Translations under genes and position numbers: made by a program | Shown: in pieces, positions 1 to 64,000 of the stretch | How positions within the stretch are numbered: position 1 is the first letter of the stretch | How the letters are laid out: each line of letters starts with the position of its first letter | The notes under the pieces: model-generated | What the model saw: only the letters and a program-made list of their open reading frames with translations | Database searches by the model: none | What the model was told of the DNA's origin: nothing | Assembly (NCBI GenBank): GCA_965217715.1 | Contig: OZ244563.1 | Location: 2,294,165-2,358,164 of the forward strand | Direction of reading: 5' to 3' | Origin: Candidatus Poribacteria bacterium | GTDB lineage: Bacteria > Poribacteria > WGA-4E > WGA-3G | Length of the DNA stretch: 64,000 nt

Positions 1-90
1 CATTTCTCTTGCGGTAGTTGTGTTGGACACTTTAAAATCTCCGTGTTTTCACCACATAATTATTGATACGCTGCAATAAGATACGCTGCG

Positions 91-117
91 GTAGGCGCGA
101 TTTAAAATCGCGCCTAC
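91..117. repeat. GTAG-family REP-like perfect palindrome
   Basis: gtaggcgcgattt-a-aaatcgcgcctac, just downstream of the E1 alpha stop; preceded by a gatacgctgc direct repeat (65-74, 80-89). Confidence 0.85.
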
Positions 118-135
118 ATTTCTGGGATTTGCTAA

Positions 136-1119
136 TCACGGTTGAATAGCACCAGCATAAACGTCATCCAAAGCATCTTCAGGAAGTGGTTCGGGACTGT
201 TTTTTGCAAATTCCAACGCTTCCTCAAGTTCTTTTGCGAGTTCAGCCTCAAGTGAGTCAAGTTCTTCTTGTGTCACACCTTCTTCTTCAATGAGAACCTG
301 CACAAGTCTTCGGATAGGATCTCGTTGGCGTTCCTGTTCTTGAACCTCTTCGCGGTCGCGATATGATGTTCCCGGATCCCCAATATGATGTCCTCGGAAG
401 CGGTAGGTATCACAATTAAGGAGCGTGGGACCGCCACCTTCACGTGCGCGTTTAACGGCTTCATCTGCTGCAGCGTAAACCTTGAGCACATCGTTTCCAT
501 CAACGGTAACGCCCGGTATATCGTAGGCAGGAGCGCGGACAGCGATATCCTCTACCCGCTGATGCTCACTTTGTGGTGTTCCCATACCGAATCGGTTATT
601 TTCACAAACAAAAACGACAGGGAGTTCCCATACAGCGGCGAGGTTGAGTGTTTCATGGAATACACCTTGATTTGTGGCACCATCACCGAAGAAGGATACA
701 GCGATCTGCTGCGTGCCACGATATTTTGCAGAGAGTGCTGCACCCGCTGCAAGCGGAATCCCAGCACCGACAACACCGTTGGCACCGAGAATGCCGGTCT
801 CTTTATCAGCAATGTGCATTGAACCGCCTTTACCTTTGCAATACCCAGTCGTGCGGGCAAATAATTCTGCCATCATGCGGTCACGTTTGCCACCCTTCGC
901 AATGAGATGTCCGTGACCGCGATGTGTGCTGGTGATGTAATCATCATCTTTCAAGTGTGTGCAGACACCCACTGCTGTGGCTTCTTCACCAATGTATAAG
1001 TGCAAAAAGCCGGGGAGTTGACCACTTTGATAAAGCGTTCCAGCGGCTTCTTCAAATTGGCGAATTTCTACCATTTTGCGATACATGAAAAGCATCTGCT
1101 CTTTGGTCGGTTTTGACAT
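136..1119 (-). CDS. TPP-dependent 2-oxoacid/acetoin dehydrogenase E1 alpha subunit
   Basis: GFLHLYIGEEA, STHRGHGH, GKGGSMH, GDGA..N TPP-binding motif, YRFRGHH. Confidence 0.93.
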   Translation of the reverse strand: MSKPTKEQMLFMYRKMVEIRQFEEAAGTLYQSGQLPGFLHLYIGEEATAVGVCTHLKDDDYITSTHRGHGHLIAKGGKRDRMMAELFARTTGYCKGKGGSMHIADKETGILGANGVVGAGIPLAAGAALSAKYRGTQQIAVSFFGDGATNQGVFHETLNLAAVWELPVVFVCENNRFGMGTPQSEHQRVEDIAVRAPAYDIPGVTVDGNDVLKVYAAADEAVKRAREGGGPTLLNCDTYRFRGHHIGDPGTSYRDREEVQEQERQRDPIRRLVQVLIEEEGVTQEELDSLEAELAKELEEALEFAKNSPEPLPEDALDDVYAGAIQP

Positions 1120-1165
1120 AAATCCTTCCTATAAAAATAATGTTCTTCCAAAATTCGTCAGAAAA

Positions 1166-1909
1166 TTAAAATAAACTTCCATCTAATTTCTGTTCACTAC
1201 TTCCATTCACATCCGACATTGGCGCAATACATTCTGGAGAATCATTTGTCGGACGATTAACGAGCCTTGACACAGGATACGCCTCCATCTCTTCACCCGA
1301 GTAAGAGACGAGAAGTGGTTGCAGCGTCTCTGATGATTGTTCATCAGGGGCGAGCCATTGTGCATAACAGTCTTGTGGCAAAATTACGGGCATCCTGTGG
1401 TGAATTTCCTCCAACATGGGATTGGGTGGACATGTAATAATAGTACAGGATCGGAGCGGTTTTTCCATCCAATTTGCCTGCCATTCCTCCCATAATCCTG
1501 CAAAGGCAAACGGATTCTGCGATTTGAGACGGATGTAGACTGGTTGTTTGAGTTTAGTGCCGAGAACCTCTTGCCATTCGTAGTAACCATCTGTCAAAAT
1601 GAGACATCGTCTACGTTTGTAGGCACTCCGGAAGGAAGGTTTTTCTGTTAGCGTTTCTGAACGCGCATTTATCATCCTGCTGCCGATTTTCGCGTCTTTT
1701 GCCCAAGATGGGATAAGTCCCCAGTGGAAAAATTCGACCTTTTTCGCTTCTCCGCCAGATGCGTCATCATTCTGTGTGTTGGCAATCACAGCCACATCCT
1801 GTGTTGGTGTGATGTTGTACCTTGGAGAAATATTTGTTGGTAATTTATAACCACGAAAAATTTGCCTCAATAGTATAGGGTCGCTTGTGAAAGTAAATCG
1901 TCCACACAT
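1166..1909 (-). CDS. SOS response-associated peptidase (SRAP, YedK/HMCES family)
   Basis: N-terminal MCGRF, YNITP, WGLIPSW, INARSET, GYYEW, HHRMP. Confidence 0.95.
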   Translation of the reverse strand: MCGRFTFTSDPILLRQIFRGYKLPTNISPRYNITPTQDVAVIANTQNDDASGGEAKKVEFFHWGLIPSWAKDAKIGSRMINARSETLTEKPSFRSAYKRRRCLILTDGYYEWQEVLGTKLKQPVYIRLKSQNPFAFAGLWEEWQANWMEKPLRSCTIITCPPNPMLEEIHHRMPVILPQDCYAQWLAPDEQSSETLQPLLVSYSGEEMEAYPVSRLVNRPTNDSPECIAPMSDVNGSSEQKLDGSLF

Positions 1910-2044
1910 TTTTTATCTCCTTTTGTTACAAATGGGTTTTAGAATATCACCTCTATTTGATCAAAGAAAACAGTTAGTACGGAGACCTATCTCTACACTT
2001 TGTGTTATTGTTCAAAGAAGAATGCCTAAATCTAATTTATGGAC

Positions 2045-2875
2045 CTATTTCGATTGTGGTACCAGAATGTCGTCTCTCCATCTTAGACGGAAGGAGGGAC
2101 GGACAAGTGCTTCTGGAGACTGGAGTGTCAAACCTCCATCTGCTGTCAACACAATGCCTGTAACGAAATCCGCTTCATCGGATGCTAAAAAGAGTGCAAC
2201 ATTCGCAATGTCTTCAGGTTTACCATAACGTCCGATCGGATAGCAATCACGCGAGGCCTGTTCTTCAAGCGCATCTGCTGCGAGCGATGCTTCGCCACGT
2301 TCCCCTACAATTTGGCCAGGGGCAATAGCGTTAGCGCGGATACCTTCCCTGCCGTAATCAAGAGCGATGCTGCGCGTCAAAGCGTTTAGCCCACCTTTTC
2401 CTGCACCGTAAAGCCCAAATCCGGGGTTTGTAATCGTGGCATTGACGGTTGAGATAAACACTAAGGTGCCACCTCCATTTTTTATCATCTCAGGGATACA
2501 ATACTTTGCCCCAAGCCACGGACCGCCAAGTGTTACACCAAGACTTTCGTTCCATTCTTCGGGCGTGAATTCTATCGCTTTCTTGGTGTATGAGTGTGCG
2601 GCATTATGGACCAGTGTTGTTATTTTTCCGTAGTTTGTTAATGCTGTTTCAACAAGTGATTGCCACGTCTTTTCATCGGCAACATCACCCATAACAGCAA
2701 CTGCTTCGCCGCCAGCATCTTGAATGCGTTGGACGGTTTCAACAAGTTTTCCTTCTCGGCGGCGCGTGTTGACAACTACTTTTGCGCCTTCGCAAGCAAA
2801 TTTATAAGCGGTTGCCGCCCCGATGCCGCCCCATGCAGCGCCAGCGACAATCGCTACTTTTCCTTCCAATCTCAT
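2045..2875 (-). CDS. SDR family NAD(P)-dependent oxidoreductase
   Basis: GAAWGGIG Rossmann loop, YGAGK (YxxxK), IRANAIAPG; start moved to MRLEGK at 2875. Confidence 0.9.
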   Translation of the reverse strand: MRLEGKVAIVAGAAWGGIGAATAYKFACEGAKVVVNTRRREGKLVETVQRIQDAGGEAVAVMGDVADEKTWQSLVETALTNYGKITTLVHNAAHSYTKKAIEFTPEEWNESLGVTLGGPWLGAKYCIPEMIKNGGGTLVFISTVNATITNPGFGLYGAGKGGLNALTRSIALDYGREGIRANAIAPGQIVGERGEASLAADALEEQASRDCYPIGRYGKPEDIANVALFLASDEADFVTGIVLTADGGLTLQSPEALVRPSFRLRWRDDILVPQSK

Positions 2876-3004
2876 AGTAAATCCTTTCTGTATATATTTT
2901 TGTCCGACGACTAACAACTTACCACGGATCCTGTGAGACATATTTAGGTTCTAATTAATCTTAACATAGTCCTGCTAATCTATGCATCTAATTCCGCCAC
3001 TGTT

Positions 3005-3217
3005 TAGGGTTATTTAGTTTTAAGAATTATCAATTGATGGGTGTTACTCAAGGTTTATATTGTAGGTTGGGTTGAACCGCAGGTGAAACCCAACTTTTCC
3101 AGTATGTAAAAGCGTATCATGTTGGGTTTCGTGCCTCAACCCAACCTACGATAATATTATATATAATTAACGTGTGTGATAAAAAGCGTCAGAAATATAG
3201 AAAACTGAATAACCCTG
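3005..3217. mobile_element. MITE family A, copy 1 (TIR YAGGGTTATTTAGTT), carrying a REP doublet
   Basis: Ends tagggttatttagtttt / aaaactgaataaccctg; flanking direct repeat gccactgtt (2996-3004, 3218-3226); GTAG doublet at 3062-3149. Confidence 0.88.
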
Positions 3218-3247
3218 GCCACTGTTTGATGTGAGTGTTGAGAATTA

Positions 3248-4492
3248 CTATTCATCTTCTGCAGATAACATCATCATCTGCACAGCTACCATGAAATCAT
3301 TACTGGATTCCTTTTGTCTTCCAAGGGCACTATAAGCAAACGATCGACCTAAGTAAGGTTCTACGGAATTCGGTTGCAAGCGAATTGCTTCGTCAAAGTC
3401 AGTGATCGCCTCCTCAAACATCTCATGAATGCACCTCCACAGGCCACGGTTGTGATACGCCTCAGAAGAATTCGGTTGCAAGCGAATTGCTTCGTCAAAG
3501 TCAGCGAACGCTTCCTCACTCAACCCGAGGCTATCCTTAGATATCCCTCGATAATTGTAAGCATTAACGTTCTCTGGCTGCCGTAGAATCACTACATCAA
3601 AATCCTTGATAGCATCTTCAAAATAATTCAGATGATACTTTGCGAAGCCTCGGTCATAGTATGCTGTTATGTTCTCAGGATCCAGACGTATGGCTTCATC
3701 AGCGGATTTTATGGCATTTTCGTATTCCTCAATATCTTCATCCGATTCTTCAAAAAAACCATCAAAAGCATTGGGCATCATAGGATTGATGAAATCTAAA
3801 TCGCCTGGCAACATATCTTCGTCTTCAGGATTCGGCAGAAAGATCATACCTGGGAAATCAGGCAGCTCATCTTCTTCCCCTAACAAGTCCTTTAATATAT
3901 GGAGATTCTCACGGGCATCACTATTAGTAGGGTCTAAACGTATTGCCTTATCGTAGTCGGCAATGGCATCTTCATATTCCTCAAGTTCTTCTTTTAGGCA
4001 CGCTCGATAATAGAATGCATCACTGTTGTTGGGCTGCAGACGAATCGCTTCGTCAAAATTAGCAAGAGCTTCGTTATATAGTTCTAAATCCCCGTTTGCT
4101 AAGCCTCGGACCCAGAAAGCTTCAGCAAAATCTGGCTTTAGATTGATTGCGGTGTCACAATCTGCGATAGAAGCTTCCTCCTCACCGATGAAACTCAGTG
4201 CAAATCCACGCTTAACATAGGCTTCAACGTATTCGGGATTATGGTTGATTGCTTCATCAAAATCTTCAATAGCATCCTCATATTCACCTAAAGCATTCTT
4301 TGATATACCGCGATTGTAGTATGCCTCAACATAGTCTGGTTTAAGACGGATCGCAGCGTTGAAATCCTTAATCGCTCCTTTATGTTCTTGACGATTAGTT
4401 TTGGCAAGCCCTTGCTTGTTGTAAACTTGTGGACTCTTGGTTTTTCCTTGATTAGCACGTCTCTTTCGCTTATTAGCAGGTTTTTTAGCCAT
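3248..4492 (-). CDS. Tetratricopeptide repeat protein
   Basis: Two TPR blocks (AYYNRG...AIEDFDEAI..NP) separated by an acidic Pro/Met-rich linker; basic N-terminus; start MAKKPA. Confidence 0.9.
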   Translation of the reverse strand: MAKKPANKRKRRANQGKTKSPQVYNKQGLAKTNRQEHKGAIKDFNAAIRLKPDYVEAYYNRGISKNALGEYEDAIEDFDEAINHNPEYVEAYVKRGFALSFIGEEEASIADCDTAINLKPDFAEAFWVRGLANGDLELYNEALANFDEAIRLQPNNSDAFYYRACLKEELEEYEDAIADYDKAIRLDPTNSDARENLHILKDLLGEEDELPDFPGMIFLPNPEDEDMLPGDLDFINPMMPNAFDGFFEESDEDIEEYENAIKSADEAIRLDPENITAYYDRGFAKYHLNYFEDAIKDFDVVILRQPENVNAYNYRGISKDSLGLSEEAFADFDEAIRLQPNSSEAYHNRGLWRCIHEMFEEAITDFDEAIRLQPNSVEPYLGRSFAYSALGRQKESSNDFMVAVQMMMLSAEDE

Positions 4493-4546
4493 AATTAGCA
4501 TTCCTTAGTTTCATTATTTAGACAGTCGCACCAAGTTGGATCACTT

Positions 4547-4594
4547 CATTAACTATCATACCATATTCATCATTAACTATCATACCATATTCAT
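4547..4594. repeat. Perfect 24-bp tandem duplication in a divergent promoter region
   Basis: cattaactatcataccatattcat x2. Confidence 0.9.
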
Positions 4595-4641
4595 CGTTTT
4601 TATGCTATAATGTTAAAACTTAATTGAAGGGAGACCTTTGC

Positions 4642-5001
4642 GTGAAATCAGCGATAAAAGAATGGCTTAACAATTGCACCGAAAAACTCAACGCAGGTGA
4701 ACTAACGACGGAAGATTTGTCCGCTGTGCAAGCAGCACTGAATTCTGAAAAACAACTTGTCCTCTACCTTTATTCCAAATCAACCAATCTGCGTTCACCG
4801 ATTGGCTCATGGGCGTTATATGACCCAACAGCACCTGACGATCCAGCGTTGCCATCACAAGATCCGCCTTATGCCTCTGTGCTTGATGCGGTTCGCGACG
4901 GGTGGCGAATTGTGCAATTTCCGCGTCCCGAACTCTACAACTTTTCGGATGTTAAAAACGCTTATCTCAGCTTTGAATTCATTTTAGAAAAAATCGTATA
5001 A
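4642..5001 (+). CDS. Hypothetical protein, probably co-transcribed with the dioxygenase
   Basis: GGGAG RBS before GTG at 4642; 12-bp gap to the next gene. Confidence 0.7.
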   Translation: MKSAIKEWLNNCTEKLNAGELTTEDLSAVQAALNSEKQLVLYLYSKSTNLRSPIGSWALYDPTAPDDPALPSQDPPYASVLDAVRDGWRIVQFPRPELYNFSDVKNAYLSFEFILEKIV

Positions 5002-5013
5002 GGAACAACACAA

Positions 5014-5808
5014 ATGTTTAACGTAGAACCTACACTAAATGATGACCAAGTTATGCAATTTATTCATAACGGTTATATCACGTTAGAAAACATCATTGAT
5101 GCAGATTTTAATCAAAAATGTGAATCAGTTGGTGGAGGAGGCATGGGCAATTTTGTTCAAACCGATGAATTTCGTCAAAATGTCCTGCTTCATCCAGAGG
5201 TTGCGGGCGTGGCGCGTTCCCTGTTAGGTGAAAACTTTATTGTGCCGACGAATGCACACCATCACCTCTTTGAAGCACCACACCGTGGACAAACGTGGCA
5301 TTCAGATGGACTCACCGAATACGGATATGGTATCACACATCTCCAGTGCTACTACTATCCGAAAGAGGTAAAAATTGAGGATGGTCCTACGATGATTTTG
5401 CCAGGGTCACACTTCCGACTCGTTGACAGAGAAGCAATTGCGCACTACGGTGATATTTTGGGACAACTATCACTCACTGTGCCTGCTGGCACCGTTGCGA
5501 TGACGCGCTACGGTATTTGGCATAAGGCGGGTCCGAAACTCAACGCGGACAGACGCGGTATGATAAAGTTTTCGTATTTCCGTGCCGCGATGCCAAAACG
5601 GGATTGGGTGCGTGAGTCCGATAAAATTCCGCCTTACCAACATAAAGGTAGACATCCTTATGTAACCGAAGTGGAATCCTATCGGGACAGGCAGAGAGGT
5701 CAATTGACATGGAACTGGTTGTGTGGATTAACAGAAGTGGAGGAGACACTCCCACCGGTGAAGATGTTTAATCACGGTATCCCATTGTCAGAGATACATC
5801 TTCAATAG
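5014..5808 (+). CDS. Phytanoyl-CoA dioxygenase (PhyH)-like Fe(II)/2OG dioxygenase
   Basis: WHSD (HxD), GPTMILPGSH, distal WH. Confidence 0.88.
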   Translation: MFNVEPTLNDDQVMQFIHNGYITLENIIDADFNQKCESVGGGGMGNFVQTDEFRQNVLLHPEVAGVARSLLGENFIVPTNAHHHLFEAPHRGQTWHSDGLTEYGYGITHLQCYYYPKEVKIEDGPTMILPGSHFRLVDREAIAHYGDILGQLSLTVPAGTVAMTRYGIWHKAGPKLNADRRGMIKFSYFRAAMPKRDWVRESDKIPPYQHKGRHPYVTEVESYRDRQRGQLTWNWLCGLTEVEETLPPVKMFNHGIPLSEIHLQ

Positions 5809-5850
5809 TTTACGATAATAAGACTTACGCAAAATGGTGTTTGTGTAGGT

Positions 5851-6489
5851 CTAAAACTCCCATTGCAACAATGTCGCACGATTATGCCATACGAGTACCC
5901 CCATCGTGGTGCCTATGGCTGCACCAGATAACACATCCGAAGTGTAATGCCGCCCAAGATAGATGCGCGAAAAGCCTACCAGTCCCGCGCCAATGTATAG
6001 CGGAATCCGCCATTTCGGGTACCGATACCCTAAAATTGTTGCCGCACTAAACGCAATAGTTGCATGCCCAGATGGTAGAGATGGATTCCCAAGAGTTTCA
6101 TCAAGGGGACGCTTCCTACGAGTCAACCTTTTTATGCCGTACGTCATAACCCCCGCCCCTATGTATGCTGAGGATAACAAACGTCCTGTGTCCCGATGAT
6201 CCTCATCTCCGTACGCCATGAGCAGGATTGACAACCCCATGATTGACCGATAATGCCCAAACTCTGAAATCCCCTCCATAACTGTCCACATCGGTTCGCT
6301 ATGCGGAGGCGCGTCATAGAAACGATCAAAGAGCTGCTGATCCCACCGTGCCAAGATATTGTCGGCATTCGCATCTAAACCTATTGTAAAACAGCAGACA
6401 AAGAGGACACAGATCAGCGATGTCTGTTTTAAGCGTAGCGGAATGAATTGTGATGACACAAACCTTGATAGTTGCTGAAGATACTTCAA
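5851..6489 (-). CDS. PAP2 family phosphatase
   Basis: KxxxxRxRP, PSGH and SRxYLGxHYxSD motifs. Confidence 0.92.
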   Translation of the reverse strand: MKYLQQLSRFVSSQFIPLRLKQTSLICVLFVCCFTIGLDANADNILARWDQQLFDRFYDAPPHSEPMWTVMEGISEFGHYRSIMGLSILLMAYGDEDHRDTGRLLSSAYIGAGVMTYGIKRLTRRKRPLDETLGNPSLPSGHATIAFSAATILGYRYPKWRIPLYIGAGLVGFSRIYLGRHYTSDVLSGAAIGTTMGVLVWHNRATLLQWEF

Positions 6490-6530
6490 TTTTAACTTTC
6501 CTCTTTTACATCAGATTTTCTATATCTGAT

Positions 6531-7978
6531 TTACCACGGTGCTTGCCTTTCAGGTAGCGGATCCACTGTCCATGCCATCCGATGGATAAGACGTTCCTGC
6601 ATCTGAAGTTTAACATCCGCGTAATCTGTATGATCCCAGAGATTATGTGTTTCTTGTGGGTCTACCTCTAAATCGTAGAGTTCACCACCACCTGTACCGT
6701 GTGCAACGACTAATTTATATCGTTCACTCCGCACCATCGTAGCATTCGCAGCGGGTTCCCGATGCCATCCCATCGCGTTATAATATTCGCAATAGACATC
6801 ATCACGATGCGAATCCAGGCTTTTTTTGCCTGTCAGCATCGGTAGAAGACTTTGCCCTTGCATCCCAGGATAACGTTCCAGATTACATGCTCCCATGAGT
6901 GTCGGTGCAAGGTCCACCAATTCCACGAGCGCATCTGAACGCGCGCCATTGTTCAACATTCCCGGTCCGGAGATAATCAGCGGTACGCGGATGGCAGGTT
7001 CATAAAAATAAGGTCCCTTCAAGTAAATACCGTGGTCGCCAAGCATCTCCCCGTGATCTGAAGTAAAGATTACAATCGTGTTTTCTCGTTGCCCCGTTTC
7101 CTCTAAAAAGTCAAGCAGCCTTCCAACCTGAGTGTCAATTACATCAATCATCGCCCAATACGCCGCAGTCACCCAACGATGGTCTGATTCGCTCATTTCT
7201 TGATAAGGATACCCTGACTTGCCACCATAAGCACCGCTGTGGTCAATTTGTTGCCAAATCGGTTTATCGTCAAGTTCACCTTCAACATAATTCGGTAACG
7301 GAATATCATCTAATATATCACGGTACCTTTCTAACGCTGCTACTGGCGGATCAAACGCATGGTGTGGGTCAAACATATTCACCGAAAAAAGCCACGGTTG
7401 CTTAAATCGTTCTGCGCCGCTGATAAACGACATCGCCCGCTCAACACTCCATGTCGTTTGACTATGTTCCTCTGATAGAATTACTCGCACGTATTTTGAA
7501 TCAGCAAATGGTGTACTATCTCGGTGCAGTCCTTTGTCCCTGAGCCATTGAATATAATCATGTGTAGGCCAAGCATCAGCCGGATCGTGCGACCAAAAAA
7601 CTGGTCATAGCCATCGTCAATCCGTTGTTCTGTTCCCTTGCAAACACGTGGATTGCACGGTGCAAGATGAAGCTTGCCTGCCAATCCGCATACGTAGCCA
7701 GCATCTTGAAGCAGCTTTGTTACAAGCACTTCATCCGGTGGGATTGCTTGTCCATTTTGCCGACATCGTGTCGTGCGAGGGTATCGTCCAGTGAGGAAAC
7801 TTGCCCTACTCGGTGTGCAAACAGGACTTTGTGAATAAGCGTGTTCAAATAGCACACCGTCTTGAGCAAGTTTGTCTAAATTGGGTGTCTGGACATAAGG
7901 GTTTCCATAGCAACCAAGAGTATCAAATCGTTGTTGGTCGCTACATATCCAGAGTATATTAGGCGGGTGTTCATGCAT
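6531..7978 (-). pseudogene. Sulfatase (CxPxR) split by a 1-bp deletion in a T homopolymer
   Basis: N-half has PNILWICSDQQR and CTPSRAS; C-half has DPHH and TSDHGEMLGDHG; adding one T to the T6 run (7595-7600) gives DQFFWSHDP and fuses the frames. Confidence 0.85.
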
Positions 7979-9601
7979 CTGCTTCTGTCTCTGTTGGTTT
8001 AGATTTTTGGTATCGGAAAAATGTCCATATACCGGAGGCAATGATGATAATCAACAGACAGGCTATGCCGATATTGAGAATATTGCGCCAAGGGTTAAGT
8101 CGCCATAACCTCTGTCCAGCTAATTTCGCAGCAGAACTCCCTTTTTCTGCTTTCAATTTCACCAGTTTCCAATACTTTTTCACGAGCTCCGGTTGTTGGT
8201 ATGCTTCAGCTAACTTTGCTGTGGCGACATAATAATTTGCATCCTGAATCTGGGAACGGTCAATAGCATCGGCGAAGGTCGTAAACAGCAAAACTGTTAA
8301 GTCTTCCGACATCGGTGGAAAATCTGTCGTTGACTCAATTCCGTTTTGGAAAGCGTTAACCGCTTTTTGATGGTCATTTCGGCTAAATTCAAGTTCTGAA
8401 ATCTCAAACCATGTCTTTTTGACTAATTCAATCGGTTGCTCTATTGCAGCATAACCGTCGAACGTGAAGGTTGCTGAACCGTGATAGAGGTCCCCTTGCT
8501 TTGCGTAAAGCGTATAATCCGTTCCTGGGGTTAAAAGTTTTGACGCTTGCCAGTCTTGAAATGAATAAGTTCCATCTTCGCCTATGACTGCGACATATTC
8601 AGTGCCATCAATTGAAACCTGTGCACCAACAACCGAAACATCGGAAGGACCGGTAACAGCGCCAAAAACTGAATCGGTTTGAGTGCCCAAGCAAAATTTA
8701 CTATTTCACCTTGAATTAACTTCAATTCATCGGTTTTAGCCTCTGGACTATTATAACCCGCTTTTCTCACAGAGACAGTATAGTTGCCTTGCTGTAAGTT
8801 GTCCGTGAAAAGATTAGGGGTCAATCCACTTTCTTTTTCGTTTAGTAAAATCTGTGCTCCTTCTGGAAAGGTAGCGACCTTAATGGCAGGACTGAGTTTC
8901 ATTACCGTTTCTTCAACGTCCCCCGTGGGTGCAAAAATTGCCTGTTCAAAAGCACTGTTTGTCTCTAAATACTGATATATTTCAATAATACTGATGTGTC
9001 TGTTATCATCTGTGTCTACTTTTTCTTCAGACAAAGCGTCAATCAGAACCTGAAGAAAGGCATTCTTACCTGTAGTCTCCGGTGATTGGATAACGTTTAG
9101 TGCCGCAGTGCCAAGAGTTTCTCTATTGGCATAATAGGTAGAAAGATTGTCATCGGTTGCGTAACCATCAACGATCACAAGCCTACGATCCGCACCTGTT
9201 CCTTGTAACCATTGATTCAAAACAGAATCTTGGATCGTTTCTTCTGACAGCGTTGAAAGGTGCATTGCGTTCCCGCCACGCGGTTTGGAAACTTCTCCGT
9301 GATAGAGAAAGATAAAGGTTTCTATTTTTCCACGCGCGTGACCGATGTCAGCCAAGGCGATCTGTATTTCATCTTTGGTTGCCTGATCACCTCCAAGGTT
9401 TTGGATATGCTCCTGAGACACCTTTCCCTTTTCTATTAACAGTTTGCCTAAAGTATTAAACAGTGCGCGTGCATCAGCGTCAGGGGTGGTATCAACCATA
9501 AACCAATAGGTCCCTGAATCGACGGGTTCAGCAAAAACTGTTCCAACTCCTATAATATAAAAACAGACTAATATAATTAAGGCAATGTTTTGTGTAGGCA
9601 T
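7971..9601 (-). pseudogene. Secreted/membrane protein (caspase-like N-domain, PEGA-like domain, beta-sandwich, C-terminal TM) split by a frameshift near 8670
   Basis: Signal peptide, FLYHG, PEGAQILLN...G.TP; overlapping ORFs join as ...ALKPI-(x)-VFGAVTG with one base missing. Confidence 0.7.
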
Positions 9602-9799
9602 TTATCTGTACCTATGCAAAGGATTAATATGAAAATTGCTCTATCGCTTACGCGTATTTTGCCAGAAATAGAAGAAAATTGCAAGGAAAATCGGTATCGC
9701 GTAGCTGGTATAAATTGACGTAGGTTTAATTTTGTGATAAACTCGCGCTATTGGTAACGTAGCATCAATGACCGGGTGTTTTATATTTTTAGGATCCGT

Positions 9800-9892
9800 A
9801 CACATTAATCTTAACGCTTATTTATTAGCATGGATTTGTAGGAGGGGTTTCCAACCCCGATGGATTTCACACATTATTCTTAACGCTTATTT
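9800..9892. repeat. GTAG REP flanked by a 24-bp direct repeat
   Basis: acacatta(a/t)tcttaacgcttattt at 9800-9823 and 9869-9892; gtaggaggggtttccaaccccga at 9838-9860. Confidence 0.85.
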
Positions 9893-10039
9893 GTAAACCC
9901 TCTTGCATTAGTTTTAGTTTAAAGTATCCAGAAGTAGAAAGCGGAACTTTTAGTGCCTAAAACATACACATCTAATTAAAATAATTTAGATGATGCTACA
10001 ATGTCCAACAGCCTGAAACTACACAATAGGAGATACATC

Positions 10040-10429
10040 ATGGCAGATATACAAGAACACACACAAGAAGAAGCACAAGAAATTAATCGGCATTATTTAA
10101 AGTTTTTGCGAGAGCAGGTCGCACAGCTTACACAAGAACAACTTGCAGAGGAAATGGACGTTAACGAGCAAATAGTGAAGCACTGGGAGACTGGGCGCAA
10201 ACCACCCAGTCAAAAGCACCTTGTGCTCTTAGAAAGATTTTTCGGAATTCCTACAGGTGCACTGACAATGGATTTTGAAGAATGCATAATTGAAGATTTT
10301 TACACAGGATACTTTGAGCATGCTAAAGCATCCCTGCGTGTTGAATGGGCGACAAAACACCTCATGCTTGGACAATCCCTTAAGGTTATCCCATTACATC
10401 CTAAACATGAGGTTTCCGTGAAACATTAA
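10040..10429 (+). CDS. XRE/Cro-CI family HTH transcriptional regulator
   Basis: LKFLREQ..LTQEQLAEEM...VKHWETGRKPP; AGGAG RBS before ATG 10040. Confidence 0.88.
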   Translation: MADIQEHTQEEAQEINRHYLKFLREQVAQLTQEQLAEEMDVNEQIVKHWETGRKPPSQKHLVLLERFFGIPTGALTMDFEECIIEDFYTGYFEHAKASLRVEWATKHLMLGQSLKVIPLHPKHEVSVKH

Positions 10430-10537
10430 CAGTCCAACTTGTATACTTTTTACAGATAAAAAGCGATTATTGGTCGTTTTTAGTGTGATTTTAATACTAT
10501 TTTGTAACCATTCTAAGACGATTTCGTTTTTTGTAGT

Positions 10538-11182
10538 ATGAAAACGAAAATTTTTACTCAAAACGTAGATTTGGCAGCTGCGGCTGCATGTGGTGGACTT
10601 ACCTTAATGCCGATGTTTCCACTCTTTATGGAGGCACAAGGTATCCGCTATAGTGTAGTCGCACTTGTCATTACACTTTGGGGATTTGTATCCCTAAAAC
10701 AGATGGACACAGAACCACAACGTGTTGAGCAAACCCCGCCTGTTTTTCACAAACCACAACATCGGAAAAGCAGTCGAAGACTCATCACTGCAGTGGTTCT
10801 CGCTTTGGTAATCGGGGTGACGCTGTTTGGTACAATCAAAATTATTGATGCAACACAGACAGATATAACCCCTTGCCTTGAATGGACACGGAAAGACTGT
10901 GTAAAGGAGGCGCAGCAACCGCCTTGTCCACAGCGACAACAACATTGTCGGGAATTTGGAATTCCCTCCTACAGATGTGTTGTAGGAGCGATCTCCGAAT
11001 CGCGAAAGAAATTGTCTTGCCCGCTGAACGCAGCGGCGCAAACCGGACAACCGTTCAAGTTGGAATGTTTTCCACGTGGGGAAAGACCGATTTGTCCGAA
11101 CTTAGACCCTATCCCGCGCTGCCCGCTGGACACTGCAGCGCGAACTGAACAACCTTTCAATAAGGAGAATAGCAATGAATAG
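10538..11182 (+). CDS. Hypothetical membrane protein with a Cys-rich tail containing in-frame REPs
   Basis: Two or three hydrophobic segments; the 3' half reads through REPs (10947-11005) and a 41-bp imperfect repeat. Confidence 0.55.
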   Translation: MKTKIFTQNVDLAAAAACGGLTLMPMFPLFMEAQGIRYSVVALVITLWGFVSLKQMDTEPQRVEQTPPVFHKPQHRKSSRRLITAVVLALVIGVTLFGTIKIIDATQTDITPCLEWTRKDCVKEAQQPPCPQRQQHCREFGIPSYRCVVGAISESRKKLSCPLNAAAQTGQPFKLECFPRGERPICPNLDPIPRCPLDTAARTEQPFNKENSNE

Positions 11183-12137
11183 GAAGATGTTAGGAGGAAT
11201 TGTTATCCTCGTAGTCTTAATCGGTATTGCGGGTTTTTTCTTGCTGATAGGGCAGAACACTGATACCGAACCGAAAAAGGTGTATAACCCACTATCAAAA
11301 GAAGCTATGCAGAAGGTTAGGGATGGTTTGGCAGCACGAAAAGCACAGGAAGCAGCCAAACCACCGCCACCGGGTGCATCGCCTAACGGACATTGGCATG
11401 ATGGCGTATGGCACGATGGGACGCATACTACCGCACCCAATAAAGCTGGCCAGTTATCCACAAATCCGTTTCTTATGAATGAGATACCTGAACACTTAAA
11501 AATGCCGCCTGAATGGTATAATTTTCATTATATGGAAGCTTATGACGATGAAGAATCGAAGGAAAAATTTGAAAAAAGGTTGAAAACCATAATAGAAGAA
11601 GTCATTGAAAATTATAATCCTAAACGCCCCATTGAAGATGTTTGGCCTACTTTCATTGAAGCGGAAAAACGTTACAACGCAGAGTCACCATATAGTCACC
11701 TAAACCCAGGCGTACCCGGGCTGGGAGGGTATCGAGGCGATTGGTTATACAAACAAGTATGGGATTTTCCTGAAGTTTTTGAGATTATCCTTTATGAAGA
11801 ACCTGAAATTGACGGTTCGGCAGGGATGTGGCTTGATGTCTACCAGATTGAGACAGGGCTACTTGGCCCCGATTGGAATCGCTTTAATCTTCCTGATGGG
11901 AGAGTGTTTCGGGCAAAACATGGTTACAAATACCAATTCAACCTGAGATACGATAAGGAACGTGGGGTTCATAGAAGCTCCGTCAGTTTTTGCCGATCTG
12001 ATGGAAGCACTGCAAAACTCGTTGTTATTGATTTAGATACAATATCGGACGAAGAATTAGAACTGCTCTCTGGGAGAGATTACAATATAAACCCTTATAC
12101 GGGAAAACCTATTGCTTATCCGGGACGAAAACACTAA
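11175..12137 (+). CDS. Hypothetical N-terminally anchored protein with a PPPPG..NGHWHDGVWHD motif
   Basis: AAGGAG RBS, single N-terminal TM segment, His/Trp-rich motif. Confidence 0.8.
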   Translation: MNRKMLGGIVILVVLIGIAGFFLLIGQNTDTEPKKVYNPLSKEAMQKVRDGLAARKAQEAAKPPPPGASPNGHWHDGVWHDGTHTTAPNKAGQLSTNPFLMNEIPEHLKMPPEWYNFHYMEAYDDEESKEKFEKRLKTIIEEVIENYNPKRPIEDVWPTFIEAEKRYNAESPYSHLNPGVPGLGGYRGDWLYKQVWDFPEVFEIILYEEPEIDGSAGMWLDVYQIETGLLGPDWNRFNLPDGRVFRAKHGYKYQFNLRYDKERGVHRSSVSFCRSDGSTAKLVVIDLDTISDEELELLSGRDYNINPYTGKPIAYPGRKH

Positions 12138-12181
12138 AAATCTTGGATTAGGCACAAATCATTTTTATAAGGAGAATTTTA

Positions 12182-13438
12182 ATGAGAATTTTTATTTACC
12201 TTAACCTACTGACACTTGCTTTCTTCACAATAGGTATAGATTATACACAAGCCGAAGTTTTAAAAGCCAAATCCGCTGAAAGTCATTTTGACTATGTGGA
12301 TCCAAAGACCGGTATAAAAACGAAGGTTGGCACAGCAAAAGCTGCTGTATACATTAGTAGTTATTTTATTGGGGAGTTACAATCAACCGCAGCAAGTCGA
12401 GTTTTTATGTCAACAGCCGATGCTGGATTTAATAATCTCAGTTTTCAAGGTAGAGGAACTGTTGTCGGTAGTGCTGACAGGAATAGAGAACCTCCAGCTG
12501 CCGCTAAATACTACTAACCCCCGCAGGACAAAGTGTTTTTGTCAACAACCGGTATATCATATGGTGGAGCTACAGAACATGCGGTTGTTTGTTCGACTGA
12601 ACTTTTTAAACCGAAAAAGATTAGAAACCTGGAAATCGCTGCTCGTGGAGACGCATCTCTTGATATAGATACTTGGGATAGTCCAAGCGATCGTGCAAGT
12701 GATTTGGATCCGAGTGCTCGCGCCAATGCACAAGAATTGAATCCGGGTCAACATTTTGACCCAGCGGGTGAAACATCTGTTGATACTGACAACTACCAAT
12801 GGGTATTCAGTAGCATTGCTAACCTTGATATTGGCAGCACTACTAATTATGTTGTGATCGAATCTACTACAACAGACAACACCCCTAACTGCGATAGTTG
12901 CACAGATGGGTGTTCTTCGTGTCCGATCACTTATGCCTGTGGCAATCATAGTGGCCCGTCAAGTGATTCAAGCGGCCATGAATGGGGCACAGCACCGTGT
13001 GGCGATGATACACACGTGGGCTATCTGTGTTAAATCAGTGCTTCTGATCACGAATGGGTATATGAGAGTTGTCCATCATCGCATGCACGTTATGAATGTG
13101 ACGGCACAGACCATTCGTTACAAGCAAGTTGTTCTGAAACCAATTCGAACGGGGATAGTTGTACTGTGACAAGTTTCTATGCGTGTCAAAGCCATACACA
13201 CGTGTATCCTGCTGTTGATATAACTTGTCCAGGTTGTAATCGCACCTATCGTTCCAACGCTTCAAGTCGCACGCTCTTTAGGCACCAAGTGCGAACCTAT
13301 TCCAATAGCGGATGGATAACGATAGATGGCGAGAGGCGCCGCGTGCGTTGTGGAAAATCGTTCAGACGCTGCACAAACGGCAACTCTCAGTGTGCAACAG
13401 GACGGTCGTATTGTAACGACGCAAACGGTGCCTGGTAA
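12182..13438 (+). pseudogene. Secreted protein with a Cys/His-rich C-terminal region, interrupted by two in-frame TAA codons
   Basis: ORFs at 12182, 12533 and 13166 share one frame; TAA at 12515-12517 and 13031-13033; signal peptide; AAGGAG RBS. Confidence 0.8.
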
Positions 13439-13468
13439 CTGGTATTACATAACCCTCAATAACCTTAC

Positions 13469-13508
13469 AGGCAGATATCCGTATTGGGTATCTGCCTTTC
13501 TTTTTTTT
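13469..13508 (+). terminator. Rho-independent terminator
   Basis: aggcagata..tatctgcct stem followed by a T tract. Confidence 0.85.
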
Positions 13509-13801
13509 ACACCTTCCACTGCCCAACATACAATCATTGCTTCTAACACCCTTTGATACGAGAACCGTTCAATAGATTTTCCGATACTGTATTCAGAAAG
13601 CTAATTACAGACTGATTTGCCATCACCGATTGCATAATCACTAAACTTTTTTCCTTGAATTGCGTCAAAATTGCCAATATACTTTATCAAGAGATTTTAC
13701 TCAGAATTTGTACTGAACTTTTCAAATTCATTATTGTCAAAGATAAAAAGGCTTGTTAAAATTACAGTCTTCCGCAGTATAACTTTTAAATTTTTAAGGA
13801 G

Positions 13802-15142
13802 ATGCTAATGCTTCGATGGGGAATTGGGTTTACGTTTATCCTGATTAGTCTTCAGTTTATGATAATTCTTTGTGTGAGCGCACAAGAACAAACAGAAATT
13901 GACCTGTCTCAACCGCTAACGCTTGAACAGTGTATTCAAATGGGTTTAGAACAGGCAACGAGTATGCGAAATGCCAGGTTGAGTCTTGCCATTCAGGAAC
14001 TACGTGTGAAAAATGCGCGTGCGGATTATTTTCCTTTAATTACTTCCTCTGGTCAATACGATTTTTCTGATCGCTTAGATTTCGGTTTTGAACGTGAAAA
14101 CTACAATTTAGGATTGACTGGACGTTATACGCTTTGGGATAATGGACAACGTGAAGTAAATTACGCACAAGTAAAAGAGGGATTGAAAGTTACAACCAAC
14201 CGTAATGAAGGAATTAAACAAAATGTAATTCTACAGATTACACAAGCGTATTACGATGTCCTCAAAGACACAGAACTCGTTAAGGTAAGCGAAGATGTGT
14301 TGGCACGATCCAGAGATAATACAAAACAAATTGTAGCTTTGGAAGAAGCAGGTGTACTTATCCCCGCTGATGTCGCAACTGCCAGAGTCCGTGAAGCAAA
14401 TGACGAATTGGGGTTATTAAATAATCAGAATTCGCTTCAAATTTCACAAGCAACTTTGCCACGACTTATGGGGTTAGACCCTGGGCTGCTAATTACCGTA
14501 GCAGTTGATGAATCCTTTCAGTTATATCTGGAGCGCGGCACTATTGAAAAAATAGATATTACTGTTGAAGAAGCAATACAAATGGCACTTGAAAATCGCC
14601 CAGAATTTAAGGAAACCGAAGCGCAAATAAAACAACAAGAATCGAGTTTGACGCTTTCAAAATTGCGACGTTGGCCTCAGTTGAGCGCAAACGTAAATTA
14701 TAACGTAAACCTTGATGATTACCTCCATGAACGTCAAAATTTCTCAGACTTTCGGAGTTGGAACGTTGGCGCATCACTTAACTTTACGCTTTTTGATGGT
14801 GGTGTTTTGGGAAATCGCGTCAAAGAACTTAATATGCAGTTAGAACAGGCGAGAGAAAATGCAAGTGATTTGGAACGCTCCGTTGCACTTGGGGTGCGAC
14901 AAAGTTATCTGAACCTTAAACGCAGCGAAGCCGCCGTAGAAATCTCTAATACACAGGTAGTTAACGCACAACTGAGCTTAGATGTCGTTACGGGACGCTT
15001 AAAAGTAGGAAAAGCAATCCCACTTGAAGTACTTGATGCACAAACAAGTTACGCGCAAGTATTGACAAATCGGGTGAACACGTTTTACGATTACAAAATT
15101 GCAATAACACGATTACAAGATGCAATGGGGGTCCTGCAGTGA
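13802..15142 (+). CDS. TolC family outer membrane efflux protein
   Basis: Signal peptide, LTLEQCIQMGLE, two OEP repeats, AYYDVL, LEVLDAQ. Confidence 0.9.
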   Translation: MLMLRWGIGFTFILISLQFMIILCVSAQEQTEIDLSQPLTLEQCIQMGLEQATSMRNARLSLAIQELRVKNARADYFPLITSSGQYDFSDRLDFGFERENYNLGLTGRYTLWDNGQREVNYAQVKEGLKVTTNRNEGIKQNVILQITQAYYDVLKDTELVKVSEDVLARSRDNTKQIVALEEAGVLIPADVATARVREANDELGLLNNQNSLQISQATLPRLMGLDPGLLITVAVDESFQLYLERGTIEKIDITVEEAIQMALENRPEFKETEAQIKQQESSLTLSKLRRWPQLSANVNYNVNLDDYLHERQNFSDFRSWNVGASLNFTLFDGGVLGNRVKELNMQLEQARENASDLERSVALGVRQSYLNLKRSEAAVEISNTQVVNAQLSLDVVTGRLKVGKAIPLEVLDAQTSYAQVLTNRVNTFYDYKIAITRLQDAMGVLQ

Positions 15143-17106
15143 TTAAGAAGATCGGTAAAAAGTGGATTATTGTCAGCACAGTTGCCATTTTTGTTGTTGC
15201 TGTAGTGGTAATTGGGGCTACCCGAATGAACTTCGGGAAAAAGCAAGAAGACGAAGAGGACAAACGTGAAGTGGTCCGACGCGGAGAATTCCTTGTAAAA
15301 GTTCAAGAATCTGGCAGCCTACGTTCCTTTATTGAGGTAGATGTTCGGTCAAACGTGGAAGGTGAAATAAAGAAAATTCACGTTGAAGAGAGTGCCCTTG
15401 TTCAAGAAGGCGATCCACTTCTCGAAATTGATGCCAAGCAGATTTTAGAGGAAATGAAGCAGGCAGAAGCGTACCAAGATGCACGAAGAGCTGAACTTAA
15501 GCAAGCAGACCTCCGAATAAAGATTGCTGTGCAACGCGAAAAAAGTGACCTGCTGCAGGCACAAAATGCTGTCGCTAAAGATGAAGCTAACCTCCAATCC
15601 TTTGCCGCAAACAAACAACAACGGATTACCGAAGCGAAAACCCTCGTTGCAACAACGCAGAACTTACTGAACCGAGACAAAATCTCACTGAAGCAGGGAG
15701 AAATCTCTTTAACACAAGCAAATTTAACACTTGATCGAGCGAAAGCAAATCTAACATCGGCAAAAATTACCTTTGAGACAACCGAAGCCGAACACAACCG
15801 AAACAAAGAACTATTTGATCAGGAATTAATTTCAAATCAGGCGTTAGAGGAATCTCAAAAGCAACTTGTTTTGAAGACTTCGCAATACGAAACTGCGCAA
15901 AAAGAGGTTGAATCCCAAAAAGAGACCATTAAATCCCAAGACGAAAGCATCAAGGCGATGAAGGAAGCAATTCAGAGCCGAGAATCTACACTTGCCCTAA
16001 ATAAAAAGAACGTTGAAACGGTTAAAGAATCTCAAGACGCACAAGAAAAACAGTTAAAAGCAGATTTAGAAAACGCACACTCCCGACTCAAACAAACTGA
16101 AGAAACAACCGAAGAAGAAAAAGCATTGACAAAGCATGCGAAAGTTAGCGCGCAAGCGAATCTACTTCAAGCAGAGAGCCGCCTCAAATATCAGCAGGAA
16201 CGCTACGAATGGACAACTGTAAAGGCTTCTATGTCCGGCACAATTACACGTCTTTCTGTAGAAGAGGGTGAGATTATCACTTCAGGGCGGTCAGCATTTT
16301 CACGAGGTGAAGCAATCATGCGTATCGCCGACCTTTCCCAGATGATTGTCAGAACCCAAATCAACCAAGTCGAAATCGGTAGGATAAAAGAGGGACAACG
16401 CGTAGAAATACGTGTGGATAGTTTTCGCAAAAAAATCTTTAATGGTAGAGTCAGTGAAATTTCACCCAGTTCTACACCGCGAGGTCCAGGTGGCGGAGGC
16501 GGTGTGATTACCTTTAAGGTTGATATAGAGGTAGATATACCAGATCAAGAATTTCAACTATTGCCCGGAATGTCGGCAGATGTAGATATTATTGTCTTTG
16601 AAAAACCTGATATTCTTCAGATTCCGATAGCAGCCGTGTTAAGTCCGGAGGTGTTTACTGTAAAAGCCACAGTAAATTCAAACGATCTTGGGCAGTTTCA
16701 GCAAGGACAAAAAATAAAAGTCCAGAACTTGATCGGTAAGCAGTTTCCTGGGCAAGTTACAAAGATTTCCCCTTCGGAAACTCGTGGTAATCTTGAAATT
16801 TTGTTTGATGAACCACCAAAAGGCATGCGTCCAGGTCCGACAGAAATCGCTATCGTAATCTCTGAAAACAAACGAATATCCGGTATAGAAGCGGAAATTA
16901 GAAGTGAGCGGCAGCATTTTGTAAAACTGGACACAGGAAAACCACCCAAAAAAGGTGAGGAAAAAGGGGTTAAAACGCATATTAAAGTTGGCAGGCGCAA
17001 CAACACACATTTTGAAATACTTAGCGGCTTAAAAGAAGGCGATCGCGTTTTTGTGCCGTCTATGATGGAATTGACAAAAGGAGAAGGAAGTAGAGATAAT
17101 AAATAA
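15139..17106 (+). CDS. Periplasmic adaptor (MFP/HlyD) with an extra-long coiled coil
   Basis: N-terminal TM, split lipoyl halves, long helical hairpin, LLPGMSADVDI, EILSGLKEGD. Confidence 0.88.
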   Translation: MIKKIGKKWIIVSTVAIFVVAVVVIGATRMNFGKKQEDEEDKREVVRRGEFLVKVQESGSLRSFIEVDVRSNVEGEIKKIHVEESALVQEGDPLLEIDAKQILEEMKQAEAYQDARRAELKQADLRIKIAVQREKSDLLQAQNAVAKDEANLQSFAANKQQRITEAKTLVATTQNLLNRDKISLKQGEISLTQANLTLDRAKANLTSAKITFETTEAEHNRNKELFDQELISNQALEESQKQLVLKTSQYETAQKEVESQKETIKSQDESIKAMKEAIQSRESTLALNKKNVETVKESQDAQEKQLKADLENAHSRLKQTEETTEEEKALTKHAKVSAQANLLQAESRLKYQQERYEWTTVKASMSGTITRLSVEEGEIITSGRSAFSRGEAIMRIADLSQMIVRTQINQVEIGRIKEGQRVEIRVDSFRKKIFNGRVSEISPSSTPRGPGGGGGVITFKVDIEVDIPDQEFQLLPGMSADVDIIVFEKPDILQIPIAAVLSPEVFTVKATVNSNDLGQFQQGQKIKVQNLIGKQFPGQVTKISPSETRGNLEILFDEPPKGMRPGPTEIAIVISENKRISGIEAEIRSERQHFVKLDTGKPPKKGEEKGVKTHIKVGRRNNTHFEILSGLKEGDRVFVPSMMELTKGEGSRDNK

Positions 17107-17193
17107 ATTTGGTCAGAGGCATCTTCATAAATCACACGACAGTGACGAATTGAAAATATCGGATCTATGATCAATACGTGAGGAACAACAAAT

Positions 17194-17874
17194 ATGTTAA
17201 TAGACGTCAAAGACATAACAAAAATCTATGAGATGGGTGATGTGCAAGTTCATGCGCTGCGAGGGGTTACCTTCACTGTAGATTCTGGTGAATTTATCGC
17301 AATCATGGGACCCTCCGGTTCTGGTAAATCAACCATGATGGATATCTTAGGATGCCTTGCCACCCCAACAGATGGTGAGTATTACTTTGAGGGTGAAGAG
17401 GTAGGTAAGCTTTCGGATAACCAATTAGCAGACATCCGAAATAAAAAGATCGGATTCGTGTTTCAGTCATTCAACCTCCTGCCAAGAACAAGTGCACTCC
17501 ACAACGTTGAGCTTCCGCTTATCTATTCTGGCTTAGGACGAAAAGAACGCAAGCGAAGAGCGTTTGAATCTTTGGAAGCAGTTGGATTAGCTGATCGGGT
17601 TGACCACAAATCAACTGAACTGTCCGGTGGACAGGTGCAACGTGTTGCGATTGCGCGTGCACTTGTGAATAAACCGTCACTCGTTTTCGCAGATGAACCA
17701 ACTGGAAACTTGGACACACGCTCTGGTGCCGAGATTTTGGCTATCTTTAACCGCCTAAATGAGGAAGGTAATACCATCATCATGGTTACGCATGAACCGG
17801 AGGTTGCCGAACATGCAAGACGCGTCCTCCACATTCGGGACGGCCTCATTGAGCAAGATGAAAGGCGAGATTAA
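17194..17874 (+). CDS. MacB/LolD-type ABC transporter ATP-binding protein
   Basis: GPSGSGKST, LSGGQ, ADEPTGNLD, VTHE. Confidence 0.95.
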   Translation: MLIDVKDITKIYEMGDVQVHALRGVTFTVDSGEFIAIMGPSGSGKSTMMDILGCLATPTDGEYYFEGEEVGKLSDNQLADIRNKKIGFVFQSFNLLPRTSALHNVELPLIYSGLGRKERKRRAFESLEAVGLADRVDHKSTELSGGQVQRVAIARALVNKPSLVFADEPTGNLDTRSGAEILAIFNRLNEEGNTIIMVTHEPEVAEHARRVLHIRDGLIEQDERRD

Positions 17875-18853
17875 CTCAAAAATCAACCAAGCCAAAATTA
17901 CCACTCCTTCTCGCCTCCATTTTTCTCTGATTGACCTGAATGGAAAACTTGGTCGAATTGATGGTGGGTTTGGGTTAGCCATTACGGAACCGAAATTTGA
18001 AATCATCGCCGAACCGTCCACAAAAATTCACGTTGAGTCTGTTGCCTACCAGGAACGCGCTTGTACTATTCTGACACATCTCCAAAAAATCTATCAATTC
18101 CCCGGAATCAAACTAAAATTTATCTCCGAGATCCCAACGCATAGTGGCTTCGGTTCAGGCACGCAGCTTTCTCTGGGAATCGCCTCTGCTGTAAATCTGC
18201 TCTACGATCTGGAATTAAGTGTTTTAGAACTCGCAAATGCTGTCGGACGTGGTGGAACTTCTGGAATCGGCATAGCAGGGTTTGAAACTGGCGGTTTCAT
18301 CATTGATGGAGGGCACCGTTACCCCGAACAGAAATCCTCTTTTCTACCATCCTCTGCCGTAGACGATATTTCACCTCCCCCAATTTTACTACGACATACA
18401 TTTCCAAATTGGCCTCTTCTCATTGTAATGCCGAGTTGTTCACGTATCTATGGAGAAGAAGAATTGAATCTCTTCCGAACACTATGTCCGCAACCCCCAT
18501 CTGTTGCACCAAAGTTGTCACATCTTTTACTGCTGCAAGTATTACCCGCGATCCTTGAAAATGATATGCGTAGTTTTGGTAGGGCTTTAAACGAGATTCA
18601 GACATTCGGTTGGAAAAGAGTGGAGATTGATGCCCAGGGCGCTGAATTGCAGCAAACACTTGAATTTTTACAAACTAACGGTGCATTAGGGGCTGGCGTG
18701 AGTAGCTGGGGACCAGCAATTTGTGCTGTTAGTGACGATATAGATACCTTAAAACATAGGACAACAGAATTCTTGGCGACCTTGCCAAATGGTGGCACAT
18801 GCTTTATTACATCCGCCAACAACACGGGCGCACAAATTAAAAAAGTTGGCTAA
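17858..18853 (+). CDS. Beta-ribofuranosylaminobenzene 5'-phosphate (RFAP) synthase, GHMP kinase fold
   Basis: PSRLHF.LIDLNG..GRIDGG.G, HSGFGSGTQ, GRGGTSGIG, GGFIIDGGH, SSWGP; ATG 17858 overlaps the ABC gene stop. Confidence 0.88.
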   Translation: MKGEINSKINQAKITTPSRLHFSLIDLNGKLGRIDGGFGLAITEPKFEIIAEPSTKIHVESVAYQERACTILTHLQKIYQFPGIKLKFISEIPTHSGFGSGTQLSLGIASAVNLLYDLELSVLELANAVGRGGTSGIGIAGFETGGFIIDGGHRYPEQKSSFLPSSAVDDISPPPILLRHTFPNWPLLIVMPSCSRIYGEEELNLFRTLCPQPPSVAPKLSHLLLLQVLPAILENDMRSFGRALNEIQTFGWKRVEIDAQGAELQQTLEFLQTNGALGAGVSSWGPAICAVSDDIDTLKHRTTEFLATLPNGGTCFITSANNTGAQIKKVG

Positions 18854-18957
18854 AGCATGATTGCTCTAACCAACCGTCACTATAACAAACGAATTAATGT
18901 TGAATCCGATTTGAAATCTTTCTGTGCAAACTTACTTCTAAATCAGAGGTATTTCTT

Positions 18958-19572
18958 CTACCCTTTCCCAGAGGAATAGTAAGGATTAGTACCCGACGCA
19001 TGGTCAGTTGTATCAATGACCTGCTTAATTTCTGGGAATACTTCCTGGATCATTGCTTCAATGCCATGTTTGAGCGTAACATTCGCCATGCCACATCCTT
19101 GGCATCCACCACCCATGTGGATATAGATGGCATCGTCTTCAACATTCAGAAGTTCAATTTGTCCACCGTGTGCTGCAACAGCGGGATTAATTCGTTCATC
19201 AATCAGTTCTTGAATTTTCTGTGCCTTTGGATTGTCCCATGTTGGCTTATTCGGATTTTCTATCTTAAACCCACTTGAATTAAGGTCTTCAACGTAGTCA
19301 ATGACCGCACCTTTAAGATCTGGTGCACTTTTGGCATCAACCAAGACCTTAAAGGCTTCCATTTCAATTACGATGTCATCTTCCTCAGATTCGGTAGCTA
19401 AGCCAAGACTATATTGGAAATCGGAGGCACTACGCCCTTCAATACTAATGCGTAAACCTTCCACTTCCACGTCTTCGGCATCAATAACATCTTGAATCTT
19501 TTCTTGCGCAGTTTTTGTAACTTCCAATATAGATTCTTCAGTTCCCGCGAACTTTTTAAACAAATTTTTCAT
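18958..19572 (-). CDS. nfuA: Fe-S biogenesis carrier NfuA
   Basis: Degenerate Cys-less A-type domain plus a NifU-C domain (INPAVAAHGG, GGGCQGC). Confidence 0.88.
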   Translation of the reverse strand: MKNLFKKFAGTEESILEVTKTAQEKIQDVIDAEDVEVEGLRISIEGRSASDFQYSLGLATESEEDDIVIEMEAFKVLVDAKSAPDLKGAVIDYVEDLNSSGFKIENPNKPTWDNPKAQKIQELIDERINPAVAAHGGQIELLNVEDDAIYIHMGGGCQGCGMANVTLKHGIEAMIQEVFPEIKQVIDTTDHASGTNPYYSSGKG

Positions 19573-19594
19573 AAGTATCCCACGTAAATCTAAC

Positions 19595-20563
19595 TTAAGC
19601 AGCTGTCTGACCAGCCTTATAGTCAGTACGGAATTCACCCATTTCGTTATAAAGGTTGCCTAATTGAGAAATTGCATAAATTTCCAACTGTCGGATACGT
19701 TCTCGGGTTACGTCAAGAGCATCTCCGATTTCACGAAGTGTCTTCCGTTCTCCATCTTCAAGTCCAAAACGCATTTTTAAAACCTGTTGCTCCCGTTCCG
19801 GAAGTTTACTGAGAATTCTTTCCACCAGGTCATGTGTAATCAATTGGGCAATTGGTCCATCTTCGGATGCTGTTGAAGGGTCTTCAATTAAATCCCCTAA
19901 CGTTGCCGCCGAACGCGCTGAACGTTCTTCACCAAGTGGTAAATCCATTGACACGGTATCCGCGTTAAAGGTAAGAATTTCTTCCACTTGTTGGACAGTT
20001 AGGTCAAGCGCTTCAGCAATTTCAGCACGGGTCGGTTCACGCTGCAGTTCTTGGCAAAGTGCCGCATAGGTCGCATCAAACTTATTCATCTTTGCAACAA
20101 TATAGGCTGGTAAGCGAATAGAACGCGCAAAGTTATCAAGTGTCCGCATAATTGATTGCTTAATCCACCAGATAGCATAAGTGCTAAATTTAAATCCTTT
20201 CCGATAATCAAACTTACCTGCTGCTTTGATTAAACCGATATTTCCTTCCTGAATTAGATCTTCAAGCGGAACTTTGTTCCCTTGATACTTGACTGCAATA
20301 GAAATGACGAGGCGTAAATTAGCTTGAACAAGCTCGTCGCGCGCCGAAGTATCACCAGCTTCAATCCGTTTTGCTAATTCAACTTCTTCCTCGCGAGATA
20401 ATAAACGATGTCCCGCAACACTACGTAACCAACTCGTTAAAGCACTCCTATCACTACCTTTGTAGTCGTTAGCATACTCCGTTTCTTCCGACGGATATAC
20501 CTCATCTATATATGTGTCAACACCTTTGATGTCTTCTGTTTCACCGAAAAACTCGGTTTCCAT
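19595..20563 (-). CDS. RNA polymerase sigma-70 family factor (RpoD/RpoS-like, no region 1.1)
   Basis: ANLRLVISIA, DLIQEGNIGL, FSTYAIWWI, TRERIRQLE. Confidence 0.93.
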   Translation of the reverse strand: METEFFGETEDIKGVDTYIDEVYPSEETEYANDYKGSDRSALTSWLRSVAGHRLLSREEEVELAKRIEAGDTSARDELVQANLRLVISIAVKYQGNKVPLEDLIQEGNIGLIKAAGKFDYRKGFKFSTYAIWWIKQSIMRTLDNFARSIRLPAYIVAKMNKFDATYAALCQELQREPTRAEIAEALDLTVQQVEEILTFNADTVSMDLPLGEERSARSAATLGDLIEDPSTASEDGPIAQLITHDLVERILSKLPEREQQVLKMRFGLEDGERKTLREIGDALDVTRERIRQLEIYAISQLGNLYNEMGEFRTDYKAGQTAA

Positions 20564-21297
20564 TCGTCTCCTCTCCTTGTTATGAAATTCAATATAAATC
20601 TCCCAAAAAAATATAATACATTATACTATAACGTTTTGTCAAGCAAATTGTTTAAAAAAAGTGACTGTTTTTCTCAAAAAACATAGAAAAAGCGGTTTAA
20701 GCCTCGTTTTTTCTAAAATTCCGAACATATATTGGAATAAATTGGTCTAATAGAAAAATACGACGATTCATCACAACCTTTTTATCAAGACATATAACAT
20801 ACGTATCTGCTGGTAAAAGGTTGCAAGTTTTGGAAATGTCTATTAATTTTACCTGGGTTTTCAATAAATAAAACCTTCGCTACCAAAGTTGAGTTTGAAC
20901 CGCATTATTGTAAAAAGATCAAATAGGGTGGATTTCAACTATGATGTAGTGGTACAATTTAAATTTGGATAATTAAACGTTTTGGTGGGTATATTAAACT
21001 TTTTGACAAAATGTTTCGTCTTAAAATGGCAGTTTCAGATTAAATCAAAACCAACCATCATTTTGCTTTTTCAAAATACCGTGCTTGAGAAAGTTTCAAT
21101 AATTCCCCGACAAGGTATCAATCCCTGCATGATATTATATGTTTTAGCGCAAAACCACAATCGTAGTGCGAAAGATTAAATGTATTGGTAGACAGACAAT
21201 TGTGATAGTGTTTGGATAGTTGAATTTTAAACTAATTAACTTGTGCTGCGTCAAAAAGCACTGGTTAATCTGAAAATCAATAAGGAACTATAACTCT

Positions 21298-23175
21298 ATG
21301 TATGGCACATCCCCTAAAAAATCGCTCGTTGAAGTGCTACGAGAAGCAGACCTAATTTCTGAACAGGAATACCATGAAATTCATGAGAAGATACTTGAAG
21401 GTTGGGTGGATAAACCTCTCCAAACTGAGGGAGCGACAAACAGAGACCCGCAATCCGACTCACAAAGTTATCGGCAAATTTTGGATGAAATTGAAGAGGC
21501 AGGAGAATCAGAAGAAGCAATTATTTCTGAATACGTTTCTCCCAAAATTCTTGAACTTGCTAAAAAAGGACGAGAATTCGGAACATCTATCCTACAATTA
21601 GAAGAGATAGTTCCTGAACAGGAAGTGCTTGAGAAGGTGCCAGCAAGTTTTGCCTATCGAAATAAAGTTGTGCCAGTGCATCTTGAAGGTAACGTTCTTA
21701 CTGTCGCTATTGCCGATGTTCAAGATGTAATGTTAATTGATGAAATTCAATACGTCACCGAGTGCGATATTAATTTTCACCTTGCCGATGAAGACGAAAT
21801 TTCAGACGCGATTGTTCGACTCTACGGTCAAAGTGCTGCTTCTCTACTGAGTGCGGGTATTAAAGGCCCGGTTGGTGCGGCTGCAACAATTGCGCGAGAT
21901 AGAATTGAGGACTTTGGTATTGATGATAAGGATCTCGAAGACCCGACAGTTGTTCACGCTGTTGACCAAATGATTATTGACGCGGTTCGCGCAGGGGCGA
22001 GTGATATCCACATTGAGCCTTATGCAGAAGAATTGAAGATTAGATTTAGGGTTGACGGTGTATTAGAAGACGAAGAACAACCTCCCACATATCTGCAGTC
22101 TGCGATAACTTCGCGTGTCAAAATTATGGCTGGGATGGACGTGGCGGAACGTCGCCGTCCACAAGATGGAAAAATCAATAAAGAAATTGGGAGTCTCGGC
22201 GGTGGGCGTCAGATTGACCTTCGTGTTTCTACAGTTCCTACCGTTGCTACACAACATAGTGAAAGTGTTGTGCTGCGTATTCTTGACCGCCAATCCATTG
22301 AATTCGGTTTAGCAGAGCTCGGTCTAACTCATGATAATTTTGATCTTTTTCAGCGAATGATTCATAAACCACACGGGATTATACTCGCAACTGGACCCAC
22401 TGGAAGTGGTAAAACAACAACACTTTATGCTTGTTTGAAAGAGATCAACACACCAGAAGTAAAAATCATTACCCTTGAAGACCCTGTAGAATATGAATTG
22501 GAAGGGGTCAACCAAGTTCAAGTTAATCCTGAAATTGGTTTTTCATTTGCAAATGGGTTACGACATATTCTACGACAAGACCCTGACAAAGTGTTGGTCG
22601 GTGAGATTCGTGATGAGGAAACTGCTGAAATGGCAATTCATACTTCACTGACAGGGCACCTCGTTTTTAGCACTCTGCACACGAATGATGCCCCAGGTGC
22701 TATCACACGTCTTATTGATATGGGGGTCGAACCGTATTTAGTTGCCTCTACAGTAGAAGGTATTATAGCACAACGATTGGCACGGCGTGTTTGCAAAGCT
22801 TGCTGCGAAATGTACAAACCAACTGAAAAGGAAATCGCAGGAATTCTCATCAACAACGGAGTCCATGTACAAACTGACCTTGAAATTCCACGTGCAAACG
22901 AAGATGGTTGCAAAGAATGTCGTGGGAGAGGCTATAAGGGCAGGATCGGTATTTTTGAAGTTATTTTTATGACTGAAGAAATACGCTCAATGGCGCTCCA
23001 ACATTCTTCAACCAGCGAACTCCGTCAAATTGCTATGAAAATGGGTATGAAAAGTTTACGCGAAGATGGATGGCAAAAGGTTACTGCAGGACAAACGACG
23101 GTTGATGAAATCCTTCGACTTACCCAAGAAGATGCTTACGAATTTGATGAAGATAATCAAAGTGCATCCGAATAG
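21298..23175 (+). CDS. gspE: Type II secretion / pilus assembly ATPase GspE/PilB
   Basis: ASDIHIEP, GPTGSGKTTT, EDPVE, LRQDPD, GHLVFSTLH, CxxC pairs. Confidence 0.93.
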   Translation: MYGTSPKKSLVEVLREADLISEQEYHEIHEKILEGWVDKPLQTEGATNRDPQSDSQSYRQILDEIEEAGESEEAIISEYVSPKILELAKKGREFGTSILQLEEIVPEQEVLEKVPASFAYRNKVVPVHLEGNVLTVAIADVQDVMLIDEIQYVTECDINFHLADEDEISDAIVRLYGQSAASLLSAGIKGPVGAAATIARDRIEDFGIDDKDLEDPTVVHAVDQMIIDAVRAGASDIHIEPYAEELKIRFRVDGVLEDEEQPPTYLQSAITSRVKIMAGMDVAERRRPQDGKINKEIGSLGGGRQIDLRVSTVPTVATQHSESVVLRILDRQSIEFGLAELGLTHDNFDLFQRMIHKPHGIILATGPTGSGKTTTLYACLKEINTPEVKIITLEDPVEYELEGVNQVQVNPEIGFSFANGLRHILRQDPDKVLVGEIRDEETAEMAIHTSLTGHLVFSTLHTNDAPGAITRLIDMGVEPYLVASTVEGIIAQRLARRVCKACCEMYKPTEKEIAGILINNGVHVQTDLEIPRANEDGCKECRGRGYKGRIGIFEVIFMTEEIRSMALQHSSTSELRQIAMKMGMKSLREDGWQKVTAGQTTVDEILRLTQEDAYEFDEDNQSASE

Positions 23176-23290
23176 GAGTACTTGTACAGAACGTAGGATG
23201 TTTTGTGGCATACATTTTACAAATATGGTTGTAATGTGTTCACTCCAGCAGACAACCATTGTATTAAACATCGCTCTAATGTAAATCTAA

Positions 23291-23489
23291 TATAGTGGAT
23301 TTTAGAATTACATTGACACACTCACTCTGTGAATCAACGATGAATGCGCTTTTGGCATTCATCGGGAGAGAACTCCGATTCCCGACTACAAACGAGTCGC
23401 GATTCAGAGATCGCTCCTACAGAATATGAACAATTGTGAAAAACAACAAAACTGATACGTAACTAGCACAAGTTGTATAATTCACTATA
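23291..23489. mobile_element. MITE family B, copy 1 (TATAGTGGAT.. termini), carrying hairpin and REP cargo
   Basis: tatagtggattttagaatt / gtataattcactata; internal REPs ending in ctac at 23363-23420. Confidence 0.72.
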
Positions 23490-23521
23490 ATACAAAGTTC
23501 AATTCCTACAAGAGATTAACT

Positions 23522-24748
23522 ATGCCAAGATTTCAATATGAAGCTCTCACCTATACAGGTGCCACAGTCAACAATACTTTGGAAGCAGACTCAAAATCTG
23601 AACTTATCGCGCAATTGCGGCAGATGGGATACTGGCCAACACAGGTTGTGGAGGAAGGTGAAGCACTTGAAACAAAAACGAAGCGATTATTTAGTATCGG
23701 AACGCGCAAAATCAAATCCGCTGAAGTAGAATTTTTCACCTATCAGTTAGCAGCGTTGATAAGCGCTCACGTTGCACTCCCGCGTGCTTTGGAGGTTACA
23801 TTAGAGCAGATTACGAATCCGGAGTTTAACCGCATTATTTCGCAGGTAAAATATGATGTTGAACACGGCGCAACATTTAACGCTGCATTGGAGCAACATC
23901 CAAAAGTCTTTTCCGATCTCTACGTAAATATGGTTAAGGCTGGGGAAGCTGGTGGTGTGTTGGGAGAAGTCTTAGAACGGTTGGCAGAGTTTGCTGAAAG
24001 ACAACGTGTTCTCAAAAACCAAGTTGTTTCTGCGCTATTTTATCCAACAATTCTTTTTGGATTGATGATAACTGCAATTATCGTGCTAATGATTCTCGTT
24101 ATCCCAAAGTTCACAGAGATGTTTGAAGAGTTTGGTCGTGAACTGCCGCTTCCGACTCAAATCCTCATTTCAATATCGGATATTTTCGCAAATTTTTGGT
24201 GGTTAGGATTGCTCGCAATTAGCATTATCGCAACCGTCCTCCGACGATACCTCCGGACAGAAAACGGAAAGGTATTGCTTGATCGGATTAAGCTTAAAAT
24301 CCCACTTGTCGGGCCCGTTTTTAGCACTTTTGCTATTGTTCGGTTTACGCGTACTATGGCAACACTTTTAGAAAATGGAGTACGCATGCTTCCTGCCTTG
24401 CAAGTTGTTAAAGATACTATTGGGAATAAGGTTTACAGCAACATCATTTCTGAAGCAGAAAAAGAGGTAGAGCAGGGCTCAACACTCTCACGCGAATTAG
24501 GACAAAGCAAGGACTTCCCGACTCTTGTAACTCACATGATTGCTGTAGGTGAAGAATCTGGAGAACCGGTTAGCATGTTGGCAAAGTTGTCTGAATATTA
24601 CGACATGGAAATCAGGAAGAGTCTTGAACGGTTGACAAGTTCCATTAGTCCCTTGGTAATTCTAATTATGGGTTTGCTGATCGGATTTATCGCTGTCGCT
24701 ATGATTCTACCTATTTTTGAAGCACAACAAGTAATAGGTGGTAGTTAA
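23522..24748 (+). CDS. gspF: Type II secretion inner-membrane platform protein GspF/PilC
   Basis: AGEAGG.L..VL, YP-TM, VGEESG, three TM segments. Confidence 0.93.
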   Translation: MPRFQYEALTYTGATVNNTLEADSKSELIAQLRQMGYWPTQVVEEGEALETKTKRLFSIGTRKIKSAEVEFFTYQLAALISAHVALPRALEVTLEQITNPEFNRIISQVKYDVEHGATFNAALEQHPKVFSDLYVNMVKAGEAGGVLGEVLERLAEFAERQRVLKNQVVSALFYPTILFGLMITAIIVLMILVIPKFTEMFEEFGRELPLPTQILISISDIFANFWWLGLLAISIIATVLRRYLRTENGKVLLDRIKLKIPLVGPVFSTFAIVRFTRTMATLLENGVRMLPALQVVKDTIGNKVYSNIISEAEKEVEQGSTLSRELGQSKDFPTLVTHMIAVGEESGEPVSMLAKLSEYYDMEIRKSLERLTSSISPLVILIMGLLIGFIAVAMILPIFEAQQVIGGS

Positions 24749-24891
24749 TGCTAAACGTAAACCTTTGATGTCAATTTCTTTAAACTATCACGCAAGATAT
24801 TTGTCTAAATAGGCACAAGTCCCTTTTATGTATGTTACGGTAAGAAACACCAGAACACAAAATTCTGCAAACTAATAAGGAGTGAAACTAA

Positions 24892-25344
24892 ATGTTAAAA
24901 CAACTTAGAACAGACGAATCGGGGTTAACTCTGATTGAGTTGACAATTGTTATCGTTATTTTAGGTATTTTAGCGGCATTTATTGCACCGAGAATCGCAA
25001 ATGCACCGCAAAAGGCTAATGTTTCCAAAGCAAAAGTAGAAATTGAAAACTTATCAACAGCATTGCAACTTTATGCAACGGAGGTTGGGCAATATCCTAC
25101 CACAGAACAAGGGTTACAAGCGTTATGGCGTCCGCCCAATCCGGCTCCTCCAAATTGGCAGGGCCCTTACCTTCGAAAGCAGCTAACAGACGACCCGTGG
25201 GGTAATCCTTACGTCTACCGCAACCCCGGCACACAATATGGATACGATTTTGACCTCCTATCATACGGTAGAGATGGCAAACTGGGAGGTGTTGATTTTG
25301 ACAAGGACATCGCCAACTGGGTTGAAGAAACGACTGCTCAGTAA
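24892..25344 (+). CDS. gspG: Major pseudopilin GspG
   Basis: G|LTLIEL, YPTTEQGLQAL, WQGPYL, DPWGNPYVY. Confidence 0.95.
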   Translation: MLKQLRTDESGLTLIELTIVIVILGILAAFIAPRIANAPQKANVSKAKVEIENLSTALQLYATEVGQYPTTEQGLQALWRPPNPAPPNWQGPYLRKQLTDDPWGNPYVYRNPGTQYGYDFDLLSYGRDGKLGGVDFDKDIANWVEETTAQ

Positions 25345-25375
25345 ACCTGTAACCTTGAGTAGTAGACGACCCAGC

Positions 25376-26011
25376 ATGCTTTCTAAGTACCGAAACCCAA
25401 TTACACTGTCCAGTGAGGAAGGTTTCAGTCTTATGGAAATAATGTTGGTTTTCGCTATTATTGCGATTTTGTCTACAATGTCTATGCCTGCGATGCGGGG
25501 ATTTGCCGCATCGCGTAGGTTAACGACCTCTGCTCAGGCAATTGCTGATACACTTGCATTTGCGCGAGATATGGCAATTACCGAGCGAACGACGCACCTT
25601 GTCGTATTTGATATTGACACTAATAGATATTGGTTGGCTTCCAGTGAAACTTTTGATGTCCAAAATCCTATCACTTCAGCGGGGAAAGCCGCCAGTCCTA
25701 CAACGTCAATAGATGGGCAAACTGTGATATCCCGCACAGGGGGAATCATGGGCATACCGCAGCCGCTCAGCCAAGGTGTTACCATAGCTGCTTTAGTAAC
25801 AACACATAACGGTGTTACCCAACAAATTGCTGCTGGGGCAAATTACGTTTATTTTACGCCGACTTCAACATCGGCAGATACCATCGTGTATCTCCGAAAT
25901 GTTCGGGAAAAGGTGATGGCAATTGTTGTTGAAGCTACTACCGGACGCGCCAGTGTTGAGCAGATGTCACAGCAACAAGTTCAAACATTAGGTTTAGGGA
26001 ACGATTTGTAA
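25376..26011 (+). CDS. gspH: Minor pseudopilin GspH/FimT-like
   Basis: G|FSLMEI prepilin site; position after gspG; start moved to ATG 25376. Confidence 0.8.
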   Translation: MLSKYRNPITLSSEEGFSLMEIMLVFAIIAILSTMSMPAMRGFAASRRLTTSAQAIADTLAFARDMAITERTTHLVVFDIDTNRYWLASSETFDVQNPITSAGKAASPTTSIDGQTVISRTGGIMGIPQPLSQGVTIAALVTTHNGVTQQIAAGANYVYFTPTSTSADTIVYLRNVREKVMAIVVEATTGRASVEQMSQQQVQTLGLGNDL

Positions 26012-26012
26012 T

Positions 26013-26420
26013 ATGAAAAAACGATCCATTCTCAGTCGTGAAGACGGGTTCACTTTTGCCGAAATCCTTGTAACAATAGCGATTATGGCTGCAGTATTTC
26101 CAGCACTTTTAAAGGTGTTTAGTGATACCTCTCGCAACGTGTCTCTTTCAGATAACCGAGTGACAGCACTCTATCTGCTTGAATCTCAAATAGCAGAAAT
26201 TGAAATGGGCGGTTATCCAGAAGCTGGGCAACAGAGCGATATTATTGGAGGTTCTATCTTTGAGTGGCAATCTGTGGTATCAGATATAGAATCCGATGAA
26301 ATTGAGGGACTCCGGAGGGTTGCGGTAACTATCTCTTGGGAACATTTGGGAAGGTTGCAATCAATCAGTATGTTTACCTATATGGCTGACAGGGAAATCC
26401 AACAAGAACAAAACCAATAA
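26013..26420 (+). CDS. gspI: Minor pseudopilin GspI-like
   Basis: G|FTFAEI prepilin site, FEW, LRRVAVTISW. Confidence 0.8.
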   Translation: MKKRSILSREDGFTFAEILVTIAIMAAVFPALLKVFSDTSRNVSLSDNRVTALYLLESQIAEIEMGGYPEAGQQSDIIGGSIFEWQSVVSDIESDEIEGLRRVAVTISWEHLGRLQSISMFTYMADREIQQEQNQ

Positions 26421-26501
26421 AATCAACACTTGCTTGTATAAAACCAAATTAACGATAATTATTCTGTTTTCGGAGGGTAGGTACGGTTTCTTAACCGTAC
26501 T

Positions 26502-26672
26502 TATGGTGAATTATTGAAATAATTATGCACTTCACTTGTGAATCAACGCCGAATACGCGTGTGGTATTCGGCGGGAGCGATTTCCGAATCGCGACGAAAC
26601 GCCTTGATAGTCGGGAATCGGAGCTCCCGACTACAGTTCAAGAATGTCCAATTAATTCTAAAATCTACCATA
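26502..26672. mobile_element. MITE family B, copy 2, carrying hairpin and REP cargo
   Basis: tatggtgaatta / taattctaaaatctaccata; a further REP lies just outside at 26477-26500. Confidence 0.72.
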
Positions 26673-26729
26673 ATAGATTGGAATCAAGTTAATTTTGGTA
26701 TAAGAAAACGGATGATGGGACGCTGAATT

Positions 26730-27608
26730 ATGAGAAATCTAATAAAGAAGTGTGAAAGTGGTCTTACCCTCGTTGAAATGCTTACTGCCGTGACTATTAT
26801 CGTCATTATGGGTGGTACCACTTATGCTGTCTTCAATACAGCAATAGACGCATACCATCGCACCCAATCGAAATTGATTCAATCACAGCGTTGCCGTGTA
26901 GCTATGCACCACTTAACCACAGATTTAAAACAGATACAAGCTGATACATCTGACGAAATGTTGGTACTCTATTCAGAAGACCGTCCGACTGCATCTGGTG
27001 ATATGGATATACTCAGTTTTGTGACGCTGGTAAAGACTGATCCAGACCCGTTTGTAGCGGAGGTGGATGCTTCTTACATTTTCAGTACACCTCTTTTGAG
27101 CGATGTCCGGCGAGTTGCTTATTATGTCGGTCTGAAGGTGCCTATAGCGGAACTGCGGAGTGAGAATTTCATTCCGCCGCCTTATACTGCATCACAAGAA
27201 CCGAGACAAAACATATCTGGGCAGGAAGAAATCTTTACTCTTTATCGCATTGTGACTACAGCTCTGAATCCAGAATTGGCTATTAACGCATTTATGAATG
27301 CTGGAACGATTCCAACAGTAGATGAAAATGGCATGCCGATTCATTTTAGTATAGATCCGCTAATTGATGGAATTGTTAACTTTGACCTCAAGTATCTTGA
27401 TGAAGAAGCACTGCCTTATGACTCCTGGGAACAGGCAGACGTGATCCCGACGGCTGTCCAAATGCTAATTTCCGTGATAGATGAGGACAGACAAGAGTCG
27501 GTGTCAACGCAAAATTTTGCGCAGAACCCAGGCGTTATAACACCGGGTGCCTTGACACAGGCGACTATGGTGTATTTGCCGCCAAGTGCAAACACTTCTG
27601 AACAATAA
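26730..27608 (+). CDS. gspJ: Minor pseudopilin GspJ-like
   Basis: G|LTLVEM, LTTDL, VAYY, W....IPTAVQM. Confidence 0.8.
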   Translation: MRNLIKKCESGLTLVEMLTAVTIIVIMGGTTYAVFNTAIDAYHRTQSKLIQSQRCRVAMHHLTTDLKQIQADTSDEMLVLYSEDRPTASGDMDILSFVTLVKTDPDPFVAEVDASYIFSTPLLSDVRRVAYYVGLKVPIAELRSENFIPPPYTASQEPRQNISGQEEIFTLYRIVTTALNPELAINAFMNAGTIPTVDENGMPIHFSIDPLIDGIVNFDLKYLDEEALPYDSWEQADVIPTAVQMLISVIDEDRQESVSTQNFAQNPGVITPGALTQATMVYLPPSANTSEQ

Positions 27609-27684
27609 GCTGAACTTCAAAGGATATTGTGGTCATTTCTGCTGCCAATACACTTCACTTCCAAGAAAACGTTGAGGAAAACCG

Positions 27685-29361
27685 ATGAGAAAATACCTTA
27701 ATTATTCATTCAAACATAGAGACATTACTCCCAACCAACAGATGAGCAGAACTACATCAACGGCGTTTTGTTTTTGTGATTCAAACGGATTATCACTTGT
27801 CTCAACGCTTTGGATTTTGACGATCCTCTCTGTCTTAGCAATGCAGCTGCTCTACTCATTTCAGCTTGAAAATAAGGCACGGACCAACTTTGTAGACAGG
27901 GTAAAGTATAACTTTGCAGCTAAAGCCGGATTTGAGTGGGGTGTCGCAAAATTGCGAACCGATGAAACTAATTTCGACTCGCTTGGTGAAACATGGGCGG
28001 AACCGGTTCAGCAACAAATTGATGACGGTGTCCAAATTGGTAGAATGTTAAACTATCAGGTTACCATAACTGATGAAGCGTCAAAAATTAACATCAATTC
28101 CGCACCGGAAGACACTATTCGTAATTTACTCGCTTTTTTAGGGGCCCAACCAGAAAACAATCAAACTGGTGATCTTGCAGCGCGGATCGTTGAAGGACGA
28201 CCGTATCGCACTGTCCGAGATGTCGCAAGTGTTGAAGGGATGACACCAGATGTCCTTTATGGCATACAACAGCAAACAGTAGCGGCACCCGAGACGAGTG
28301 GGTCTGAAGATATTCAGCCGCAAACACAAATAACAATGGGGGCAAATGGTCTCGTTAACATGGCAACGATCTATTCCGTTGATGCGAATACTGATTCTAA
28401 TGGGCAACAAAGAGTTAATATCAATTCTGCAAACGCACAGCAATTAAGACAAATTCAATCTAATAACAATCAATCAGTTTTTTCGCAAGCTGAGGCGAAT
28501 GCGATTATCCAGAAACGCGAATCTGAGGAATTTAAGGGGATTTCTGCACTGTTAGATGTCTCGGCTGTTTCGGATAATGTTTTTAATAATATACGTAATC
28601 AAATCACTGTTGAAACTGCCTCTGTTCAAAATACCGGTTCTGGAAATTCCAATAATCAAGGTGGTGGAAATAATCCATTTGGTGACGATGGAAATAATCC
28701 ATTTGGTGACGATGGAAATAATCAAGGTGGTGGAAATAATCAAGGTGGCGGCAGGGACAATAATGGTAATGGTGGTAATGGTGGTAATGGAAACTCGCTG
28801 CTTAATATTAATACGGCTGACTCAGAAGCACTTCAAGAACTTCAAGGAATTGATGAGGGGATTGCACAACGGATTATCGCACACCGCAATTCCCAAGGAT
28901 CATTCCAAAACATTGACGCCATTAAAGATGTAAGGCTAACAACAGTCCAAGAGTTTGCTGGAATTGCTGATAAAGTAACAGCAAATGGAGGACAAACTGT
29001 AAACGGATTAATCAACATAAATACTGCACCTTTAGAAACTTTACAACTGTTACCGGGGATGGATCAAACAAAAGCGCAAGCAATCATTGACCGCCGTGAA
29101 GAGGAAAGCCCAGACGCACAGAATACATCAGAAGATGCGATTCAAGGCAACCCTTTCAGTGACATTGGGCAACTTTTAGATATTGAAGAAATTGATAATC
29201 AAACATTCCGAGAAGTTGTAGATTGGGTGACCTACCGTTCACAAGGGTATCGTATCGAATCTGCTGCGGTTGATATGAGTGGAAAAGTCATCGCAACGTA
29301 TGTTGGTATCGTTGTGCGAAGTGAAAGCCAATTGAATGTTCCGTATTGGCGACAGGATTAG
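27685..29361 (+). CDS. gspK: GspK-like pseudopilin with multiple ComEA-like helix-hairpin-helix modules
   Basis: G|LSLVSTLWIL (no E5), DEASKININ, repeated (V/L/I)NIN(S/T)A..L..L.G motifs, GN-rich linker; start could be 27742. Confidence 0.85.
   Translation: MRKYLNYSFKHRDITPNQQMSRTTSTAFCFCDSNGLSLVSTLWILTILSVLAMQLLYSFQLENKARTNFVDRVKYNFAAKAGFEWGVAKLRTDETNFDSLGETWAEPVQQQIDDGVQIGRMLNYQVTITDEASKININSAPEDTIRNLLAFLGAQPENNQTGDLAARIVEGRPYRTVRDVASVEGMTPDVLYGIQQQTVAAPETSGSEDIQPQTQITMGANGLVNMATIYSVDANTDSNGQQRVNINSANAQQLRQIQSNNNQSVFSQAEANAIIQKRESEEFKGISALLDVSAVSDNVFNNIRNQITVETASVQNTGSGNSNNQGGGNNPFGDDGNNPFGDDGNNQGGGNNQGGGRDNNGNGGNGGNGNSLLNINTADSEALQELQGIDEGIAQRIIAHRNSQGSFQNIDAIKDVRLTTVQEFAGIADKVTANGGQTVNGLININTAPLETLQLLPGMDQTKAQAIIDRREEESPDAQNTSEDAIQGNPFSDIGQLLDIEEIDNQTFREVVDWVTYRSQGYRIESAAVDMSGKVIATYVGIVVRSESQLNVPYWRQD
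28651..28790 (+). repeat. Coding tandem repeats (NNQGGG / NNPFGDDG / GNG)
   Basis: ggaaataatccatttggtgacgat x2, aataatcaaggtgg x3, ggtaatggt repeats. Confidence 0.9.
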
Positions 29362-29398
29362 CAAGAGGAACAACTAAAAGATAAACGAGGTTTTATAA

Positions 29399-31105
29399 AT
29401 GGCAAAGAATCAGGTTGTAGCAATAGATATCGGTTCAGCCGCAGCGAAAATAGTACATATTGAAAAAATTTCAGGTACACTACATTTAATTAACGCTGGT
29501 GTTATTTCTTATTCAGACCCTGACAATCCTCAACATATCTCTGAAGTTGTCCGGAAGTTGTGGAATCAACTTGGAATCAAACAGAACTTTTTTAATAAAC
29601 ATAAGATGGAAATTGGGATAGCGATTCCTCGTAGATTTGCTTCCACGAAACGTCTATCCAATTTGCCGCCATCAACAACGGATGCACAGTTGCCTTCAGT
29701 CGTAGAAATGGCTGCAGAAACGGAGCTGCCGTTTCAAACTGAAGAGTCCGTTTATACATATCACGACGTTCAACGGACAGTAGAAACGCTTTCTGTCGAA
29801 TTAGTTTCAAGTCGCCGTGACACTGTAGCAAGGTATATGGGGTTCCTTAACGAGACAAAGGTTACACCTTCAGCGGTGATCCCATCTATGTTAGCCACTG
29901 CGACTGTAGCAAGCAAGGCGTTATCTAATACTACAGCACGGACAATCATCATTGACATTGGGGCAGAATATACCGATTTCTGTTTAATGCGCGGACCTAC
30001 TTTGGAATTTTCTCGTTCATTTTCCATCAGTGGTAATCAGTTAACACGAACCTTGATGATGGATACAGAGTTGGATTCTGAAGCAGCAGAACAGGAAAAA
30101 CAACATATCCCAGCACATCAAATACCTACTCGGACCTGGACAAGAAGTTTTATTGGAGAATTAGAACGTTCTATTGATGCGGCCGAGAGGGAGATTAACG
30201 ATGATGAACCCGAAGCGATTGCGGAAATATGGTTATGTGGAGGTGGCTCACGCGTTCCAGAATTGGCTGAGGCATGTCAGGAACAACTTCAAATCCCAAC
30301 CAGACTTTGGAACCCCCTCCAAACTGGTGCTTTGGACACAAGTAATACATCAACACAAGTACTTGAAACATACGGGGATGCTTTAACTGTTCCTTTGGGG
30401 GTTGGAATACATCTTTTAGAAGTTGAAGAACCTGTGTCGTTGTTACCGACCGAAGTCGGGGTGAAACGTGTAGAATCTACCCGTAAACACCAACAACTGA
30501 TCACAGCAGGTATTGCGGGAATCGTACTTCTTGTACTTGTTCTTTCCGGTGTCACATGGAGCAGATCGCAAAAAGCCAAAGTGGCTTTATTAGATGATCA
30601 AATAGCTACATTTGGGAGTCTACAAGTTGATGCGAATAAACAACTTGCTCTTGAACTGGTTTTAGCGGATAAATTAACCCATCAAATTTCTCCGTTGGAC
30701 ATTCTACATGCTCTCAGCACACTTTTTAAAGATAGAACAAAGGTGGCTTGGAAGACATTTGAAGTTAACAATCTGGATGATCTCCAAAAAACACGTATAA
30801 CATTTAGTTTACAAGCAAGTTCGTATGAGGCTTTTAACTCCATGTTGGGTACCCTTAATAGTTCAAAACTTTTTAGTAATATCGAGCCGGGAGAAGTCAC
30901 GGTAACAGGTGATGAACGAAGACCTACCTATGAAGTGAAGATAAACTGTCGATTGAGTCGTGAAGCAACCCAAAAGTTTGCACAAACACGTTATCCGAAA
31001 CCTGTTTTTGAAACTAAAATGGCGGAGGAGAAAGATGTGGACGTTTCGCCGCCTGAAAATTCTGAAAACTCAAAAGATAAATCAGAAGAAGAAAACGAAG
31101 AATAG
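29399..31105 (+). CDS. PilM (actin-like)-PilN/GspL fusion protein
   Basis: AIDIGS, IIDIG, LCGGGSRVPEL, followed by a TM segment and periplasmic domain. Confidence 0.85.
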   Translation: MAKNQVVAIDIGSAAAKIVHIEKISGTLHLINAGVISYSDPDNPQHISEVVRKLWNQLGIKQNFFNKHKMEIGIAIPRRFASTKRLSNLPPSTTDAQLPSVVEMAAETELPFQTEESVYTYHDVQRTVETLSVELVSSRRDTVARYMGFLNETKVTPSAVIPSMLATATVASKALSNTTARTIIIDIGAEYTDFCLMRGPTLEFSRSFSISGNQLTRTLMMDTELDSEAAEQEKQHIPAHQIPTRTWTRSFIGELERSIDAAEREINDDEPEAIAEIWLCGGGSRVPELAEACQEQLQIPTRLWNPLQTGALDTSNTSTQVLETYGDALTVPLGVGIHLLEVEEPVSLLPTEVGVKRVESTRKHQQLITAGIAGIVLLVLVLSGVTWSRSQKAKVALLDDQIATFGSLQVDANKQLALELVLADKLTHQISPLDILHALSTLFKDRTKVAWKTFEVNNLDDLQKTRITFSLQASSYEAFNSMLGTLNSSKLFSNIEPGEVTVTGDERRPTYEVKINCRLSREATQKFAQTRYPKPVFETKMAEEKDVDVSPPENSENSKDKSEEENEE

Positions 31106-31139
31106 AAACAATAAAACTAATCTACTTGCAATTTGCAAT

Positions 31140-31261
31140 TATAGTAAAGCATAAAAAAATAGATATTTTGTCTCCAAATGTTACGTGGATTCTCCTTCGG
31201 TAAGCAAGGTTCCCTAACCTCGCTTGTTCAGAATGTCTTGTTAATTCTATAATCTACTATA
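31140..31261. mobile_element. MITE family B, copy 3, with a degenerate REP
   Basis: tatagtaaagcata / gaatgtcttgttaattctataatctactata (matches the right end of copy 2); gtaagcaaggttccctaacctcgc inside. Confidence 0.62.
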
Positions 31262-31302
31262 GTTGTACATAAAACCTACAAAAGTGGGTAAGGAAACAGA
31301 AA

Positions 31303-32631
31303 GTGGAATTAAATCTTGAACTTACAAGGCAAACTAAGATTTTGCTTGGCGTTTTGGGAGCTGTCCTTATTATTGCCGTTGCGACGCAATGGGGACCGGG
31401 ACTAAACAGTTTGATTTCCAATACCGACATGGAAAACAAACAACAAACCTTGCAAACATCTAAAGATTTGATAGCAGCATCAAAAATCTTGAAACCTATT
31501 GCAACCAGTTTATACAAAAAGGCTGGACTCGCAGACAATGAACAAGATAAAACTATTTTTGATGGAGCTTATTCTGATACGGTTATCCGTGAAAAAATTG
31601 ACTCAATCGTGAAAGAAGCTGGTATTCCCAAGAATTACCAATTAGATGTGGATCCAGTCCCAGGTAAAAAATTAGAGAAAATTTCAACGCAGGCACGACA
31701 AAACCTTGTTGTTTATCTTTATCAAAGCAAGTTGGAAACCGAACGAGATACGCTCAATGCTGAAATTGAAGCTGAACTTCAAGCGCAAACCGAAGTTGAA
31801 GCTGAACTTCAAGCGCAAACCGAAGTTGAAGAGGATGCTTTGGATATGTTGATGAATGCATGGTTAGATGAAGCAGGTGAGGACACCGAAACACCGAAAG
31901 AAGCTGAGAAATCTGACGAGGATCCGATTAATGAAAAATCTGATGAGGATCAGGTAACCGAAAAGTCTGATGAAAATTCCCTGGAGGCAAATGTAGAAGA
32001 GGATGTTGAAACACCACAAACACCTCAAGAGTCATACAAAAATCAAATCGATTCGCAAAATCCGGTGGATACTGAATCCCAATGGGAATTTACATCTTTT
32101 CCGGATACCATACCAAGTTCAATGCGAATTGAGTTGATCGAACTTATTATTTCTATGGCGGAGCAACATCTTGTAGGTGCTGAAATAAAAATGTTTGAAA
32201 AAGAATTCTATACTTCACAAACGGAGACAACCTCCGGGTTTTTCGGTATTGGCGCTAAAAAACCTATAACCGAGATCGGCTTTTATCCAAATAGCCAGAT
32301 TTCAGCCAAATTCACAGAACTCATTGATGATTATGGCGAAGAACTGGACAAGGAAAAACTTACCGTAGAACTACTTGGATATCTTGAAAAGATTGAATCA
32401 CAGATTACAGAACTTTCTCGGAAGTTACAAATGGCTCCCGTCACCTATTCGCCTGAAAGTTATACCGTAAAAATGAAGTTTAAAGCGGAACTTGATAAAC
32501 TCGTTAACTTTAATCGACTTATTGAAACCAGAATCAAATGGTTAATGGTAAGAGATCTCCAAATTTCCGCTGATAACAAAGATAATAAAATGAATGTGGA
32601 CATTCTTATGATTGCGGGGGTTTATCAATAA
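31303..32631 (+). CDS. GspM/PilO-like protein with a large acidic insertion
   Basis: N-terminal TM; C-terminal YTVKMKF..L.NF...IE....LMVRDLQI; position between gspL and gspD; 30-bp tandem repeat at 31766-31831. Confidence 0.65.
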   Translation: MELNLELTRQTKILLGVLGAVLIIAVATQWGPGLNSLISNTDMENKQQTLQTSKDLIAASKILKPIATSLYKKAGLADNEQDKTIFDGAYSDTVIREKIDSIVKEAGIPKNYQLDVDPVPGKKLEKISTQARQNLVVYLYQSKLETERDTLNAEIEAELQAQTEVEAELQAQTEVEEDALDMLMNAWLDEAGEDTETPKEAEKSDEDPINEKSDEDQVTEKSDENSLEANVEEDVETPQTPQESYKNQIDSQNPVDTESQWEFTSFPDTIPSSMRIELIELIISMAEQHLVGAEIKMFEKEFYTSQTETTSGFFGIGAKKPITEIGFYPNSQISAKFTELIDDYGEELDKEKLTVELLGYLEKIESQITELSRKLQMAPVTYSPESYTVKMKFKAELDKLVNFNRLIETRIKWLMVRDLQISADNKDNKMNVDILMIAGVYQ

Positions 32632-35600
32632 TGAAAATGTGCAGAAATGATGTTTGTCCGATGTGGGTACAGAAACTTAATATATACTTGAGTGTATTGG
32701 TGTGTTTCGGATTATTCGTTCTCATTCCGGGAAATCTGTTGGCACAGCAGCGGGGTGGTCAAGGCACGCTGGAAGTTGCTGAACGGGATGAGGAAACTGG
32801 CGAAGCAACAAGATTTAACTTTGATTTTACGAGCCGAGAACTCAAGAACGTGTTTGAATGGTTATCTCGTGAAACCGATCTCACCGTTATCGCCAGTGAA
32901 AATGATATTCAAGGTAAGCAGTTTGCACTTATTAACTTGAATAACGTGACACTTGATGAAGTCATTGAAAAAATCAAAACTGTCCTCGCGCAGTATAACC
33001 TAACCTTTGTTAGAGTTGATAGCACCCTTCTTGTCACTACCTTTGAAAAAGCAATTGTGATGAATGTGCCTGTCAAGATTATAGAGGCTAATCCTGAACT
33101 GGTTGAAATGACTGATGAGATTCAGACTTACATTATCCGATTGGTAAATGCGTCTGCATCGGAGCAAGCGGGTGTATTGAAACCTTTATTGAATAAACAA
33201 GCAAACATATTTGCTGATACGATGACGAATGCGCTTGTCATCACCGATGTGTCATCTAACGTCCGCAGGATCGTATCGATTTTACAATTTGCTGATGAAG
33301 GTGAGAGGAACCCATTAAAGATCGCTATTATCCGATTAACTTATGCGGATGCTGAAGCTTTAGAAGACACACTTGAAAATGTATTTGAAGATAACGAAGC
33401 AGATAACAAACCGTCACCAACGCAAGTTGCTATGGACCCCGAGGAGCTCAGACAGACTATTGAACAAGGCTTAGGTGTGCCATTAGTTGAGGGGATGGTT
33501 GAGGTTGAGGCAGATAGCAACTCAAACTCCATCATTCTAAAAGCCGCTGAGGACAACTTGGTTATTCTTAGAGAAATCATACGTCATCTTGACATTGCGC
33601 CGGATCTTTCAACGGATATCCGAACATATCGACTGGATTATGCCTCAGCTGAAGATGTTGCCACAACGCTTGAAGAAATTATTACTGGTGAAAGTGGCCG
33701 AGGCGGTAGTAGAAGAAGTTTTGACAGGGAAGATATTTTGGAGATGATGACGTATCGACGGAGACAAGGGGACTCCAGCGATCTTTTTCAGGGAATTGTC
33801 GGTTTGGTAAATGTTTCTCGAAATGATAGGCTGAACATCGTTATTGTTTCCTCTGACCCGCGCAATTTCACCATCATTGAGAAGATTATTGAAGTCCTTG
33901 ATCAAAAGCAGACGGAAAATGAGTTCAAGATGTATCTACTTGAGTTCGCAGATGCTGCAACCCTCAAAGAGAATCTAACTGCCCTTTTTGAAGGCGAGGA
34001 TACAGGGGGTGATAGCTACCGGTATAATTGGTGGGACCGAGATAGAAGGGACTCAAACCAACAAGATAGTGGTTTTGGGGTGCAAGGTACTGTTCACATT
34101 GTTGAAGATATTAGGCTTAATGCATTGCTCATTTCTACTTCTTCTCAGAATTTTCCGATGATTGACGATCTGATCAAAAAACTTGATGTCAACCTACCCG
34201 ACCAAGAATGGGGTTCAAGAATCTTTTATCTGAAGTATGCTGATGCTGAAAATGTGGCAAATCTGATTAACTCACATTACCAAGGGAACCAAGACGATTT
34301 TAGTGGAGGAGATAGCTACTATTATTACCGCTATTATCTTCCTCAGCGTCAATCAACACCGCAAGCACAAGGTGCCCTGGCAGGCAACGTTGCTGCCCAA
34401 CCTTTGACGAGCCACAATGCGCTTATAGTATCTACAGGGACGAAACGTAACTTCGAACTTATCCAAGACTTTATTAAACGACTTGATATACCTACACCCG
34501 AAGTAATGATAGAAACCACCGAAATAATTCGCCTTGAATATGCAACCGCGGATTCTATTGCTCAGGTGCTGGCACAAGTCTGGCAAGACCCGCAAGCCGA
34601 AGATGATGAGGGGTTTGGTTTTCGTAGATTTTTCGGTTCAGGAAACCAAGACGAAGAACCGGCTGACATCAATTCACTATTCGGTAAGGTTACTGTCTAT
34701 GCTGATCCAGATACGAACTCCCTTATCGTCACAACTCGACGCCGCTATCTTGATCAGGTTAGAGCTCTTGTCAAAAAGCTTGATTTCGTTCGAGGACAGG
34801 TGCGCATTGATATTAAGATACTTGAAGTTACCCTTGATGAAACCACAAAACTCGGTATTGAAGTGGCTGCTAATGAAAAGAAACTTGGTGGTCTTGAACT
34901 CGCTCCAGGGAATCCATTGGTCGGAAACACAAAGGCTGAACTCGGACTCACTCAGGAAATCTCCGGATTTAACTATAGTTTGGTAACGAAAGAATATATG
35001 GCTCTCTTACACACCCTTATTCGTGAAAATAAAGTCAAGACGCTTTCAACACCCACAATCACGACACGTGACAGTCGTCCTGCTACATGGAGTAGTGGAC
35101 GCCGTATTCCATACCTACAAAGTGTTGATACCAATAGCATCCTTGGCGATACCGCTACACAACCACTCTTCAACTACGATTTTATTGATCCACCTGTCGG
35201 CATTAACATATCCCTCACGCCTTTTATCGCAAGATCGCAGGCAGAGGAAAATGGAAAACGAACAATCGGATTAGATATTACAAACATCAGTGCAAGCAAC
35301 TTTATTGAATTTACTGATTTTAATGCGCCGATAACTGACGATAACTCTCTCAGTGCCTATGTTGACGTTGAAGATGGACAGAAACTTATCGTTGGTGGCA
35401 TCATTCGCAAGAAACAGAAACAGGTGGAAAACAAAGTTCCCTTCCTCGGGGATATTCCTTTACTTGGAAGACTCTTCAAAAGCACCGAAACTGAAGTCCA
35501 AGATACAGAGATCGTTTTCATTATTACACCTCATATTTTTGACATAAAACAACCGGATGATATTGAGAAGCAGAAAGAAATAGCTGATGATTGGCAAAAA

Positions 35601-35636
35601 AATGGGATGGAAGATTTAGAGAATTCAATAAAATAA
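32631..35636 (+). CDS. gspD: Secretin GspD, copy 1
   Basis: N0 plus six NolW-like repeats, QVRIDIKILEV, KVPFLGDIPLLGRLF, IVFIITPHI. Confidence 0.93.
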   Translation: MKMCRNDVCPMWVQKLNIYLSVLVCFGLFVLIPGNLLAQQRGGQGTLEVAERDEETGEATRFNFDFTSRELKNVFEWLSRETDLTVIASENDIQGKQFALINLNNVTLDEVIEKIKTVLAQYNLTFVRVDSTLLVTTFEKAIVMNVPVKIIEANPELVEMTDEIQTYIIRLVNASASEQAGVLKPLLNKQANIFADTMTNALVITDVSSNVRRIVSILQFADEGERNPLKIAIIRLTYADAEALEDTLENVFEDNEADNKPSPTQVAMDPEELRQTIEQGLGVPLVEGMVEVEADSNSNSIILKAAEDNLVILREIIRHLDIAPDLSTDIRTYRLDYASAEDVATTLEEIITGESGRGGSRRSFDREDILEMMTYRRRQGDSSDLFQGIVGLVNVSRNDRLNIVIVSSDPRNFTIIEKIIEVLDQKQTENEFKMYLLEFADAATLKENLTALFEGEDTGGDSYRYNWWDRDRRDSNQQDSGFGVQGTVHIVEDIRLNALLISTSSQNFPMIDDLIKKLDVNLPDQEWGSRIFYLKYADAENVANLINSHYQGNQDDFSGGDSYYYYRYYLPQRQSTPQAQGALAGNVAAQPLTSHNALIVSTGTKRNFELIQDFIKRLDIPTPEVMIETTEIIRLEYATADSIAQVLAQVWQDPQAEDDEGFGFRRFFGSGNQDEEPADINSLFGKVTVYADPDTNSLIVTTRRRYLDQVRALVKKLDFVRGQVRIDIKILEVTLDETTKLGIEVAANEKKLGGLELAPGNPLVGNTKAELGLTQEISGFNYSLVTKEYMALLHTLIRENKVKTLSTPTITTRDSRPATWSSGRRIPYLQSVDTNSILGDTATQPLFNYDFIDPPVGINISLTPFIARSQAEENGKRTIGLDITNISASNFIEFTDFNAPITDDNSLSAYVDVEDGQKLIVGGIIRKKQKQVENKVPFLGDIPLLGRLFKSTETEVQDTEIVFIITPHIFDIKQPDDIEKQKEIADDWQKNGMEDLENSIK

Positions 35637-35812
35637 TAGCAGAATTCCATTACATCCCTTACCTTTGTATATATACTCAGTTGGTCTTCTAAACGCAAAC
35701 TTAAAGGAAGAAATCTGTTTCCAGATAATGTCATAAGTGCTAATGCGGTGGTGTTAAAACATCATCTTGACATGCCAAACACACTTTAGAATCAAATAGT
35801 TGTAAAATTCGA

Positions 35813-38800
35813 ATGATTACGAGGGAATTGTCCATGATATTGAAATATAGCAATTTGTTTAAAACATTATCACGACAACACTGCAAATTATACCTAATTT
35901 ATTTGGTGTGTTTCGGATTATTCGTTCTTATTCCGGGAAATCTGTTGGCGCAGCAGCGGGGTGGTCAAGGCACGCTGGAAGTTGCTGAACGGGATGAGGA
36001 AACTGGCGAAGCAATACGGTTTAACTTTGACTTTACGAGTCGAGAACTCAAGAACGTGTTTGAATGGTTGTCTCGTGAAACCGATCTCACTATTATCGCC
36101 AGTGAAAATGATATTCAAGGTAAGCAGTTTGCACTTATTAACTTGAATAACGTGACACTTGATGAAGTCATTGAAAAAATCAAAACTGTCCTCGCGCAGT
36201 ATAACCTAACCTTTGTTAGAGTTGATAGCACCCTTCTTGTCACTACCTTTGAAAAAGCAATTGTGATGAATGTGCCTGTCAAGATTATAGAGGCTAATCC
36301 TGAACTGGTTGAAATGACTGATGAGATTCAGACTTACATTATCCGATTGGTAAATGCGTCTGCATCGGAGCAAGCGGGTGTATTGAAACCTTTATTGAAT
36401 AAACAAGCAAACATATTTGCTGATACGATGACGAATGCGCTTGTCATCACCGATGTGTCATCTAACGTCCGCAGGATCGTATCGATTTTACAATTTGCTG
36501 ATGAAGGTGAGAGGAACCCATTAAAGATCGCTATTATCCGATTAACTTATGCGGACGCTGAAGCTTTAGAACAAACACTTGAAAATGTATTTGAAGATAA
36601 CGAAGCAGATAACAAACCGTCACCAACGCAAGTTGCTATGGACCCCGAGGAGCTCAGACAAACTATTGAACAAGGCTTAGGTGTGCCATTAGTTGAGGGG
36701 ATGGTTGAGGTTGAGGCAGATAGCAACTCAAACTCCATCATTCTAAAAGCCGCTGAGGACAACTTGGTTATTCTTAGAGAAATTATCCGTCATCTTGATA
36801 TCGCACCAGGTTTGTCAACCGATATTCGCACCTATCGTCTCGAATATGCCTCAGCTGAAGATGTTGCCACAACGCTTGAAGAGATCATCACTGGTGAAAG
36901 TACCCAGGAGGGTGGTAGAAGAAGTTTGGACAGGTGGTCTGCTGAGAAGATGCGTGCATATCGACGGGAACGTGGTGAGTCAGGTGATCTATATCAAGGA
37001 ATTGTAGGGACGGTAAATCTTTCTCGAAATGATAGGTTGAACATCGTTATTGTCTCTTCTGACCCGCGCAATTTCACCATCATTGAGAAGATTATTACTG
37101 AACTTGATCAAAAGCAGACGGAAAATGAGTTCAAGATGTATCTGCTTGAGTTCGCAGATGCTGCAACCCTCAAAGAGAATCTAACTGCCCTTTTTGAAGG
37201 CGAGGATACGGGTGGGGATAGCAATCGGTATAATTGGTGGGACAGGGGCAGAGATAATAACACAAACCAAGATAGTGCTTTTGGAGTGCAAGGAACTGTT
37301 CACATCGTTGAAGATATTAGACTCAATGCATTGCTCATTTCTACTTCTTCTCAGAATTTTCCGATGATTGACGATCTGATCAAAAAACTTGATGTCAACC
37401 TACCTGACCAAGAATGGGGTTCAAGGATCTTTTATCTGAAGTATGCTGATGCTGAAAATGTGGCAAATCTGATTAACACACATTATCAAGGGAACCAAGA
37501 CGATTTTAGGGGAGGTAGTAGCTACTATTATTACCGCTACTATCTTCCGCAACGTCAAACAACGCCGCAAGCACAAGGTGCGCTTTCAGGGAACGTTGCT
37601 GCACAACCTTTGGCGAGCCACAATGCCCTTATTATATCTACAGGGACGAAACGTAACTTCGAACTTATCCAAGACTTTATTAAACGGCTTGATATACCTA
37701 CACCCGAAGTAATGATAGAAACCACCGAAATAATTCGCCTTGAATATGCAACAGCGGATTCCATGGCTCAGGTGTTAGCACAAGTCTGGCAAGACCCGCA
37801 AGCCGAAGATGATGAGGGGTTTGGTTTTCGTAGATTTTTCGGTTCAGGAAACCAAGACGAAGAACCGGCTGACATCAATTCACTATTCGGTAAGGTTACT
37901 GTCTATGCTGATCCAGATACGAACTCCCTTATCGTCACAACTCGACGCCGCTATCTTGATCAGGTTAGAGCTCTTGTCAAAAAGCTTGATTTCGTTCGAG
38001 GACAGGTACGCATTGATATTAAGATACTTGAAGTCACCCTTGATGAAACCACAAAACTCGGTATTGAAGTGGCTGCTAGTGAAAAGAGACTCGGTGGTCT
38101 TGAACTCAGTCCGAGCAACCCACTTATTGGTAATACAAATGCTGAACTCGGTCTTGCCCAAGAGATTTCAGGATTCAACTATAGTTTGGTAACGAAAGAA
38201 TATATGGCACTGCTACACACCCTTATCCGTGAAAATAAAGTCAAGACGCTTTCAACACCCACAATCACGACACGTGACAGTCGTCCTGCTACATGGAGTA
38301 GTGGTCGGCGTATTCCATACCTACAAAGTGTTGATACCAATAGCATCCTTGGAGACACCGCTACACAACCACTCTTCAACTACGATTTTATTGATCCACC
38401 TGTCGGCATTAACATATCCCTCACGCCTTATATTGCAAGGTCGCAGGCGGGGGAAGATGGGAAACGGACAATCGGTTTAGATATTACAAATATCAGTGCC
38501 AGTAACTTTATTGAGTTTACCGATTTTAATGCGCCGATTACAGATGATAACGCTCTCAGTGTCTATATTGACATTGAAGATGGACAGAAACTTATCGTTG
38601 GGGGCATTATCCGTAAAAAACAGAAACAGGTGGAAAACAAAGTGCCTATACTTGGTGATATTCCTTTACTCGGGAGACTCTTCAAAAGCACCGAAACTGA
38701 AGTCCAAGACACGGAGATCGTTTTCATTATTACACCTCACATCATAGATATTAAGAATCCTGAAGACATAAAAAAACTGAGGCAGAAAGAGGATGATTGG

Positions 38801-38842
38801 CGGAAAAATGGAATGAAAGATATAGAGAATTCTGACAAATAG
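35813..38842 (+). CDS. gspD: Secretin GspD, copy 2 (near-identical tandem paralog)
   Basis: Colinear with copy 1; KVPILGDIPLLGRLF; start codon uncertain. Confidence 0.93.
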   Translation: MITRELSMILKYSNLFKTLSRQHCKLYLIYLVCFGLFVLIPGNLLAQQRGGQGTLEVAERDEETGEAIRFNFDFTSRELKNVFEWLSRETDLTIIASENDIQGKQFALINLNNVTLDEVIEKIKTVLAQYNLTFVRVDSTLLVTTFEKAIVMNVPVKIIEANPELVEMTDEIQTYIIRLVNASASEQAGVLKPLLNKQANIFADTMTNALVITDVSSNVRRIVSILQFADEGERNPLKIAIIRLTYADAEALEQTLENVFEDNEADNKPSPTQVAMDPEELRQTIEQGLGVPLVEGMVEVEADSNSNSIILKAAEDNLVILREIIRHLDIAPGLSTDIRTYRLEYASAEDVATTLEEIITGESTQEGGRRSLDRWSAEKMRAYRRERGESGDLYQGIVGTVNLSRNDRLNIVIVSSDPRNFTIIEKIITELDQKQTENEFKMYLLEFADAATLKENLTALFEGEDTGGDSNRYNWWDRGRDNNTNQDSAFGVQGTVHIVEDIRLNALLISTSSQNFPMIDDLIKKLDVNLPDQEWGSRIFYLKYADAENVANLINTHYQGNQDDFRGGSSYYYYRYYLPQRQTTPQAQGALSGNVAAQPLASHNALIISTGTKRNFELIQDFIKRLDIPTPEVMIETTEIIRLEYATADSMAQVLAQVWQDPQAEDDEGFGFRRFFGSGNQDEEPADINSLFGKVTVYADPDTNSLIVTTRRRYLDQVRALVKKLDFVRGQVRIDIKILEVTLDETTKLGIEVAASEKRLGGLELSPSNPLIGNTNAELGLAQEISGFNYSLVTKEYMALLHTLIRENKVKTLSTPTITTRDSRPATWSSGRRIPYLQSVDTNSILGDTATQPLFNYDFIDPPVGINISLTPYIARSQAGEDGKRTIGLDITNISASNFIEFTDFNAPITDDNALSVYIDIEDGQKLIVGGIIRKKQKQVENKVPILGDIPLLGRLFKSTETEVQDTEIVFIITPHIIDIKNPEDIKKLRQKEDDWRKNGMKDIENSDK

Positions 38843-38915
38843 CCTTTTGTTCAAAAACTTACGAATAGTTCCAATTACCCACAGCGGAAGCATGTGCTGT
38901 TACCGCTTTTTCTTT

Positions 38916-39587
38916 TTACCGTATATTCCGATACAATTTCGCAAGTCGTTCCAATGAGAAACCTAAAAAGAAGAGTAAAGTAATAAGCCCGTTTATTGCT
39001 GTTGTTCGGACAATACCATTCGTCTCCCACCGCCGTGCTGATATATGGATGCAAGGTTTAACCATCTTCGTTTTTCCTAACCCGCGCAATGCCTTGGAAA
39101 ACCCCATCTCCTCCATAATCGGAACTTCTGGAAAACCACCGATACGTTCAAAGTCACTCCTTTTCACAAAAATCCCGCTATCCCCATAAAAGACCTTTAG
39201 ATATTTACCGCGCATGTCTGCAGAAATCTCAATAATACGATACAGAATACTCTTTCCATCAATCTTTTGAAGAAATCCACCGCCGACATATCCCGACGAT
39301 AGTGTCGTTTCGACTGCAGCAAATGCCCCTGACTCAAGCCAAACATCTGCATGTAGAAAAACGAGAATTTCACCTGTCGCTGCCGCCGCACCGGCATTCA
39401 ACTGTTTAGCACGCCCCCGCTCAGATTTAATTACCTTCCCATATTTTTTTGCTATGCTGACAGATTCGTCAGTACTGCCGCCATCTACAATAAGGAGTTC
39501 ATGATTCCTCAATTCAGGTTGAAGTCGAGAGAGCGTTTTTTCCAAAATCTTTGCTTCATTCAGAATCGGAATAATAACTGAAATCAT
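38916..39587 (-). CDS. GT2 glycosyltransferase (TIGR04283-like)
   Basis: ISVIIPILNE, VDGGSTD, GRAKQLNAGA, FLHAD, YGD, SARRW. Confidence 0.9.
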   Translation of the reverse strand: MISVIIPILNEAKILEKTLSRLQPELRNHELLIVDGGSTDESVSIAKKYGKVIKSERGRAKQLNAGAAAATGEILVFLHADVWLESGAFAAVETTLSSGYVGGGFLQKIDGKSILYRIIEISADMRGKYLKVFYGDSGIFVKRSDFERIGGFPEVPIMEEMGFSKALRGLGKTKMVKPCIHISARRWETNGIVRTTAINGLITLLFFLGFSLERLAKLYRNIR

Positions 39588-39617
39588 ATCTCTTTAACAC
39601 ACAACAAGAGCAACATA

Positions 39618-41333
39618 CTAAGAAACTTTTTTGACATACTGATTCAGCGCCAAGATTGGAAAAACAGAGGCATAAATCGGATCGCTATACCCACCAATTA
39701 CTTCCCAATAAATACCGACACAACTCTCTTGCCAAGAACCATTTTCTCTTTGATTCTTTATGAGAAACTCAACTCCTTTCTCAGCAGCCCGATTTTCTCC
39801 ATCAGCAAGTAAAAGGGCATAAGTACACCATGCTGTCTGTTCCACGGTGCTATCAGTTGGGTTACCAAACATGTCTTCTCCCCAACCACCGTCCACATTT
39901 TGTGTCTGTTCCAACCAACGAATACCACGTGCAATCTCTGGCACATCTCCAAAACCTGCTTTAATGAACGCAACAAGCGCACATGCTGTCCCGTAGGTGC
40001 GTTTTGCTAACCAAAGATCATCCCAGTAGCCATCACGATGAATATTAGCACGAAGCCATTGAACACCACGGTTTACAAACATTTCATTGTCACCGTCTGC
40101 AAGTAATGCCTCAATTGCATGTGCGGTAATGCTAACACATCCAACATCACCTTGCCCAGGTTGATACGTGCTCCAACTGCCATCTGTCCCCTGATTCTGT
40201 TTCAACCACTCAATCCCGCGTTGAATAGCACTGTTTGCATCTGCGGATGTAAGTTTTGCTCGAATTATAGCAAGGGTTGCCAAAGCAGTATCATCTGCAT
40301 CACTCGGAAGAGAACTATCGCGCATGCCAGAAAACGCCCACCCACCGTTGTCATTTTGATGATCAACAAGCCATTGTGCTGCTTTTTTGACCGGCTCCGA
40401 GTTATCGGTATAATTTGCTTCAATCTCTGTTAAGGCGATAATGCTAAGGGCTGTGTCCCACACGTTGAGATTTATGGCTTCTCTACAGCCACCGTCTGGA
40501 TTCTGCGTGGCACGCAGCCATTCAATACCTTTTTCAATTAACAGTTGAATCTCAGAATCATTACTACTATTGTTGTGGAATTCAATCAGCGCCAAAACAG
40601 AGAGTGCAGTGATATAATTCACACGAAACCAACTGCCATCACTCAAAACACGTGCTTTCAACCAAGCCACCAACGCATTTATGATTTCAAAACGTTTTGT
40701 TGTATTTAATTCTATTAAAATAAAGACTGGAACTAAAGTATGTTGTTCAGCAATAAACAACTCTTCAAAAAGAGATGTGTTAAAAAGGTCTACGGGAGGA
40801 AGTTTGTTTCTCGGAGGCTTCAACAAGACACGCAGAATTGGGATGCGCGTTAAGAGTTTGACAAGTCTCATCAACGGCAATGCTTTTTTCGAAACGGTCA
40901 ATTTTTGCCAGTCAAATCGATTGAAAGATGCGTAGGAAAGTTTAACTAAAGCGAGGTCAAGCGGGGACTGTGGAATGCAGGACAGTGTTTCCTGAAGCTG
41001 CGGTGTTGACACATTTTCAGATGCTTGTTCCAAAATCAATTGCGTAAACAACGTTGCATCCGGATTTGATTGATTTGCAGTATCCAATCCCCACGCACCA
41101 TCTTCGTTCTGGTTTTTTATGAACCAATCAATCAACGCTTTTTCTGGTGTTTGTCCTTGCGCAAGTTGAATCCAAGCATAAGCACAAGACGGAAACGTAC
41201 TTGAGGAAAGTTGTCCTTCAAAGTTTCCGTCCACATGCTGCTGTGTCAGTAATAAATCAATAGCATGTGCTAAGGCAGATGTAGTCTGTTCCTTAATTTT
41301 TTCTGTTAGTTGGGGAGGTTGGTTTTGTCTCAT
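39618..41333 (-). CDS. Squalene-hopene cyclase-like class II terpene cyclase
   Basis: DADDTA (DXDD) motif, VWDTAL, about seven QxxDGxW (QW) repeats, YGT, STVEQTAW. Confidence 0.85.
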   Translation of the reverse strand: MRQNQPPQLTEKIKEQTTSALAHAIDLLLTQQHVDGNFEGQLSSSTFPSCAYAWIQLAQGQTPEKALIDWFIKNQNEDGAWGLDTANQSNPDATLFTQLILEQASENVSTPQLQETLSCIPQSPLDLALVKLSYASFNRFDWQKLTVSKKALPLMRLVKLLTRIPILRVLLKPPRNKLPPVDLFNTSLFEELFIAEQHTLVPVFILIELNTTKRFEIINALVAWLKARVLSDGSWFRVNYITALSVLALIEFHNNSSNDSEIQLLIEKGIEWLRATQNPDGGCREAINLNVWDTALSIIALTEIEANYTDNSEPVKKAAQWLVDHQNDNGGWAFSGMRDSSLPSDADDTALATLAIIRAKLTSADANSAIQRGIEWLKQNQGTDGSWSTYQPGQGDVGCVSITAHAIEALLADGDNEMFVNRGVQWLRANIHRDGYWDDLWLAKRTYGTACALVAFIKAGFGDVPEIARGIRWLEQTQNVDGGWGEDMFGNPTDSTVEQTAWCTYALLLADGENRAAEKGVEFLIKNQRENGSWQESCVGIYWEVIGGYSDPIYASVFPILALNQYVKKVS

Positions 41334-41411
41334 CGTTCATATTTTAGAAATGAAATGTGAAAGGAGTATAACATATTTCAGTGAGTTAGACAACTTTATT
41401 CTGAAACGCTC

Positions 41412-41656
41412 CAGGGTTATTTAGTTTTCGGTTTTTCTATTATATTTTATCACAAACGTTAATACTTCATTATAGTATCGTAGGTTGGGTTGAACCGCAG
41501 GTGAAACCCAACATTTACAGCCTGTAAAGGGTTACATGTTGGGTTTCGTGCCTCAACCCCGACAAATGCCGAAAAGCGCATTTAGCGTTGATTCCCTACA
41601 GTATAAACTCTCAGTAACGCTCATCAGTCGAAAATTCTTAAAACTAAATAACCCTG
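41412..41656. mobile_element. MITE family A, copy 2, carrying a REP doublet and a hairpin insert
   Basis: cagggttatttagtttt / aaaactaaataaccctg; flanks gaaacgctc / caaacgctc. Confidence 0.88.
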
Positions 41657-41726
41657 CAAACGCTCCCAGAGCCATTCAGTTTGAGTTTTTTCAATTTGTG
41701 GGTTGGGGGTCACTCCTATAAAAGAA

Positions 41727-41785
41727 ATCGGGGTTACAAACCCGATGAATACCTTAAGGCATTCATACCGTTGATGCCCTCCTAC
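41727..41785 (-). repeat. GTAG REP interrupted by an AATCAACG-type hairpin
   Basis: atcggggttacaaa[cccgatgaatac..gcattcataccgttgatg]ccctcctac. Confidence 0.75.
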
Positions 41786-41889
41786 AAGAATGTATCACGA
41801 CAATTGAATGGCTCTGAAAACGCTCCATTAAATGCTTGTCAATCAAAGGGATTTATGATAAGATGATACGCAATCAAAGGAGAGAGAAA

Positions 41890-42942
41890 ATGGCAATAGG
41901 ATTAGGTGTTATCGGGATCAATCCTACCAATATGGGTTCAACTGCAACACTGTTGAAGGATGTGCCGGATCTGAATTATGAACTTCGCGGCATCTGCGCA
42001 AAACGAGAGGATATTCTCAAAAACTACGCTAAGGATATCGGAGTCGATTTTTGGACGACTGATTACCGTGAACTGATACAACGTGATGACATATCTGTCA
42101 TTGCTGTCTATTCGCCAGACCATCTGCACGCTGAACATTGCATCGCTGCCATTGAAGCTGGAAAGCACGTTGTCTGCACAAAACCGATGGTAACAAACTT
42201 GGCGGATGCCCAACGTTTGGTAGACTTAGTCAGGAAACACAGTGTTAAATTCCTTGTCGGGCAAACAATGCGATTTGACCTGCAGTTTTTAACGATGAAA
42301 CGGCTCTATGATGATGGTGATTTGGGTGACATCATGGTGGCAGATGCCTATTATGTTCACGACCTACGCGATGTATACGATTTTACGCCATGGCGACTTA
42401 ATGTTCCGCAAGACCTAATGTTTGGCGGTGTTGTACATCCAGTTGACATCCTGCGCAGTTTCCTCGGTGATGTTGAAGAGGTTCACGCTTACGGCACAAA
42501 AGGCACACTCACGCCTAAATACCCTATAAAAAACAACTTCTTTCTCAATTTGAAGTTCAAAGGTGGACAGATTGCAAGGGCGATGGGACTTTACGATGTT
42601 GTCCACCCACCGATGCCCATGATGCAAGTCTCTATTTTCGGTAGCAAAGGCACAATGATTGGAGACTTTACAGATAACAAAGGTGGACAAGTAAAACTCA
42701 TGCTTGATAAGATGTCTGCAAGAGAACCTTTTGAGATGACATGTCCTCCTGAAGTTGACACAAGCGTTTATGGACATGGACAGACAGTTATCCGATATAT
42801 GCGGCATTTTCAGCAGTGTCTTGAAGAAGATTTGGAACCATCACCGAATGTTCTTGACGGTGCGAAGTCTATCGCTGTAGGTGTTGCAGCTTGGGAGTCG
42901 ATTGAAACAGGAAAACCTGTAAGAGTATTTAACGAATTTTAA
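41890..42942 (+). CDS. Gfo/Idh/MocA family oxidoreductase
   Basis: SPDHLH, AGKHVVCTKP, VGQTMRF; start moved to MAIGLG. Confidence 0.9.
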   Translation: MAIGLGVIGINPTNMGSTATLLKDVPDLNYELRGICAKREDILKNYAKDIGVDFWTTDYRELIQRDDISVIAVYSPDHLHAEHCIAAIEAGKHVVCTKPMVTNLADAQRLVDLVRKHSVKFLVGQTMRFDLQFLTMKRLYDDGDLGDIMVADAYYVHDLRDVYDFTPWRLNVPQDLMFGGVVHPVDILRSFLGDVEEVHAYGTKGTLTPKYPIKNNFFLNLKFKGGQIARAMGLYDVVHPPMPMMQVSIFGSKGTMIGDFTDNKGGQVKLMLDKMSAREPFEMTCPPEVDTSVYGHGQTVIRYMRHFQQCLEEDLEPSPNVLDGAKSIAVGVAAWESIETGKPVRVFNEF

Positions 42943-43180
42943 CAAAGGACGCGAATAACAACAGATATAAAATTTTTCTTGAGAGTGTGTAAAGTTTTGG
43001 CATCGGGTTGTTAGTCTTCGCTTGTGATCTATCCATAGATGTCAATTTTGTGTATAATTTAAGTTGCCAAAGAGATTTACAAAAAAAATCCTCCCTGATA
43101 AAGGAGGAAAGGTGGGTTATTTAAGTAAAATCAACGTTAATGAGAAATTATTATCTTTTTGAAAAAACTTAACTTTTTTG

Positions 43181-43209
43181 TTGACAACTTTTTGCACATT
43201 TTCTATAAT
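43181..43209 (+). promoter_or_regulatory. Consensus sigma-70 promoter
   Basis: TTGACA-17 bp-TATAAT. Confidence 0.8.
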
Positions 43210-43385
43210 AGTTTTGTTCATGGTAGTCTCCTATAATGTTTATAGGTGCGCCGACGGTGGCGTAAACACCGATCGACGCGGCACTGCCATAGGCCAGTAT
43301 GACAGAGCTAACCTAATTGTAGCATGAAACCACTTGTTTTGTGTAACTTTTAGGTTAGCACCTAACACGAAAAAGGAGAATTCCG

Positions 43386-44087
43386 ATGAAATATGAAACG
43401 AAGCGGAGCCGCTTTTCATTTCTTACCCTTATTACAACAACCTCGTTGGTACCAATATTAATCGTCTTTTGTATTTACGCAAATCCAATCAGTTGGGCTG
43501 CGAATATACTTACAGGCATGCAAACGCTTAATGATCTTGAAGACGATTTGGTAGAAGCAATTGAATCTCATAATAAAAATGTGAGACGTTATAATCTGGT
43601 TTTTGATGCTCTTAGGGAGTTAACGGAAGAAATCGGCACTCTGGAGACTGAGCGCTCCAATGCATGGACTAATTACTATGATGCAACTGCCGCAGCAAGT
43701 GCTGCCAAAAAAGAGATGAAGCGGATACTCAAGGAGATAGCCAAACGTTCTCCTGAAGATCCTGAAGTCATGTCTTTGTGGGGTGACTACTACGTTCAAC
43801 GCGATATTAAAGTTGAGCAAGAGGCTCTTGCGGATGCTGCGGAAAGCGTGATCCTGTCAAATACGTGGACAATAGCTTGGAAAAGAGTTTGGCTGGGATT
43901 CTTAGAGACGGATTTAGCTTTGCAGACAGATTACTGTTCATATTCTTCACAGAAAGTTAGCAAGAAGCAAGACGAATTTGCCAACCTGAAAACCCTGATA
44001 GATCAACAGATTCAGGAAGCAATAAACAGACATGTTGAGACGCTCCATAACGGTGACACCACTCACATGCATAACCCACCAGAGTGA
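43386..44087 (+). CDS. Hypothetical exported coiled-coil protein with a His-rich C-terminus
   Basis: AAGGAG RBS, signal peptide ending SWA, heptad pattern, ends HVETLHNGDTTHMHNPPE. Confidence 0.78.
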   Translation: MKYETKRSRFSFLTLITTTSLVPILIVFCIYANPISWAANILTGMQTLNDLEDDLVEAIESHNKNVRRYNLVFDALRELTEEIGTLETERSNAWTNYYDATAAASAAKKEMKRILKEIAKRSPEDPEVMSLWGDYYVQRDIKVEQEALADAAESVILSNTWTIAWKRVWLGFLETDLALQTDYCSYSSQKVSKKQDEFANLKTLIDQQIQEAINRHVETLHNGDTTHMHNPPE

Positions 44088-44098
44088 GGTGAACATCT

Positions 44099-45085
44099 AT
44101 GACAAAAAGACAGAAAACAGCAGGCATTTGTGGATTACTCGTTCTTATGTTAGTCGTAATAGGGGTGATTATCTCCCTGAGAGGCCAAGAACATAAGACT
44201 CTGAAAAAAAGTGCATTGACAGATCAACAAGTTCAACGCATTGATACCTCCAAGGACCCCATGCTTACAGACGTTTCCTTGATGGAACATGTTATTGCGG
44301 AGGTGCAAAAGAGTCGGAATGAGTATTTATCTCAATTAGATTTAGACACTCAAAAGCGTTACAAAGAACTCTCTCCAGAATGGACGAAAAAAGAGATTTC
44401 AATGGTACTTGAGAATCTAAAAGAGTGGGGAGACCCACTCTCTCCAGAATGGGGGATGCATCTCAAAAACTTCATTTCCAAGAAAGAAAAAGCCATCGCA
44501 GATTACCGCCGCTTTGGTGAAGAAATGGATACCTTCGGTAAGCTGACGGCGCGCGACTTAGAACAGAAACAGGAAGCACTCGCGAGACTCAAACAATGGC
44601 TTAAGCAGAATGGGTCTCTCATCATAGATGAGGAGTACTTGAATGAGGTAGCTGATCGTGGTGATCCTTCTCATAGGAATCTACTTATGGAGGGACGAGA
44701 GAACCGCATTTCGCAAATGCCTCAAAAGGACTTGGTATCAAAGAAAGATGAACCCACGTTGCAAACATGGCAGGAGCATCTCAAAAGAGAGATATCTGAT
44801 TTAAAAATGGAAATCAGAAAAAAATATCCTGGAGCTTTTGCAATTCCATACCTCACTCAAGAGGAACTTGGACATCTCTACCCTACCGAGTCAGACCGGA
44901 TGGCACTTGAAAACCAGAAGCAGCAGATGCAAAATGCCATCACCTTACATGTCCAAAACGTGTTATCAGAAGATACTTCCAGCAACAGAGCGGAGAAACT
45001 TGCTCTTATTAGGGATACACTCTCAGAAAACTGGGATGCGGACTTTGCAGAGGCTGTCATCCGCCAGTTGCAACAGGAAAAATAA
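44099..45085 (+). CDS. Hypothetical N-terminally anchored, probably all-helical protein
   Basis: GAGGTG RBS, single TM segment, charged helical body. Confidence 0.78.
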   Translation: MTKRQKTAGICGLLVLMLVVIGVIISLRGQEHKTLKKSALTDQQVQRIDTSKDPMLTDVSLMEHVIAEVQKSRNEYLSQLDLDTQKRYKELSPEWTKKEISMVLENLKEWGDPLSPEWGMHLKNFISKKEKAIADYRRFGEEMDTFGKLTARDLEQKQEALARLKQWLKQNGSLIIDEEYLNEVADRGDPSHRNLLMEGRENRISQMPQKDLVSKKDEPTLQTWQEHLKREISDLKMEIRKKYPGAFAIPYLTQEELGHLYPTESDRMALENQKQQMQNAITLHVQNVLSEDTSSNRAEKLALIRDTLSENWDADFAEAVIRQLQQEK

Positions 45086-45107
45086 CATAGGTTGTTTAAC
45101 AAAATAA

Positions 45108-45145
45108 AAGGCAGGTAACCGATGTGTTACCTGCCTTGTTTATTA
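45108..45145 (+). terminator. Rho-independent terminator
   Basis: aaggcaggtaac-cgatgt-gttacctgcctt followed by a T-rich tail. Confidence 0.85.
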
Positions 45146-45174
45146 TTAAATGTTTCTAAAACCTCACACGCGAT

Positions 45175-45247
45175 TGTCTGAATCGAAAACATTCACACCG
45201 TCAACAATCCTATAAATCCAATAATCCTGCTAATCTTGGTTCAGACA
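45175..45247. repeat. Small element with TGTCTGAA/TTCAGACA ends and aatcc repeats at 9-bp period
   Basis: tgtctgaa...aatcctata aatccaat aatcctgct aatcttgg ttcagaca. Confidence 0.55.
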
Positions 45248-45349
45248 TTAAGCACTGTCAAATGTGTATAAAGCATTTGGTGGGATTGATATGTTTATGG
45301 CAACTCTGTCCATTGAATCTATGTGCCAAAAACTTTAGACACTTTTTTC

Positions 45350-45393
45350 TTGACATTAGTTGGACGTTAATATATAATTTAGGTATACCTAAA
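45350..45393 (+). promoter_or_regulatory. Sigma-70 promoter with an overlapping DtxR/MntR-type operator
   Basis: TTGACA(45350)-17-TATAAT(45373); perfect palindrome TTTAGGTATACCTAAA at 45378-45393. Confidence 0.85.
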
Positions 45394-45517
45394 ATAATTT
45401 CTCAATGTTTGTAACAATTTTGGCATATATTGCCTAAATTCAGGTGGGTTAGACCTACCAAATACCGCAAAATAAGGAATTACACACACTGCGTATTTCT
45501 GGCGGATTGGAAGACTA

Positions 45518-46189
45518 ATGCTTACGCAAGCGGCTGAGGACTACCTCAAGTCAATCTATAAATTACAAGAAAAAGGTGGTAAAGTGTCAACCGGTATTTT
45601 GGCAGAATACCTTGACGTTAAGCCAGCGTCTGCTACAGGAATGATCAAAAAGCTGAAAAGTATGCACCTTGTGAGCCATGAGCGCTATCAAGGTGTTACG
45701 CTTACGGAGACTGGAAAAGCTATTGCGCTTGAAATCATCCGACACCATCGCTTATTGGAACTATATCTATTCAAAGCACTCGGTGTGCCGTGGGATGGTG
45801 TGCATGAGGAAGCAGAAAAATTGGAGCATGTGATTTCAGAAGATGTGGAGGCACGGATGGATGAGTTTCTCGGTTACCCAACTGCTGATCCGCACGGTTC
45901 ACCGATTCCAGATAAAAACGGTGTTGTGCCGAAAAAAGCGTCTATGCCGATGACAGATTTAAGGAACGGACAATCATGTGTTGTCGCCGAAGTGAGTGAT
46001 AGTGATTCAGCCATGCTCCGTCATTTGGGTAGTTTTAATCTGTACCCTGGTACAGCATTCCGGATTATTGAGGTTGCCCCATTTGAAGGTCCCTTCACTA
46101 TTGATATTGCTGGACAGCAAGCAGTAATTGGGCGCGAGGTTGCAAAAAATATATTCGTTAATAATGTACAAGAAACAGATAATGTGTAG
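45518..46189 (+). CDS. DtxR/MntR family metal-dependent repressor with a FeoA/SH3 domain
   Basis: EDYLKSIY, RHHRLLE, EAEKLEH, DPHGSPIP. Confidence 0.95.
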   Translation: MLTQAAEDYLKSIYKLQEKGGKVSTGILAEYLDVKPASATGMIKKLKSMHLVSHERYQGVTLTETGKAIALEIIRHHRLLELYLFKALGVPWDGVHEEAEKLEHVISEDVEARMDEFLGYPTADPHGSPIPDKNGVVPKKASMPMTDLRNGQSCVVAEVSDSDSAMLRHLGSFNLYPGTAFRIIEVAPFEGPFTIDIAGQQAVIGREVAKNIFVNNVQETDNV

Positions 46190-46208
46190 GCGCGCTTTGA
46201 AAGCGCGC
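46186..46208. repeat. GTAG REP overlapping the repressor stop codon
   Basis: gTAGgcgcgctttgaaagcgcgc; the TAG of GTAG is the stop codon. Confidence 0.75.
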
Positions 46209-46231
46209 TAATTACTATAAAGGATCTCCAA

Positions 46232-47365
46232 ATGGAACAGCAGGAAAAGATTAAACCAGATGAAAAAACTATCAAGACATGGAAACACCATCTACAAGAT
46301 GAAATAGATGCAAGTTTCCTCTACAGCGTTTTGGCAAACCTTGAACCCGACCCAGACCGAAAAGATATACTCCTTGAACTTGCTGAGGTGGAAAATCGGC
46401 ATGTCGCGCGTTGGGAGGAGATACTGACTTCATACGATATCAAGATTAAGCAACAACGTCCTACTTTCAAAGCAAGGTTCTGGGCATGGTATGCACGTAA
46501 GTTTGGGAGTCCCTATCCACTTGCACGTATGCTGAATGAAGAGGCGAATGAAGTTAAAGATTATCTAACGCTCCACAGAAACAGCACGTTGGCAGACGCA
46601 AAAGAAACAGCGCTTGATTTAGCTAAAGAGTCTGCAATGCATACTGAAAGTTTAAAGGAACTCACTGGCACAAGTGATGAACCTTGGCACAAAACTGAAT
46701 CCGGCGGCACCTTGGGTAATATAATTTATGGTTTTAACGATGGATTAACGGCAAACTTCGGTTTAGTCGCAGGTGTTATCGCCGCAACTTCAGATGTCTC
46801 AACAATTCTTGTGACAGGCATTGTTGGAACAGTGGCGGACTCGCTCTCTATGGGTGCTTCGGGGTACCTTGCTGCCAAAAGTGAACAGGAGGTGTACGAA
46901 CACGAAATTGAAGTGGAAAGGGAAGAAATACTTCTCATGCCAGATATTGAGGAGGACGAACTCACACTTATTTATGCGACTCGAGGCATCCCGAAGGAAC
47001 ATGCTCGCCTCCTTGCGAAGGAAGTGATGAGCGATCCTGAAAGGGCATTAGAGGAAAAAATTCAAGCTGAACTTAAGATTGGCGAAAGCCACACAACACC
47101 ATACAAAGAGGGATGGATTACTGGACTTGCAACCGCTGTCGGTGCTTTTATTCCTGTTGCGCCGTTCCTGTTTACTTCAGGATTAGCTGCTATATGGATT
47201 TCTTTTACGCTTGCGATGTTTTCGCACTTTGCAGTCGGTGCAGCACGGAGCCTTTTCACCGGACGCGCCATAATTCGAAGCGGTTTTGATATGTTCGTAG
47301 TCGGGCTCGGTGTTGCGGGGGTCGGTTATCTTGTTGGTAAACTCTTAGAACGCTTCTTATTTTAG
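46232..47365 (+). CDS. Ferritin-like (rubrerythrin)-VIT1/CCC1 fusion metal transporter
   Basis: ExxH motifs (ENRH, ESAMH), YGFNDGL, SMGASGYLAAKSE. Confidence 0.9.
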   Translation: MEQQEKIKPDEKTIKTWKHHLQDEIDASFLYSVLANLEPDPDRKDILLELAEVENRHVARWEEILTSYDIKIKQQRPTFKARFWAWYARKFGSPYPLARMLNEEANEVKDYLTLHRNSTLADAKETALDLAKESAMHTESLKELTGTSDEPWHKTESGGTLGNIIYGFNDGLTANFGLVAGVIAATSDVSTILVTGIVGTVADSLSMGASGYLAAKSEQEVYEHEIEVEREEILLMPDIEEDELTLIYATRGIPKEHARLLAKEVMSDPERALEEKIQAELKIGESHTTPYKEGWITGLATAVGAFIPVAPFLFTSGLAAIWISFTLAMFSHFAVGAARSLFTGRAIIRSGFDMFVVGLGVAGVGYLVGKLLERFLF

Positions 47366-47371
47366 AACACT

Positions 47372-48406
47372 TTGGAAATTGAAATTATGTTTAAAATATA
47401 TCTTTCACTATCAAAAATGTTAACACGAAATTTAAACGTGTTTGCACCATTAATACATAAAGTATGTGTGTCCCTATGTTTAGTAGTTATTTTGACAAGT
47501 GTTGGTTGTGACCCTAAAAATACATCGGATGTGTCAACGGAAGGGAAAATTCGAGTTGTTACCACAATTGGGATGATTACCGATATTGTCAAAAACGTTG
47601 GAGGCGAACAGGTTGACGTAATTGGACTGATGGGTCCTGGGGTTGATCCGCACCTTTACAAACCAACTGCTAAAGATGTCCAAAGACTAAGATCAGCACA
47701 CATCATCTTCTATAACGGATTGCACCTTGAGGCGAAAATGTCGGATGTGCTTGCTGATATGTCGGGAGATGCCAAAACCGTTGCAGTAACAGATGGTGTT
47801 GAACAAGCACTGCTGTTTTCACCACCGGAATTAGATGGGCAATATGACCCACATTTATGGTTTGATGTGACACTTTGGATGAAATCAGTAGAAAAAGTTC
47901 GTGATACACTGAGTGAGTCTAATCCTGATAATGAGACAGTTTACCAAAACAATACTGAACGTTACCTCGCGGAACTCGCTGAACTACATGAATATGTTAA
48001 AACACAGGTAGAGCGCGTGCCGCCTGAACAACGCGTGCTTGTGACAGCACACGATGCATTTAACTACTTCGGGCAGGCTTATGGATTTGAAGTGCGCGGG
48101 TTGCAAGGTATTAACACTGCCACTGAAGCAGGTATAGCAGATGTTCAGGAATTGGCGACCTTTATAGCAGAACGACGAATTCCAGCAATTTTCGTTGAAT
48201 CATCTGTTTCTACGAGGAGCCTTGAGGCAGTGAAAGCTGCTGTAAAATCAAAAGGGTTTGATGTGCAAATCGGTGGTGAGCTTTTTTCAGACGCTATGGG
48301 AAATGATGGAACACCAGAAGGCTCTTATATCGGTATGGTTCGGCACAACATTGATACGATTGTCCAAGCATTGACGGGAGAAACTACTTCTACAGAGGAA
48401 AACTAA
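47372..48406 (+). CDS. Mn/Zn/Fe ABC transporter substrate-binding lipoprotein (TroA-like)
   Basis: Lipobox SVGC, DPHLY, DPHLW, HDAF, FSD; true start probably downstream. Confidence 0.92.
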
Positions 48407-48407
48407 A

Positions 48408-49151
48408 TTGCAAGCACCTGACGTAAAAGCTATTCAAGTAACTGATCTGACAGTTGCTTATCAGGAAACACCTGTTCTATGGGACATTGACCTTGATGTG
48501 CCACCGGGTGTGCTTTTAGCTATCGTTGGTCCCAATGGTGCAGGGAAAACTACGCTAATCAAGGCGATTTTAGGGTTAGTCCGTCCTGCTGCTGGCAATG
48601 TCTTAATTTACAACAAACCTTATGAGGCACAACGACGAATTGTCGGTTATGTGCCACAACGGGGCAGTGTTGACTGGGATTTTCCAACAAATGTACTTGA
48701 TGTCGTTATGATGGGCAGATATGGGGCACTTGGCTGGATTAAGCGTCCCGGAAAACATGACCGCGAACTGGCGATGCATGCACTTGAAAAAGTTGGTATG
48801 GAGAAGTATACTACCCGACAGATTAGCCAACTTTCCGGTGGGCAACAGCAACGTGTCTTTCTTGCACGTGCCCTCGTCCAAGATGCCACAATATACCTGA
48901 TGGACGAACCTTTTCAAGGTGTCGACGCTACTACCGAACGCGCCATCGTTACTTTACTTCAGGAACTACGTGAAAACGGCAAAACAGTCGTTGTGGTGCA
49001 TCACGATCTGCAAACTGTAACCGACTATTTCGATTGGGTAACGTTATTAAACATTCGCCGAATTGCCAGCGGTCCTGTTGATGAAACTTTTACCTCTGAA
49101 AATTTACGTGAAACTTACGGCGGACGGATCGCTTTCATGAAAAATCGATAA
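48408..49151 (+). CDS. Metal ABC transporter ATPase (TroB-like)
   Basis: [26 protein letters not shown]. Confidence 0.93.
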
Positions 49152-49160
49152 AACGTATTT

Positions 49161-49183
49161 GTAGGAGCGGTTTTCAACCGTGA
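49161..49183. repeat. GTAG REP
   Basis: gtaggagcggttttcaaccgtga. Confidence 0.65.
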
Positions 49184-49209
49184 TTTCCCAGTGTGCAATT
49201 CAATAAATC

Positions 49210-50175
49210 ATGGAAAATCTTTACTTTCTAACCCGTTTTGATTATACCCTCGTAATTGTAGCAAGCGGTGCTGCCCTACTTGGTACGGTTAGCGGGGCAC
49301 TTGGGACTTATGCCGTTTTACGACGGCAGAGCCTACTCGGCGATGCTATTTCACATGCTGCACTGCCCGGCATTGCAATCGCATTTATGCTGACAGGGAA
49401 CAAAACGCCGTTGATTTTGGTGCTTGGCGCAGCAATCGCAGGGTGGTTTGGCACGCTCATCATTCTAAGCATCGTCAGGTTAACACGTATTAAATATGAT
49501 AGTGCATTTGGTCTTGTGTTATCTACGTTTTTTGGGTTCGGTTTGGTACTGCTCACACTGATACAACGCAACGGTAATGCAAATCAGGCAGGGTTGGATG
49601 AATTCCTCTTTGGGCAAGCAGCCACAATTCTGGAGCGCGATGTCCTAACGATTGGCATACTCGGTGGTATAGCACTTATTGTTATGCTTATCTTGTGGAA
49701 AGAGTTAAAACTGCTTGTTTTTGATGAGGGGTTTGCCGCATCCATTGGGCTTCCGATCCGTGCGCTTGACATTCTGTTGACAAGTCTCCTTGTGATTGCG
49801 ATTGTCCTCGGACTACAAGCAGTTGGTGCAGTGCTAATGAGTGCGATGTTAGTTGCTCCTGCAGTTGCTGCGCGACAGTGGACAGACAGACTCAACCTGA
49901 TGGTGATTCTCGCTGGGTGTTTCGGCGCACTTGCGGGGGTGAGTGGCACCATCATCAGCAGTACAGCGACACGTATTCCGACCGGTCCAACGATTATCCT
50001 CTGCGCGACAGTTGTGGTTGGACTTTCAATCACTTTTGCACCAAACCGTGGTTTGTTGTGGAACAGTATTAGACAACGTCGAAGCAGACGTAGCTTGAGG
50101 ATAGCCACAAATAGATTAGTTGGAGCAGCCGCGACAGAAAACCGGATAAAAGAAAATGATACAAGATCATCTTGA
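49210..50175 (+). CDS. Metal ABC transporter permease (TroC-like)
   Basis: GDAISHAALPG, multiple TM segments. Confidence 0.92.
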   Translation: MENLYFLTRFDYTLVIVASGAALLGTVSGALGTYAVLRRQSLLGDAISHAALPGIAIAFMLTGNKTPLILVLGAAIAGWFGTLIILSIVRLTRIKYDSAFGLVLSTFFGFGLVLLTLIQRNGNANQAGLDEFLFGQAATILERDVLTIGILGGIALIVMLILWKELKLLVFDEGFAASIGLPIRALDILLTSLLVIAIVLGLQAVGAVLMSAMLVAPAVAARQWTDRLNLMVILAGCFGALAGVSGTIISSTATRIPTGPTIILCATVVVGLSITFAPNRGLLWNSIRQRRSRRSLRIATNRLVGAAATENRIKENDTRSS

Positions 50176-51265
50176 CATCTTACTTATTGCCATAGTAACA
50201 GCGTCAGCATGTGCGTTACCCGGTGTATTCTTGGTGCTACGCCGAATGACGTTGATGAGCGATGCGATTAGCCACGCTATTCTTCCCGGTATAGTTCTTG
50301 CGTTTTTTCTGACGCATAGCCTTTCGTCGCCGTTACTGATTCTCGCTGCCACTGTGACCGGTGTACTCACTGTTGTTTTCGTCGAATTGCTACAAAAAAC
50401 GAAACTCGTGAAAGAGGATGCCGCAATCGGATTGACTTTCCCTGCTCTTTTCAGCATCGGGGTAATTCTCATTTCCCGATACTCAAGTAATATCCATCTT
50501 GATTTGGATGCGGTTCTTCTCGGTGAACTCGCCTACGCCCCACTCAACCGATTGGAGATTTCTCGCTACGATCTGGGGCCTACATCACTGTATGTGATGA
50601 GCGGAATGCTTATATTGAATCTCCTCTTTATTCTGATATTCTACAAAGAATTAAAGTTAGCAACGTTTGATGCAAGTTTAGCCGCGACATTAGGATTCGC
50701 GCCTGCTCTTATCCATTATGGATTGATGACATTAGTTTCTATGACGACGGTAGGGGCATTTGATGCAGTCGGTTCTATTTTAGTTGTCGCACTTATCGCC
50801 GGTCCGCCTGCTACCGCTTATCTGATGACTGATAGTCTCGCACGGATGCTAATTCTAAGTGTTGTTATAGGATGTGTTAATGCTGTGACAGGCTATTGGC
50901 TTGCATACATTTTTGATGTCTCAATTGCGGGAACTATCGCGACGATGACATTTCTTGTTTTCGGACTTATTTTTATGATGGTCCCAAATCGCGGACTCAT
51001 CGCAATTGCGCGCAGACACATCCGCCAAAAATGGGAGTTTGCACAGACGATGCTTGTTATCCATCTCTTAAATCACGAAGGACTTCCAGAAGCACACGAA
51101 GAATCTGAGATAGCACACCTTCACGAGCATCTCCGATGGGAACCGACATTCGCTACACGGGTTGTTAAGTATGCCCTAAATAACCGATATGTGTCGCAAG
51201 AGACAACGCAGCTAATGCTAACAGATCGGGGACGTTCCGTCGCGCAACAGGCGCTTGTGCAATAA
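50156..51265 (+). CDS. Metal ABC transporter permease (TroD-like) with a C-terminal wHTH-like extension
   Basis: SDAISHAILPG, multiple TM segments, C-terminal HLLNHE...LTDRG. Confidence 0.9.
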   Translation: MIQDHLDILLIAIVTASACALPGVFLVLRRMTLMSDAISHAILPGIVLAFFLTHSLSSPLLILAATVTGVLTVVFVELLQKTKLVKEDAAIGLTFPALFSIGVILISRYSSNIHLDLDAVLLGELAYAPLNRLEISRYDLGPTSLYVMSGMLILNLLFILIFYKELKLATFDASLAATLGFAPALIHYGLMTLVSMTTVGAFDAVGSILVVALIAGPPATAYLMTDSLARMLILSVVIGCVNAVTGYWLAYIFDVSIAGTIATMTFLVFGLIFMMVPNRGLIAIARRHIRQKWEFAQTMLVIHLLNHEGLPEAHEESEIAHLHEHLRWEPTFATRVVKYALNNRYVSQETTQLMLTDRGRSVAQQALVQ

Positions 51266-51284
51266 CCTTCCTGCCGTGCTATGT

Positions 51285-51405
51285 TAGGGTTATTTAGTTC
51301 TCCATATTTTCGGTTATTCTTGAATGCCCCTCTTGCTGTAGGAGCGAGCTCCAGCTCGCGACTTTTGACGAAAATGTGCAAAAACCCTAAAACTAAATAA
51401 CCCTG
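51285..51405. mobile_element. MITE family A, copy 3, carrying a different single REP
   Basis: tagggttatttagtt / aactaaataaccctg; perfect flanking repeat cgtgctatgt; cargo gtaggagcgagctccagctcgcgac (51338-51362). Confidence 0.9.
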
Positions 51406-51424
51406 CGTGCTATGTTCAATAATC

Positions 51425-51453
51425 TTGACATCACTACGTGCCTACGTTATAAT
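51425..51453 (+). promoter_or_regulatory. Consensus sigma-70 promoter
   Basis: TTGACA-17 bp-TATAAT upstream of the Uma2 gene. Confidence 0.8.
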
Positions 51454-51483
51454 GAAATTATCAATACATAAGTGGAGGGAGTC

Positions 51484-52077
51484 ATGGCAATTAGTGCAGT
51501 CCAAACCTATCTAAGCCCAGAAGAATACATTACTTTAGAACGTAAGACGATCCCTGATGCTGACACTGTCAGAAGTGAATACGTTAAAGGGAAAATTGTC
51601 GCTATGTCTGGTGCAAGTCGCGTGCATAATCTTATTTCAGGCAATATTTTTGGCGAACTCCGCAATCGCTTAAAAGGCAGCGGATGTGAAACCTATAAGA
51701 GCGAAATGCGTGTAAGCACACCTTGCACTTCATCCTATTTCTATCCAGATGTCGTTGCCGTTTGTGATGAACCACGTTTTGAAGACGATGTTTTTGACAC
51801 ACTCCTCAATCCAATCATTATTGTAGAAGTACTATCTCCAAGTACGGAGACTTATGATAGAGGTGAAAAATTATTACACTACAGACAACTTGAATCCTTG
51901 AAAGAATACATCCTTGTATCACAAGATAGGGTATATGTTGAACGATATCTCCGAAAACAGGAGGAATGGGGTTATACTTCCTTTCAAGAACTTGATGAAG
52001 TTCTTCCGCTTACCTCTATTCAGTGCGAATTACCACTTCAGGAAATATATGAAAACGTTAAATTCCGTGAAAGGTAA
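51484..52077 (+). CDS. Uma2 (DUF820) family endonuclease-like protein
   Basis: [30 protein letters not shown]. Confidence 0.92.
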
Positions 52078-52088
52078 AGACTCTAACT

Positions 52089-54431
52089 ATGAAAAATATA
52101 ATACGAAACATATTCTTATGTCTAATTTTGCTTAATGTTACATGGATGGTAAGTGCAGATGAAAATGCACTCAAAGATCCGGATGGTTCATGGAAATGGA
52201 CTAATCGTCTTGTCCATGAAACAAGCCCTTATTTACTGCTCCACGCACATAATCCTGTTGAATGGTATCCTTGGGACGATGAGGCATTAGAACGCGCGAA
52301 GAAAGAGAATAAACCTATTTTCCTTTCCGTCGGTTATTCCACGTGTTATTGGTGTCACGTAATGGAACGTGAGGTCTTCTCAAACCCAGAAATCGCTGAT
52401 CAGATGAACAAGAACTTTATCAATATCAAGATTGATAGAGAGGAACGACCCGACTTAGACGAAATCTATATGACCGCAACGCAGATATTGATGCAACGTG
52501 GTGGCTGGCCAAACTCCGTCTTTCTTACGCCAGATTTAAAACCCTTCTTTGCCGGCACCTATTTTCCTCCGACAGATATGCCGAACAGACCTGGTTTCCC
52601 AACGATTTTGACCGCAGTGCATGAAGCATGGGTAACGCGAGAAGCGGAAGTAATTGACTCTGCGAATCGGATTACACAGGTTATTGAACGCGCAATAAGC
52701 ACAGGATTTTCTGCTCTCACTGCTAAATCTTTTGATCGTTCCCTTATTTCTGCCGCCGTAGTGCACTTAAAAACTAACTACAAACACGCTTACGGTGGAT
52801 TTAGTGGCGCGCCCAAATTTCCAAGTCCTGCAAATCTGGAGTTCCTTTTGAGAGAATATGAAAGGCAGTCAAGGTTACAAACTCCTCCTATAGATAATGA
52901 ATCGCTCTTAAAGATGGTGACACATACCTTAGATAATATGGCTTACGGCGGGATTTATGACCAAATCGGCGGCGGATTTCATAGATATTCAGTTGACGCA
53001 AAGTGGCTTGTCCCTCACTTTGAAAAGATGCTTTATGACAATGCACAATTGGCAAAAATATATCTTCAGGCGTATCAATTAACGAAAAAACCGCAGTACC
53101 GACGCGTTGCTGAGGAGATATTCAGTTTTATTTTTCGTGAGATGACAGCACCTGAAGGTGGATTCTATTCAGCATTAGATGCTGAAACGGACGCTGAGGA
53201 AGGGAAGTATTATGTTTGGACAGCAGATGAAATTAAGAACGCTCTCCCACAAAAAGATGTTGAGCAGTTCACTTCTGTTTACGGTGTGGATAAGGGAGCT
53301 AATTTTGAAGGCAAAATTATTCTGTACATTCCAAGTGGTACAGAAGTGGAAACGTCTTTAAAGTCCTTAAAATCTGCGCGAGAAACGCTTTTAGCAGCTC
53401 GATCTGAACGTGAACGTCCACTGCTTGATACGAAGGTTATTGTGAGTTGGAACGGTTTGATGATAGATGCGCTTGCCTACGGATATGAAGTGCTTGGTGA
53501 GGAAAAGTATCTTAATGCTGCATCAAAAGCCGCGCAGTTTATTCTTGACAACCTAAGAAAACCGAACGGCGAATTGTGGCACACATATACCGCTGGTGTT
53601 GCGAAATATGATGGTTATCTTGATGATTATGCCTTTTTCGTGCGTGGTTTGCTCGGATTGTATAGTGCTACTGGGGAGGAACGTTGGTTGCGTTCCGCGA
53701 CAACCCTTACCGACAAGATGATTCAACTCTTTTGGGACGACAAAAATGGTGGGTTCTATTTCACAAAGGCAGAGGCAAAACAGTTGATTGTCCGTACCAA
53801 AAAACCTTATGATTCCGCAATTCCTTCCGGCAACGCTGTGGTAGTCAATAACCTCATAATGCTTGATGCAAGTTATCGGAATTTTGCTAAGAAAACGCTT
53901 CTAAGTTTTGCGCAAGCGACAAAGAAATCTCCCTCGTCCTTCATGCACATGCTTTATGCACTCAACGGTTACTTAAGCTTAGGCGAGAATCGTAATGCGT
54001 CAATACAACCAACCAAACAGGAACTTGATGAGTCGACGCAATCACTTGTAACAGCAACAGCAAAAGTAAAAACGCCTACTAAAGACAGGCAAATTGACGT
54101 GGAAGTTGAGGTGAAAATTGCAAAAGGTTGGCATATTAACGCAAATCCCGCAGGTCAAGATAACTTAATCCCAACAACTATCACTGTCGCAGAAGATACT
54201 CCATTTGAGATCGTTGATGTCAATTATCCGAAAGGCAAATCCGTGCAGTTTGCGTTTAGCACAGAATCCTTGAATATTTATGAGAAAACGCTTACGATAC
54301 CGCTGAAGCTGAAACCGAATACAACCATCAAGAAAAACACACCGATCACCTTAAAGTTCAACTACCAACTGTGTAATGACAATGAATGTTTGTTGCCACA
54401 GACATTGGATATTCCGTTGAAATTACAGTAA
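52089..54431 (+). CDS. DUF255/YyaL thioredoxin-domain protein with a C-terminal DsbD-N-like domain
   Basis: [44 protein letters not shown]; signal peptide. Confidence 0.92.
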
Positions 54432-54458
54432 GTGCAAAACATCTTCCGATTACATGCG

Positions 54459-55649
54459 CTACAACTCATCTATATGCGTCCGAATTTTCTGGAACGCATC
54501 CAAAATCAGTTGCATATCGTCTGTGTCGCCTAAAAACATAGCATGCCCGAAGCTGCAGACCTCTTCCTGATACACCCGTTCCGCTTCCGGACAGTGAACC
54601 TTGCTGTAATCAATAGCGTGGTCACCAAGGTGTTCACGAGGCAATCCGAGTTGGTCAAACAACGCTGGATTACTAAAAGGACCTTCGTTATAGATAGGTT
54701 GTCCGTGAGCACCGACTCCGCACGGAACACCCTCTGCGCCAAGTGCTTCTAAAAACCTGCCGCGTGAGATGCCACCGAATTCCTCAGAGACGAATCGGAA
54801 ATCCCAATAGTAGAAACACCATCGTGTGACCCGTTCATCGCGTGGAATCGGATGAATTCCCTCTATCGCATCCATACCCTTCATAAGGTATGCAATATTC
54901 CGTTCGCGCGTTTCTACCTGTTCATCAAACCTTTCAAGTTGAGATAGTAAGAGCGCAGCTTGAAGGTTAGTCATCCGCATGTTCAAATTTGCGACTTGAC
55001 CCGCGCTGTTTGCGAGTCCTTCGTCGTTTGTTATTACCATTCCACCTTCACCGCACGTCAGCGTTTTGCCTATCTGAAAACTAAACGTGCCGAGATGTCC
55101 AATTGAACCCATCCCTTTTCCGCGCCATTGTGAACCGTGTGCATGCGCGCAATCTTCAATCACCTTAAGATTATGTCTTTTGGCAATATTCATAATTGCA
55201 TCCATATCGGCAGGATACCCACCGTTATGCACCGGAATAATTGCTCGAGTTCGCGGGGTAATCGCCGCCTCAATTGCATCGGGTGCGATGTTATAGGTGA
55301 GTGGGTCTATGTCAGCGATAACCGGCACAGCGTTGACACACACAACCGATGTCCCAGTTGCCACAAATGTGAGTGCTGGAACGATAACCTCATCACCAGC
55401 AGTGACTCCAGCAGCCTTCAACGCACATTGCAACGCCACAGTCCCGTTTGCAAGCGGGATACCGTATTTGGCATCCTGATACGCGGCAAATTTTTCACCG
55501 ACTTCATCAACTTTTTCGCGCCTGTTCCAAGCACCGCTGCGCAAGACTTCTAACAGCGCATTTTCTTCTGTTTCATCAAAGATAGGCCAGCTTTTACCTA
55601 AACCGTGTTTGACAACAAGTTCACCGCCATTTATTGCTAACTTTGCCAT
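54459..55649 (-). CDS. DegT/DnrJ/EryC1/StrS family PLP-dependent aminotransferase
   Basis: NGT.AL, EDCAHAHG, FSFQIGKTLTCGEGG. Confidence 0.92.
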   Translation of the reverse strand: MAKLAINGGELVVKHGLGKSWPIFDETEENALLEVLRSGAWNRREKVDEVGEKFAAYQDAKYGIPLANGTVALQCALKAAGVTAGDEVIVPALTFVATGTSVVCVNAVPVIADIDPLTYNIAPDAIEAAITPRTRAIIPVHNGGYPADMDAIMNIAKRHNLKVIEDCAHAHGSQWRGKGMGSIGHLGTFSFQIGKTLTCGEGGMVITNDEGLANSAGQVANLNMRMTNLQAALLLSQLERFDEQVETRERNIAYLMKGMDAIEGIHPIPRDERVTRWCFYYWDFRFVSEEFGGISRGRFLEALGAEGVPCGVGAHGQPIYNEGPFSNPALFDQLGLPREHLGDHAIDYSKVHCPEAERVYQEEVCSFGHAMFLGDTDDMQLILDAFQKIRTHIDEL

Positions 55650-55716
55650 TCTCATACCTCAACTTTTACTTCAAAGTTTAGAAAGTTCCAGTTACAATTT
55701 TAACTGGACATTCTGA

Positions 55717-57369
55717 TTAACGATCAACTTCAATACCTTTTTCCAAATTATTTATCCGTTCGCGAAATCTATGTATCGGTGTCATATCCTGAATCGGGTT
55801 TTTCGCAACGTAGATTTGCCTAAGATTATCTAAGTTCTCAACAACACTCACGTTGCGAATCTTATTATGCTCAACTTCTAAGCGCGTCAACTCCTTCACC
55901 GTTGTAAGTGGTGTGATGTCCACAATTTGATTATGATTAAGTTCCAAACGTGTCAATTGGGTCAATGATAAGAGCGACGTGATGTCCACAATTTGATTAT
56001 TGCTAAGACCTAACGACGTTAGTTGTGTCATCTCTGATAGTGGTTTGATATCGGTTATTTTATTTTGCCCAAGCCTTAACTCAACCAACTGCGTTAATCC
56101 TGCAAGCGGTGTGATGTCACTAATTTGGTTACTATCAAGCCATAACTGTCCCTGCTTTGTCAATTCCTTAAGTGGTGTAATATCGTTAATTTGATTTTTG
56201 CTGAGTCCTAAATGGGTAAGCTTCTTCAATCCCGCAATCGGCGCAATATCACTAATCTGACAATTATTCAGATATAATGCACTCAGCTGCGTTAGTCCTT
56301 TGAGTGGTGTGATGTCCCTGATTTTATTCTTATCTAACACTAAAGAGCTAAGTTTTGTCAACCCAGCGACAGGTGTAATGTCGGTAATTTGATTACTATC
56401 AAGTAACAAAGAACTTAGATTTGTCAACTCCGAAACAGGTGTGATGTCGCTGATTTTATTCACACTCAAATCTAAGTAGGTCAACTTAGTCAAGTCAGCA
56501 AGAGGGGTTATGTCTGTAATGTTATTAATTCGGAGTACTAACTGCGTAAGCTTCGTTAATTTTGCGAGTGATTGTATATTGCTAATCTGATTGCTCCCAA
56601 TATCTAATTCTGAAAGTTCTGTTAAATCAGCGATTGATCTGATGTCCGTAATTTGATTATCACTAAGCGCTAACTTTGTAACTTCTGTTAGGTTTGCAAT
56701 TGGTTCAATGTCCGTAATTCGATTATGATTTAGCATTAACCAAGTAAGTTGTGTCAATGTTGAGATCGGTTTGATGTCACTAATGCCATTAGAATCAAGT
56801 TGTAAATTCTTGAGCTGCGTCAATTCTGTAAATGGTGTAATGTCACTGATTTCAATTCCGTTAAGGCGTAAGTCCGTAAGTTGTGTCAATCCTGTGATTG
56901 GGGTGATGTCGTGGATGCGATTATCATCAAGACTCAGTTTCGTAAGTTGTGCCAACTCAGAAAGGGGGGCGATGTCGTAGATTTGATTTCTGTCAAGCGC
57001 TAAGTCTGTAAGTTTTGTCAATCCGATGAGGGGTGTGATATCCACAATTTGATTACGACGCAGACCTAACGTGGTTAGATTTGTCAAACCGGCGAGCGGT
57101 GTGATGTCCACAATTTGATTATAGTTGAGCGACAAACTTGTCAAACCCGTCATTTTTTCGATACCTGTCAAATCGCTGATACCTTTAGTCCATGTAGACA
57201 ACGTTTCTAACGTTTCTAACTTCTTTTGCGTGATAGGTGCATCAGGCGATAAACCTAACGCCTCCCGCACCGCAGCCTCTAAGTTTGGATCAGGAATCTC
57301 TACCGGTTCTGGTGGTGAACAACTGGCAAATACAATGAGAAACAGAAAAGGCAGGCAAATATGTTTCAA
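55717..57369 (-). CDS. Internalin-type leucine-rich repeat lipoprotein
   Basis: Lipobox FASC, IPDPNL cap, many 22-aa LxxLxLxxNxIxDIxPL repeats; TTG start. Confidence 0.93.
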   Translation of the reverse strand: MKHICLPFLFLIVFASCSPPEPVEIPDPNLEAAVREALGLSPDAPITQKKLETLETLSTWTKGISDLTGIEKMTGLTSLSLNYNQIVDITPLAGLTNLTTLGLRRNQIVDITPLIGLTKLTDLALDRNQIYDIAPLSELAQLTKLSLDDNRIHDITPITGLTQLTDLRLNGIEISDITPFTELTQLKNLQLDSNGISDIKPISTLTQLTWLMLNHNRITDIEPIANLTEVTKLALSDNQITDIRSIADLTELSELDIGSNQISNIQSLAKLTKLTQLVLRINNITDITPLADLTKLTYLDLSVNKISDITPVSELTNLSSLLLDSNQITDITPVAGLTKLSSLVLDKNKIRDITPLKGLTQLSALYLNNCQISDIAPIAGLKKLTHLGLSKNQINDITPLKELTKQGQLWLDSNQISDITPLAGLTQLVELRLGQNKITDIKPLSEMTQLTSLGLSNNQIVDITSLLSLTQLTRLELNHNQIVDITPLTTVKELTRLEVEHNKIRNVSVVENLDNLRQIYVAKNPIQDMTPIHRFRERINNLEKGIEVDR

Positions 57370-57396
57370 AATGTTATGCTCCTTTTAATGTCAAGT

Positions 57397-59799
57397 TTAG
57401 GGATCAACCTCAATGTCCACATACAAATCAGAAATTTCTTTGCGAAGTCTGTGAATCGGCGACAAATCTTGAATTGGGTTGTTCTTAATATGTAGAACTC
57501 TTAAATACTTCAACTTTTCAATAGTGCTAATATCCTCAATTTGGTTATCCGACAAAAATAACCTTCTTAAGTTTGTCAATTCTGCAAGCGGTGTGATGTC
57601 ACGGATTTGATTTTTGGTTAGTTCTAAGCTTGTGAGTTGTGTCAACTCTGTAAGTGGGGTAATATCACTAACCTCACTGTCCTCAAGCGATAATTGCGTA
57701 AGGTGTGGAAATCCGGTAAGAAGTGAAACAAGGTCATTTAAATCACGAAGGTTTTTACCACCAAAACCTAACCATGTCAATCTTGTTAAACTCACAAGTG
57801 GTGAGAGATCGTTAATTTGATTACCACCAAGCGACAATGACGTAAGTCGTGTTAATTCAGCAAGAGGTGTGATGTCCCTAATTTGATTTCTGCTTAGATT
57901 CAAACCTGTCAGTTGTCTTAATTCAATAAACTGCTGCGTATCGCTAATTTGATTACCGCTAAGATGCAAGATCGTAAGATTTGTAAGTTCAGTAAGGGGT
58001 GTAATGTCTTGAATTTGATTATCGTCAATGAGTAATCGTCTAAGTGATTTTATAGTTGCAATATTCGTAAGATCACTAATCTGATTTCCTCTTATCCATA
58101 GCGTATTAAGTTGTGATAATTTTTCAAGTGGAGGCACATTAGTTATTTTATTATTTTCAAGCCTTAAAGAATGAAGCTGTGTTAATTCAGTTATCTGGGT
58201 AATAACACTAATTTGATTTTTATTCATTTGTAGGTAACTGAGCTGCTTCATATTTTGGATTGGTGTAATATCACTAATTTGGTTTTCATCAAGCCATAAT
58301 GATCGAAGGTTTCTCAAGTTCTTGATAGGTGTGATGTCGGTAATTTCATTACTGTTAAGATATAGCCAGGTTAATTGCGTTAATTCTGCAATGGATGCTA
58401 TGTCGGCAATTTGATTGTTCATGAGATACAGCTCAGTTAGCAGTGTTAATCCAGCGAGTGGTGCAACATTGCAGATCTTATTATTCGTAAGATCTAACGT
58501 TTTTAGTTGTGTCAAATTAGCAAGCGGTTCGATATCGCTAATCTCATTATTTCTGAGATCTAACGTTTTTAGTTGTGTCAAATTAGCAAGCGGTTCGATA
58601 TCACTAATCTCATTATTTCTGAGATCTAAAGTTTTTAGTCGTGTTAATTTTCCAAGTGGTGTGATGTCACTAATTTTATTATCATTTAGGGATAGTGATG
58701 TAAGGTAAGGCAAACCTTCAAACAACGAAACAAAAGGTGTCAAATCTCGAATCTCAGTCTCTCTAAGTGCAAAGTACGAAAGTCGCTTTAATCCACTAAT
58801 AACTCCAAAGTCTTTGATTTGGTTTCCTCCAAGCGATAAATTCCTAAGCTGAGTCAATTCAGATAAAGGTGAGATATCGCCAATCTGATTGCTGCCAAGA
58901 TATAAGCTCATCAGTTGTTTCATCTCCGCAAATGGTGTGATGTCCCGGATTTCATTATTACCAATAGATAAGGTGTGCAGTTGCGGCAAATTTACTACCG
59001 GTGTAAGGTCTATTATTTTATTATTCCATAAAGATAAACTTTCCAATTGTACAAGTCCTACCAAAGGTGTGATGTCTTGGATTCTATTTCTTATAAGGGT
59101 TAAATCTGTAAGTTGTTTCAATCCTCTGAGCGGGGTGACATCACTAATTTTATTTCCCTCGAGATTTAGGGTGTCAAGTTGTATTAACCCAGACAAAGGT
59201 GTAATATTGCTAATTTCATTATACCTGAGATTTAATTCCTTGAGTTGTATTAATCCTGTGAGCGGCGCAATATCACGTATTTTGTTGCTATTAATTTCTA
59301 ATTTCCTCAGTTGTGTTAACTCCTTGAGAGGTGTTATATCTTTAATACGATTTTCATATAGCGTTAACTCCCTAAGTTGTGATAATCCTTCAAGTGGCGT
59401 AAGATCACTGATTTGATTGTTATCAAGTGATAACCTACTGAGTTGTGTTAATCCAGAAATGGGTGTGAGGTCCATAATTTGATTAGAATTTAGGTGTAAA
59501 GTCGCCAGATTTCTTAATCCTGCAAGAGGTGTGATATCTGCAATTTGACCACCAATAAGTGATAAACTTGTTAAACCCGTCATTTTTTCTATACCTGTCA
59601 AATCGCTGATGCCTTCAGTCCATGTAGACAACGTTTCTAATTTTTCTAACTTCTTTTGTGTGATAGGTTCATCAGGAGATAACACTAATGCCTCCCGAAC
59701 AGCAGCAGCTAAATTCTGATCGGGAAACTCTACAGGTTCCGGTGGTGAACAACTGACAAATACAATGAGAAACAGAAAAGGCAGGCAAATTTGTTTCAT
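57397..59799 (-). CDS. Internalin-type leucine-rich repeat lipoprotein (longer paralog)
   Basis: Lipobox FVSC, FPDQNL cap, about 30 LRRs; near-exact 66-bp tandem repeat at 58490-58638. Confidence 0.93.
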   Translation of the reverse strand: MKQICLPFLFLIVFVSCSPPEPVEFPDQNLAAAVREALVLSPDEPITQKKLEKLETLSTWTEGISDLTGIEKMTGLTSLSLIGGQIADITPLAGLRNLATLHLNSNQIMDLTPISGLTQLSRLSLDNNQISDLTPLEGLSQLRELTLYENRIKDITPLKELTQLRKLEINSNKIRDIAPLTGLIQLKELNLRYNEISNITPLSGLIQLDTLNLEGNKISDVTPLRGLKQLTDLTLIRNRIQDITPLVGLVQLESLSLWNNKIIDLTPVVNLPQLHTLSIGNNEIRDITPFAEMKQLMSLYLGSNQIGDISPLSELTQLRNLSLGGNQIKDFGVISGLKRLSYFALRETEIRDLTPFVSLFEGLPYLTSLSLNDNKISDITPLGKLTRLKTLDLRNNEISDIEPLANLTQLKTLDLRNNEISDIEPLANLTQLKTLDLTNNKICNVAPLAGLTLLTELYLMNNQIADIASIAELTQLTWLYLNSNEITDITPIKNLRNLRSLWLDENQISDITPIQNMKQLSYLQMNKNQISVITQITELTQLHSLRLENNKITNVPPLEKLSQLNTLWIRGNQISDLTNIATIKSLRRLLIDDNQIQDITPLTELTNLTILHLSGNQISDTQQFIELRQLTGLNLSRNQIRDITPLAELTRLTSLSLGGNQINDLSPLVSLTRLTWLGFGGKNLRDLNDLVSLLTGFPHLTQLSLEDSEVSDITPLTELTQLTSLELTKNQIRDITPLAELTNLRRLFLSDNQIEDISTIEKLKYLRVLHIKNNPIQDLSPIHRLRKEISDLYVDIEVDP

Positions 59800-59943
59800 G
59801 AGACAAAATTCTCCATCAAATTAGATTGGTTGCATTATAGCAGTATATTCAGATGCTGTCTATAATCTGATTTGATTATTTTCATTGTAGAACCGAATCC
59901 AATATCTCTTGCAGATTATATCAGAATCCGCTATAGTTGTGAT

Positions 59944-60855
59944 ATGACACCAACAAACCAAACACTCACAGCAATTGACGGAATACAGATAGGGCATGCT
60001 ACCGATGCAACTGCCCGAACAGGATGTACCGTAATCCTCTGTCCAGATGGAGCAACAGCAGGGATTGATGTGCGTGGTGCTGCTCCCGGCACACGAGAAA
60101 CAGAAGCGATTCGTCCCGGACGCTTAATCCAAAAAGCGCATGCAGTCCTATTAACAGGTGGCAGTACCTTCGGATTGGATGCGGCAGATGGTGTCGTCCA
60201 ATACCTTGAAGAAAAGGATGTAGGATTTCCAGCAGGTACTGTGCGTGTGCCGATTGTTCCCGCTGCTGTCATTTTTGACCTGCATGTTGGTGACCCAAAG
60301 GTACGTCCTGACAGAGAAATGGGGTATCAGGCATGTCTGAATGCTACAGATAAACCAGTAGCGATGGGTGCTGTTGGTGCGGGAATAGGGGCAACGGTTG
60401 GCAAGGCACCAGGTGTTACGCCTTCTCAAGGCGGTGTAGGTTCAGCGTGTAATCATCTTGATAACGGTTTAATCGTTGCTGCCCTTGTAGTTGTAAATGC
60501 GTTGGGGAACGTTGTGAATCCCACAACTGGAGAAATTATTGCAGGTGGAAAAGAAAACGGTAGTTTCGTGGACATCACAGAACGCCTATTAGATGCATGT
60601 ATCGTTCCCGGCACGAATACAACCATCGGTGTTGTTGCCACAAATGCCACGCTTTCTGTTGCTGAAGCAACACGGGTGGCAGAAATGGCACACGACGGTA
60701 TGGCGCGCGCAATACGTCCATCACACACTATGTTTGATGGTGATACACTTTTTACCCTTGCCACAGGTGCACATACCGGCAGCAGTGTAAATACTATCGG
60801 TATCCTCGCCGCAGAGGTAGTCGCTGAGGCAATTGTCGCTGCTGTAACCACCTAA
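59944..60855 (+). CDS. P1/S58 family peptidase (DmpA-like)
   Basis: GCTV, VRGAAPGTRET, LTGGS, TTIGVVATNA, DGDT. Confidence 0.9.
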   Translation: MTPTNQTLTAIDGIQIGHATDATARTGCTVILCPDGATAGIDVRGAAPGTRETEAIRPGRLIQKAHAVLLTGGSTFGLDAADGVVQYLEEKDVGFPAGTVRVPIVPAAVIFDLHVGDPKVRPDREMGYQACLNATDKPVAMGAVGAGIGATVGKAPGVTPSQGGVGSACNHLDNGLIVAALVVVNALGNVVNPTTGEIIAGGKENGSFVDITERLLDACIVPGTNTTIGVVATNATLSVAEATRVAEMAHDGMARAIRPSHTMFDGDTLFTLATGAHTGSSVNTIGILAAEVVAEAIVAAVTT

Positions 60856-62249
60856 ATCGGTTTGCCCTGCATTGCATCTGGTATATCAATACCGAATTCT
60901 TTTAGCACTGTGGGTGCGATGTCGTATATGCTTGTTGCGGGGACAAGTCCACGCGTTTGTCTGCCATCTTTGATTATAAACATGCCCATCTCAGCATGGT
61001 TACAATCGTCAGGCCCTGTGTCATTTTCGTAGGTATAAATGCTGTTGTATCCAACACTGCCCACCGAACGCCAAAAGAGGTTGCCGAAGTAAACAATAAG
61101 GTCAGGTGGAATGTTGCGGCACTCGCGATATACCTCCTCTGGCTTAAAAACGCGTGTATTGATGTTTTGTCCCGATTCATCTACGATTGCTTCAAGTTGC
61201 GTCTTCAACTCATCCCGAATACTTTCGTAATCTTGCGCCTTGACTATCCCGTTAGGTTCTCTTCCTTCAATATTTATGAAGATGCGGGCGTAATATCCGC
61301 CTTCACCCCACGCCTTTGTCTGCTGCCAATCCACCATGTCCGTAGTAAATCGGGTAATACCTTGCGGTTTAGTTTTTAGCGTCAGGTAACCGTGTTTCTG
61401 TAGCCATTTGTTGACACAGATACCGCCATCCATCCTTTTCGCCCCGTGGTCGGATACAACCATAACAGTGGTGTCATCATCAACACATGCCAACATCTGT
61501 CCCAGTTCTTCATCAAGTGTGCGATAGTAGTTTTGCATTGTATCAGCAAACGGTGAATTTAGTTCATACTTAGGATGCGTTTTATCCCAAAACCGCCAGA
61601 ATGCGTGATGCAGACGGTCAGAACCCATTTCCACCATCATAAAGAAATCCCATGCTTTTTTCTCAAGCAGATAACGTGCTAATTTGAATCGTGCGCGTGT
61701 CATTTTGAGGAGCTGCTGTTCCAACTCCGCCCGTTTATCAGTGCGAAAATTTGGAATATCAATCATGTAGTCGGGGGCAACTTGCGCGATTTCACGTGCA
61801 AGCCTCGGTGGAAATGTCCACTGTAGGTTAGATTTCGTCAACGGGGAATTGAGATCGCATGGAGTGAGAAAACTGGTAACCATCCACCCCGGAAACGGCT
61901 TGGCGGGGTAGGTGAGCGGCACGCCCAAAACAACAGAACGTTTTTGCTCCAACCCAAGTAAGTCCCAGAGTGGCGGCACTTGCACAACGTGCGCGTTGGC
62001 AATGGTCAGCGCATCATAGGAATAATCCGAACGGTTACGAAAGCCGTAGATACCGAGTTCGCCCGGATCTCGACTTGTCATCATGCACATCCACGCTGGT
62101 ACCGTAATAGGTGGTATTGTGCTTTCTAATTGCCCATAGATACCCTCTCGCATCAAGCGGTGTGTATTGGGCATGTCATCTTTGAATGCCTCAAAGACCA
62201 ATTCAGGTGCTGCACAATCCCAACCGATAACAAGGACCCGCTTTTTCAT
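60852..62249 (-). CDS. Alkaline phosphatase superfamily / type I phosphodiesterase
   Basis: VIGWDCA, STIPPITVPAW, DRLHH, VSDHG, DDCNH; start MKKRVL. Confidence 0.9.
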   Translation of the reverse strand: MKKRVLVIGWDCAAPELVFEAFKDDMPNTHRLMREGIYGQLESTIPPITVPAWMCMMTSRDPGELGIYGFRNRSDYSYDALTIANAHVVQVPPLWDLLGLEQKRSVVLGVPLTYPAKPFPGWMVTSFLTPCDLNSPLTKSNLQWTFPPRLAREIAQVAPDYMIDIPNFRTDKRAELEQQLLKMTRARFKLARYLLEKKAWDFFMMVEMGSDRLHHAFWRFWDKTHPKYELNSPFADTMQNYYRTLDEELGQMLACVDDDTTVMVVSDHGAKRMDGGICVNKWLQKHGYLTLKTKPQGITRFTTDMVDWQQTKAWGEGGYYARIFINIEGREPNGIVKAQDYESIRDELKTQLEAIVDESGQNINTRVFKPEEVYRECRNIPPDLIVYFGNLFWRSVGSVGYNSIYTYENDTGPDDCNHAEMGMFIIKDGRQTRGLVPATSIYDIAPTVLKEFGIDIPDAMQGKPI

Positions 62250-62259
62250 GCTTTTTCCT

Positions 62260-63612
62260 TTATGCCCATCTCGGATTTCTGCCACCAAACCGCTGCTCGC
62301 TAATGTTCCACAATTCTGTCAATCCCAGTTGTCGAATGTGGTCCAAACCGGGTAAGCACGGATCGTTTATTCGGGTTAACCACTGCTGCAGTTCCGCTTC
62401 TAATTCTTCTCGGAGCGTTTGTGAATTAGGGTCGTCAATGAGATTGTTCATTTGATATGGGTCGTTATCGTTATCGTAAAGCAGCCAACCTGTTCCGTCA
62501 TGATGGCGTGCATACGTGTAGCGATGTGTTCGGACACCGCGCCATTCGCGGAGACCGAAATTGAACCCTTCACTTCCGTGTAATGGGATTTCAAGCAGGA
62601 CTGATTGCGGTTCGTCAATTGTTTTACCGAGCATTGCGTCTGAAAGGTCAACGCCCTCAACGCCCTCTGGAATTGGTAGGTCGCATAAGGATAGCATTGA
62701 TGGCATAAAATCAACGAGGCTGAGTAAAGTGTCGCGAGTAACGCCTGCGGGGATTCTGCGGGGCCAACGAATCATAAAAGGGATACGACTTGATTCGTCC
62801 CACGGACGTTCTTTTCTGTTATGCCCGTGGCTACCGAGCATATCTCCATGGTCAGATGTATAAACAAGGATAGTATCTTCAGCAATACCGATTTCATCAA
62901 GGGCATCCATCATGCGCCCGAGGTTTTCATCTAAAGCGGTGATATGGGCGTAGTAGCCTGATATATCCTTTCGCGTGGCAGGTGTATCTACCGCGTTCGG
63001 ACGTAATTGAATTTCCTCTGGTGGATACATCTCTTTATACCGCTCTGGCACATGTTCATACGGATTATGTGGCGGTCCCCAACTCACATAAAGACAGAAA
63101 GGTTCGTCAGCATGGTCTCTGCAGTATTTAATCGCCTCATCGGTTTGGAATTCCGGTTCGTAGCCTTCAATCTGCATCTTATTCCCATCGGAATCGTGGT
63201 ACGGAGCATTGAAATAGTTATGATGGCAGTTCCATCCGACCCAATGATCAAAACCGAACCGCATCTCAGACGTAATAAACTTATCTCTTGGCATTCCACC
63301 GAGATGCCACTTACCAATATAGCCAGTTGCATATCCAGCATCTTTAAATACCTGTGCAATTCCCGTTTCAGACAACGGAAGCGGCAAATCGTTGGAAACT
63401 GCCTTGTGGCTTAACGGGTGTTTGCCGGTCATCAGGCATCCGCGCGCAGGCACACATATCGGGACGTTGGTAAAGGTGTTTGGCAAGAACATCCCCTCTT
63501 GTGCAAGTTTATCCATAGCCGGTGTCTGCACTTGCGGGTTACCTGCACACCCGACATCACATTGACGGTGTTGATCACCAAAAACAAAGATTAAATTGGG
63601 TTTTCGTTCCAT
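62260..63612 (-). CDS. Sulfatase (formylglycine-dependent)
   Basis: CVPAR (CxPxR), GKWHL, PPHNPY, TSDHG. Confidence 0.95.
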   Translation of the reverse strand: MERKPNLIFVFGDQHRQCDVGCAGNPQVQTPAMDKLAQEGMFLPNTFTNVPICVPARGCLMTGKHPLSHKAVSNDLPLPLSETGIAQVFKDAGYATGYIGKWHLGGMPRDKFITSEMRFGFDHWVGWNCHHNYFNAPYHDSDGNKMQIEGYEPEFQTDEAIKYCRDHADEPFCLYVSWGPPHNPYEHVPERYKEMYPPEEIQLRPNAVDTPATRKDISGYYAHITALDENLGRMMDALDEIGIAEDTILVYTSDHGDMLGSHGHNRKERPWDESSRIPFMIRWPRRIPAGVTRDTLLSLVDFMPSMLSLCDLPIPEGVEGVDLSDAMLGKTIDEPQSVLLEIPLHGSEGFNFGLREWRGVRTHRYTYARHHDGTGWLLYDNDNDPYQMNNLIDDPNSQTLREELEAELQQWLTRINDPCLPGLDHIRQLGLTELWNISEQRFGGRNPRWA

Positions 63613-63803
63613 TTTTTCTCCTATTTCTAATACTCATAAGGTTACGCAGTTTTTACGATTTATTCAATAATTATGACTAAATGGTGCAATTTTTAGCAGA
63701 GTTCTGAGTTTCCAGCGTGTTTACAATCAACATAGTCTGTAGGTTGGGTGGAGCTTGTGAAACCTAAATCAACGCTATGAATGCACTGTTGGCATTCAGC
63801 GGG

Positions 63804-63908
63804 TGTCAATTTAAGAACATAATACCAGATTATCTCATGTGGGAGGGTTTTGTAAGCCCGATTTATTACCGTTTACGTATTTTGCACATAAAGTGTCTTA
63901 AGTTGACA
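63804..63908. mobile_element. MITE family C (TGTCAAYTTAAGA termini) carrying a REP
   Basis: tgtcaatttaaga / tcttaagttgaca; internal gtgggagggttttgtaagcccga; adjacent REP at 63739 and hairpin at 63767-63803; single copy, no clear target duplication. Confidence 0.62.
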
Positions 63909-64000
63909 GTTATGGTTAGAGCTTGCGAAATCCTACTATAAATACGAAGAGAACAATAAATTGGCGACTACAAACGCAGATATTCTTAAAGTATCCGTCA

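Follow-up and report, generated by a model that had tools for sequence, protein, structure and literature searches.

In the accessible parts of two accounts of REPIN-RAYT systems (Bertels and Rainey 2011, PMC3116915; bioRxiv 10.1101/2021.07.10.451892), REPINs and MITEs are treated as separate kinds of element, with ~1e-8 duplications per generation for REPINs versus ~1e-5 for MITEs, and no REPIN carried by a MITE is described in those parts. The usual view is one of two separate classes of non-autonomous DNA with very different dynamics: REPINs are slow, vertically kept, and served by one RAYT, whereas MITEs depend on an IS, move fast, and do not last long. The repeats that we describe here resemble REPIN-RAYT systems in that GTAG-footed palindromes form inverted doublets of ~88 nt, a single-copy RAYT is flanked by the same REP, and naked copies lie in unique extragenic DNA. 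They differ in that many REPINs are enclosed by the inverted ends of DDE-type miniature elements and multiply with these, and in that the commonest doublet is heterodimeric, pairing the hairpin variants H2 and H1.

Three other kinds of element are close to this system. The Nezha/ISNpu3 MITEs are IS-derived bacterial MITEs, according to the available text of a review (Zhou et al. 2008, via Delihas 2011, PMC3184786), and our elements share with them the ends of a full IS, direct repeats on either side, orthologous sites that are empty or filled in close relatives, and stable predicted hairpins; here, however, the interior is not just an IS remnant but a distinct family of mobile hairpins, found also outside shells and in shells of unrelated families. 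In Pseudomonas putida and P. fluorescens, the accessible part of Di Nocera et al. 2013 (PMC3733652) reports TIRYT/TIRtron elements as well as composite inverted repeats of degenerate GTAG-1 REPs and unrelated stem-loops, and the latter likewise fuse REPs with other palindromes into larger repeats with hundreds of copies. In that text the composites flank, and are ascribed to, tyrosine-transposase genes, whereas at least one family here has the ends of an ISAs1-family DDE IS and duplications of 9 to 11 bp. REP-targeting IS, of which the available portions of two sources name IS1397 and IS621 (PMC3184786) and ISPpu9 (PMC12288879), are also DDE or IS110-type elements physically linked to REPs. 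Their arrangement is the reverse of ours: there the IS lies within the REP, while here the REP lies within the miniature element, family C possibly excepted. A fourth parallel concerns nesting. The small dispersed repeats (SDR) of Nostoc punctiforme are reportedly tiny hairpins that lie within one another, within tandem repeats, and within mini-transposons. A 34-nt hairpin found here at the GTAG foot of other repeats behaves similarly; the differences are that the phylum is another one, that nesting is the rule for several shell families, and that the cargo includes REPINs with a cognate RAYT.

The window is a stretch of 64,000 nucleotides (C1:2294165-2358164) on the main contig, C1, of a 16-contig assembly that is 92.9% complete. 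The nearest relatives of the genome's RAYTs are in Candidatus Poribacteria assemblies. The host is no cyanobacterium: the photosystem reaction-centre gene (PF00124) is absent from the genome, and GCGATCGC occurs just 36 times on C1. Orthologous sites were compared with relatives of the same genus, including G002, G007, and G011. For REPs we used a catalogue built from 11 seeds with mismatches allowed, which gave at least 2,574 loci in 1,477 clusters; non-coding DNA was taken as everything outside open reading frames of at least 120 aa. An earlier note, made from the window alone, had described seven inverted-repeat shells in three families (A, B, and C), each holding GTAG- or GTGG-footed hairpins. 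We recovered 7 of 7, each with at least one footed hairpin, and agree that members of one shell family (A and B in the window) hold different REP types. That note had also said that the window encodes no transposase, and searches for three types agree with this: none of the genome's 69 DDE_3 matches, 4 Y1_Tnp matches, or ISAs1-type IS copies falls inside it. The features are as follows.

3006-3216 (211 bp), no strand assigned: MITE A211, with a 10-bp direct repeat, GCCACTGTTT, at 2996-3005 and 3218-3227
3062-3149 (88 nt), plus strand: REPIN composed of two inverted GTAGGTTGGGTTGA...AAACCCAAC REPs, central in A211
10946-11006, no strand assigned: naked REP doublet without a shell, inverted GTAGGAGGGAAT.. 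and forward GTAGGAGCGATCTCCGAATCGCGA; missing at the orthologous site of G002 and G011
23291-23489, plus strand: MITE B1, with a AATCAACGC hairpin (H4), a GGAGAGAACTCCGATTCCCGAC REP, and an inverted GTAGGAGCGATCTCTGAATCGCGAC REP
26502-26672, minus strand: MITE B2, the same shell family reversed, with H4 at the foot of the doublet's other REP
31140-31261, minus strand: MITE B3, a B-type shell with a single GGTAAGCAAGGTT.. / GGTAAGCAAGGTTCCCTAACCTCGCTTG hairpin, H9-like
41413-41655 (243 bp), no strand assigned: MITE A243, with a 9-bp direct repeat, AAACGCTCC; one of three copies at 243 bp
51286-51404 (119 bp), no strand assigned: MITE A120, with a 10-11-bp duplication, (C)GTGCTATGTT
63804-63908, no strand assigned: element C, with TGTCAAYTTAAG inverted ends around a GTGGGAGGGTTTTGTAAGCCCGAT hairpin

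The three window copies of family A have ends of the form AGGGTTATTTAGTT...AACTAAATAACCCT. Genome-wide we found 57 family A end pairs, 45 of them at 420 bp or less and 6 of them full-length, and the AGGGTTATT(T/C)AGTTTT ends are common to the 45 short elements and the 6 IS copies of 1302 to 1303 bp. The transposase of the 1303-bp IS (384 aa) reaches 235 bits with NF033564 (ISAs1 family; cut-off, 70) and also matches Pfam DDE_Tnp_1_assoc and DDE_Tnp_1. Alignment of the A shells covers the two ends of the intact IS, with the REP in the place of the lost IS interior. Family A is a deletion derivative of this ISAs1-family IS in the same genome.

Short A elements fall into length classes of 119 to 120 bp (n = 13), 189 to 191 bp (n = 14), 211 to 213 bp (n = 9), and 243 bp (n = 3). 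Cargo within each class is near-identical and lies at the same position, and the flanking target duplications (9 to 11 bp) differ between copies; for instance, the nine copies of A211 are near-identical and each has a different duplication. A243 carries the 88-nt doublet of A211 plus H4 (~41557-41592), which is lodged in one of the REPs at its GTAG foot, and A120 carries one GTAGGAGCGAGCTCCAGCTCGCGAC hairpin (~51337-51361). Because the REPINs of A190 (GTAGGTCGGGT..) and A211 (GTAGGTTGGGT..) are related and one shell arm is shared, part of the difference in cargo between these two classes may reflect divergence after a single capture. Two A copies read without cargo (92 and 415 bp), like the two coreless B copies that we read (75 bp each), may have arisen by deletion and need not be original empty shells.

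Family B has imperfect inverted ends (TATRGTRRAT...) and TA flanks in its three window copies. B1 and B2 carry H4 and a GTAGGAGGGAAC.. / GTAGGAGCGAT.. doublet, and a copy 94% identical to B2 lies at C1:3865160. Genome-wide, 719 end matches yielded 242 pairs, with length modes of 135 to 138 bp (n = 96), 170 to 171 bp (n = 44), and 204 to 205 bp (n = 27). At the heart of the family is an inverted REP doublet, which grows in ladder fashion by 34-bp hairpin units. There are 318 doublets of forward H2 and inverted H1; the right end motif is next in 222 of these, at exactly 39 nt in 184. B-type ends also surround unrelated cores (H1/H2, H3, H9, H8, or none), indicating that the ends are the constant part of the element. 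They are imperfectly complementary (~19 of 29 positions, by eye), and all copies read TA-TAGTRR...YYACTA-TA. The empty sites of B1 and B3 fit insertion at TA, although these are only two sites with flank identity of 82 to 90%. From them we infer a TA duplication, but the TATA could instead belong to the ends, with no duplication.

An autonomous IS with B ends was not found among the 69 DDE_3 matches of this genome, none of 116 IS630-family termini matched the B-end profile, and long-range B-end pairs in this genome enclose ordinary genes. The terminal TAGTGGAT alone is common to B ends and to a 45-copy IS630-family element, which inserts at CTAG. One could picture B, and perhaps other families, as an extended REPIN and not a DDE miniature element: a RAYT or IS200-like enzyme would move the entire palindrome of ~137 bp, with its conserved arms, in single-stranded form. 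The REP doublet at the core of B, the complementary arms that would let the whole element fold as one hairpin, the missing IS, and the indirect nature of the TA duplication all agree with this, as does the Pseudomonas case, where the accessible text of Di Nocera et al. 2013 (PMC3733652) has long inverted repeats flanking tyrosine transposases and degenerate GTAG units forming composites with other stem-loops. We nevertheless consider it rather unlikely. It is the end, and not the REP, that is conserved around the unrelated cores and in the coreless 75-bp copies; neither B ends nor H1/H2 flank any of the four Y1 genes in the genome; and the TA flanks, together with the terminal TAGTGGAT shared with the CTAG-inserting element, fit an IS630/Tc1 style of movement.

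The 34-nt hairpin H4 adds a further level of nesting. In five REP types its position is precisely the GTAG foot, and among B doublets 50 elements have it beside H2 and 16 beside H1. H4 also expands in tandem, which accounts for the 34-bp length ladder of family B. The earlier note proposed two tiers; with H4 at the foot of REPs that are themselves inside shells, there are at least three.

A fourth family, D, follows the same rule as A and B, namely, fixed cargo per subfamily. Its 65 pairs have duplications of ~7 bp; D122 (48 copies) carries H3, D143 (10 copies) carries the 88-nt REPIN, and one D copy is nested inside a B-type shell with a 7-bp duplication, TACCGTA. No autonomous IS with D ends was found in this genome, the sole candidate enclosing an ORF that looks by eye like a beta-propeller and not a transposase. 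A full-length IS with matching ends was found for A (the 1303-bp element) and not for B, C, or D. The 88-nt REPIN of the A211 shells is present in A243 and D143 shells as well, and it also occurs naked, at 87 to 88 nt, in unique DNA (C1:1008862, 4016811, and 4404165).

Four Y1_Tnp genes were found in the genome. Two of them match the RAYT model NF047646 (cut-off, 80), with 198 and 124 bits, and each of these is flanked by its own REP type. The higher-scoring gene (C1:2183071-2183625), 111 kb upstream of the window, has one REP 5' and two inverted REPs 3'. These share the GTAGGTTGGGTTGAG...GAAACCCAAC foot and stem of the 88-nt REPIN and differ in the loop, and this RAYT is the cognate of the GTAGGTTGGGT.. 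REPIN in A211, A243, and D143. Among 80 relatives of this RAYT, from several phyla, 45 have GTAGGTTGGGT within their 600-bp flanks. The other RAYT (C1:404091-404564) is flanked by GTGGGAGGGGTTTACAACCCCGAT, which shares the GTRGGAG foot. RAYT genes are present and flanked by the REP types of A211 and A243 and, approximately, of C; the most abundant hairpins, H1, H2, H3, and H4, flank none of the four Y1_Tnp genes in this 92.9% complete genome.

Element C looks different from A, B, and D. Its ends (TGTCAATTTAAGAAC / GTCTTAAGTTGACA) lie between REP-like sequences at 63739-63765 and ~63912-63937, preceded by an H4-like hairpin (63766-63803); these REP copies are in direct orientation and outside the ends. 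A 15-mer end search paired one element only, other genomic loci match just halves of the window copy, and this genome yielded no IS with C ends. Taken as a family, C is weak and only partly resolved. In several copies, C-type ends start inside a REP stem. Together with the direct REPs that bracket C, this would fit an origin of the shells around older REPs, in which a REP-targeting IS decayed in place or REP-flanked ends of the C type were ancestral; IS1397 and IS621 insert into REPs, according to the available part of Delihas 2011 (PMC3184786). We regard such an origin as highly improbable, since in A, B, and D the REP lies inside the ends, the empty sites of relatives have no REP at the target, and the A shells match both ends of their IS with the REP in the gap.

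We next consider how frequently shells are loaded. Among the 242 paired B shells, 236 contain a catalogued REP, as do 31 of the 45 A shells. Inspection by eye raises the A count to 43, because the catalogue misses the A120 variant. D shells are loaded in 58 of 62 cases, and empty shells number 2 of 45 in A and 6 of 242 in B. REP density is 13.6 per kb in shells versus 2.08 per kb in other non-coding DNA, a class that still includes undetected shells, and this 6.5-fold difference bears out the predicted enrichment. Both 40-nt flanks are repeated at least five times for 569 of 1,477 REP clusters (1,176 of 2,574 loci), compared with 110 of 1,500 random non-coding 40-mers in the control. Could REPs simply be so frequent that seven of seven shells hold one by chance or composition? 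There are at least 2,574 loci, and 28% of random length-matched windows of other non-coding DNA contain a REP (n = 20,000). Shell counts are not independent events, because family copies are related by descent. In a rough lineage count, 12 of 14 subfamilies are loaded, for which the binomial tail at p = 0.28 is 1.2e-5. With this value, the loading of nearly all B, A, and D shells, and the fixed central position of the cargo, we give chance practically no credence.

Orthologous sites show how the elements arrived. For A120, G011 has an exact empty site with a single target copy; the B1 site is empty at TA in G002 and G011; the B3 site is empty in G007, while its ortholog in G002 has diverged and holds the same kind of hairpin. 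The whole stretch around B2 (~26421-26698) is missing from G002, G011, and G007. At the empty sites, relatives have the target without a REP. The clean empty sites of A120, B1, and B3 indicate that shell and cargo inserted as one unit, and with the target duplications they support the view that these are mobile miniature elements. As to age, the B arm composite (REP doublet plus end) is present in 18 of 18 genomes of the genus, in 21 of 21 of the family, and in 14 of 16 in one genus of another family.

Taken together, these data make it probable that a few REP or REPIN captures at shell centres were followed by amplification of the composite by DDE transposases, that is, by hitch-hiking. This reading is based on the identity of cargo within each class, the differing duplications, and the joint absence of shell and cargo in relatives. 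A REP or REPIN, mobilised by an HUH tyrosine transposase (RAYT), would have entered the central part of a miniature element on a limited number of occasions, and the composite would then have been multiplied by a DDE transposase recognising the inverted ends of the shell. The hairpins would thereby gain a second, probably faster replication route, and the commonest of them may owe much of their copy number to shells.

The earlier note had left it between hitch-hiking and preferential targeting of shells by REPs. Targeting of each copy, with shells spreading empty and REPs then entering each one independently at a centre preferred by the RAYT, would also yield the 6.5-fold density and the consistently central cargo, and the placement of H4 next to H2 (50) or H1 (16) points to some turnover after capture. 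We find this very unlikely, as subfamily cargo is the same in sequence and position, lengths are discrete, empty shells are few, as counted above, relatives without an element lack both shell and cargo, and B3 and its G002 ortholog hold the same kind of hairpin. Under hitch-hiking, only the few founding captures require targeting.

A bolder version of the hitch-hiking reading, which we offer tentatively and consider possible though doubtful, is that REPINs freed themselves from dependence on a RAYT that is slow and domesticated by settling at the apex of DDE MITEs, where the centre of the palindrome would form a single-stranded loop and so a preferred HUH landing site. At least three unrelated DDE transposases (ISAs1-type, TA-type, and 7-bp-duplication type) would then multiply the composite, and H4 would be a distinct ultra-small mobile element with a precise integration point in five REP types, namely the GTAG foot that the RAYT recognises. 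Such a three-tier system might have been kept across an order of sponge-associated bacteria.

For annotation, most short repeats of this genome are explained by these units, and 46% of catalogued REP loci lie within larger repeated units. Loaded shells with target duplications are clean markers of recent transposition among these bacteria. If REPINs are routinely borne by MITEs, then REP copy number and diversity do not reflect the work of the RAYT alone, REP families that lack a cognate RAYT can still persist or spread, and models of REPIN populations need a second replication term.

The earlier note described seven miniature elements with inverted ends (shells) in the window, sorted them into three families, and claimed that all of them carry interchangeable REP hairpins. 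All seven elements were present where it had placed them. One or more GC-rich hairpins footed by GTAG, GTGG, or GTGA lie in each, and within a family the window copies did differ in the hairpin they carried. The shared ends and the hairpins were also recovered independently by a repeat scan of the window.

Shells in the window
3006-3216: family A copy (A211), ends AGGGTTATTTAGTT...AACTAAATAACCCT, 10-bp direct repeat GCCACTGTTT
23291-23489: family B copy (B1), imperfect inverted ends TA-TAGTRRAT...ATYYACTA-TA
26502-26672: family B copy (B2), ends of the same kind
31140-31261: family B copy (B3), ends of the same kind
41413-41655: family A copy (A243), ends AGGGTTATTTAGTT...AACTAAATAACCCT, 9-bp direct repeat AAACGCTCC
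51286-51404: family A copy (A120), ends AGGGTTATTTAGTT...AACTAAATAACCCT, 10-11-bp direct repeat (C)GTGCTATGTT
63804-63908: element C, inverted ends of the TGTCAAYTTAAG type

A search of the whole assembly (5.66 Mb, 16 contigs; the window is C1:2294165-2358164) confirmed the observation of loaded shells and extended it genome-wide. The earlier note had allowed that REP hairpins either ride along with the shells (hitch-hiking) or preferentially target them (per-copy targeting, if every copy was loaded separately), and family A bears directly on this choice. The family A end matched 186 times genome-wide (14-mer, at most 2 mismatches), which yielded 57 inward-facing pairs; 45 of these pairs were no longer than 420 bp and fell into discrete length classes.

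Short family A elements and their cargo
119-120 bp (A120): 13 copies; a single GTAGGAGCGAGCTCCAGCTCGCGAC hairpin
189-191 bp (A190): 14 copies; GTAGGTCGGGTAGAG.. REPs as an inverted doublet
211-213 bp (A211): 9 copies; GTAGGTTGGGTTGA..AAACCCAAC REPs as an 88-nt inverted doublet
243 bp (A243): 3 copies; the A211 88-nt doublet plus an extra hairpin nested in one foot
92, 108, 160, 186, 401, and 415 bp: 1 copy apiece; only the 92-bp and 415-bp copies are without a hairpin

The full-length insertion sequence (IS) with matching ends that the earlier note anticipated was found for this family, as six pairs of 1302-1303 bp. Each encloses a 384-aa open reading frame (ORF) that scored 235 bits against the NCBIfam ISAs1 family transposase model (cut-off 70) and matched DDE_Tnp_1_assoc and DDE_Tnp_1 in Pfam. 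Because the short A elements align with both ends of this IS, family A is an ordinary MITE derived from an ISAs1-type IS. Within each length class, the copies were near-identical, hairpin included, and their flanking duplications were all different; thus, the hairpin was already present in the founder of the class and was copied along with it. This uniformity of cargo within a class favors hitch-hiking over per-copy targeting.

Family B is far more numerous. A strict 20-mer from its left end (at most 3 mismatches) occurred 264 times genome-wide, in nearly all cases with a hairpin about 35 nt inside the end. Since the two B ends are related rather than identical, a profile was built from 468 ends; it recovered 719 ends and 242 pairs genome-wide. 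The lengths of B elements rise in steps of 34 bp, with 96 copies at 135-138 bp, 44 at 170-171 bp, 27 at 204-205 bp, and smaller groups near 238 and 272 bp. In the canonical order, the left end is followed by zero to several 34-nt AATCAACGC..GGCAT..GCG hairpins (type H4), then by H2 (GTAGGAGGGAACTCCGATTCCCGAC), a spacer of about 13 nt, inverted H1 (GTAGGAGCGATCTCCGAATCGCGAC), and the right end. By 14-mer count, H2 and H1 are the two most frequent sequences in the genome, and of their 318 convergent doublets, 222 are followed by the right-end motif, at exactly 39 nt in 184. B-type ends also enclose H3 doublets, H9, or H8 (other catalogued hairpin types), or no core at all (two 75-bp copies), so that the ends are constant while the core varies.

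H4 forms a third tier of this system. This 34-nt hairpin, AATCAACGCnnnATGCGC....GGCATnnnGCG, is present as 367 units in 336 arrays genome-wide and in the window at 23331-23365, 26540-26573, about 41557-41592, and 63766-63803. The arrays are preceded by GTG in 169 cases, CCA in 79, and ACG in 31, and the closing GCGG of H4 is joined directly to a REP stem whose own foot has been lost: GAGGG (H2) in 95 cases, GTTCG (H3) in 41, and GAGCG (H1) in 29, with H5 and the GTAGGTTGGGT type also found in this position. H4 replaces one to three foot bases of the REP. Within B elements it lies beside H2 in 50 cases and beside H1 in 16, arrangements that are both represented in the window by B1 and B2. From these junctions, H4 occupies exactly the GTAG foot in at least five types of REP, and its tandem expansion accounts for the 34-bp steps in family B length. 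No enzyme was linked to it.

A fourth shell family, D, was met via the H3 hairpin and has ends ACGTGAGTTTGATAA...TTATCAAACTCACGT flanked by duplications of about 7 bp. Among its 65 pairs, 48 are 122 bp long and carry H3 (D122), and 10 are 143 bp long and carry the 88-nt REPIN (inverted REP doublet) of A211 (D143). In the C1:3332226 region, one MITE lies within another, as an H3-carrying D122 with a clean 7-bp TACCGTA duplication is inserted in a B-type shell with an H3 doublet. More palindromic shells around H3 are present in the genome. At three places the 87-88-nt REPIN lies bare in unique DNA; it is an independent module, present on its own as well as within A and D shells. For the putative family C, 68 matches in a 15-mer end search gave one paired element only, and BLAST of the window element C returned only half-length matches.

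The IS that the earlier note expected for the other families did not emerge, as no transposase was enclosed by a recurring long pair of ends from either B or D in this genome. Five long pairs with strict B ends (1233-2663 bp) hold ordinary ORFs only, and nine long pairs among the unpaired B-profile matches share no recurring length. A 1432-bp pair of D ends was set aside because its 344-aa frame is beta-propeller-like by eye and not transposase-like. The genome has 69 matches to DDE_3 (IS630 family), and one IS630-family element is present in 45 intact, near-identical copies, always at CTAG (C-TA...TA-G; for example, C1:329864). Its terminal TAGTGGAT is identical to the B terminus, but the similarity ends there, and none of 116 IS630-family termini matched the B-end profile. 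The DDE reading of families B and D thus rests on their inverted ends, flanking duplications, and variable cores. Separately, the 45 IS630-family and 6 ISAs1-type intact copies suggest that this genome has recently undergone IS bursts.

To place these families in a genome-wide frame, we catalogued 2574 REP loci from 11 seeds, masking ORFs of at least 120 aa (83.9% of the genome). REPs were concentrated in shells: counting copies related by descent rather than independent events, paired A and B shells held 645 loci in 47 kb (13.6 per kb) and other noncoding DNA held 1804 loci in 866 kb (2.08 per kb), a contrast that is underestimated because D shells, H3 shells of B type, and B copies in which one end is degenerate remain in the latter class. 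A REP was present in 28% of length-matched random noncoding windows (n = 20000); against this rate, a rough count by lineage, in which 12 of 14 shell subfamilies were loaded, gives a binomial tail of 1.2e-5 at p = 0.28. A family-blind search for inverted flanks (best 20-nt window, at least 15/20) detected 24.8% of REP clusters (controls: swapped flanks, 6.2%; random sites, 1.5%), but the imperfect B ends made it too insensitive, and it was replaced by a test for repeated flanks. Both 40-nt flanks recurred at least five more times in 569 of 1477 REP clusters (1176 of 2574 loci), one flank was repeated in 370 clusters, and neither was in 538; the control gave 110 of 1500 random noncoding 40-mers. 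This result is similar to that obtained from shell density.

The earlier note also assigned REPs to RAYTs (REP-associated Y1 tyrosine transposases). Of four Y1_Tnp genes in the genome, two score as RAYTs against NCBIfam NF047646 (cut-off 80).

RAYT genes
C1:2183071-2183625: 198 bits; upstream of the window, at a distance of 111 kb; GTAGGTTGGGTTGAGCTTGCGAAACCCAAC lies 5' of the gene and two copies lie 3' of it in inverted orientation
C1:404091-404564: 124 bits; followed by four tandem GTGGGAGGGGTTTACAACCCCGAT units

The REP type of the first has the foot and stem seen in A211, A243, and D143 cargo, and the hairpin of element C resembles the GTGGGAGGGGTTTACAACCCCGAT units of the second. The link to RAYTs held for these two genes with their own REPs but not for the abundant shell-borne hairpins, which have no visible RAYT among the four Y1 genes. 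Both flanks were repeated in 105 of 128 H1/H2-with-H4 clusters, in 2 of 58 of the RAYT-linked GTGG type, and in 11 of 64 of the GTAGGTTGGGT type; where a RAYT is visible the hairpins are largely free, and the very abundant hairpins without one are largely shell-borne. The remaining two Y1 genes are IS200-like (C1:2965656-2966000 and C1:973649-973993; one was scanned and scored 78.7 bits against a cut-off of 55), and each is flanked by tandem or inverted repeats specific to it, ..CCCGTAGGGACGATATGTTTATAG and ..CCGCTCCAGCGGAGCGATATG.., respectively. No A or B shell contains any of the 143 genome-wide copies of the former repeat.

Among the best 80 relatives of the RAYT at C1:2183071-2183625, the first six are from Candidatus Poribacteria assemblies (71-90% identity), followed by Nostocales at about 62-66% identity with the same REP foot in their flanks. 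As GTAGGTTGGGT flanks 45 of these 80 genes, the RAYT-REP pair is conserved across phyla, which points to a RAYT-REP lineage that is old and shared or else to interphylum transfer. A Nostoc-like cyanobacterial host was considered and rejected: the genome has no Photo_RC match, GCGATCGC has only 36 sites on the main contig C1, and the nearest relatives of the RAYT are those from Candidatus Poribacteria.

Comparison with three same-genus relatives (G002, G007, and G011), which are syntenic with much of the window at 82-90% identity over aligned blocks, bore out the mobility claimed for the shells. At the A120 site, G011 is uninterrupted and has the target in one copy, and B1 is missing at a TA in G002 and G011. 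B3 is missing in G007, and G002 has a diverged orthologous copy with the same kind of hairpin; none of the three relatives has the roughly 280 bp that include B2. The reverse case is found at window 39590-39618, where a B element is present in G002 but not in the window. G002 and G011 also lack a naked REP doublet (window 10946-11006). Gain or loss thus involves whole units, both for composites and for bare REP doublets. At window 41299-41830, 534 bp with A243 and more hairpins stand in place of about 910 bp of unrelated, coding-looking sequence in G002 and G011, and at this locus sequence was replaced, not just inserted. Two other regions of the window also vary. On the minus strand at 55717-59799, dozens of 66-nt (22-aa) repeats, leucine-rich-repeat-like by eye, make up a pair of very long ORFs (550 and 800 aa), and G011 lacks about 2.8 kb of this region. 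A gene of about 1000 aa is duplicated in tandem (32631-35636 and 35813-38842; 3206-bp period, 87-95% identity), with a spacer that varies among relatives.

The nearest precedent is probably that of Elhai et al. in 2008, who reportedly described tiny repeats nested in Nostoc mini-transposons. In the literature searched, there was nothing on shell/REP composites in Poribacteria. REPINs inside DDE-type MITEs are not described in the portions consulted of Bertels and Rainey 2011 (PMC3116915), a 2011 commentary (PMC3337134), a 2022 preprint, Delihas 2011 (PMC3184786), and Di Nocera et al. 2013 (PMC3733652). The last of these does describe degenerate GTAG units that build composite inverted repeats in Pseudomonas, and tyrosine transposases with long inverted repeats at both sides.

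The B2 right arm with its REP doublet, used as a query, matched at 81-96% identity in many genomes: 18 of 18 in the genus, 21 of 21 in the family, 14 of 16 in one genus of a second family, 4 of 11 in a third family, and 0 of 7 in a fourth. The B composite is old and occurs widely in the order. Of the two alternatives raised in the earlier note, hitch-hiking stands and targeting of each copy separately does not, given that cargo is the same within a class and units are gained or lost whole. Founding REP captures would have taken place at shell centers, and it is well supported that REPs hitch-hike on the shells.

Follow-up and report, generated by a model that had tools for sequence, protein, structure and literature searches.

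Five copies of a short hairpin unit lie inside other repeats in a 64,000-nt stretch of a “Candidatus Poribacteria” contig (OZ244563.1, positions 2,294,165 to 2,358,164; here, the window), which raises the question of whether such a unit is a mobile element, a passenger of its host repeats, or a site that serves the cell. All five copies given in a preliminary description of the window are present with their coordinates and strands (Table 1). The pattern ATCAACG-N18-32-CGGG has seven matches in the window versus 0.32 expected, a number that none of 100 shuffles reaches, and five of the seven are these copies. The matches at 50219-50256 (minus strand) and 62710-62751 (plus strand) fit the pattern without having the family hairpin and were rejected. 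Folded as single-stranded DNA, copies 1 to 5 have energies of -10.5, -11.3, -4.4, -5.1, and -8.2 kcal/mol (z-scores of -4.1, -3.95, -1.09, -2.32, and -3.98, respectively); judged by these values, copies 3 and 4 are weak hairpins on their own.

Table 1. Copies of the element in the window, their insertion sites, and adjoining repeats
Feature	Position	Strand	Structure	Site
Copy 1	23330..23366	+	TGA-ATCAACG, stem ATGAATGC, loop GCTTTTG, stem GCATTCAT, CGGG	GTAGG tag of REP-A unit; junction class GTGA...CGGG versus GTAGG
Host REP doublet of copy 1	23364..23420		REP-A remainder GGGAGAGAACTCCGATTCCCGACTAC (+), inverted REP-B GTCGCGATTCAGAGATCGCTCCTAC as plus-strand reading	
Copy 2	26539..26575	+	TGA-ATCAACG, stem CCGAATAC, loop GCGTGTG, stem GTATTCGG, CGGG	GTAGG tag of REP-B unit
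Host REP doublet of copy 2	26573..26634		REP-B remainder GGGAGCGATTTCCGAATCGCGAC, inverted REP-A GTCGGGAATCGGAGCTCCCGACTAC	
Uninterrupted REP beside copy 3, same type as its host	41480..41514	+	GTAGGTTGGGTTGAACCGCAGGTGAAACCCAAC	
Copy 3	41558..41595	-	8-nt loop, mismatches in stem; weak hairpin	Between GTAGG and GGGTTGAGGC in a REP like those flanking RAYT gene Y1d
Copy 4	41741..41778	-	Atypical variant GGC-ATCAACG-GT-ATGAATGCC..GGTATTCAT-CGGG	Clean 35-nt insertion into GTAGGAGG|GGTTTGTAACCCCGAT; REP of the type that flanks RAYT gene Y1c
Copy 5	63765..63803	+	36-nt subfamily, TAA-ATCAACG-CTATGAATGC..GCATTCAG-CGGG	3' end of REP GTAGGTTGGGTGGAGCTTGTGAAACCTA; intact form ...CTA-TA-GGTG

The unit is about 34 nt long. 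It opens with YRA-ATCAACG, after which come a variable 8-bp stem, a 7-nt loop of conserved sequence (GCNTWTG), the complement of the stem, and a closing C, usually with GGG next to it. Through pairing of the terminal CG in ATCAACG with the closing C and the first flanking G, the hairpin reaches 10 bp. Our analysis shows that stem pairing, loop, and 5' tail are conserved across a whole poribacterial family. The stem covariation claimed earlier proved genuine: in an alignment of 34 sequences from four genera, hand-picked for diversity, 8 of the 10 pairs vary on both sides, and 96.7% of cells pair, compared with 84.6 +/- 1.0% in shuffles (0/500 reach the observed value). Among 250 copies selected by their ends alone, with no hairpin filter (114 distinct), the eight inner pairs are 91.1% paired versus 80.2 +/- 0.56% in 1000 shuffles, none of which reaches the observed value, and 28-43% paired when the partner is slid; because the copies share ancestry, the shuffle counts here and above should not be read as probabilities. 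A second genus has CA..TG in place of the closing pair CG..CG, a change on both sides. Five loop positions (16, 17, 19, 21, and 22) keep their base in 92-106 of 110 distinct copies, and the 5' tail AATCAACG is present at 324-351 of the 366 sites defined by the hairpin core alone.

The covariance-model scan proposed in the preliminary description detected the element in 92 of the 99 genomes sampled from one poribacterial family and in none (0/51) of those sampled from eight other families. Copy number ranges from 0 to 385 among 40 congeneric genomes, and REP-A is scarce as well in genomes without the element. The genome under study, that of a sponge symbiont, has about 300-430 units: the above pattern matches 363 times (288 with an inner hairpin of -5 kcal/mol or better), and under a less strict definition of the core, contig C1 has 432 units, with none for a reversed-pattern control. 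Most of these units (390/432) lie outside open reading frames of at least 100 amino acids, which make up 84% of the contig.

The element is a discrete module that recurs in numerous unrelated hairpin repeats (REPs), where it occupies GTAGG tags, loops, or feet. It is carried by 104/361 REP-A, 35/425 REP-B, and 38/144 REP-C units, at one fixed position in each, and its orientation is fixed relative to the following G or GGG, both in REPs and in the element itself. The claim that it occurs only inside other repeats nearly holds. The 14-mer directly 3' is a repeated one for 266 of 308 copies, compared with 17% of random 14-mers; both flanks are unique in 19 copies, about 6 of which are spurious matches. 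There are 190 distinct exact contexts among 301 copies, and the main hairpin variant, CCAAATGC, has at least nine right-flank classes.

Comparison with “empty” paralogs, available for 245 of the 301 copies, revealed 85 clean insertions without target duplication. The clean length is 34 nt in the CCAA-class tallies listed (62 of the 81 copies of the class, in 26 distinct contexts) and 35 nt for copy 4, whose empty paralogs read GGGCTT (11) and GGGGTT (10). Possible cut sites include C|G in each CCAA-class tally among those listed, and hosts of the class include the element itself, at its end (...GGC|GGG), and other REPs, one in its loop (TAC|GGGACT) and one at its foot (ATC|GGGG); further C|G sites are C|GCC in the relative G045 and GC|GTATG in the element's own loop. 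The other 160 junctions are not clean. Most of them replace the A of the GTAGG repeat tag, GTAGG becoming GTGA...CGGG with loss of the A; GTTAGG minus TA and ACGGTAGG minus GGTA also occur. The earlier view that removing the element more or less restores a REP is thus correct, though the match is usually imperfect: copy 4 is clean, whereas in copies 1 and 2 GTAGG is replaced by GTGA...CGGG. The intact form of the REP hosting copy 3 is GTAGG-TT-GGGTTGAG. The dinucleotide at the left boundary is C|C or T|G rather than C|G, and a single guide therefore cannot account for both cuts.

No presence/absence polymorphism was seen at a unique locus; the read joints have sides of 22-24 nt only and probably come from paralogs, as does the joint at copy 3 (41559->41595, with AA between and sides of only 22 nt). 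At the window loci, the intergenic DNA around copies 1 and 2 largely or wholly lacks a counterpart in one relative. Around copy 1 (about 23287-23487), the relative G002 has none, and the flanking matches abut there.

The unit also nests in itself, in its own 3' end and its own loop. Arrays comprise 51 doublets, 5 triplets, 1 quadruplet, and 2 quintuplets (at most five units), in which neighboring units often differ in stem. When copies were clustered by flank (at least 3 copies, at most 6/60 mismatches), 13 of 17 clusters contained more than one stem variant; hairpins turn over faster than flanks, with variants mixed among near-identical flanks. Chimeric hairpins with arms from two variants (CCAAATGC with GCATTCAG, and CTGAATGC with GCATGCTG) point to recombination or template switching, and double-headed palindromic forms (AATCAACG-hairpin-CGTTGATT) were found as well.

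Four Y1 genes exist in this genome, namely, two RAYT genes that pass the NCBIfam cut-off (at 124 and 198 bits) and two of the IS200 type. Each is flanked by a different REP, and the copy beside an HUH (Y1) gene that the preliminary description had envisaged is missing, none lying within 700 nt of any of the four. Among the 40 congeneric genomes, which are kin and not independent, copy number correlates with RAYT genes over the cut-off (Spearman 0.59) and does not track PF01797 matches (Spearman 0.12). The former correlation is confounded, because RAYTs accompany REPs and REPs are the host sites of the element. Neither model gave a Y1 match in G023 (47 copies, one contig) or G009 (23 copies), and no RAYT above the cut-off was found in G055 (174 copies) or G013 (76 copies). 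Passages of PMC8266576 report that TnpA-REP cleaves at C|T, 5' or 3' of the REP, that the tetranucleotide 5' of the palindrome selects the cut dinucleotide, to which its last bases are complementary, and that a GTAG-to-GTGG change shifted cleavage to CC. Applied to AACG, the rule in those passages predicts a C|G cut, the one with which all CCAA-class tallies listed are compatible.

The element is best read as one that targets other hairpin repeats and acts at the DNA level, and its mobilization by an HUH/RAYT-type enzyme is plausible. We see about an even chance that these are non-coding, non-autonomous DNA micro-elements of about 34 nt that move or are copied as folded single-stranded DNA through a hairpin-specific enzyme acting in trans, the likeliest candidate being a Y1 HUH nuclease-ligase (RAYT or IS200-type). 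AACG, 5' of the variable stem, would serve as the guide, its last two bases setting the complementary C|G site of cleavage and joining. Strand transfer would then account for the exact stem-C|G junction on the right, repair or a second cut for the less regular one on the left, and embedded copies would also be carried along as host REPs and REP doublets multiply. As for the earlier proposal of a minimal single-strand-transposing hairpin that parasitizes REPs at G-runs, the discrete module, its fixed orientation to the G-run, and the clean insertions support it in part, whereas no HUH enzyme was found linked to the element, and the 160/245 unclean junctions count against precise HUH transposition, which would not yield them.

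In another scenario, which we consider possible but rather unlikely, no dedicated enzyme would be involved and the unit would spread through replication template switching or short-patch gene conversion between quasi-palindromes. Here, the nascent strand would exit at GG(G) microhomology, copy an element elsewhere, and return via 1-2 nt of microhomology, with the arms kept complementary by self-templating of the hairpin. The right junction always falls within CG|GG, whereas 0-4 bases of the target are lost on the left (A, TA, TT, or GGTA), and the GTGA left end recurs for GTAGG and GTTAGG targets, as expected if GT is the return microhomology; chimeric arms, hairpins swapped inside identical flanks, double-headed forms, and the persistence of elements in genomes without any detected Y1 gene fit as well. 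However, the lengths in the CCAA-class tallies listed, all of which allow C|G, are strikingly regular for microhomology, the absence from the sampled sister families speaks against it, and the conservation of the unpaired 5' tail and five loop positions across genera implies sequence-specific recognition, which template switching does not need. Alternatively, the hairpin may have been acquired by a small number of REP or MITE lineages in the distant past, or have belonged to them from the outset, so that RAYT-driven amplification sets its copy number and the empty REPs represent sister lineages and not the state before insertion. The host-family specificity and fixed positions of the large classes, the long identical flanks common to many copies, and the scant or missing counterparts of the stretches holding copies 1 and 2 are compatible with this; unclean junctions would be expected where empties are not ancestral, and copy number does track RAYT and REP abundance. 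We nevertheless regard it as improbable in view of the many distinct contexts (unrelated REP families, loops, feet, and a few unique sequences), self-insertion, adjoining units with different stems, several hairpin variants in most flank clusters, and clean 34-nt differences from empties.

A covarying stem with a conserved loop and tail is also the classic signature of a recognized hairpin, and the element persists across a whole bacterial family almost wholly outside coding sequence. It could thus be a structured RNA motif (a transcript stabilizer or a processing or binding site) or a DNA site for a host protein, conserved for function and not mobility, although this appears very improbable. 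The comparison with Rfam suggested earlier gave no match at the gathering threshold or at an E value of <= 1, the hairpin is followed by GGG and not by a T-run, and orientation relative to co-directional neighboring genes is near random (95 on the same strand, 124 opposite), so that the small RNA motif offered as an alternative in the preliminary description finds no support. Arrays are not enriched between convergent genes (38, compared with 61 in divergent regions); tandem and nested copies are hard to account for, and the copy number range among congeners is hard to square with an essential role. Contigs from RNA libraries show repeat-driven peaks, and the same peaks appear in DNA runs. No usable GC-skew or gene-strand pattern was found in the genome.

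Small dispersed repeats (SDRs) of Nostocaceae are 21-27 nt long. For them, Elhai and colleagues reportedly favored an RNA intermediate. The element is 34 nt long and poribacterial, with evidence leaning to DNA; SDR1-8 (Elhai et al. 2008, Genome Res 18:1484) reportedly have not been found outside Nostocaceae. With IS200/IS605 ends, as described in PMC8266576, the element shares a hairpin with a guide and strand- and orientation-specific insertion at a short target without target duplication, but it has one hairpin instead of two subterminal ones, no coding capacity, an at least tenfold smaller size, and mostly unclean junctions. It is not the end of a known IS, judging from the one multi-copy IS200/IS605 element that was examined (in a relative), whose ends are unrelated. 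REP hairpins are also preferred insertion sites of IS elements such as IS1397, which enters palindromic units of BIMEs (titles cited in PMC3116915), but those are full-size elements with their own transposases, unlike this 34-nt non-coding unit. Like MITEs, it is non-autonomous, intergenic, and multi-copy; it has no terminal inverted repeats or target-site duplication, and the MITEs tabulated in PMC3184786 are 3-10 times larger.

The likeness to REPs/REPINs and their RAYT (TnpA-REP) is extensive: short, non-coding extragenic hairpins in hundreds of copies, a conserved unpaired motif directly 5' of a palindrome, a compensated variable stem, loop bases that matter, and, presumably for our element too, action as single-stranded DNA and dependence on a factor in trans, under the guide rule excerpted from PMC8266576 that predicts C|G here. 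In contrast, its tag is AATCAACG instead of GTAG or CGTC, none of the RAYT genes has it as a flanking repeat, its units are single or in direct tandem rather than inverted doublets, it sits inside other REPs, often destroying their GTAG tag, and it occurs in genomes without a detectable RAYT. The element is of the REP/small-dispersed-repeat kind, and in size it appears to be among the smallest mobile DNA elements known.

The micro-element is real, abundant and under a clear structural constraint. All five copies of the preliminary description were confirmed at their positions (see the table), and they account for five of the seven matches to the pattern ATCAACG-N18-32-CGGG in the window, where 0.32 were expected and none of 100 shuffles gave seven or more; the two remaining matches are due to chance and lack the family hairpin. 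The assembly containing the window (5.66 Mb in 16 contigs, 43% G+C) has 363 sites with the same pattern, and the inner hairpin reaches -5 kcal/mol or lower in 288 of them. When the trailing GGG was left out of the definition, 432 evenly distributed units were found on the main contig, C1, as 301 singletons, 51 doublets, 5 triplets, 1 quadruplet and 2 quintuplets. Open reading frames of at least 100 aa make up 84% of C1, and 390 of the 432 units fall outside them. The two strands carry 190 and 242 units. On this 5.5-Mb contig, neither cumulative GC skew nor gene-strand bias displays a two-replichore pattern from which an origin or terminus could be discerned, which reflects either a lineage without skew or a rearranged assembly.

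The consensus of the 34-nt class is Y-R-A, ATCAACG, an 8-nt arm, the 7-nt loop GCNTWTG, the complementary arm and C, usually with GGG next; the commonest arms are CCAAATGC, CTGAATGC, CCAAATAC, CAGCATGC and TCAAATGC. The CG that ends ATCAACG pairs with the terminal C plus the G after it, extending the stem to 10 bp. When copies were located by the hairpin core alone, with the flanks left free, AATCAACG was present upstream at 324 to 351 of 366 sites and C directly after the stem at 351 of 366; thus, the asymmetric tail genuinely belongs to the element and was not created by the search pattern. In the loop, five of the seven positions are conserved, each in 92 to 106 of 110 distinct copies. Among the window copies, folding as single-stranded DNA gives strong hairpins for copies 1, 2 and 5 (z about -4) and weak ones for copies 3 and 4 (z of -1.1 and -2.3).

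The covarying stems of the preliminary description were borne out, both by inner pairing that exceeds shuffles and by pairs that change on both sides across genera. Among copies selected by their ends only (250 copies, 114 distinct; about 2.7 expected by chance), the eight inner pairs are paired in 91.1% of cases versus 80.2 +/- 0.56% in 1000 column shuffles, none of which reached 91.1%, and pairing falls to 28-43% when the partner is slid. The top three column pairs by mutual information are true stem pairs. Changes on both sides occur in 5 of 10 pairs in a 34-sequence alignment of this genome and its relatives, and in 8 of 10 once three further genera are added, in alignments hand-picked for diversity out of hairpin-filtered matches. 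In the widened alignment, 96.7% of cells pair versus 84.6 +/- 1.0% after shuffling (0 of 500 shuffles), the sequences being related copies and the shuffle counts therefore not probabilities. The closing pair hardly varies within the genome under study; in the second genus, CA..TG replaces CG..CG in many copies, and this pair is counted among the eight that change. In one common subfamily, the outer variable pair is invariably a C.T mismatch.

Positions of micro-element copies, related loci and Y1 genes in the window and on contig C1
Feature	Sequence	Position (strand)	Remark
Copy 1	Window	23332-23366(+)	
Copy 2	Window	26541-26575(+)	
Copy 3	Window	41558-41593(-)	
Copy 4	Window	41741-41775(-)	Variant related to the second hairpin subfamily (41741-41778)
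Copy 5	Window	63767-63803(+)	
Pattern match	Window	50219-50256(-)	Chance
Pattern match	Window	62710-62751(+)	Chance
Double-headed palindrome	C1	~148.24 kb	
Array of five 34-nt units	C1	~501.86-502.03 kb	Head-to-tail
Second hairpin subfamily	C1	near 652.5 kb	Example of a multi-layer nest
RAYT gene	C1, outside window	404127-404540(+)	
RAYT gene	C1, outside window	2183086-2183532(+)	
IS200-type Y1 gene	C1, outside window	973649-973993(+)	
IS200-type Y1 gene	C1, outside window	2965656-2966000(-)	
Fifth RAYT-like match	C1	1058751-1059201(-)	Two pieces, 133 + 56 bits; may be broken

The micro-element had been proposed to occur only inside other repeats. This is true of most copies, but 19 of 308 have both flanks unique, about 6 of the 19 being spurious matches. 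The 14-mer adjoining the 3' end is repeated elsewhere for 266 of the 308, compared with 17% of random 14-mers. Several families of hairpin repeats with a GTAG tag (REPs) serve as hosts; the micro-element occupies one fixed position per family and is carried by 104 of the 361 REP-A, 35 of the 425 REP-B and 38 of the 144 REP-C units. An empty paralog, in which the same flanks are adjacent, was found for 245 of 301 copies, and the junctions of these comprise 85 clean insertions without target duplication and 160 that are not clean. The left junction is variable, while the right junction is constant and always lies in CG/GG (a slash marks the junction or cut here and below). The earlier proposal that the element parasitises REPs at G-runs holds.

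Two major classes of left junction were distinguished. In the CCAA class, 81 copies have empties, and these read xCGGG; among the tallies listed (62 copies), there is an exact 34-nt insertion without duplication in 26 distinct contexts, and the boundary is ambiguous by 1-3 nt, a C/G cut always being permitted. Hosts of this class include the micro-element's own 3' end (...GGC/GGG), which generates tandem arrays, another REP's foot (ATC/GGGG), and the loop of the REP flanking one IS200-type gene (TAC/GGGACT), which has also been struck in a relative. In relative G045, the same unit lies within yet another REP and is followed by GCC instead of GGG. The GTGA class has 117 copies with empties, which read GTAGG; here GA-ATCAACG...CG stands in place of the A in the REP tag. 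In related classes, the target bases lost are TA (GTTAGG), GGTA (ACGGTAGG) or TT (GTAGG-TT-GGG). A second hairpin subfamily, ATCAACG-GTATGAATGCC-ATTTA-GGCATTC-CCC, is inserted in main-family loops at GC/GTATG, again at C/G; it forms multi-layer nests with further hairpins throughout the genome. The array units at ~501.86-502.03 kb combine arms of two variants (CCAAATGC with GCATTCAG) in a mismatched hairpin that has been tandemly amplified. Double-headed palindromes of the form AATCAACG-hairpin-CGTTGATT, with the left tail on both strands and the GGG side absent, exist on C1 and at two loci (L138 and L153) of relative G023.

That 34 nt are inserted as a discrete unit is well supported, albeit indirectly. 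The micro-element is found in 190 distinct exact contexts, and the main stem variants occur across many host classes. More than one stem variant is present in 13 of the 17 clusters with near-identical 60-nt flanks (at least 3 copies, at most 6 mismatches); within such clusters, both arms and the loop switch together, and some units are chimeras with arms of two variants. Neighbouring array units are frequently different. Against independent movement, long identical flanks are common to many copies, and a large share of the copy number is certainly due to hitch-hiking with host REPs and REP doublets. In the nearest genomes, whose genes are only ~82-87% identical, little or nothing corresponds to the intergenic stretches that bear the repeats, as is the case in relative G002 for the stretches with copies 1 and 2. 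Public metagenome contigs include joints that skip 34-35 nt of the window (23330 to 23365, with 'A' between, and 41559 to 41595, with 'AA'); because their sides are just 22-24 nt long, these joints most probably stem from paralogous REPs.

A scan of one genome per prokaryotic species for an exact 18-mer of the commonest variant identified at least 91 loci. Nearly all of the matches listed are in "Candidatus Poribacteria" metagenome-assembled genomes (MAGs), the others being in one Steroidobacteraceae MAG and one "uncultured bacterium". A cyanobacterial host, which the appearance of the REPs had suggested, was rejected on account of these matches. The Steroidobacteraceae-titled MAG (locus L058) has a single exact occurrence, which could represent a mis-binned poribacterial contig or a transfer. 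Of 40 genomes in the genus, 38 contain the strict pattern, and copies per genome range from 0 to 385, versus 0-1 for reversed-pattern controls. A covariance model built from 34 copies, whose counts per genome are lower bounds and unfit as copy numbers, detected the micro-element in 92 of the 99 genomes sampled from the family (by genus, 37/37, 52/57, 2/2, 1/1 and 0/2) and in none of 51 sampled genomes from eight other families of the phylum. Identical discrete stem variants recur in different species.

The micro-element lacks defining features of the REP, small dispersed repeat (SDR), IS200/IS605-derivative and MITE families. With the REP/REPIN-RAYT systems it shares a short extragenic palindromic hairpin in many copies (288-432 units here) and a 5' tag, and by analogy it may likewise work as single-stranded DNA. 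However, its conserved 5' motif is AATCAACG and not GTAG or CGTC, GTAG being the tag of the interrupted host REPs. A cognate RAYT gene is usually single-copy and flanked by its repeats, an arrangement termed REPtron; neither RAYT gene of the genome under study has the micro-element within 700 nt. Unlike IS200/IS605 elements, the unit is 34 nt long, is non-coding and has no Y1 gene inside. The end of a known insertion sequence was considered and rejected: relative G021 has a 1.73-kb IS200/IS605-family element in at least 4 copies that are 91-95% alike (L108, L112, L116 and L119), and the hairpins at its ends, of CCCTACCTAAAGGTAGGGG type, bear no relation to the micro-element. In contrast to MITEs, the ends are asymmetric (AATCAA... 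versus ...C) without terminal inverted repeats, and target-site duplication is absent at clean junctions. In behaviour it resembles the SDRs of Nostocaceae, which Elhai and coworkers (2008) reportedly found to be tiny, self-nesting and situated inside other repeats; a tiny hairpin, compensatory changes and nesting in itself and in other repeats are shared. Membership in SDR1-8 was rejected on host range, as the host is poribacterial and SDRs are reported to be absent outside Nostocaceae; Delihas (2011) does not mention SDRs. The literature searched, which covered few subscription journals, describes neither the micro-element nor any REPs or micro-repeats of Poribacteria, and strings of the micro-element matched only unrelated papers among its full texts.

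The genome under study encodes two REP-associated tyrosine transposases (RAYTs; 124 and 198 bits with the NCBIfam model, cut-off 80) and two IS200-type Y1 enzymes (79 and 75 bits, cut-off 55). Each of these four genes is bordered by arrays of its own REP family (GTGGGAGGGGTTTACAACCCCGAT, GTAGGTTGGGTTGAGCTTGCGAAACCCAAC, CCGCTCCAGCGGAGCGATATG and GTAGGGACGATATGTTTATAG). A search for a copy beside a HUH (Y1) gene, suggested earlier, gave none within 700 nt of any of the four; in relative G021, a RAYT match has one copy ~150 nt upstream of it. Across 40 kin genomes, those with more RAYT genes above the cut-off tend to hold more copies (Spearman 0.59), a correlation confounded by REP abundance; there is no such relation to matches to the Y1 transposase profile PF01797 in the same genomes (Spearman 0.12). 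No Y1 gene was detected by either model in G023 (47 copies, single contig) or G009 (23 copies), and no RAYT above the cut-off was found in G055 (174 copies). Relative G008 has 21 PF01797 matches, many of which are paired 85- and 65-aa fragments with an in-frame TAG; this looks like an IS200-type burst, all copies sharing one break or a recoded stop.

TnpA-REP cuts single-stranded REPs at C/T, 5' or 3' of the hairpin, and a Marinomonas enzyme cuts at a dinucleotide complementary to the final bases of the tetranucleotide on the palindrome's 5' side, GTGG giving CC (PMC8266576). As AACG is the tetranucleotide 5' of the variable stem, the same rule would by analogy predict C/G for the micro-element. 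This is the site that the clean insertions permit, and it coincides with the element's own 3' boundary. For the CA..TG variants of the second genus, no tandem arrays were found in 5 genomes, the sole match being unrelated.

The best reading of these data is that the micro-element is a DNA-level mobile hairpin recognised in trans. The preliminary description offered a small structured RNA motif as an alternative, which is unlikely. Contigs of an RNA library do cover the repeats, but the same repeat-driven peaks appear in the DNA runs. Rfam 15, with which a comparison had been suggested, yields no curated family: there are no matches at the gathering threshold in the whole window and none at E <= 1 around copy 1 (23200-23500). 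With respect to co-directional neighbour genes, orientation is near even (95 on the same strand versus 124 on the opposite strand), and 61 arrays lie in divergent versus 38 in convergent intergenic regions (515 regions each). Nor does the unit resemble an intrinsic terminator, since GGG instead of a T-run follows the hairpin.

For the mobile hairpin, a HUH enzyme is the leading candidate as the driver. The irregular left junctions and the chimeric arms suit template switching at least as well. The interpretation in the preliminary description is thus supported in part, HUH guidance being a hypothesis. A further-reaching proposal, which we regard as rather doubtful, casts the micro-element as a hyperparasite living on REP/RAYT systems and as the smallest complete substrate of a HUH enzyme known so far, its own 5' tetranucleotide AACG guiding a resident Y1 enzyme that would cut and join at C/G. 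The hairpin would then transpose as single-stranded DNA, landing in the tags, loops or feet of other REPs or in itself, and its insertion would disable the GTAG tags of the hosts. The two C/G sites flanking the hairpin would also permit exchange of whole hairpin cassettes among copies, and this would account for the faster turnover of stems than of flanks.

In kind, the micro-element is a novel form of REP or small dispersed repeat; its phylum is new to them, and its junction rule is unusually explicit. In practical terms, hundreds of copies disrupt short-read assemblies and mislead read mapping in sponge metagenomes. Summed depths of public metagenome contigs in three repeat-bearing bins of the window (23164-23827, 26484-27147 and 41092-41755) are tens to a thousand times those of neighbouring bins (for example, 11930 versus about 12 in run X6), indicating that the host REPs and the micro-element are extremely abundant in those sponge samples. 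The micro-element bears on how very small repeats, such as REPs and cyanobacterial small dispersed repeats, multiply, and it does so with unusually readable evidence: a unit fixed at 34 nt, clean pairs of filled and empty sites by the dozen, self-nesting, and a candidate cut site, C/G, that matches the published guide-rule prediction. Its variants are common to about 100 species of an uncultivated sponge-symbiont family, in which one selfish repeat is housed in another, and this bears on what limits REP populations.

Follow-up and report, generated by a model that had tools for sequence, protein, structure and literature searches.

We find that two secretin genes lying side by side in a Candidatus Poribacteria bacterium are very probably an old tandem duplicate of gspD, in which recurrent gene conversion has left a few islands that keep their copy identity across species. 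The pair, called here A (copy 1) and B (copy 2), has been passed down through most of the genus. Both genes lie in a 64,000-nt stretch of DNA (the window). Coordinates are counted from its first nucleotide, and all features described below are on the plus strand.

The secretin pair forms the downstream end of a type II secretion (T2SS) operon. Performing Pfam and NCBIfam scans, we identified the upstream part of this operon at 21298..32631. It encodes GspE at 21298, GspF at 23522, GspG at 24892, GspH-, GspI- and GspJ-like pseudopilins at 25238, 26013 and 26730, a GspK-like protein with HHH repeats at 27685, a PilM-like protein at 29399 and, next upstream of secretin A, a 442-aa ORF with no family assignment (31303-32631). 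The core matches were T2SSE (2.5e-130), T2SSF (1.4e-58) and T2SSG (5e-38). The GspH, I, J and K matches in NCBIfam were weaker, with several pseudopilin matches scoring under the curated Pfam/NCBIfam cut-offs; the T2SSK Pfam domain was also detected. Secretin A (32631..35636) encodes 1001 aa; its start codon and the stop of the preceding ORF overlap in TAATG. Secretin B (35813..38842) encodes 1009 aa from its first ATG. Both copies are intact, as the first-pass annotation of this DNA had claimed. The translation of B most likely starts at a second ATG, 35834, giving 1002 aa. This ATG is homologous to the start of A and has GAGGGA 7 nt upstream; it is a point absent from the first-pass annotation. 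In the spacer between the copies (35637..35833), the ribosome-binding region was duplicated too and survives in diverged form at about 35800-35833; no terminator-like site was found in this spacer. Across the whole genome, there were only two Secretin-domain matches and one GspE-type ATPase above the cut-off, so a single machine has two pore isoforms. RNA evidence was limited to two small contigs of about 97% identity in one RNA library. Homologues at 68-86% identity bear the name Candidatus Poribacteria bacterium.

GspD secretins are outer-membrane channels of roughly 15 subunits, through which folded proteins are exported. Its C-terminal S domain, found in only some GspD proteins, binds the pilotin. 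By profile matches, A and B are both assigned to the GspD-type secretins. The Secretin domain (PF00263; aa 796-970 in A) was detected in A (1e-34) and B (9.2e-34), exceeding the 27.5-bit cut-off in both. Each copy has six Secretin_N (PF03958) stretches (aa 167-219, 233-325, 331-425, 433-520, 529-623 and 630-718), with E-values of 7.8e-65 for A and 2.8e-65 for B. The STN/N0 match remained under the Pfam cut-off (20.7-27.2 bits vs 28.4). The NCBIfam scan was done for A, to which B is 91% identical. A scored 391.1 bits against the GspD model TIGR02517 (cut-off 351.35) and 212.6 against the PilQ model, under the cut-off of the latter (284.35); its GspD score was better than those with the PilQ, SctC and MshL models. 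A low-confidence structure model predicts a single helix (aa 977-1000) after the secretin domain.

We aligned A with B. A position x in A corresponds to x+3206 in B, ungapped over 32680 to 35633, and 249 of these 2954 positions differ (91.6% identity). At the protein level, 915 of 1010 columns were identical and there were no internal gaps. The mismatches were strongly clumped, with an index of dispersion of 6.9 in 60-nt bins. The longest exact runs covered 463 nt (tract 1; 32887..33349 in A, 36093..36555 in B) and 230 nt (tract 2; 34572..34801 in A, 37778..38007 in B). In 10,000 random placements of the 249 mismatches, the longest run had a mean of 68 nt and a maximum of 143 nt. The first-pass annotation had described long tracts identical even at synonymous sites, alternating with sharply divergent patches. 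The exact runs lie close to its coordinate estimates, the five divergent patches it quoted are all present as written, and the divergence is indeed non-uniform. The A/B dS was 0.010 in tract 1 and 0.019 in tract 2, and elsewhere in the genes lay between 0.58 and saturation; A differs from its orthologs by a dS of 0.58-0.75. We also noticed two almost purely synonymous divergent patches that the first-pass annotation had missed, at aa 316-350 (dS 1.04, dN 0.039) and aa 866-970 (dS 0.66, dN 0.037).

Tract 1 encodes aa 86-240, comprising N0 and N-domain 1 and reaching into N-domain 2, and tract 2 includes the insert loop of N-domain 6 (P6). Their identity does not come from constraint, because third-codon positions there are variable in the 11 remaining members of a 12-genome clade (142/155 in tract 1 and 71/77 in tract 2, besides 39/41 at 33456-33577). 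The longest concordant run spanned 234 polymorphic sites; permutations gave at most 108. In the whole-gene tree, A and B paired with a support of 100. In the N-terminal third (aa 26-325), the two copies of a genome were sisters in 11 of the 12 genomes, and copy-1 monophyly was rejected (AU p 7e-49). In these trees the paralogs thus cluster by genome, the check that the first-pass annotation had proposed. The tract positions vary from genome to genome; G016, for instance, has a run of 647 nt and G001 one of 263 nt. In the per-genome run table, the exact runs of G015, G004, G017 and G022 do not go beyond 44 nt. In this genome, P6 has the copy-1 loop type in both A and B, implying an A-to-B conversion that replaced the N-domain-6 loop of B over 230 nt. 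In summary, exact runs, dS, per-genome tracts, trees and the AU test strongly support the gene conversion proposed earlier. Recurrent non-reciprocal recombination between the direct repeats overwrites stretches of one copy with the other. Its tract ends are lineage-specific, and it is most intense from N0 to N-domain 2, in the N-terminal third of the genes.

A few segments escape this homogenisation. The n-region of the leader (32631..32696 in A, 35834-35902 in B) is copy-specific, with a copy-specificity score (S) of 0.29, and is followed by a hydrophobic core and a predicted cleavage region that are the same in A and B. Island P1, the insert loop of N-domain 3 (33693..33818, aa 355-396; B 36899-37024), is copy-specific in all 12 clade genomes. 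Island P5, the insert loop of N-domain 5 (34281..34385, aa 551-585; B 37487-37591), has a weak copy-specific signal. The C-terminal tail (35541..35633, aa 971-1001, a predicted helix; B 38747-38839) is copy-specific in part of the clade, and six of the 12 genomes have the same tail type in both copies. Although A and B also differ at P2, the insert loop of N-domain 4 (33996..34100, aa 456-490; B 37202-37306; dS 1.24), and at P3, the loop opening the secretin domain (34881..34970, aa 751-780; B 38087-38176; dS 1.77, dN/dS 0.08), no copy-specific signal was found for these two patches across genomes (S about 0). Sliding S along the genes, we obtained peaks at aa 1-25, 351-400, 551-575, 651-675 and 976-1001, and the same windows peaked in two disjoint six-genome sets (Spearman 0.65). 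The persistence of the N-domain 5 and N-domain 6 loops and of the C-tail is less consistent than that of the leader n-region and P1.

A tree of the concatenated islands separated the 12 copy-1 from the 12 copy-2 genes (support 94/94 and 98/94). The islands were chosen by the same score that this tree displays, a circularity that is reduced, not removed, by the split-sample test and by the independent choice of P1, leader and tail in the first-pass annotation. In the islands, A has the copy-1 genes of other species as its nearest neighbours, and B has their copy-2 genes; leader and P1 types, and likewise tail and P6 types, are common to the same copy across genomes. The islands are conserved copy-specific signatures, and each copy lineage is under purifying selection (P1 pN/pS 0.16 in copy 1 and 0.37 in copy 2). 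Because they group by copy across 12 species, the duplication is old. It can be placed before the species splits within the 12-genome clade and tentatively also beyond it, where the dating uses motif likeness and one quick neighbour-gene tree. The patch dS values also indicate patches that are old rather than fast-evolving.

We considered whether the tandem might be an artefact, either of two strain haplotypes of one gene assembled in tandem or of exact tracts made by polishing. The genome is probably metagenome-derived (16 contigs), and short-read contigs end within the repeat. However, two or three adjacent full-length copies occur in 16 of the 24 genus genomes sampled, five of which are single contigs (G005, G016, G020, G021 and G023). 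The junction (the 3′ end of A, the spacer and the 5′ end of B) is bridged by contigs of three studies; X1 (35507-35980) and X5 (35615-35980) match it exactly, and X6 (35507-35824) differs at 3 positions. An X1 contig over tract 1 (32887-33577) had a depth of 424, about twice that of seven copy-specific contigs, which were alike in depth (204-233). Moreover, both leaders and both tails are conserved copy-1 or copy-2 types in other species. An artefact is thus hardly credible, and the tandem is not one gene with two haplotypes, the case that the first-pass annotation had named as fatal to its reading. Separate recent duplications in each species, in place of one old event, would fit the pairing of copies by genome in the whole-gene and N-terminal trees and the reversed order of leader and P1 types in the G004, G017 and G022 group; the G021 and G015 copies pair by genome even in the island tree. 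We nevertheless hold this extremely unlikely. The copy-2 leader and P1 types occur throughout the 12-genome clade, with a motif match in G021 and a match of the leader only in G015, the island tree divides by copy, and dS in unconverted segments equals or exceeds that between species.

The first-pass annotation had read the pair as the product of gene conversion with diversification of loops that contact substrate or phage, which we weighed as recent homogenisation together with positive selection for loop diversity. The amino-acid differences between A and B do gather in loops, with the top dN/dS in P1, yet this value is 0.63 and no segment exceeds 1. Diversification of the loops in that form is therefore not supported; these estimates are pairwise Nei-Gojobori counts, a rough method by which selection on individual sites may go unnoticed. 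Across orthologs, pN/pS of all loops measured was 0.15-0.37. The patches have a dS of 0.58 to saturated, and the leader, P1 and C-tail types are old, returning in the same copy across species. P1, P2, P5 and P6 are not surface loops but insertions in the periplasmic Secretin_N domains 3 to 6, where they follow the first helix and precede the second strand; P3 is the only patch that could be membrane- or surface-proximal. The diversifying-selection reading is therefore very unlikely. A different possibility is that the islands are neutral leftovers of a redundant second secretin, at sites where conversion fails (repeat edges and drifted indel loops), and that the sequences setting the copies apart serve no function of their own. 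Leader and tail do lie at the repeat ends, where edges convert less often, and fast-evolving loops could turn into self-protecting barriers. Half of the clade has one tail type in both copies, both genes of this genome have stayed intact although the P6 difference was wiped out, and six of the 24 relatives have a single copy with no second-copy remnant within 1.5 kb downstream. The divergent patches also coincide with segments of pLDDT <50 in the monomer model, which is itself of low confidence (mean pLDDT 58.9, pTM 0.31). On the other side, the P1 pN/pS of 0.16 in copy 1 equals that of the N0 and N1 domains and that of copy 2 (0.37) is also below 1, P1 stayed copy-specific in every clade genome despite conversion reaching both of its flanks, and both genes are intact in all 16 tandem-bearing genomes. 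On this evidence, we consider neutral persistence rather unlikely.

Returning to the old duplicate with recurrent conversion, the two isoforms would share one inner-membrane platform, which each would contact through its homogenised N0 and N1 domains, and their pore core would be nearly identical. With docking and pore core shared, they would differ only in the periplasmic vestibule loops and in the tail at the S-domain position. The internal islands may persist because converted variants are selected against and because local divergence blocks heteroduplex extension; rarer conversion at the repeat edges may partly account for leader and tail. The isoforms may form separate rings or mixed ones; the first-pass annotation had raised alternative or heteromeric channels. 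A candidate extension, which we put forward as speculative and on balance improbable, is that the two isoforms of this single T2SS co-assemble into mixed rings. Conversion would then keep the interfaces, pore core and N0/N1 interchangeable, and selection would preserve the tails and the vestibule loops that set the isoforms apart, chiefly that of N-domain 3. As the two chains are about 95% identical in the core, a co-fold would succeed through likeness to solved homomers and would not discriminate.

The nearest solved structures by sequence are XcpQ of Pseudomonas aeruginosa (5WLN; phmmer 3e-32) and GspD of E. coli K-12 (5WQ7; 5.5e-30). A and B resemble solved GspD in the C-terminal secretin domain, in the STN-like N0 followed by ring-building Secretin_N domains, and in their gsp operon. 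They are larger (about 1000 aa vs roughly 620-650) and have six Secretin_N domains vs three. Domains 2 to 6 span about 88-95 residues vs 64-68 of the 69 Pfam profile positions, which implies inserts of roughly 25-31 residues. At the S-domain position, A and B have only a 30-residue C-terminal helix in the low-confidence model. Also unlike solved GspD, they stand in tandem within a single operon, and the genome has no further secretin. The GspD-alpha and GspD-beta proteins of E. coli belong to two separate T2SS gene clusters. As portrayed in PMC10329019, they are two separate secretin types, Klebsiella-type and Vibrio-type, and take different outer-membrane targeting routes; as here, one organism has two isoforms, told apart by defined loops and by S-domain use for outer-membrane targeting. 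Unlike that pair, A and B are adjacent, 92% identical, serve one machine and exchange sequence.

Concerted evolution by gene conversion is known from tufA/tufB. It has been surveyed in bacterial paralogs by Wang and Chen 2018 (PMC6053082), whose main text does not contain the words secretin or secretion. As in the cases which that survey describes, the two paralogs of one genome resemble each other more than orthologs of different species do, the identity reaches synonymous sites, and the process is recurrent and lineage-specific. In contrast to those cases, homogenisation here is partial, with internal islands keeping their copy identity across species.

To our knowledge, secretins have been treated as homo-oligomers, with one gene per machine. 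Most of this genus has two secretin genes for one T2SS, with docking domains and pore core kept in common by continuing conversion, and loops and tail kept apart. With 12 species showing independent tracts around the same protected islands, the pair is a well-replicated bacterial case of partial concerted evolution. It identifies the exact residues to swap for studying the function of the N-domain insert loop and the C-terminal tail, and it provides a natural test case for mixed secretin rings. If mixed rings are true, this would be the first natural heteromeric secretin, and its loops and tails would adjust gating, the range of substrates or targeting to the outer membrane. Poribacteria are mostly uncultured sponge symbionts, so their only secretion pore is relevant to host interaction.

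Two secretin genes lie in tandem on the + strand: A, the upstream copy (32631-35636, +), is an ORF of 1001 aa, and B, the downstream copy (35813-38842, +), is an ORF of 1009 aa when counted from its first ATG. The start homologous to that of A is the second ATG of B, at 35834, with GAGGGA ahead of it. The sequences of about 40 nt before the two starts retain a weak alignment to each other, so the ribosome-binding region was within the duplicated unit. In both proteins, Pfam detects a Secretin domain at the C-terminus, preceded by six Secretin_N stretches. The GspD equivalog model gives A 391.1 bits against a curated cut-off of 351.35, and the PilQ, SctC and MshL models all score lower. The nearest solved proteins by sequence are the T2SS secretins XcpQ (5WLN, E 3e-32) and E. 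coli GspD (5WQ7, 5.5e-30). On the same strand, upstream of A, we find GspE, GspF, GspG, the GspH-, GspI-, GspJ- and GspK-like pseudopilins, a PilM-like protein and a 442-aa ORF. By every criterion that could be tested, A and B are GspD family members; they are unusual for that family in their length, in their six N-domains with inserts and in their duplication inside the operon.

The assembly (5.66 Mb in 16 contigs, 92.9% complete) holds a single GspE-type ATPase above the cut-off and no Secretin-domain gene besides A and B. Homologues with 68-86% identity carry the organism name Candidatus Poribacteria bacterium. The 442-aa ORF (31303-32631, +) has no Pfam or NCBIfam match. It is translationally coupled to A, whose start codon overlaps its stop in the sequence TAATG. 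An equivalent ORF precedes the secretin throughout the genus (51-59% identity) and, at 31% identity, in G037 from a different family of the order; its product may be a GspC- or PilNOP-like partner of the secretins. The GspK-like minor pseudopilin (27685-29361, +) has 558 aa, which is long for a GspK, and combines a T2SSK domain with three ComEA-type helix-hairpin-helix repeats (PF12836, 2.7e-34). Upstream of the operon are a TolC-like outer membrane efflux protein and an HlyD-family protein (13802-17106, +). Directly after B, a family-2 glycosyltransferase and a squalene-hopene-cyclase-like gene (38916-41333, -) run convergently.

The first-pass annotation had allowed that the tandem might be an assembly artefact. 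Three lines of evidence contradict this. Adjacent full-length copies are present in 16 of 24 genomes sampled from the genus (two copies each, three in G021), five of them single-contig genomes; of the rest, six have one copy, one has contig-end fragments only and one, whose completeness is 73%, has no match. Contigs assembled from short reads in three different studies run from the tail of A across the spacer into the leader of B. Depth in the short-read run X1 is 204-233 for seven copy-specific contigs and 424 for the contig over the longest stretch shared by the copies, as expected of a stretch present twice. The tandem is no artefact. Bins left without contig cover (e.g. 34610-34830 and 36157-36598 in X1) are not meaningful, as they lie within exact tracts, where a collapsed contig is assigned to only one of its two possible places. 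In the order's other families, 16 genomes were examined, and none has a second copy beside the first.

Aligning A with B, we obtained an ungapped alignment from 32680 to 35633 at an offset of 3206 nt, with mismatches at 249 of 2954 positions. The mismatches are strongly clumped (index of dispersion 6.9 in 60-nt bins), and the longest exact runs are 463 nt (tract 1, 32887-33349) and 230 nt (tract 2, 34572-34801). When mismatches were placed at random (n=10,000), the longest run averaged 68 nt and never exceeded 143 nt. In a stricter test, which used just the 1614 polymorphic sites in the 24 sequences of a clade of 12 two-copy genomes including this one, the longest run of A = B covers 234 sites; permutations gave 36 on average and 108 at most. 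Third-codon positions in the three longest tracts are mostly variable among the other 11 genomes (142/155, 71/77 and 39/41), so constraint does not explain the identity. Nei-Gojobori dS between A and B is 0.010 in tract 1 and 0.019 in tract 2, lies at 0.14-0.29 in intermediate segments and reaches 0.58 in the patch P1 (a loop of N-domain 3), 0.66 at aa 866-970 and 1.04 at aa 316-350. It rises to 1.24 in P2 (a loop of N-domain 4) and 1.77 in P3 (a loop at the start of the secretin domain), and is saturated in the C-tail. Compared with orthologs, A or B has a whole-gene dS of 0.58-0.75. Hence both the tracts identical even at synonymous sites and their alternation with divergent patches, as first read from the sequence, were borne out.

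In a DNA tree of 48 copies, A is the sister of B (support 100), and most other pairs group by genome or tight species group. For aa 26-325, copies from one genome form a sister pair in 11 of the 12 genomes; the exception, G013, forms an unresolved group with the pair of G016. A topology of this region in which the 12 upstream copies form one clade is rejected (log-likelihood 2094 lower, AU p 7e-49). The longest exact run is 647 nt in G016, 263 in G001 and 245 in G011, and G013 and G020 each reach 239. In G015, G004, G017 and G022, the copies are 74-76% identical throughout, with no exact run longer than 44 nt. Because the exact runs differ between genomes, conversion is recurrent and lineage-specific. 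The exact tracts, their low dS and the trees that pair paralogs by genome together support the gene conversion proposed in the first-pass annotation. Partial concerted evolution is an already known process (PMC6053082); a non-exhaustive search of the literature gave no report of secretin paralogs in tandem, of conversion among secretin genes or of a T2SS operon with two secretins.

Two short-read contigs touch on the same process. A 909-nt contig of run X5 (37521-38429), which belongs to another study, has the base of A at all 21 of the differences listed, which fall between 37552 and 38035. Its differences total only about 22, so past 38035 it must match B. This contig could come from a strain whose A-to-B conversion tract is longer, or be a de Bruijn chimera formed via shared 31-mers. 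In run X6, from a third study, the contig at 32865-33676 has five differences at sites where A = B, and its depth, 18.6, is roughly double the 6-12 of most copy-specific neighbours (22.7 in one); this hints that both copies of that strain share the same strain-specific changes.

We scored copy-specificity in a sliding window of 25 codons by subtracting the mean same-copy distance from the cross-copy distance between genomes. The score is about 0 over most of the gene, with peaks at aa 1-25 (0.29), 351-400 (0.15 and 0.08), 551-575 (0.06), 651-675 (0.14) and 976-1001 (0.08). Two disjoint sets of six genomes recovered the same windows (Spearman 0.65). These islands are the leader, P1, P5 and P6 (loops of N-domains 5 and 6) and the C-tail. 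When the internal islands and the tail are concatenated, the resulting tree splits the 12 upstream from the 12 downstream copies (support 94/94 and 98/94); since the islands were selected by the score, this tree illustrates the split and does not test it. The nearest sequences to A are upstream copies of other species, and those to B are downstream copies, in four regions: leader, aa 316-350, P1 and tail. Read from the alignments, the P1 type is copy-specific in 12 of 12 genomes and the N-domain-6 loop in 11 of 12; six of the 12 have one type of tail in both copies. The single exception for the N-domain-6 loop is this genome, where A and B both carry the upstream type within the 230-nt exact tract, so that tract went from A to B. 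On these sequence comparisons, the duplication is old despite conversion. P2 and P3, also singled out at first pass, do diverge strongly between A and B here but have no copy-specific pattern across genomes. Their recent import from another species is unsupported, the nearest sequences still being 16-21% different.

Performing Pfam searches on slices, we located the Secretin_N domains at aa 167-219, 233-325, 331-425, 433-520, 529-623 and 630-718. Each of domains 2 to 6 is 88-95 residues long but matches 64-68 positions of the 69-position profile, and so contains an insert. The full-length AlphaFold2 model is weak (mean pLDDT 58.9, pTM 0.31), and its use was therefore limited to secondary structure and the positions of low-confidence loops. 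In it, every insert follows the first helix of its domain and precedes the second strand, and the inserts match segments with pLDDT <50: 355-366 and 380-386 (P1, around a helix at 366-378), 455-481 (P2), 553-584 (P5) and 653-677 (P6). P3 is a low-confidence loop at 751-784. Judging from the alignment to 5WLN and 5WQ7 and the membrane-proximal region described in PMC10329019, its probable position is close to the outer-membrane end of the barrel. The tail is modelled as a helix (977-1000), and appears to occupy the position of the pilotin-binding S domain that, according to PMC10329019, some GspD proteins carry.

The divergent loops had also been taken to be diversifying. Coarse pairwise counts do not bear this out: dN/dS between A and B exceeds 1 in no segment and is highest in P1 (0.63), and the islands are conserved copy-specific sequence instead. 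Across orthologs, pN/pS of P1 is 0.16 in the upstream copy, equal to that of N0 and N1, and 0.37 in the downstream copy. For the upstream and downstream copies, respectively, it is 0.26 and 0.36 in P6, 0.25 and 0.22 in the tail, and 0.04 and 0.06 in the pore core. These values suggest that two distinct loop versions are under purifying selection, rather than diversifying rapidly.

In a quick tree of the 442-aa neighbour gene, single-copy genomes are nested among two-copy genomes. Copy number requires three changes on this tree, at least two of them forced by well-supported branches, which tentatively favours a single old duplication with two or more losses. No second-copy remnant was found within 1.5 kb downstream in the six single-copy genomes of the genus and two outgroups. 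The single-contig genome G021 carries three tandem secretins (locus L045, 1662-11350), the second and third both with downstream-copy leader and P1 types. In G004, G017 and G022 (loci L034, L042 and L046), the copy-1-type leader and P1 are on the downstream gene, i.e. in the opposite gene order, and the upstream gene has a third loop type resembling the downstream copies of G005, G020 and G009. This arrangement may reflect an inversion of the order, a separate duplication or what remains of a three-copy ancestor.

Scanning 35400-39200, we counted 12 promoter-like sites against 8.5 ± 2.8 expected and two terminator-like sites against 3.1 ± 1.8. None of these sites lies in the A-B spacer, and there is no terminator-like site between A and B; the scan is thus uninformative on separate transcription of B. 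The RNA library X14 yielded two small contigs, at 32578-32812 (6 differences) and 38309-38478 (5 differences), which are too little for a transcription claim.

The locus is an old tandem duplicate with recurrent conversion, in which islands keep copy identity and two secretins accompany one ATPase. Homologous recombination between the direct repeats would move tracts again and again, and transfers into P1, less strictly into the other islands, would be aborted by local divergence or purged by selection. A neutral account would attribute the islands to edge effects and to divergent loops that protect themselves, with the second copy redundant; we regard it as rather unlikely, though a serious minority possibility. 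The homogenised N0, N1 and pore core suggest that both isoforms would fit the same inner-membrane platform. They could fit each other too, giving two kinds of ring or mixed rings, and such rings would differ in their vestibule loops and tails.
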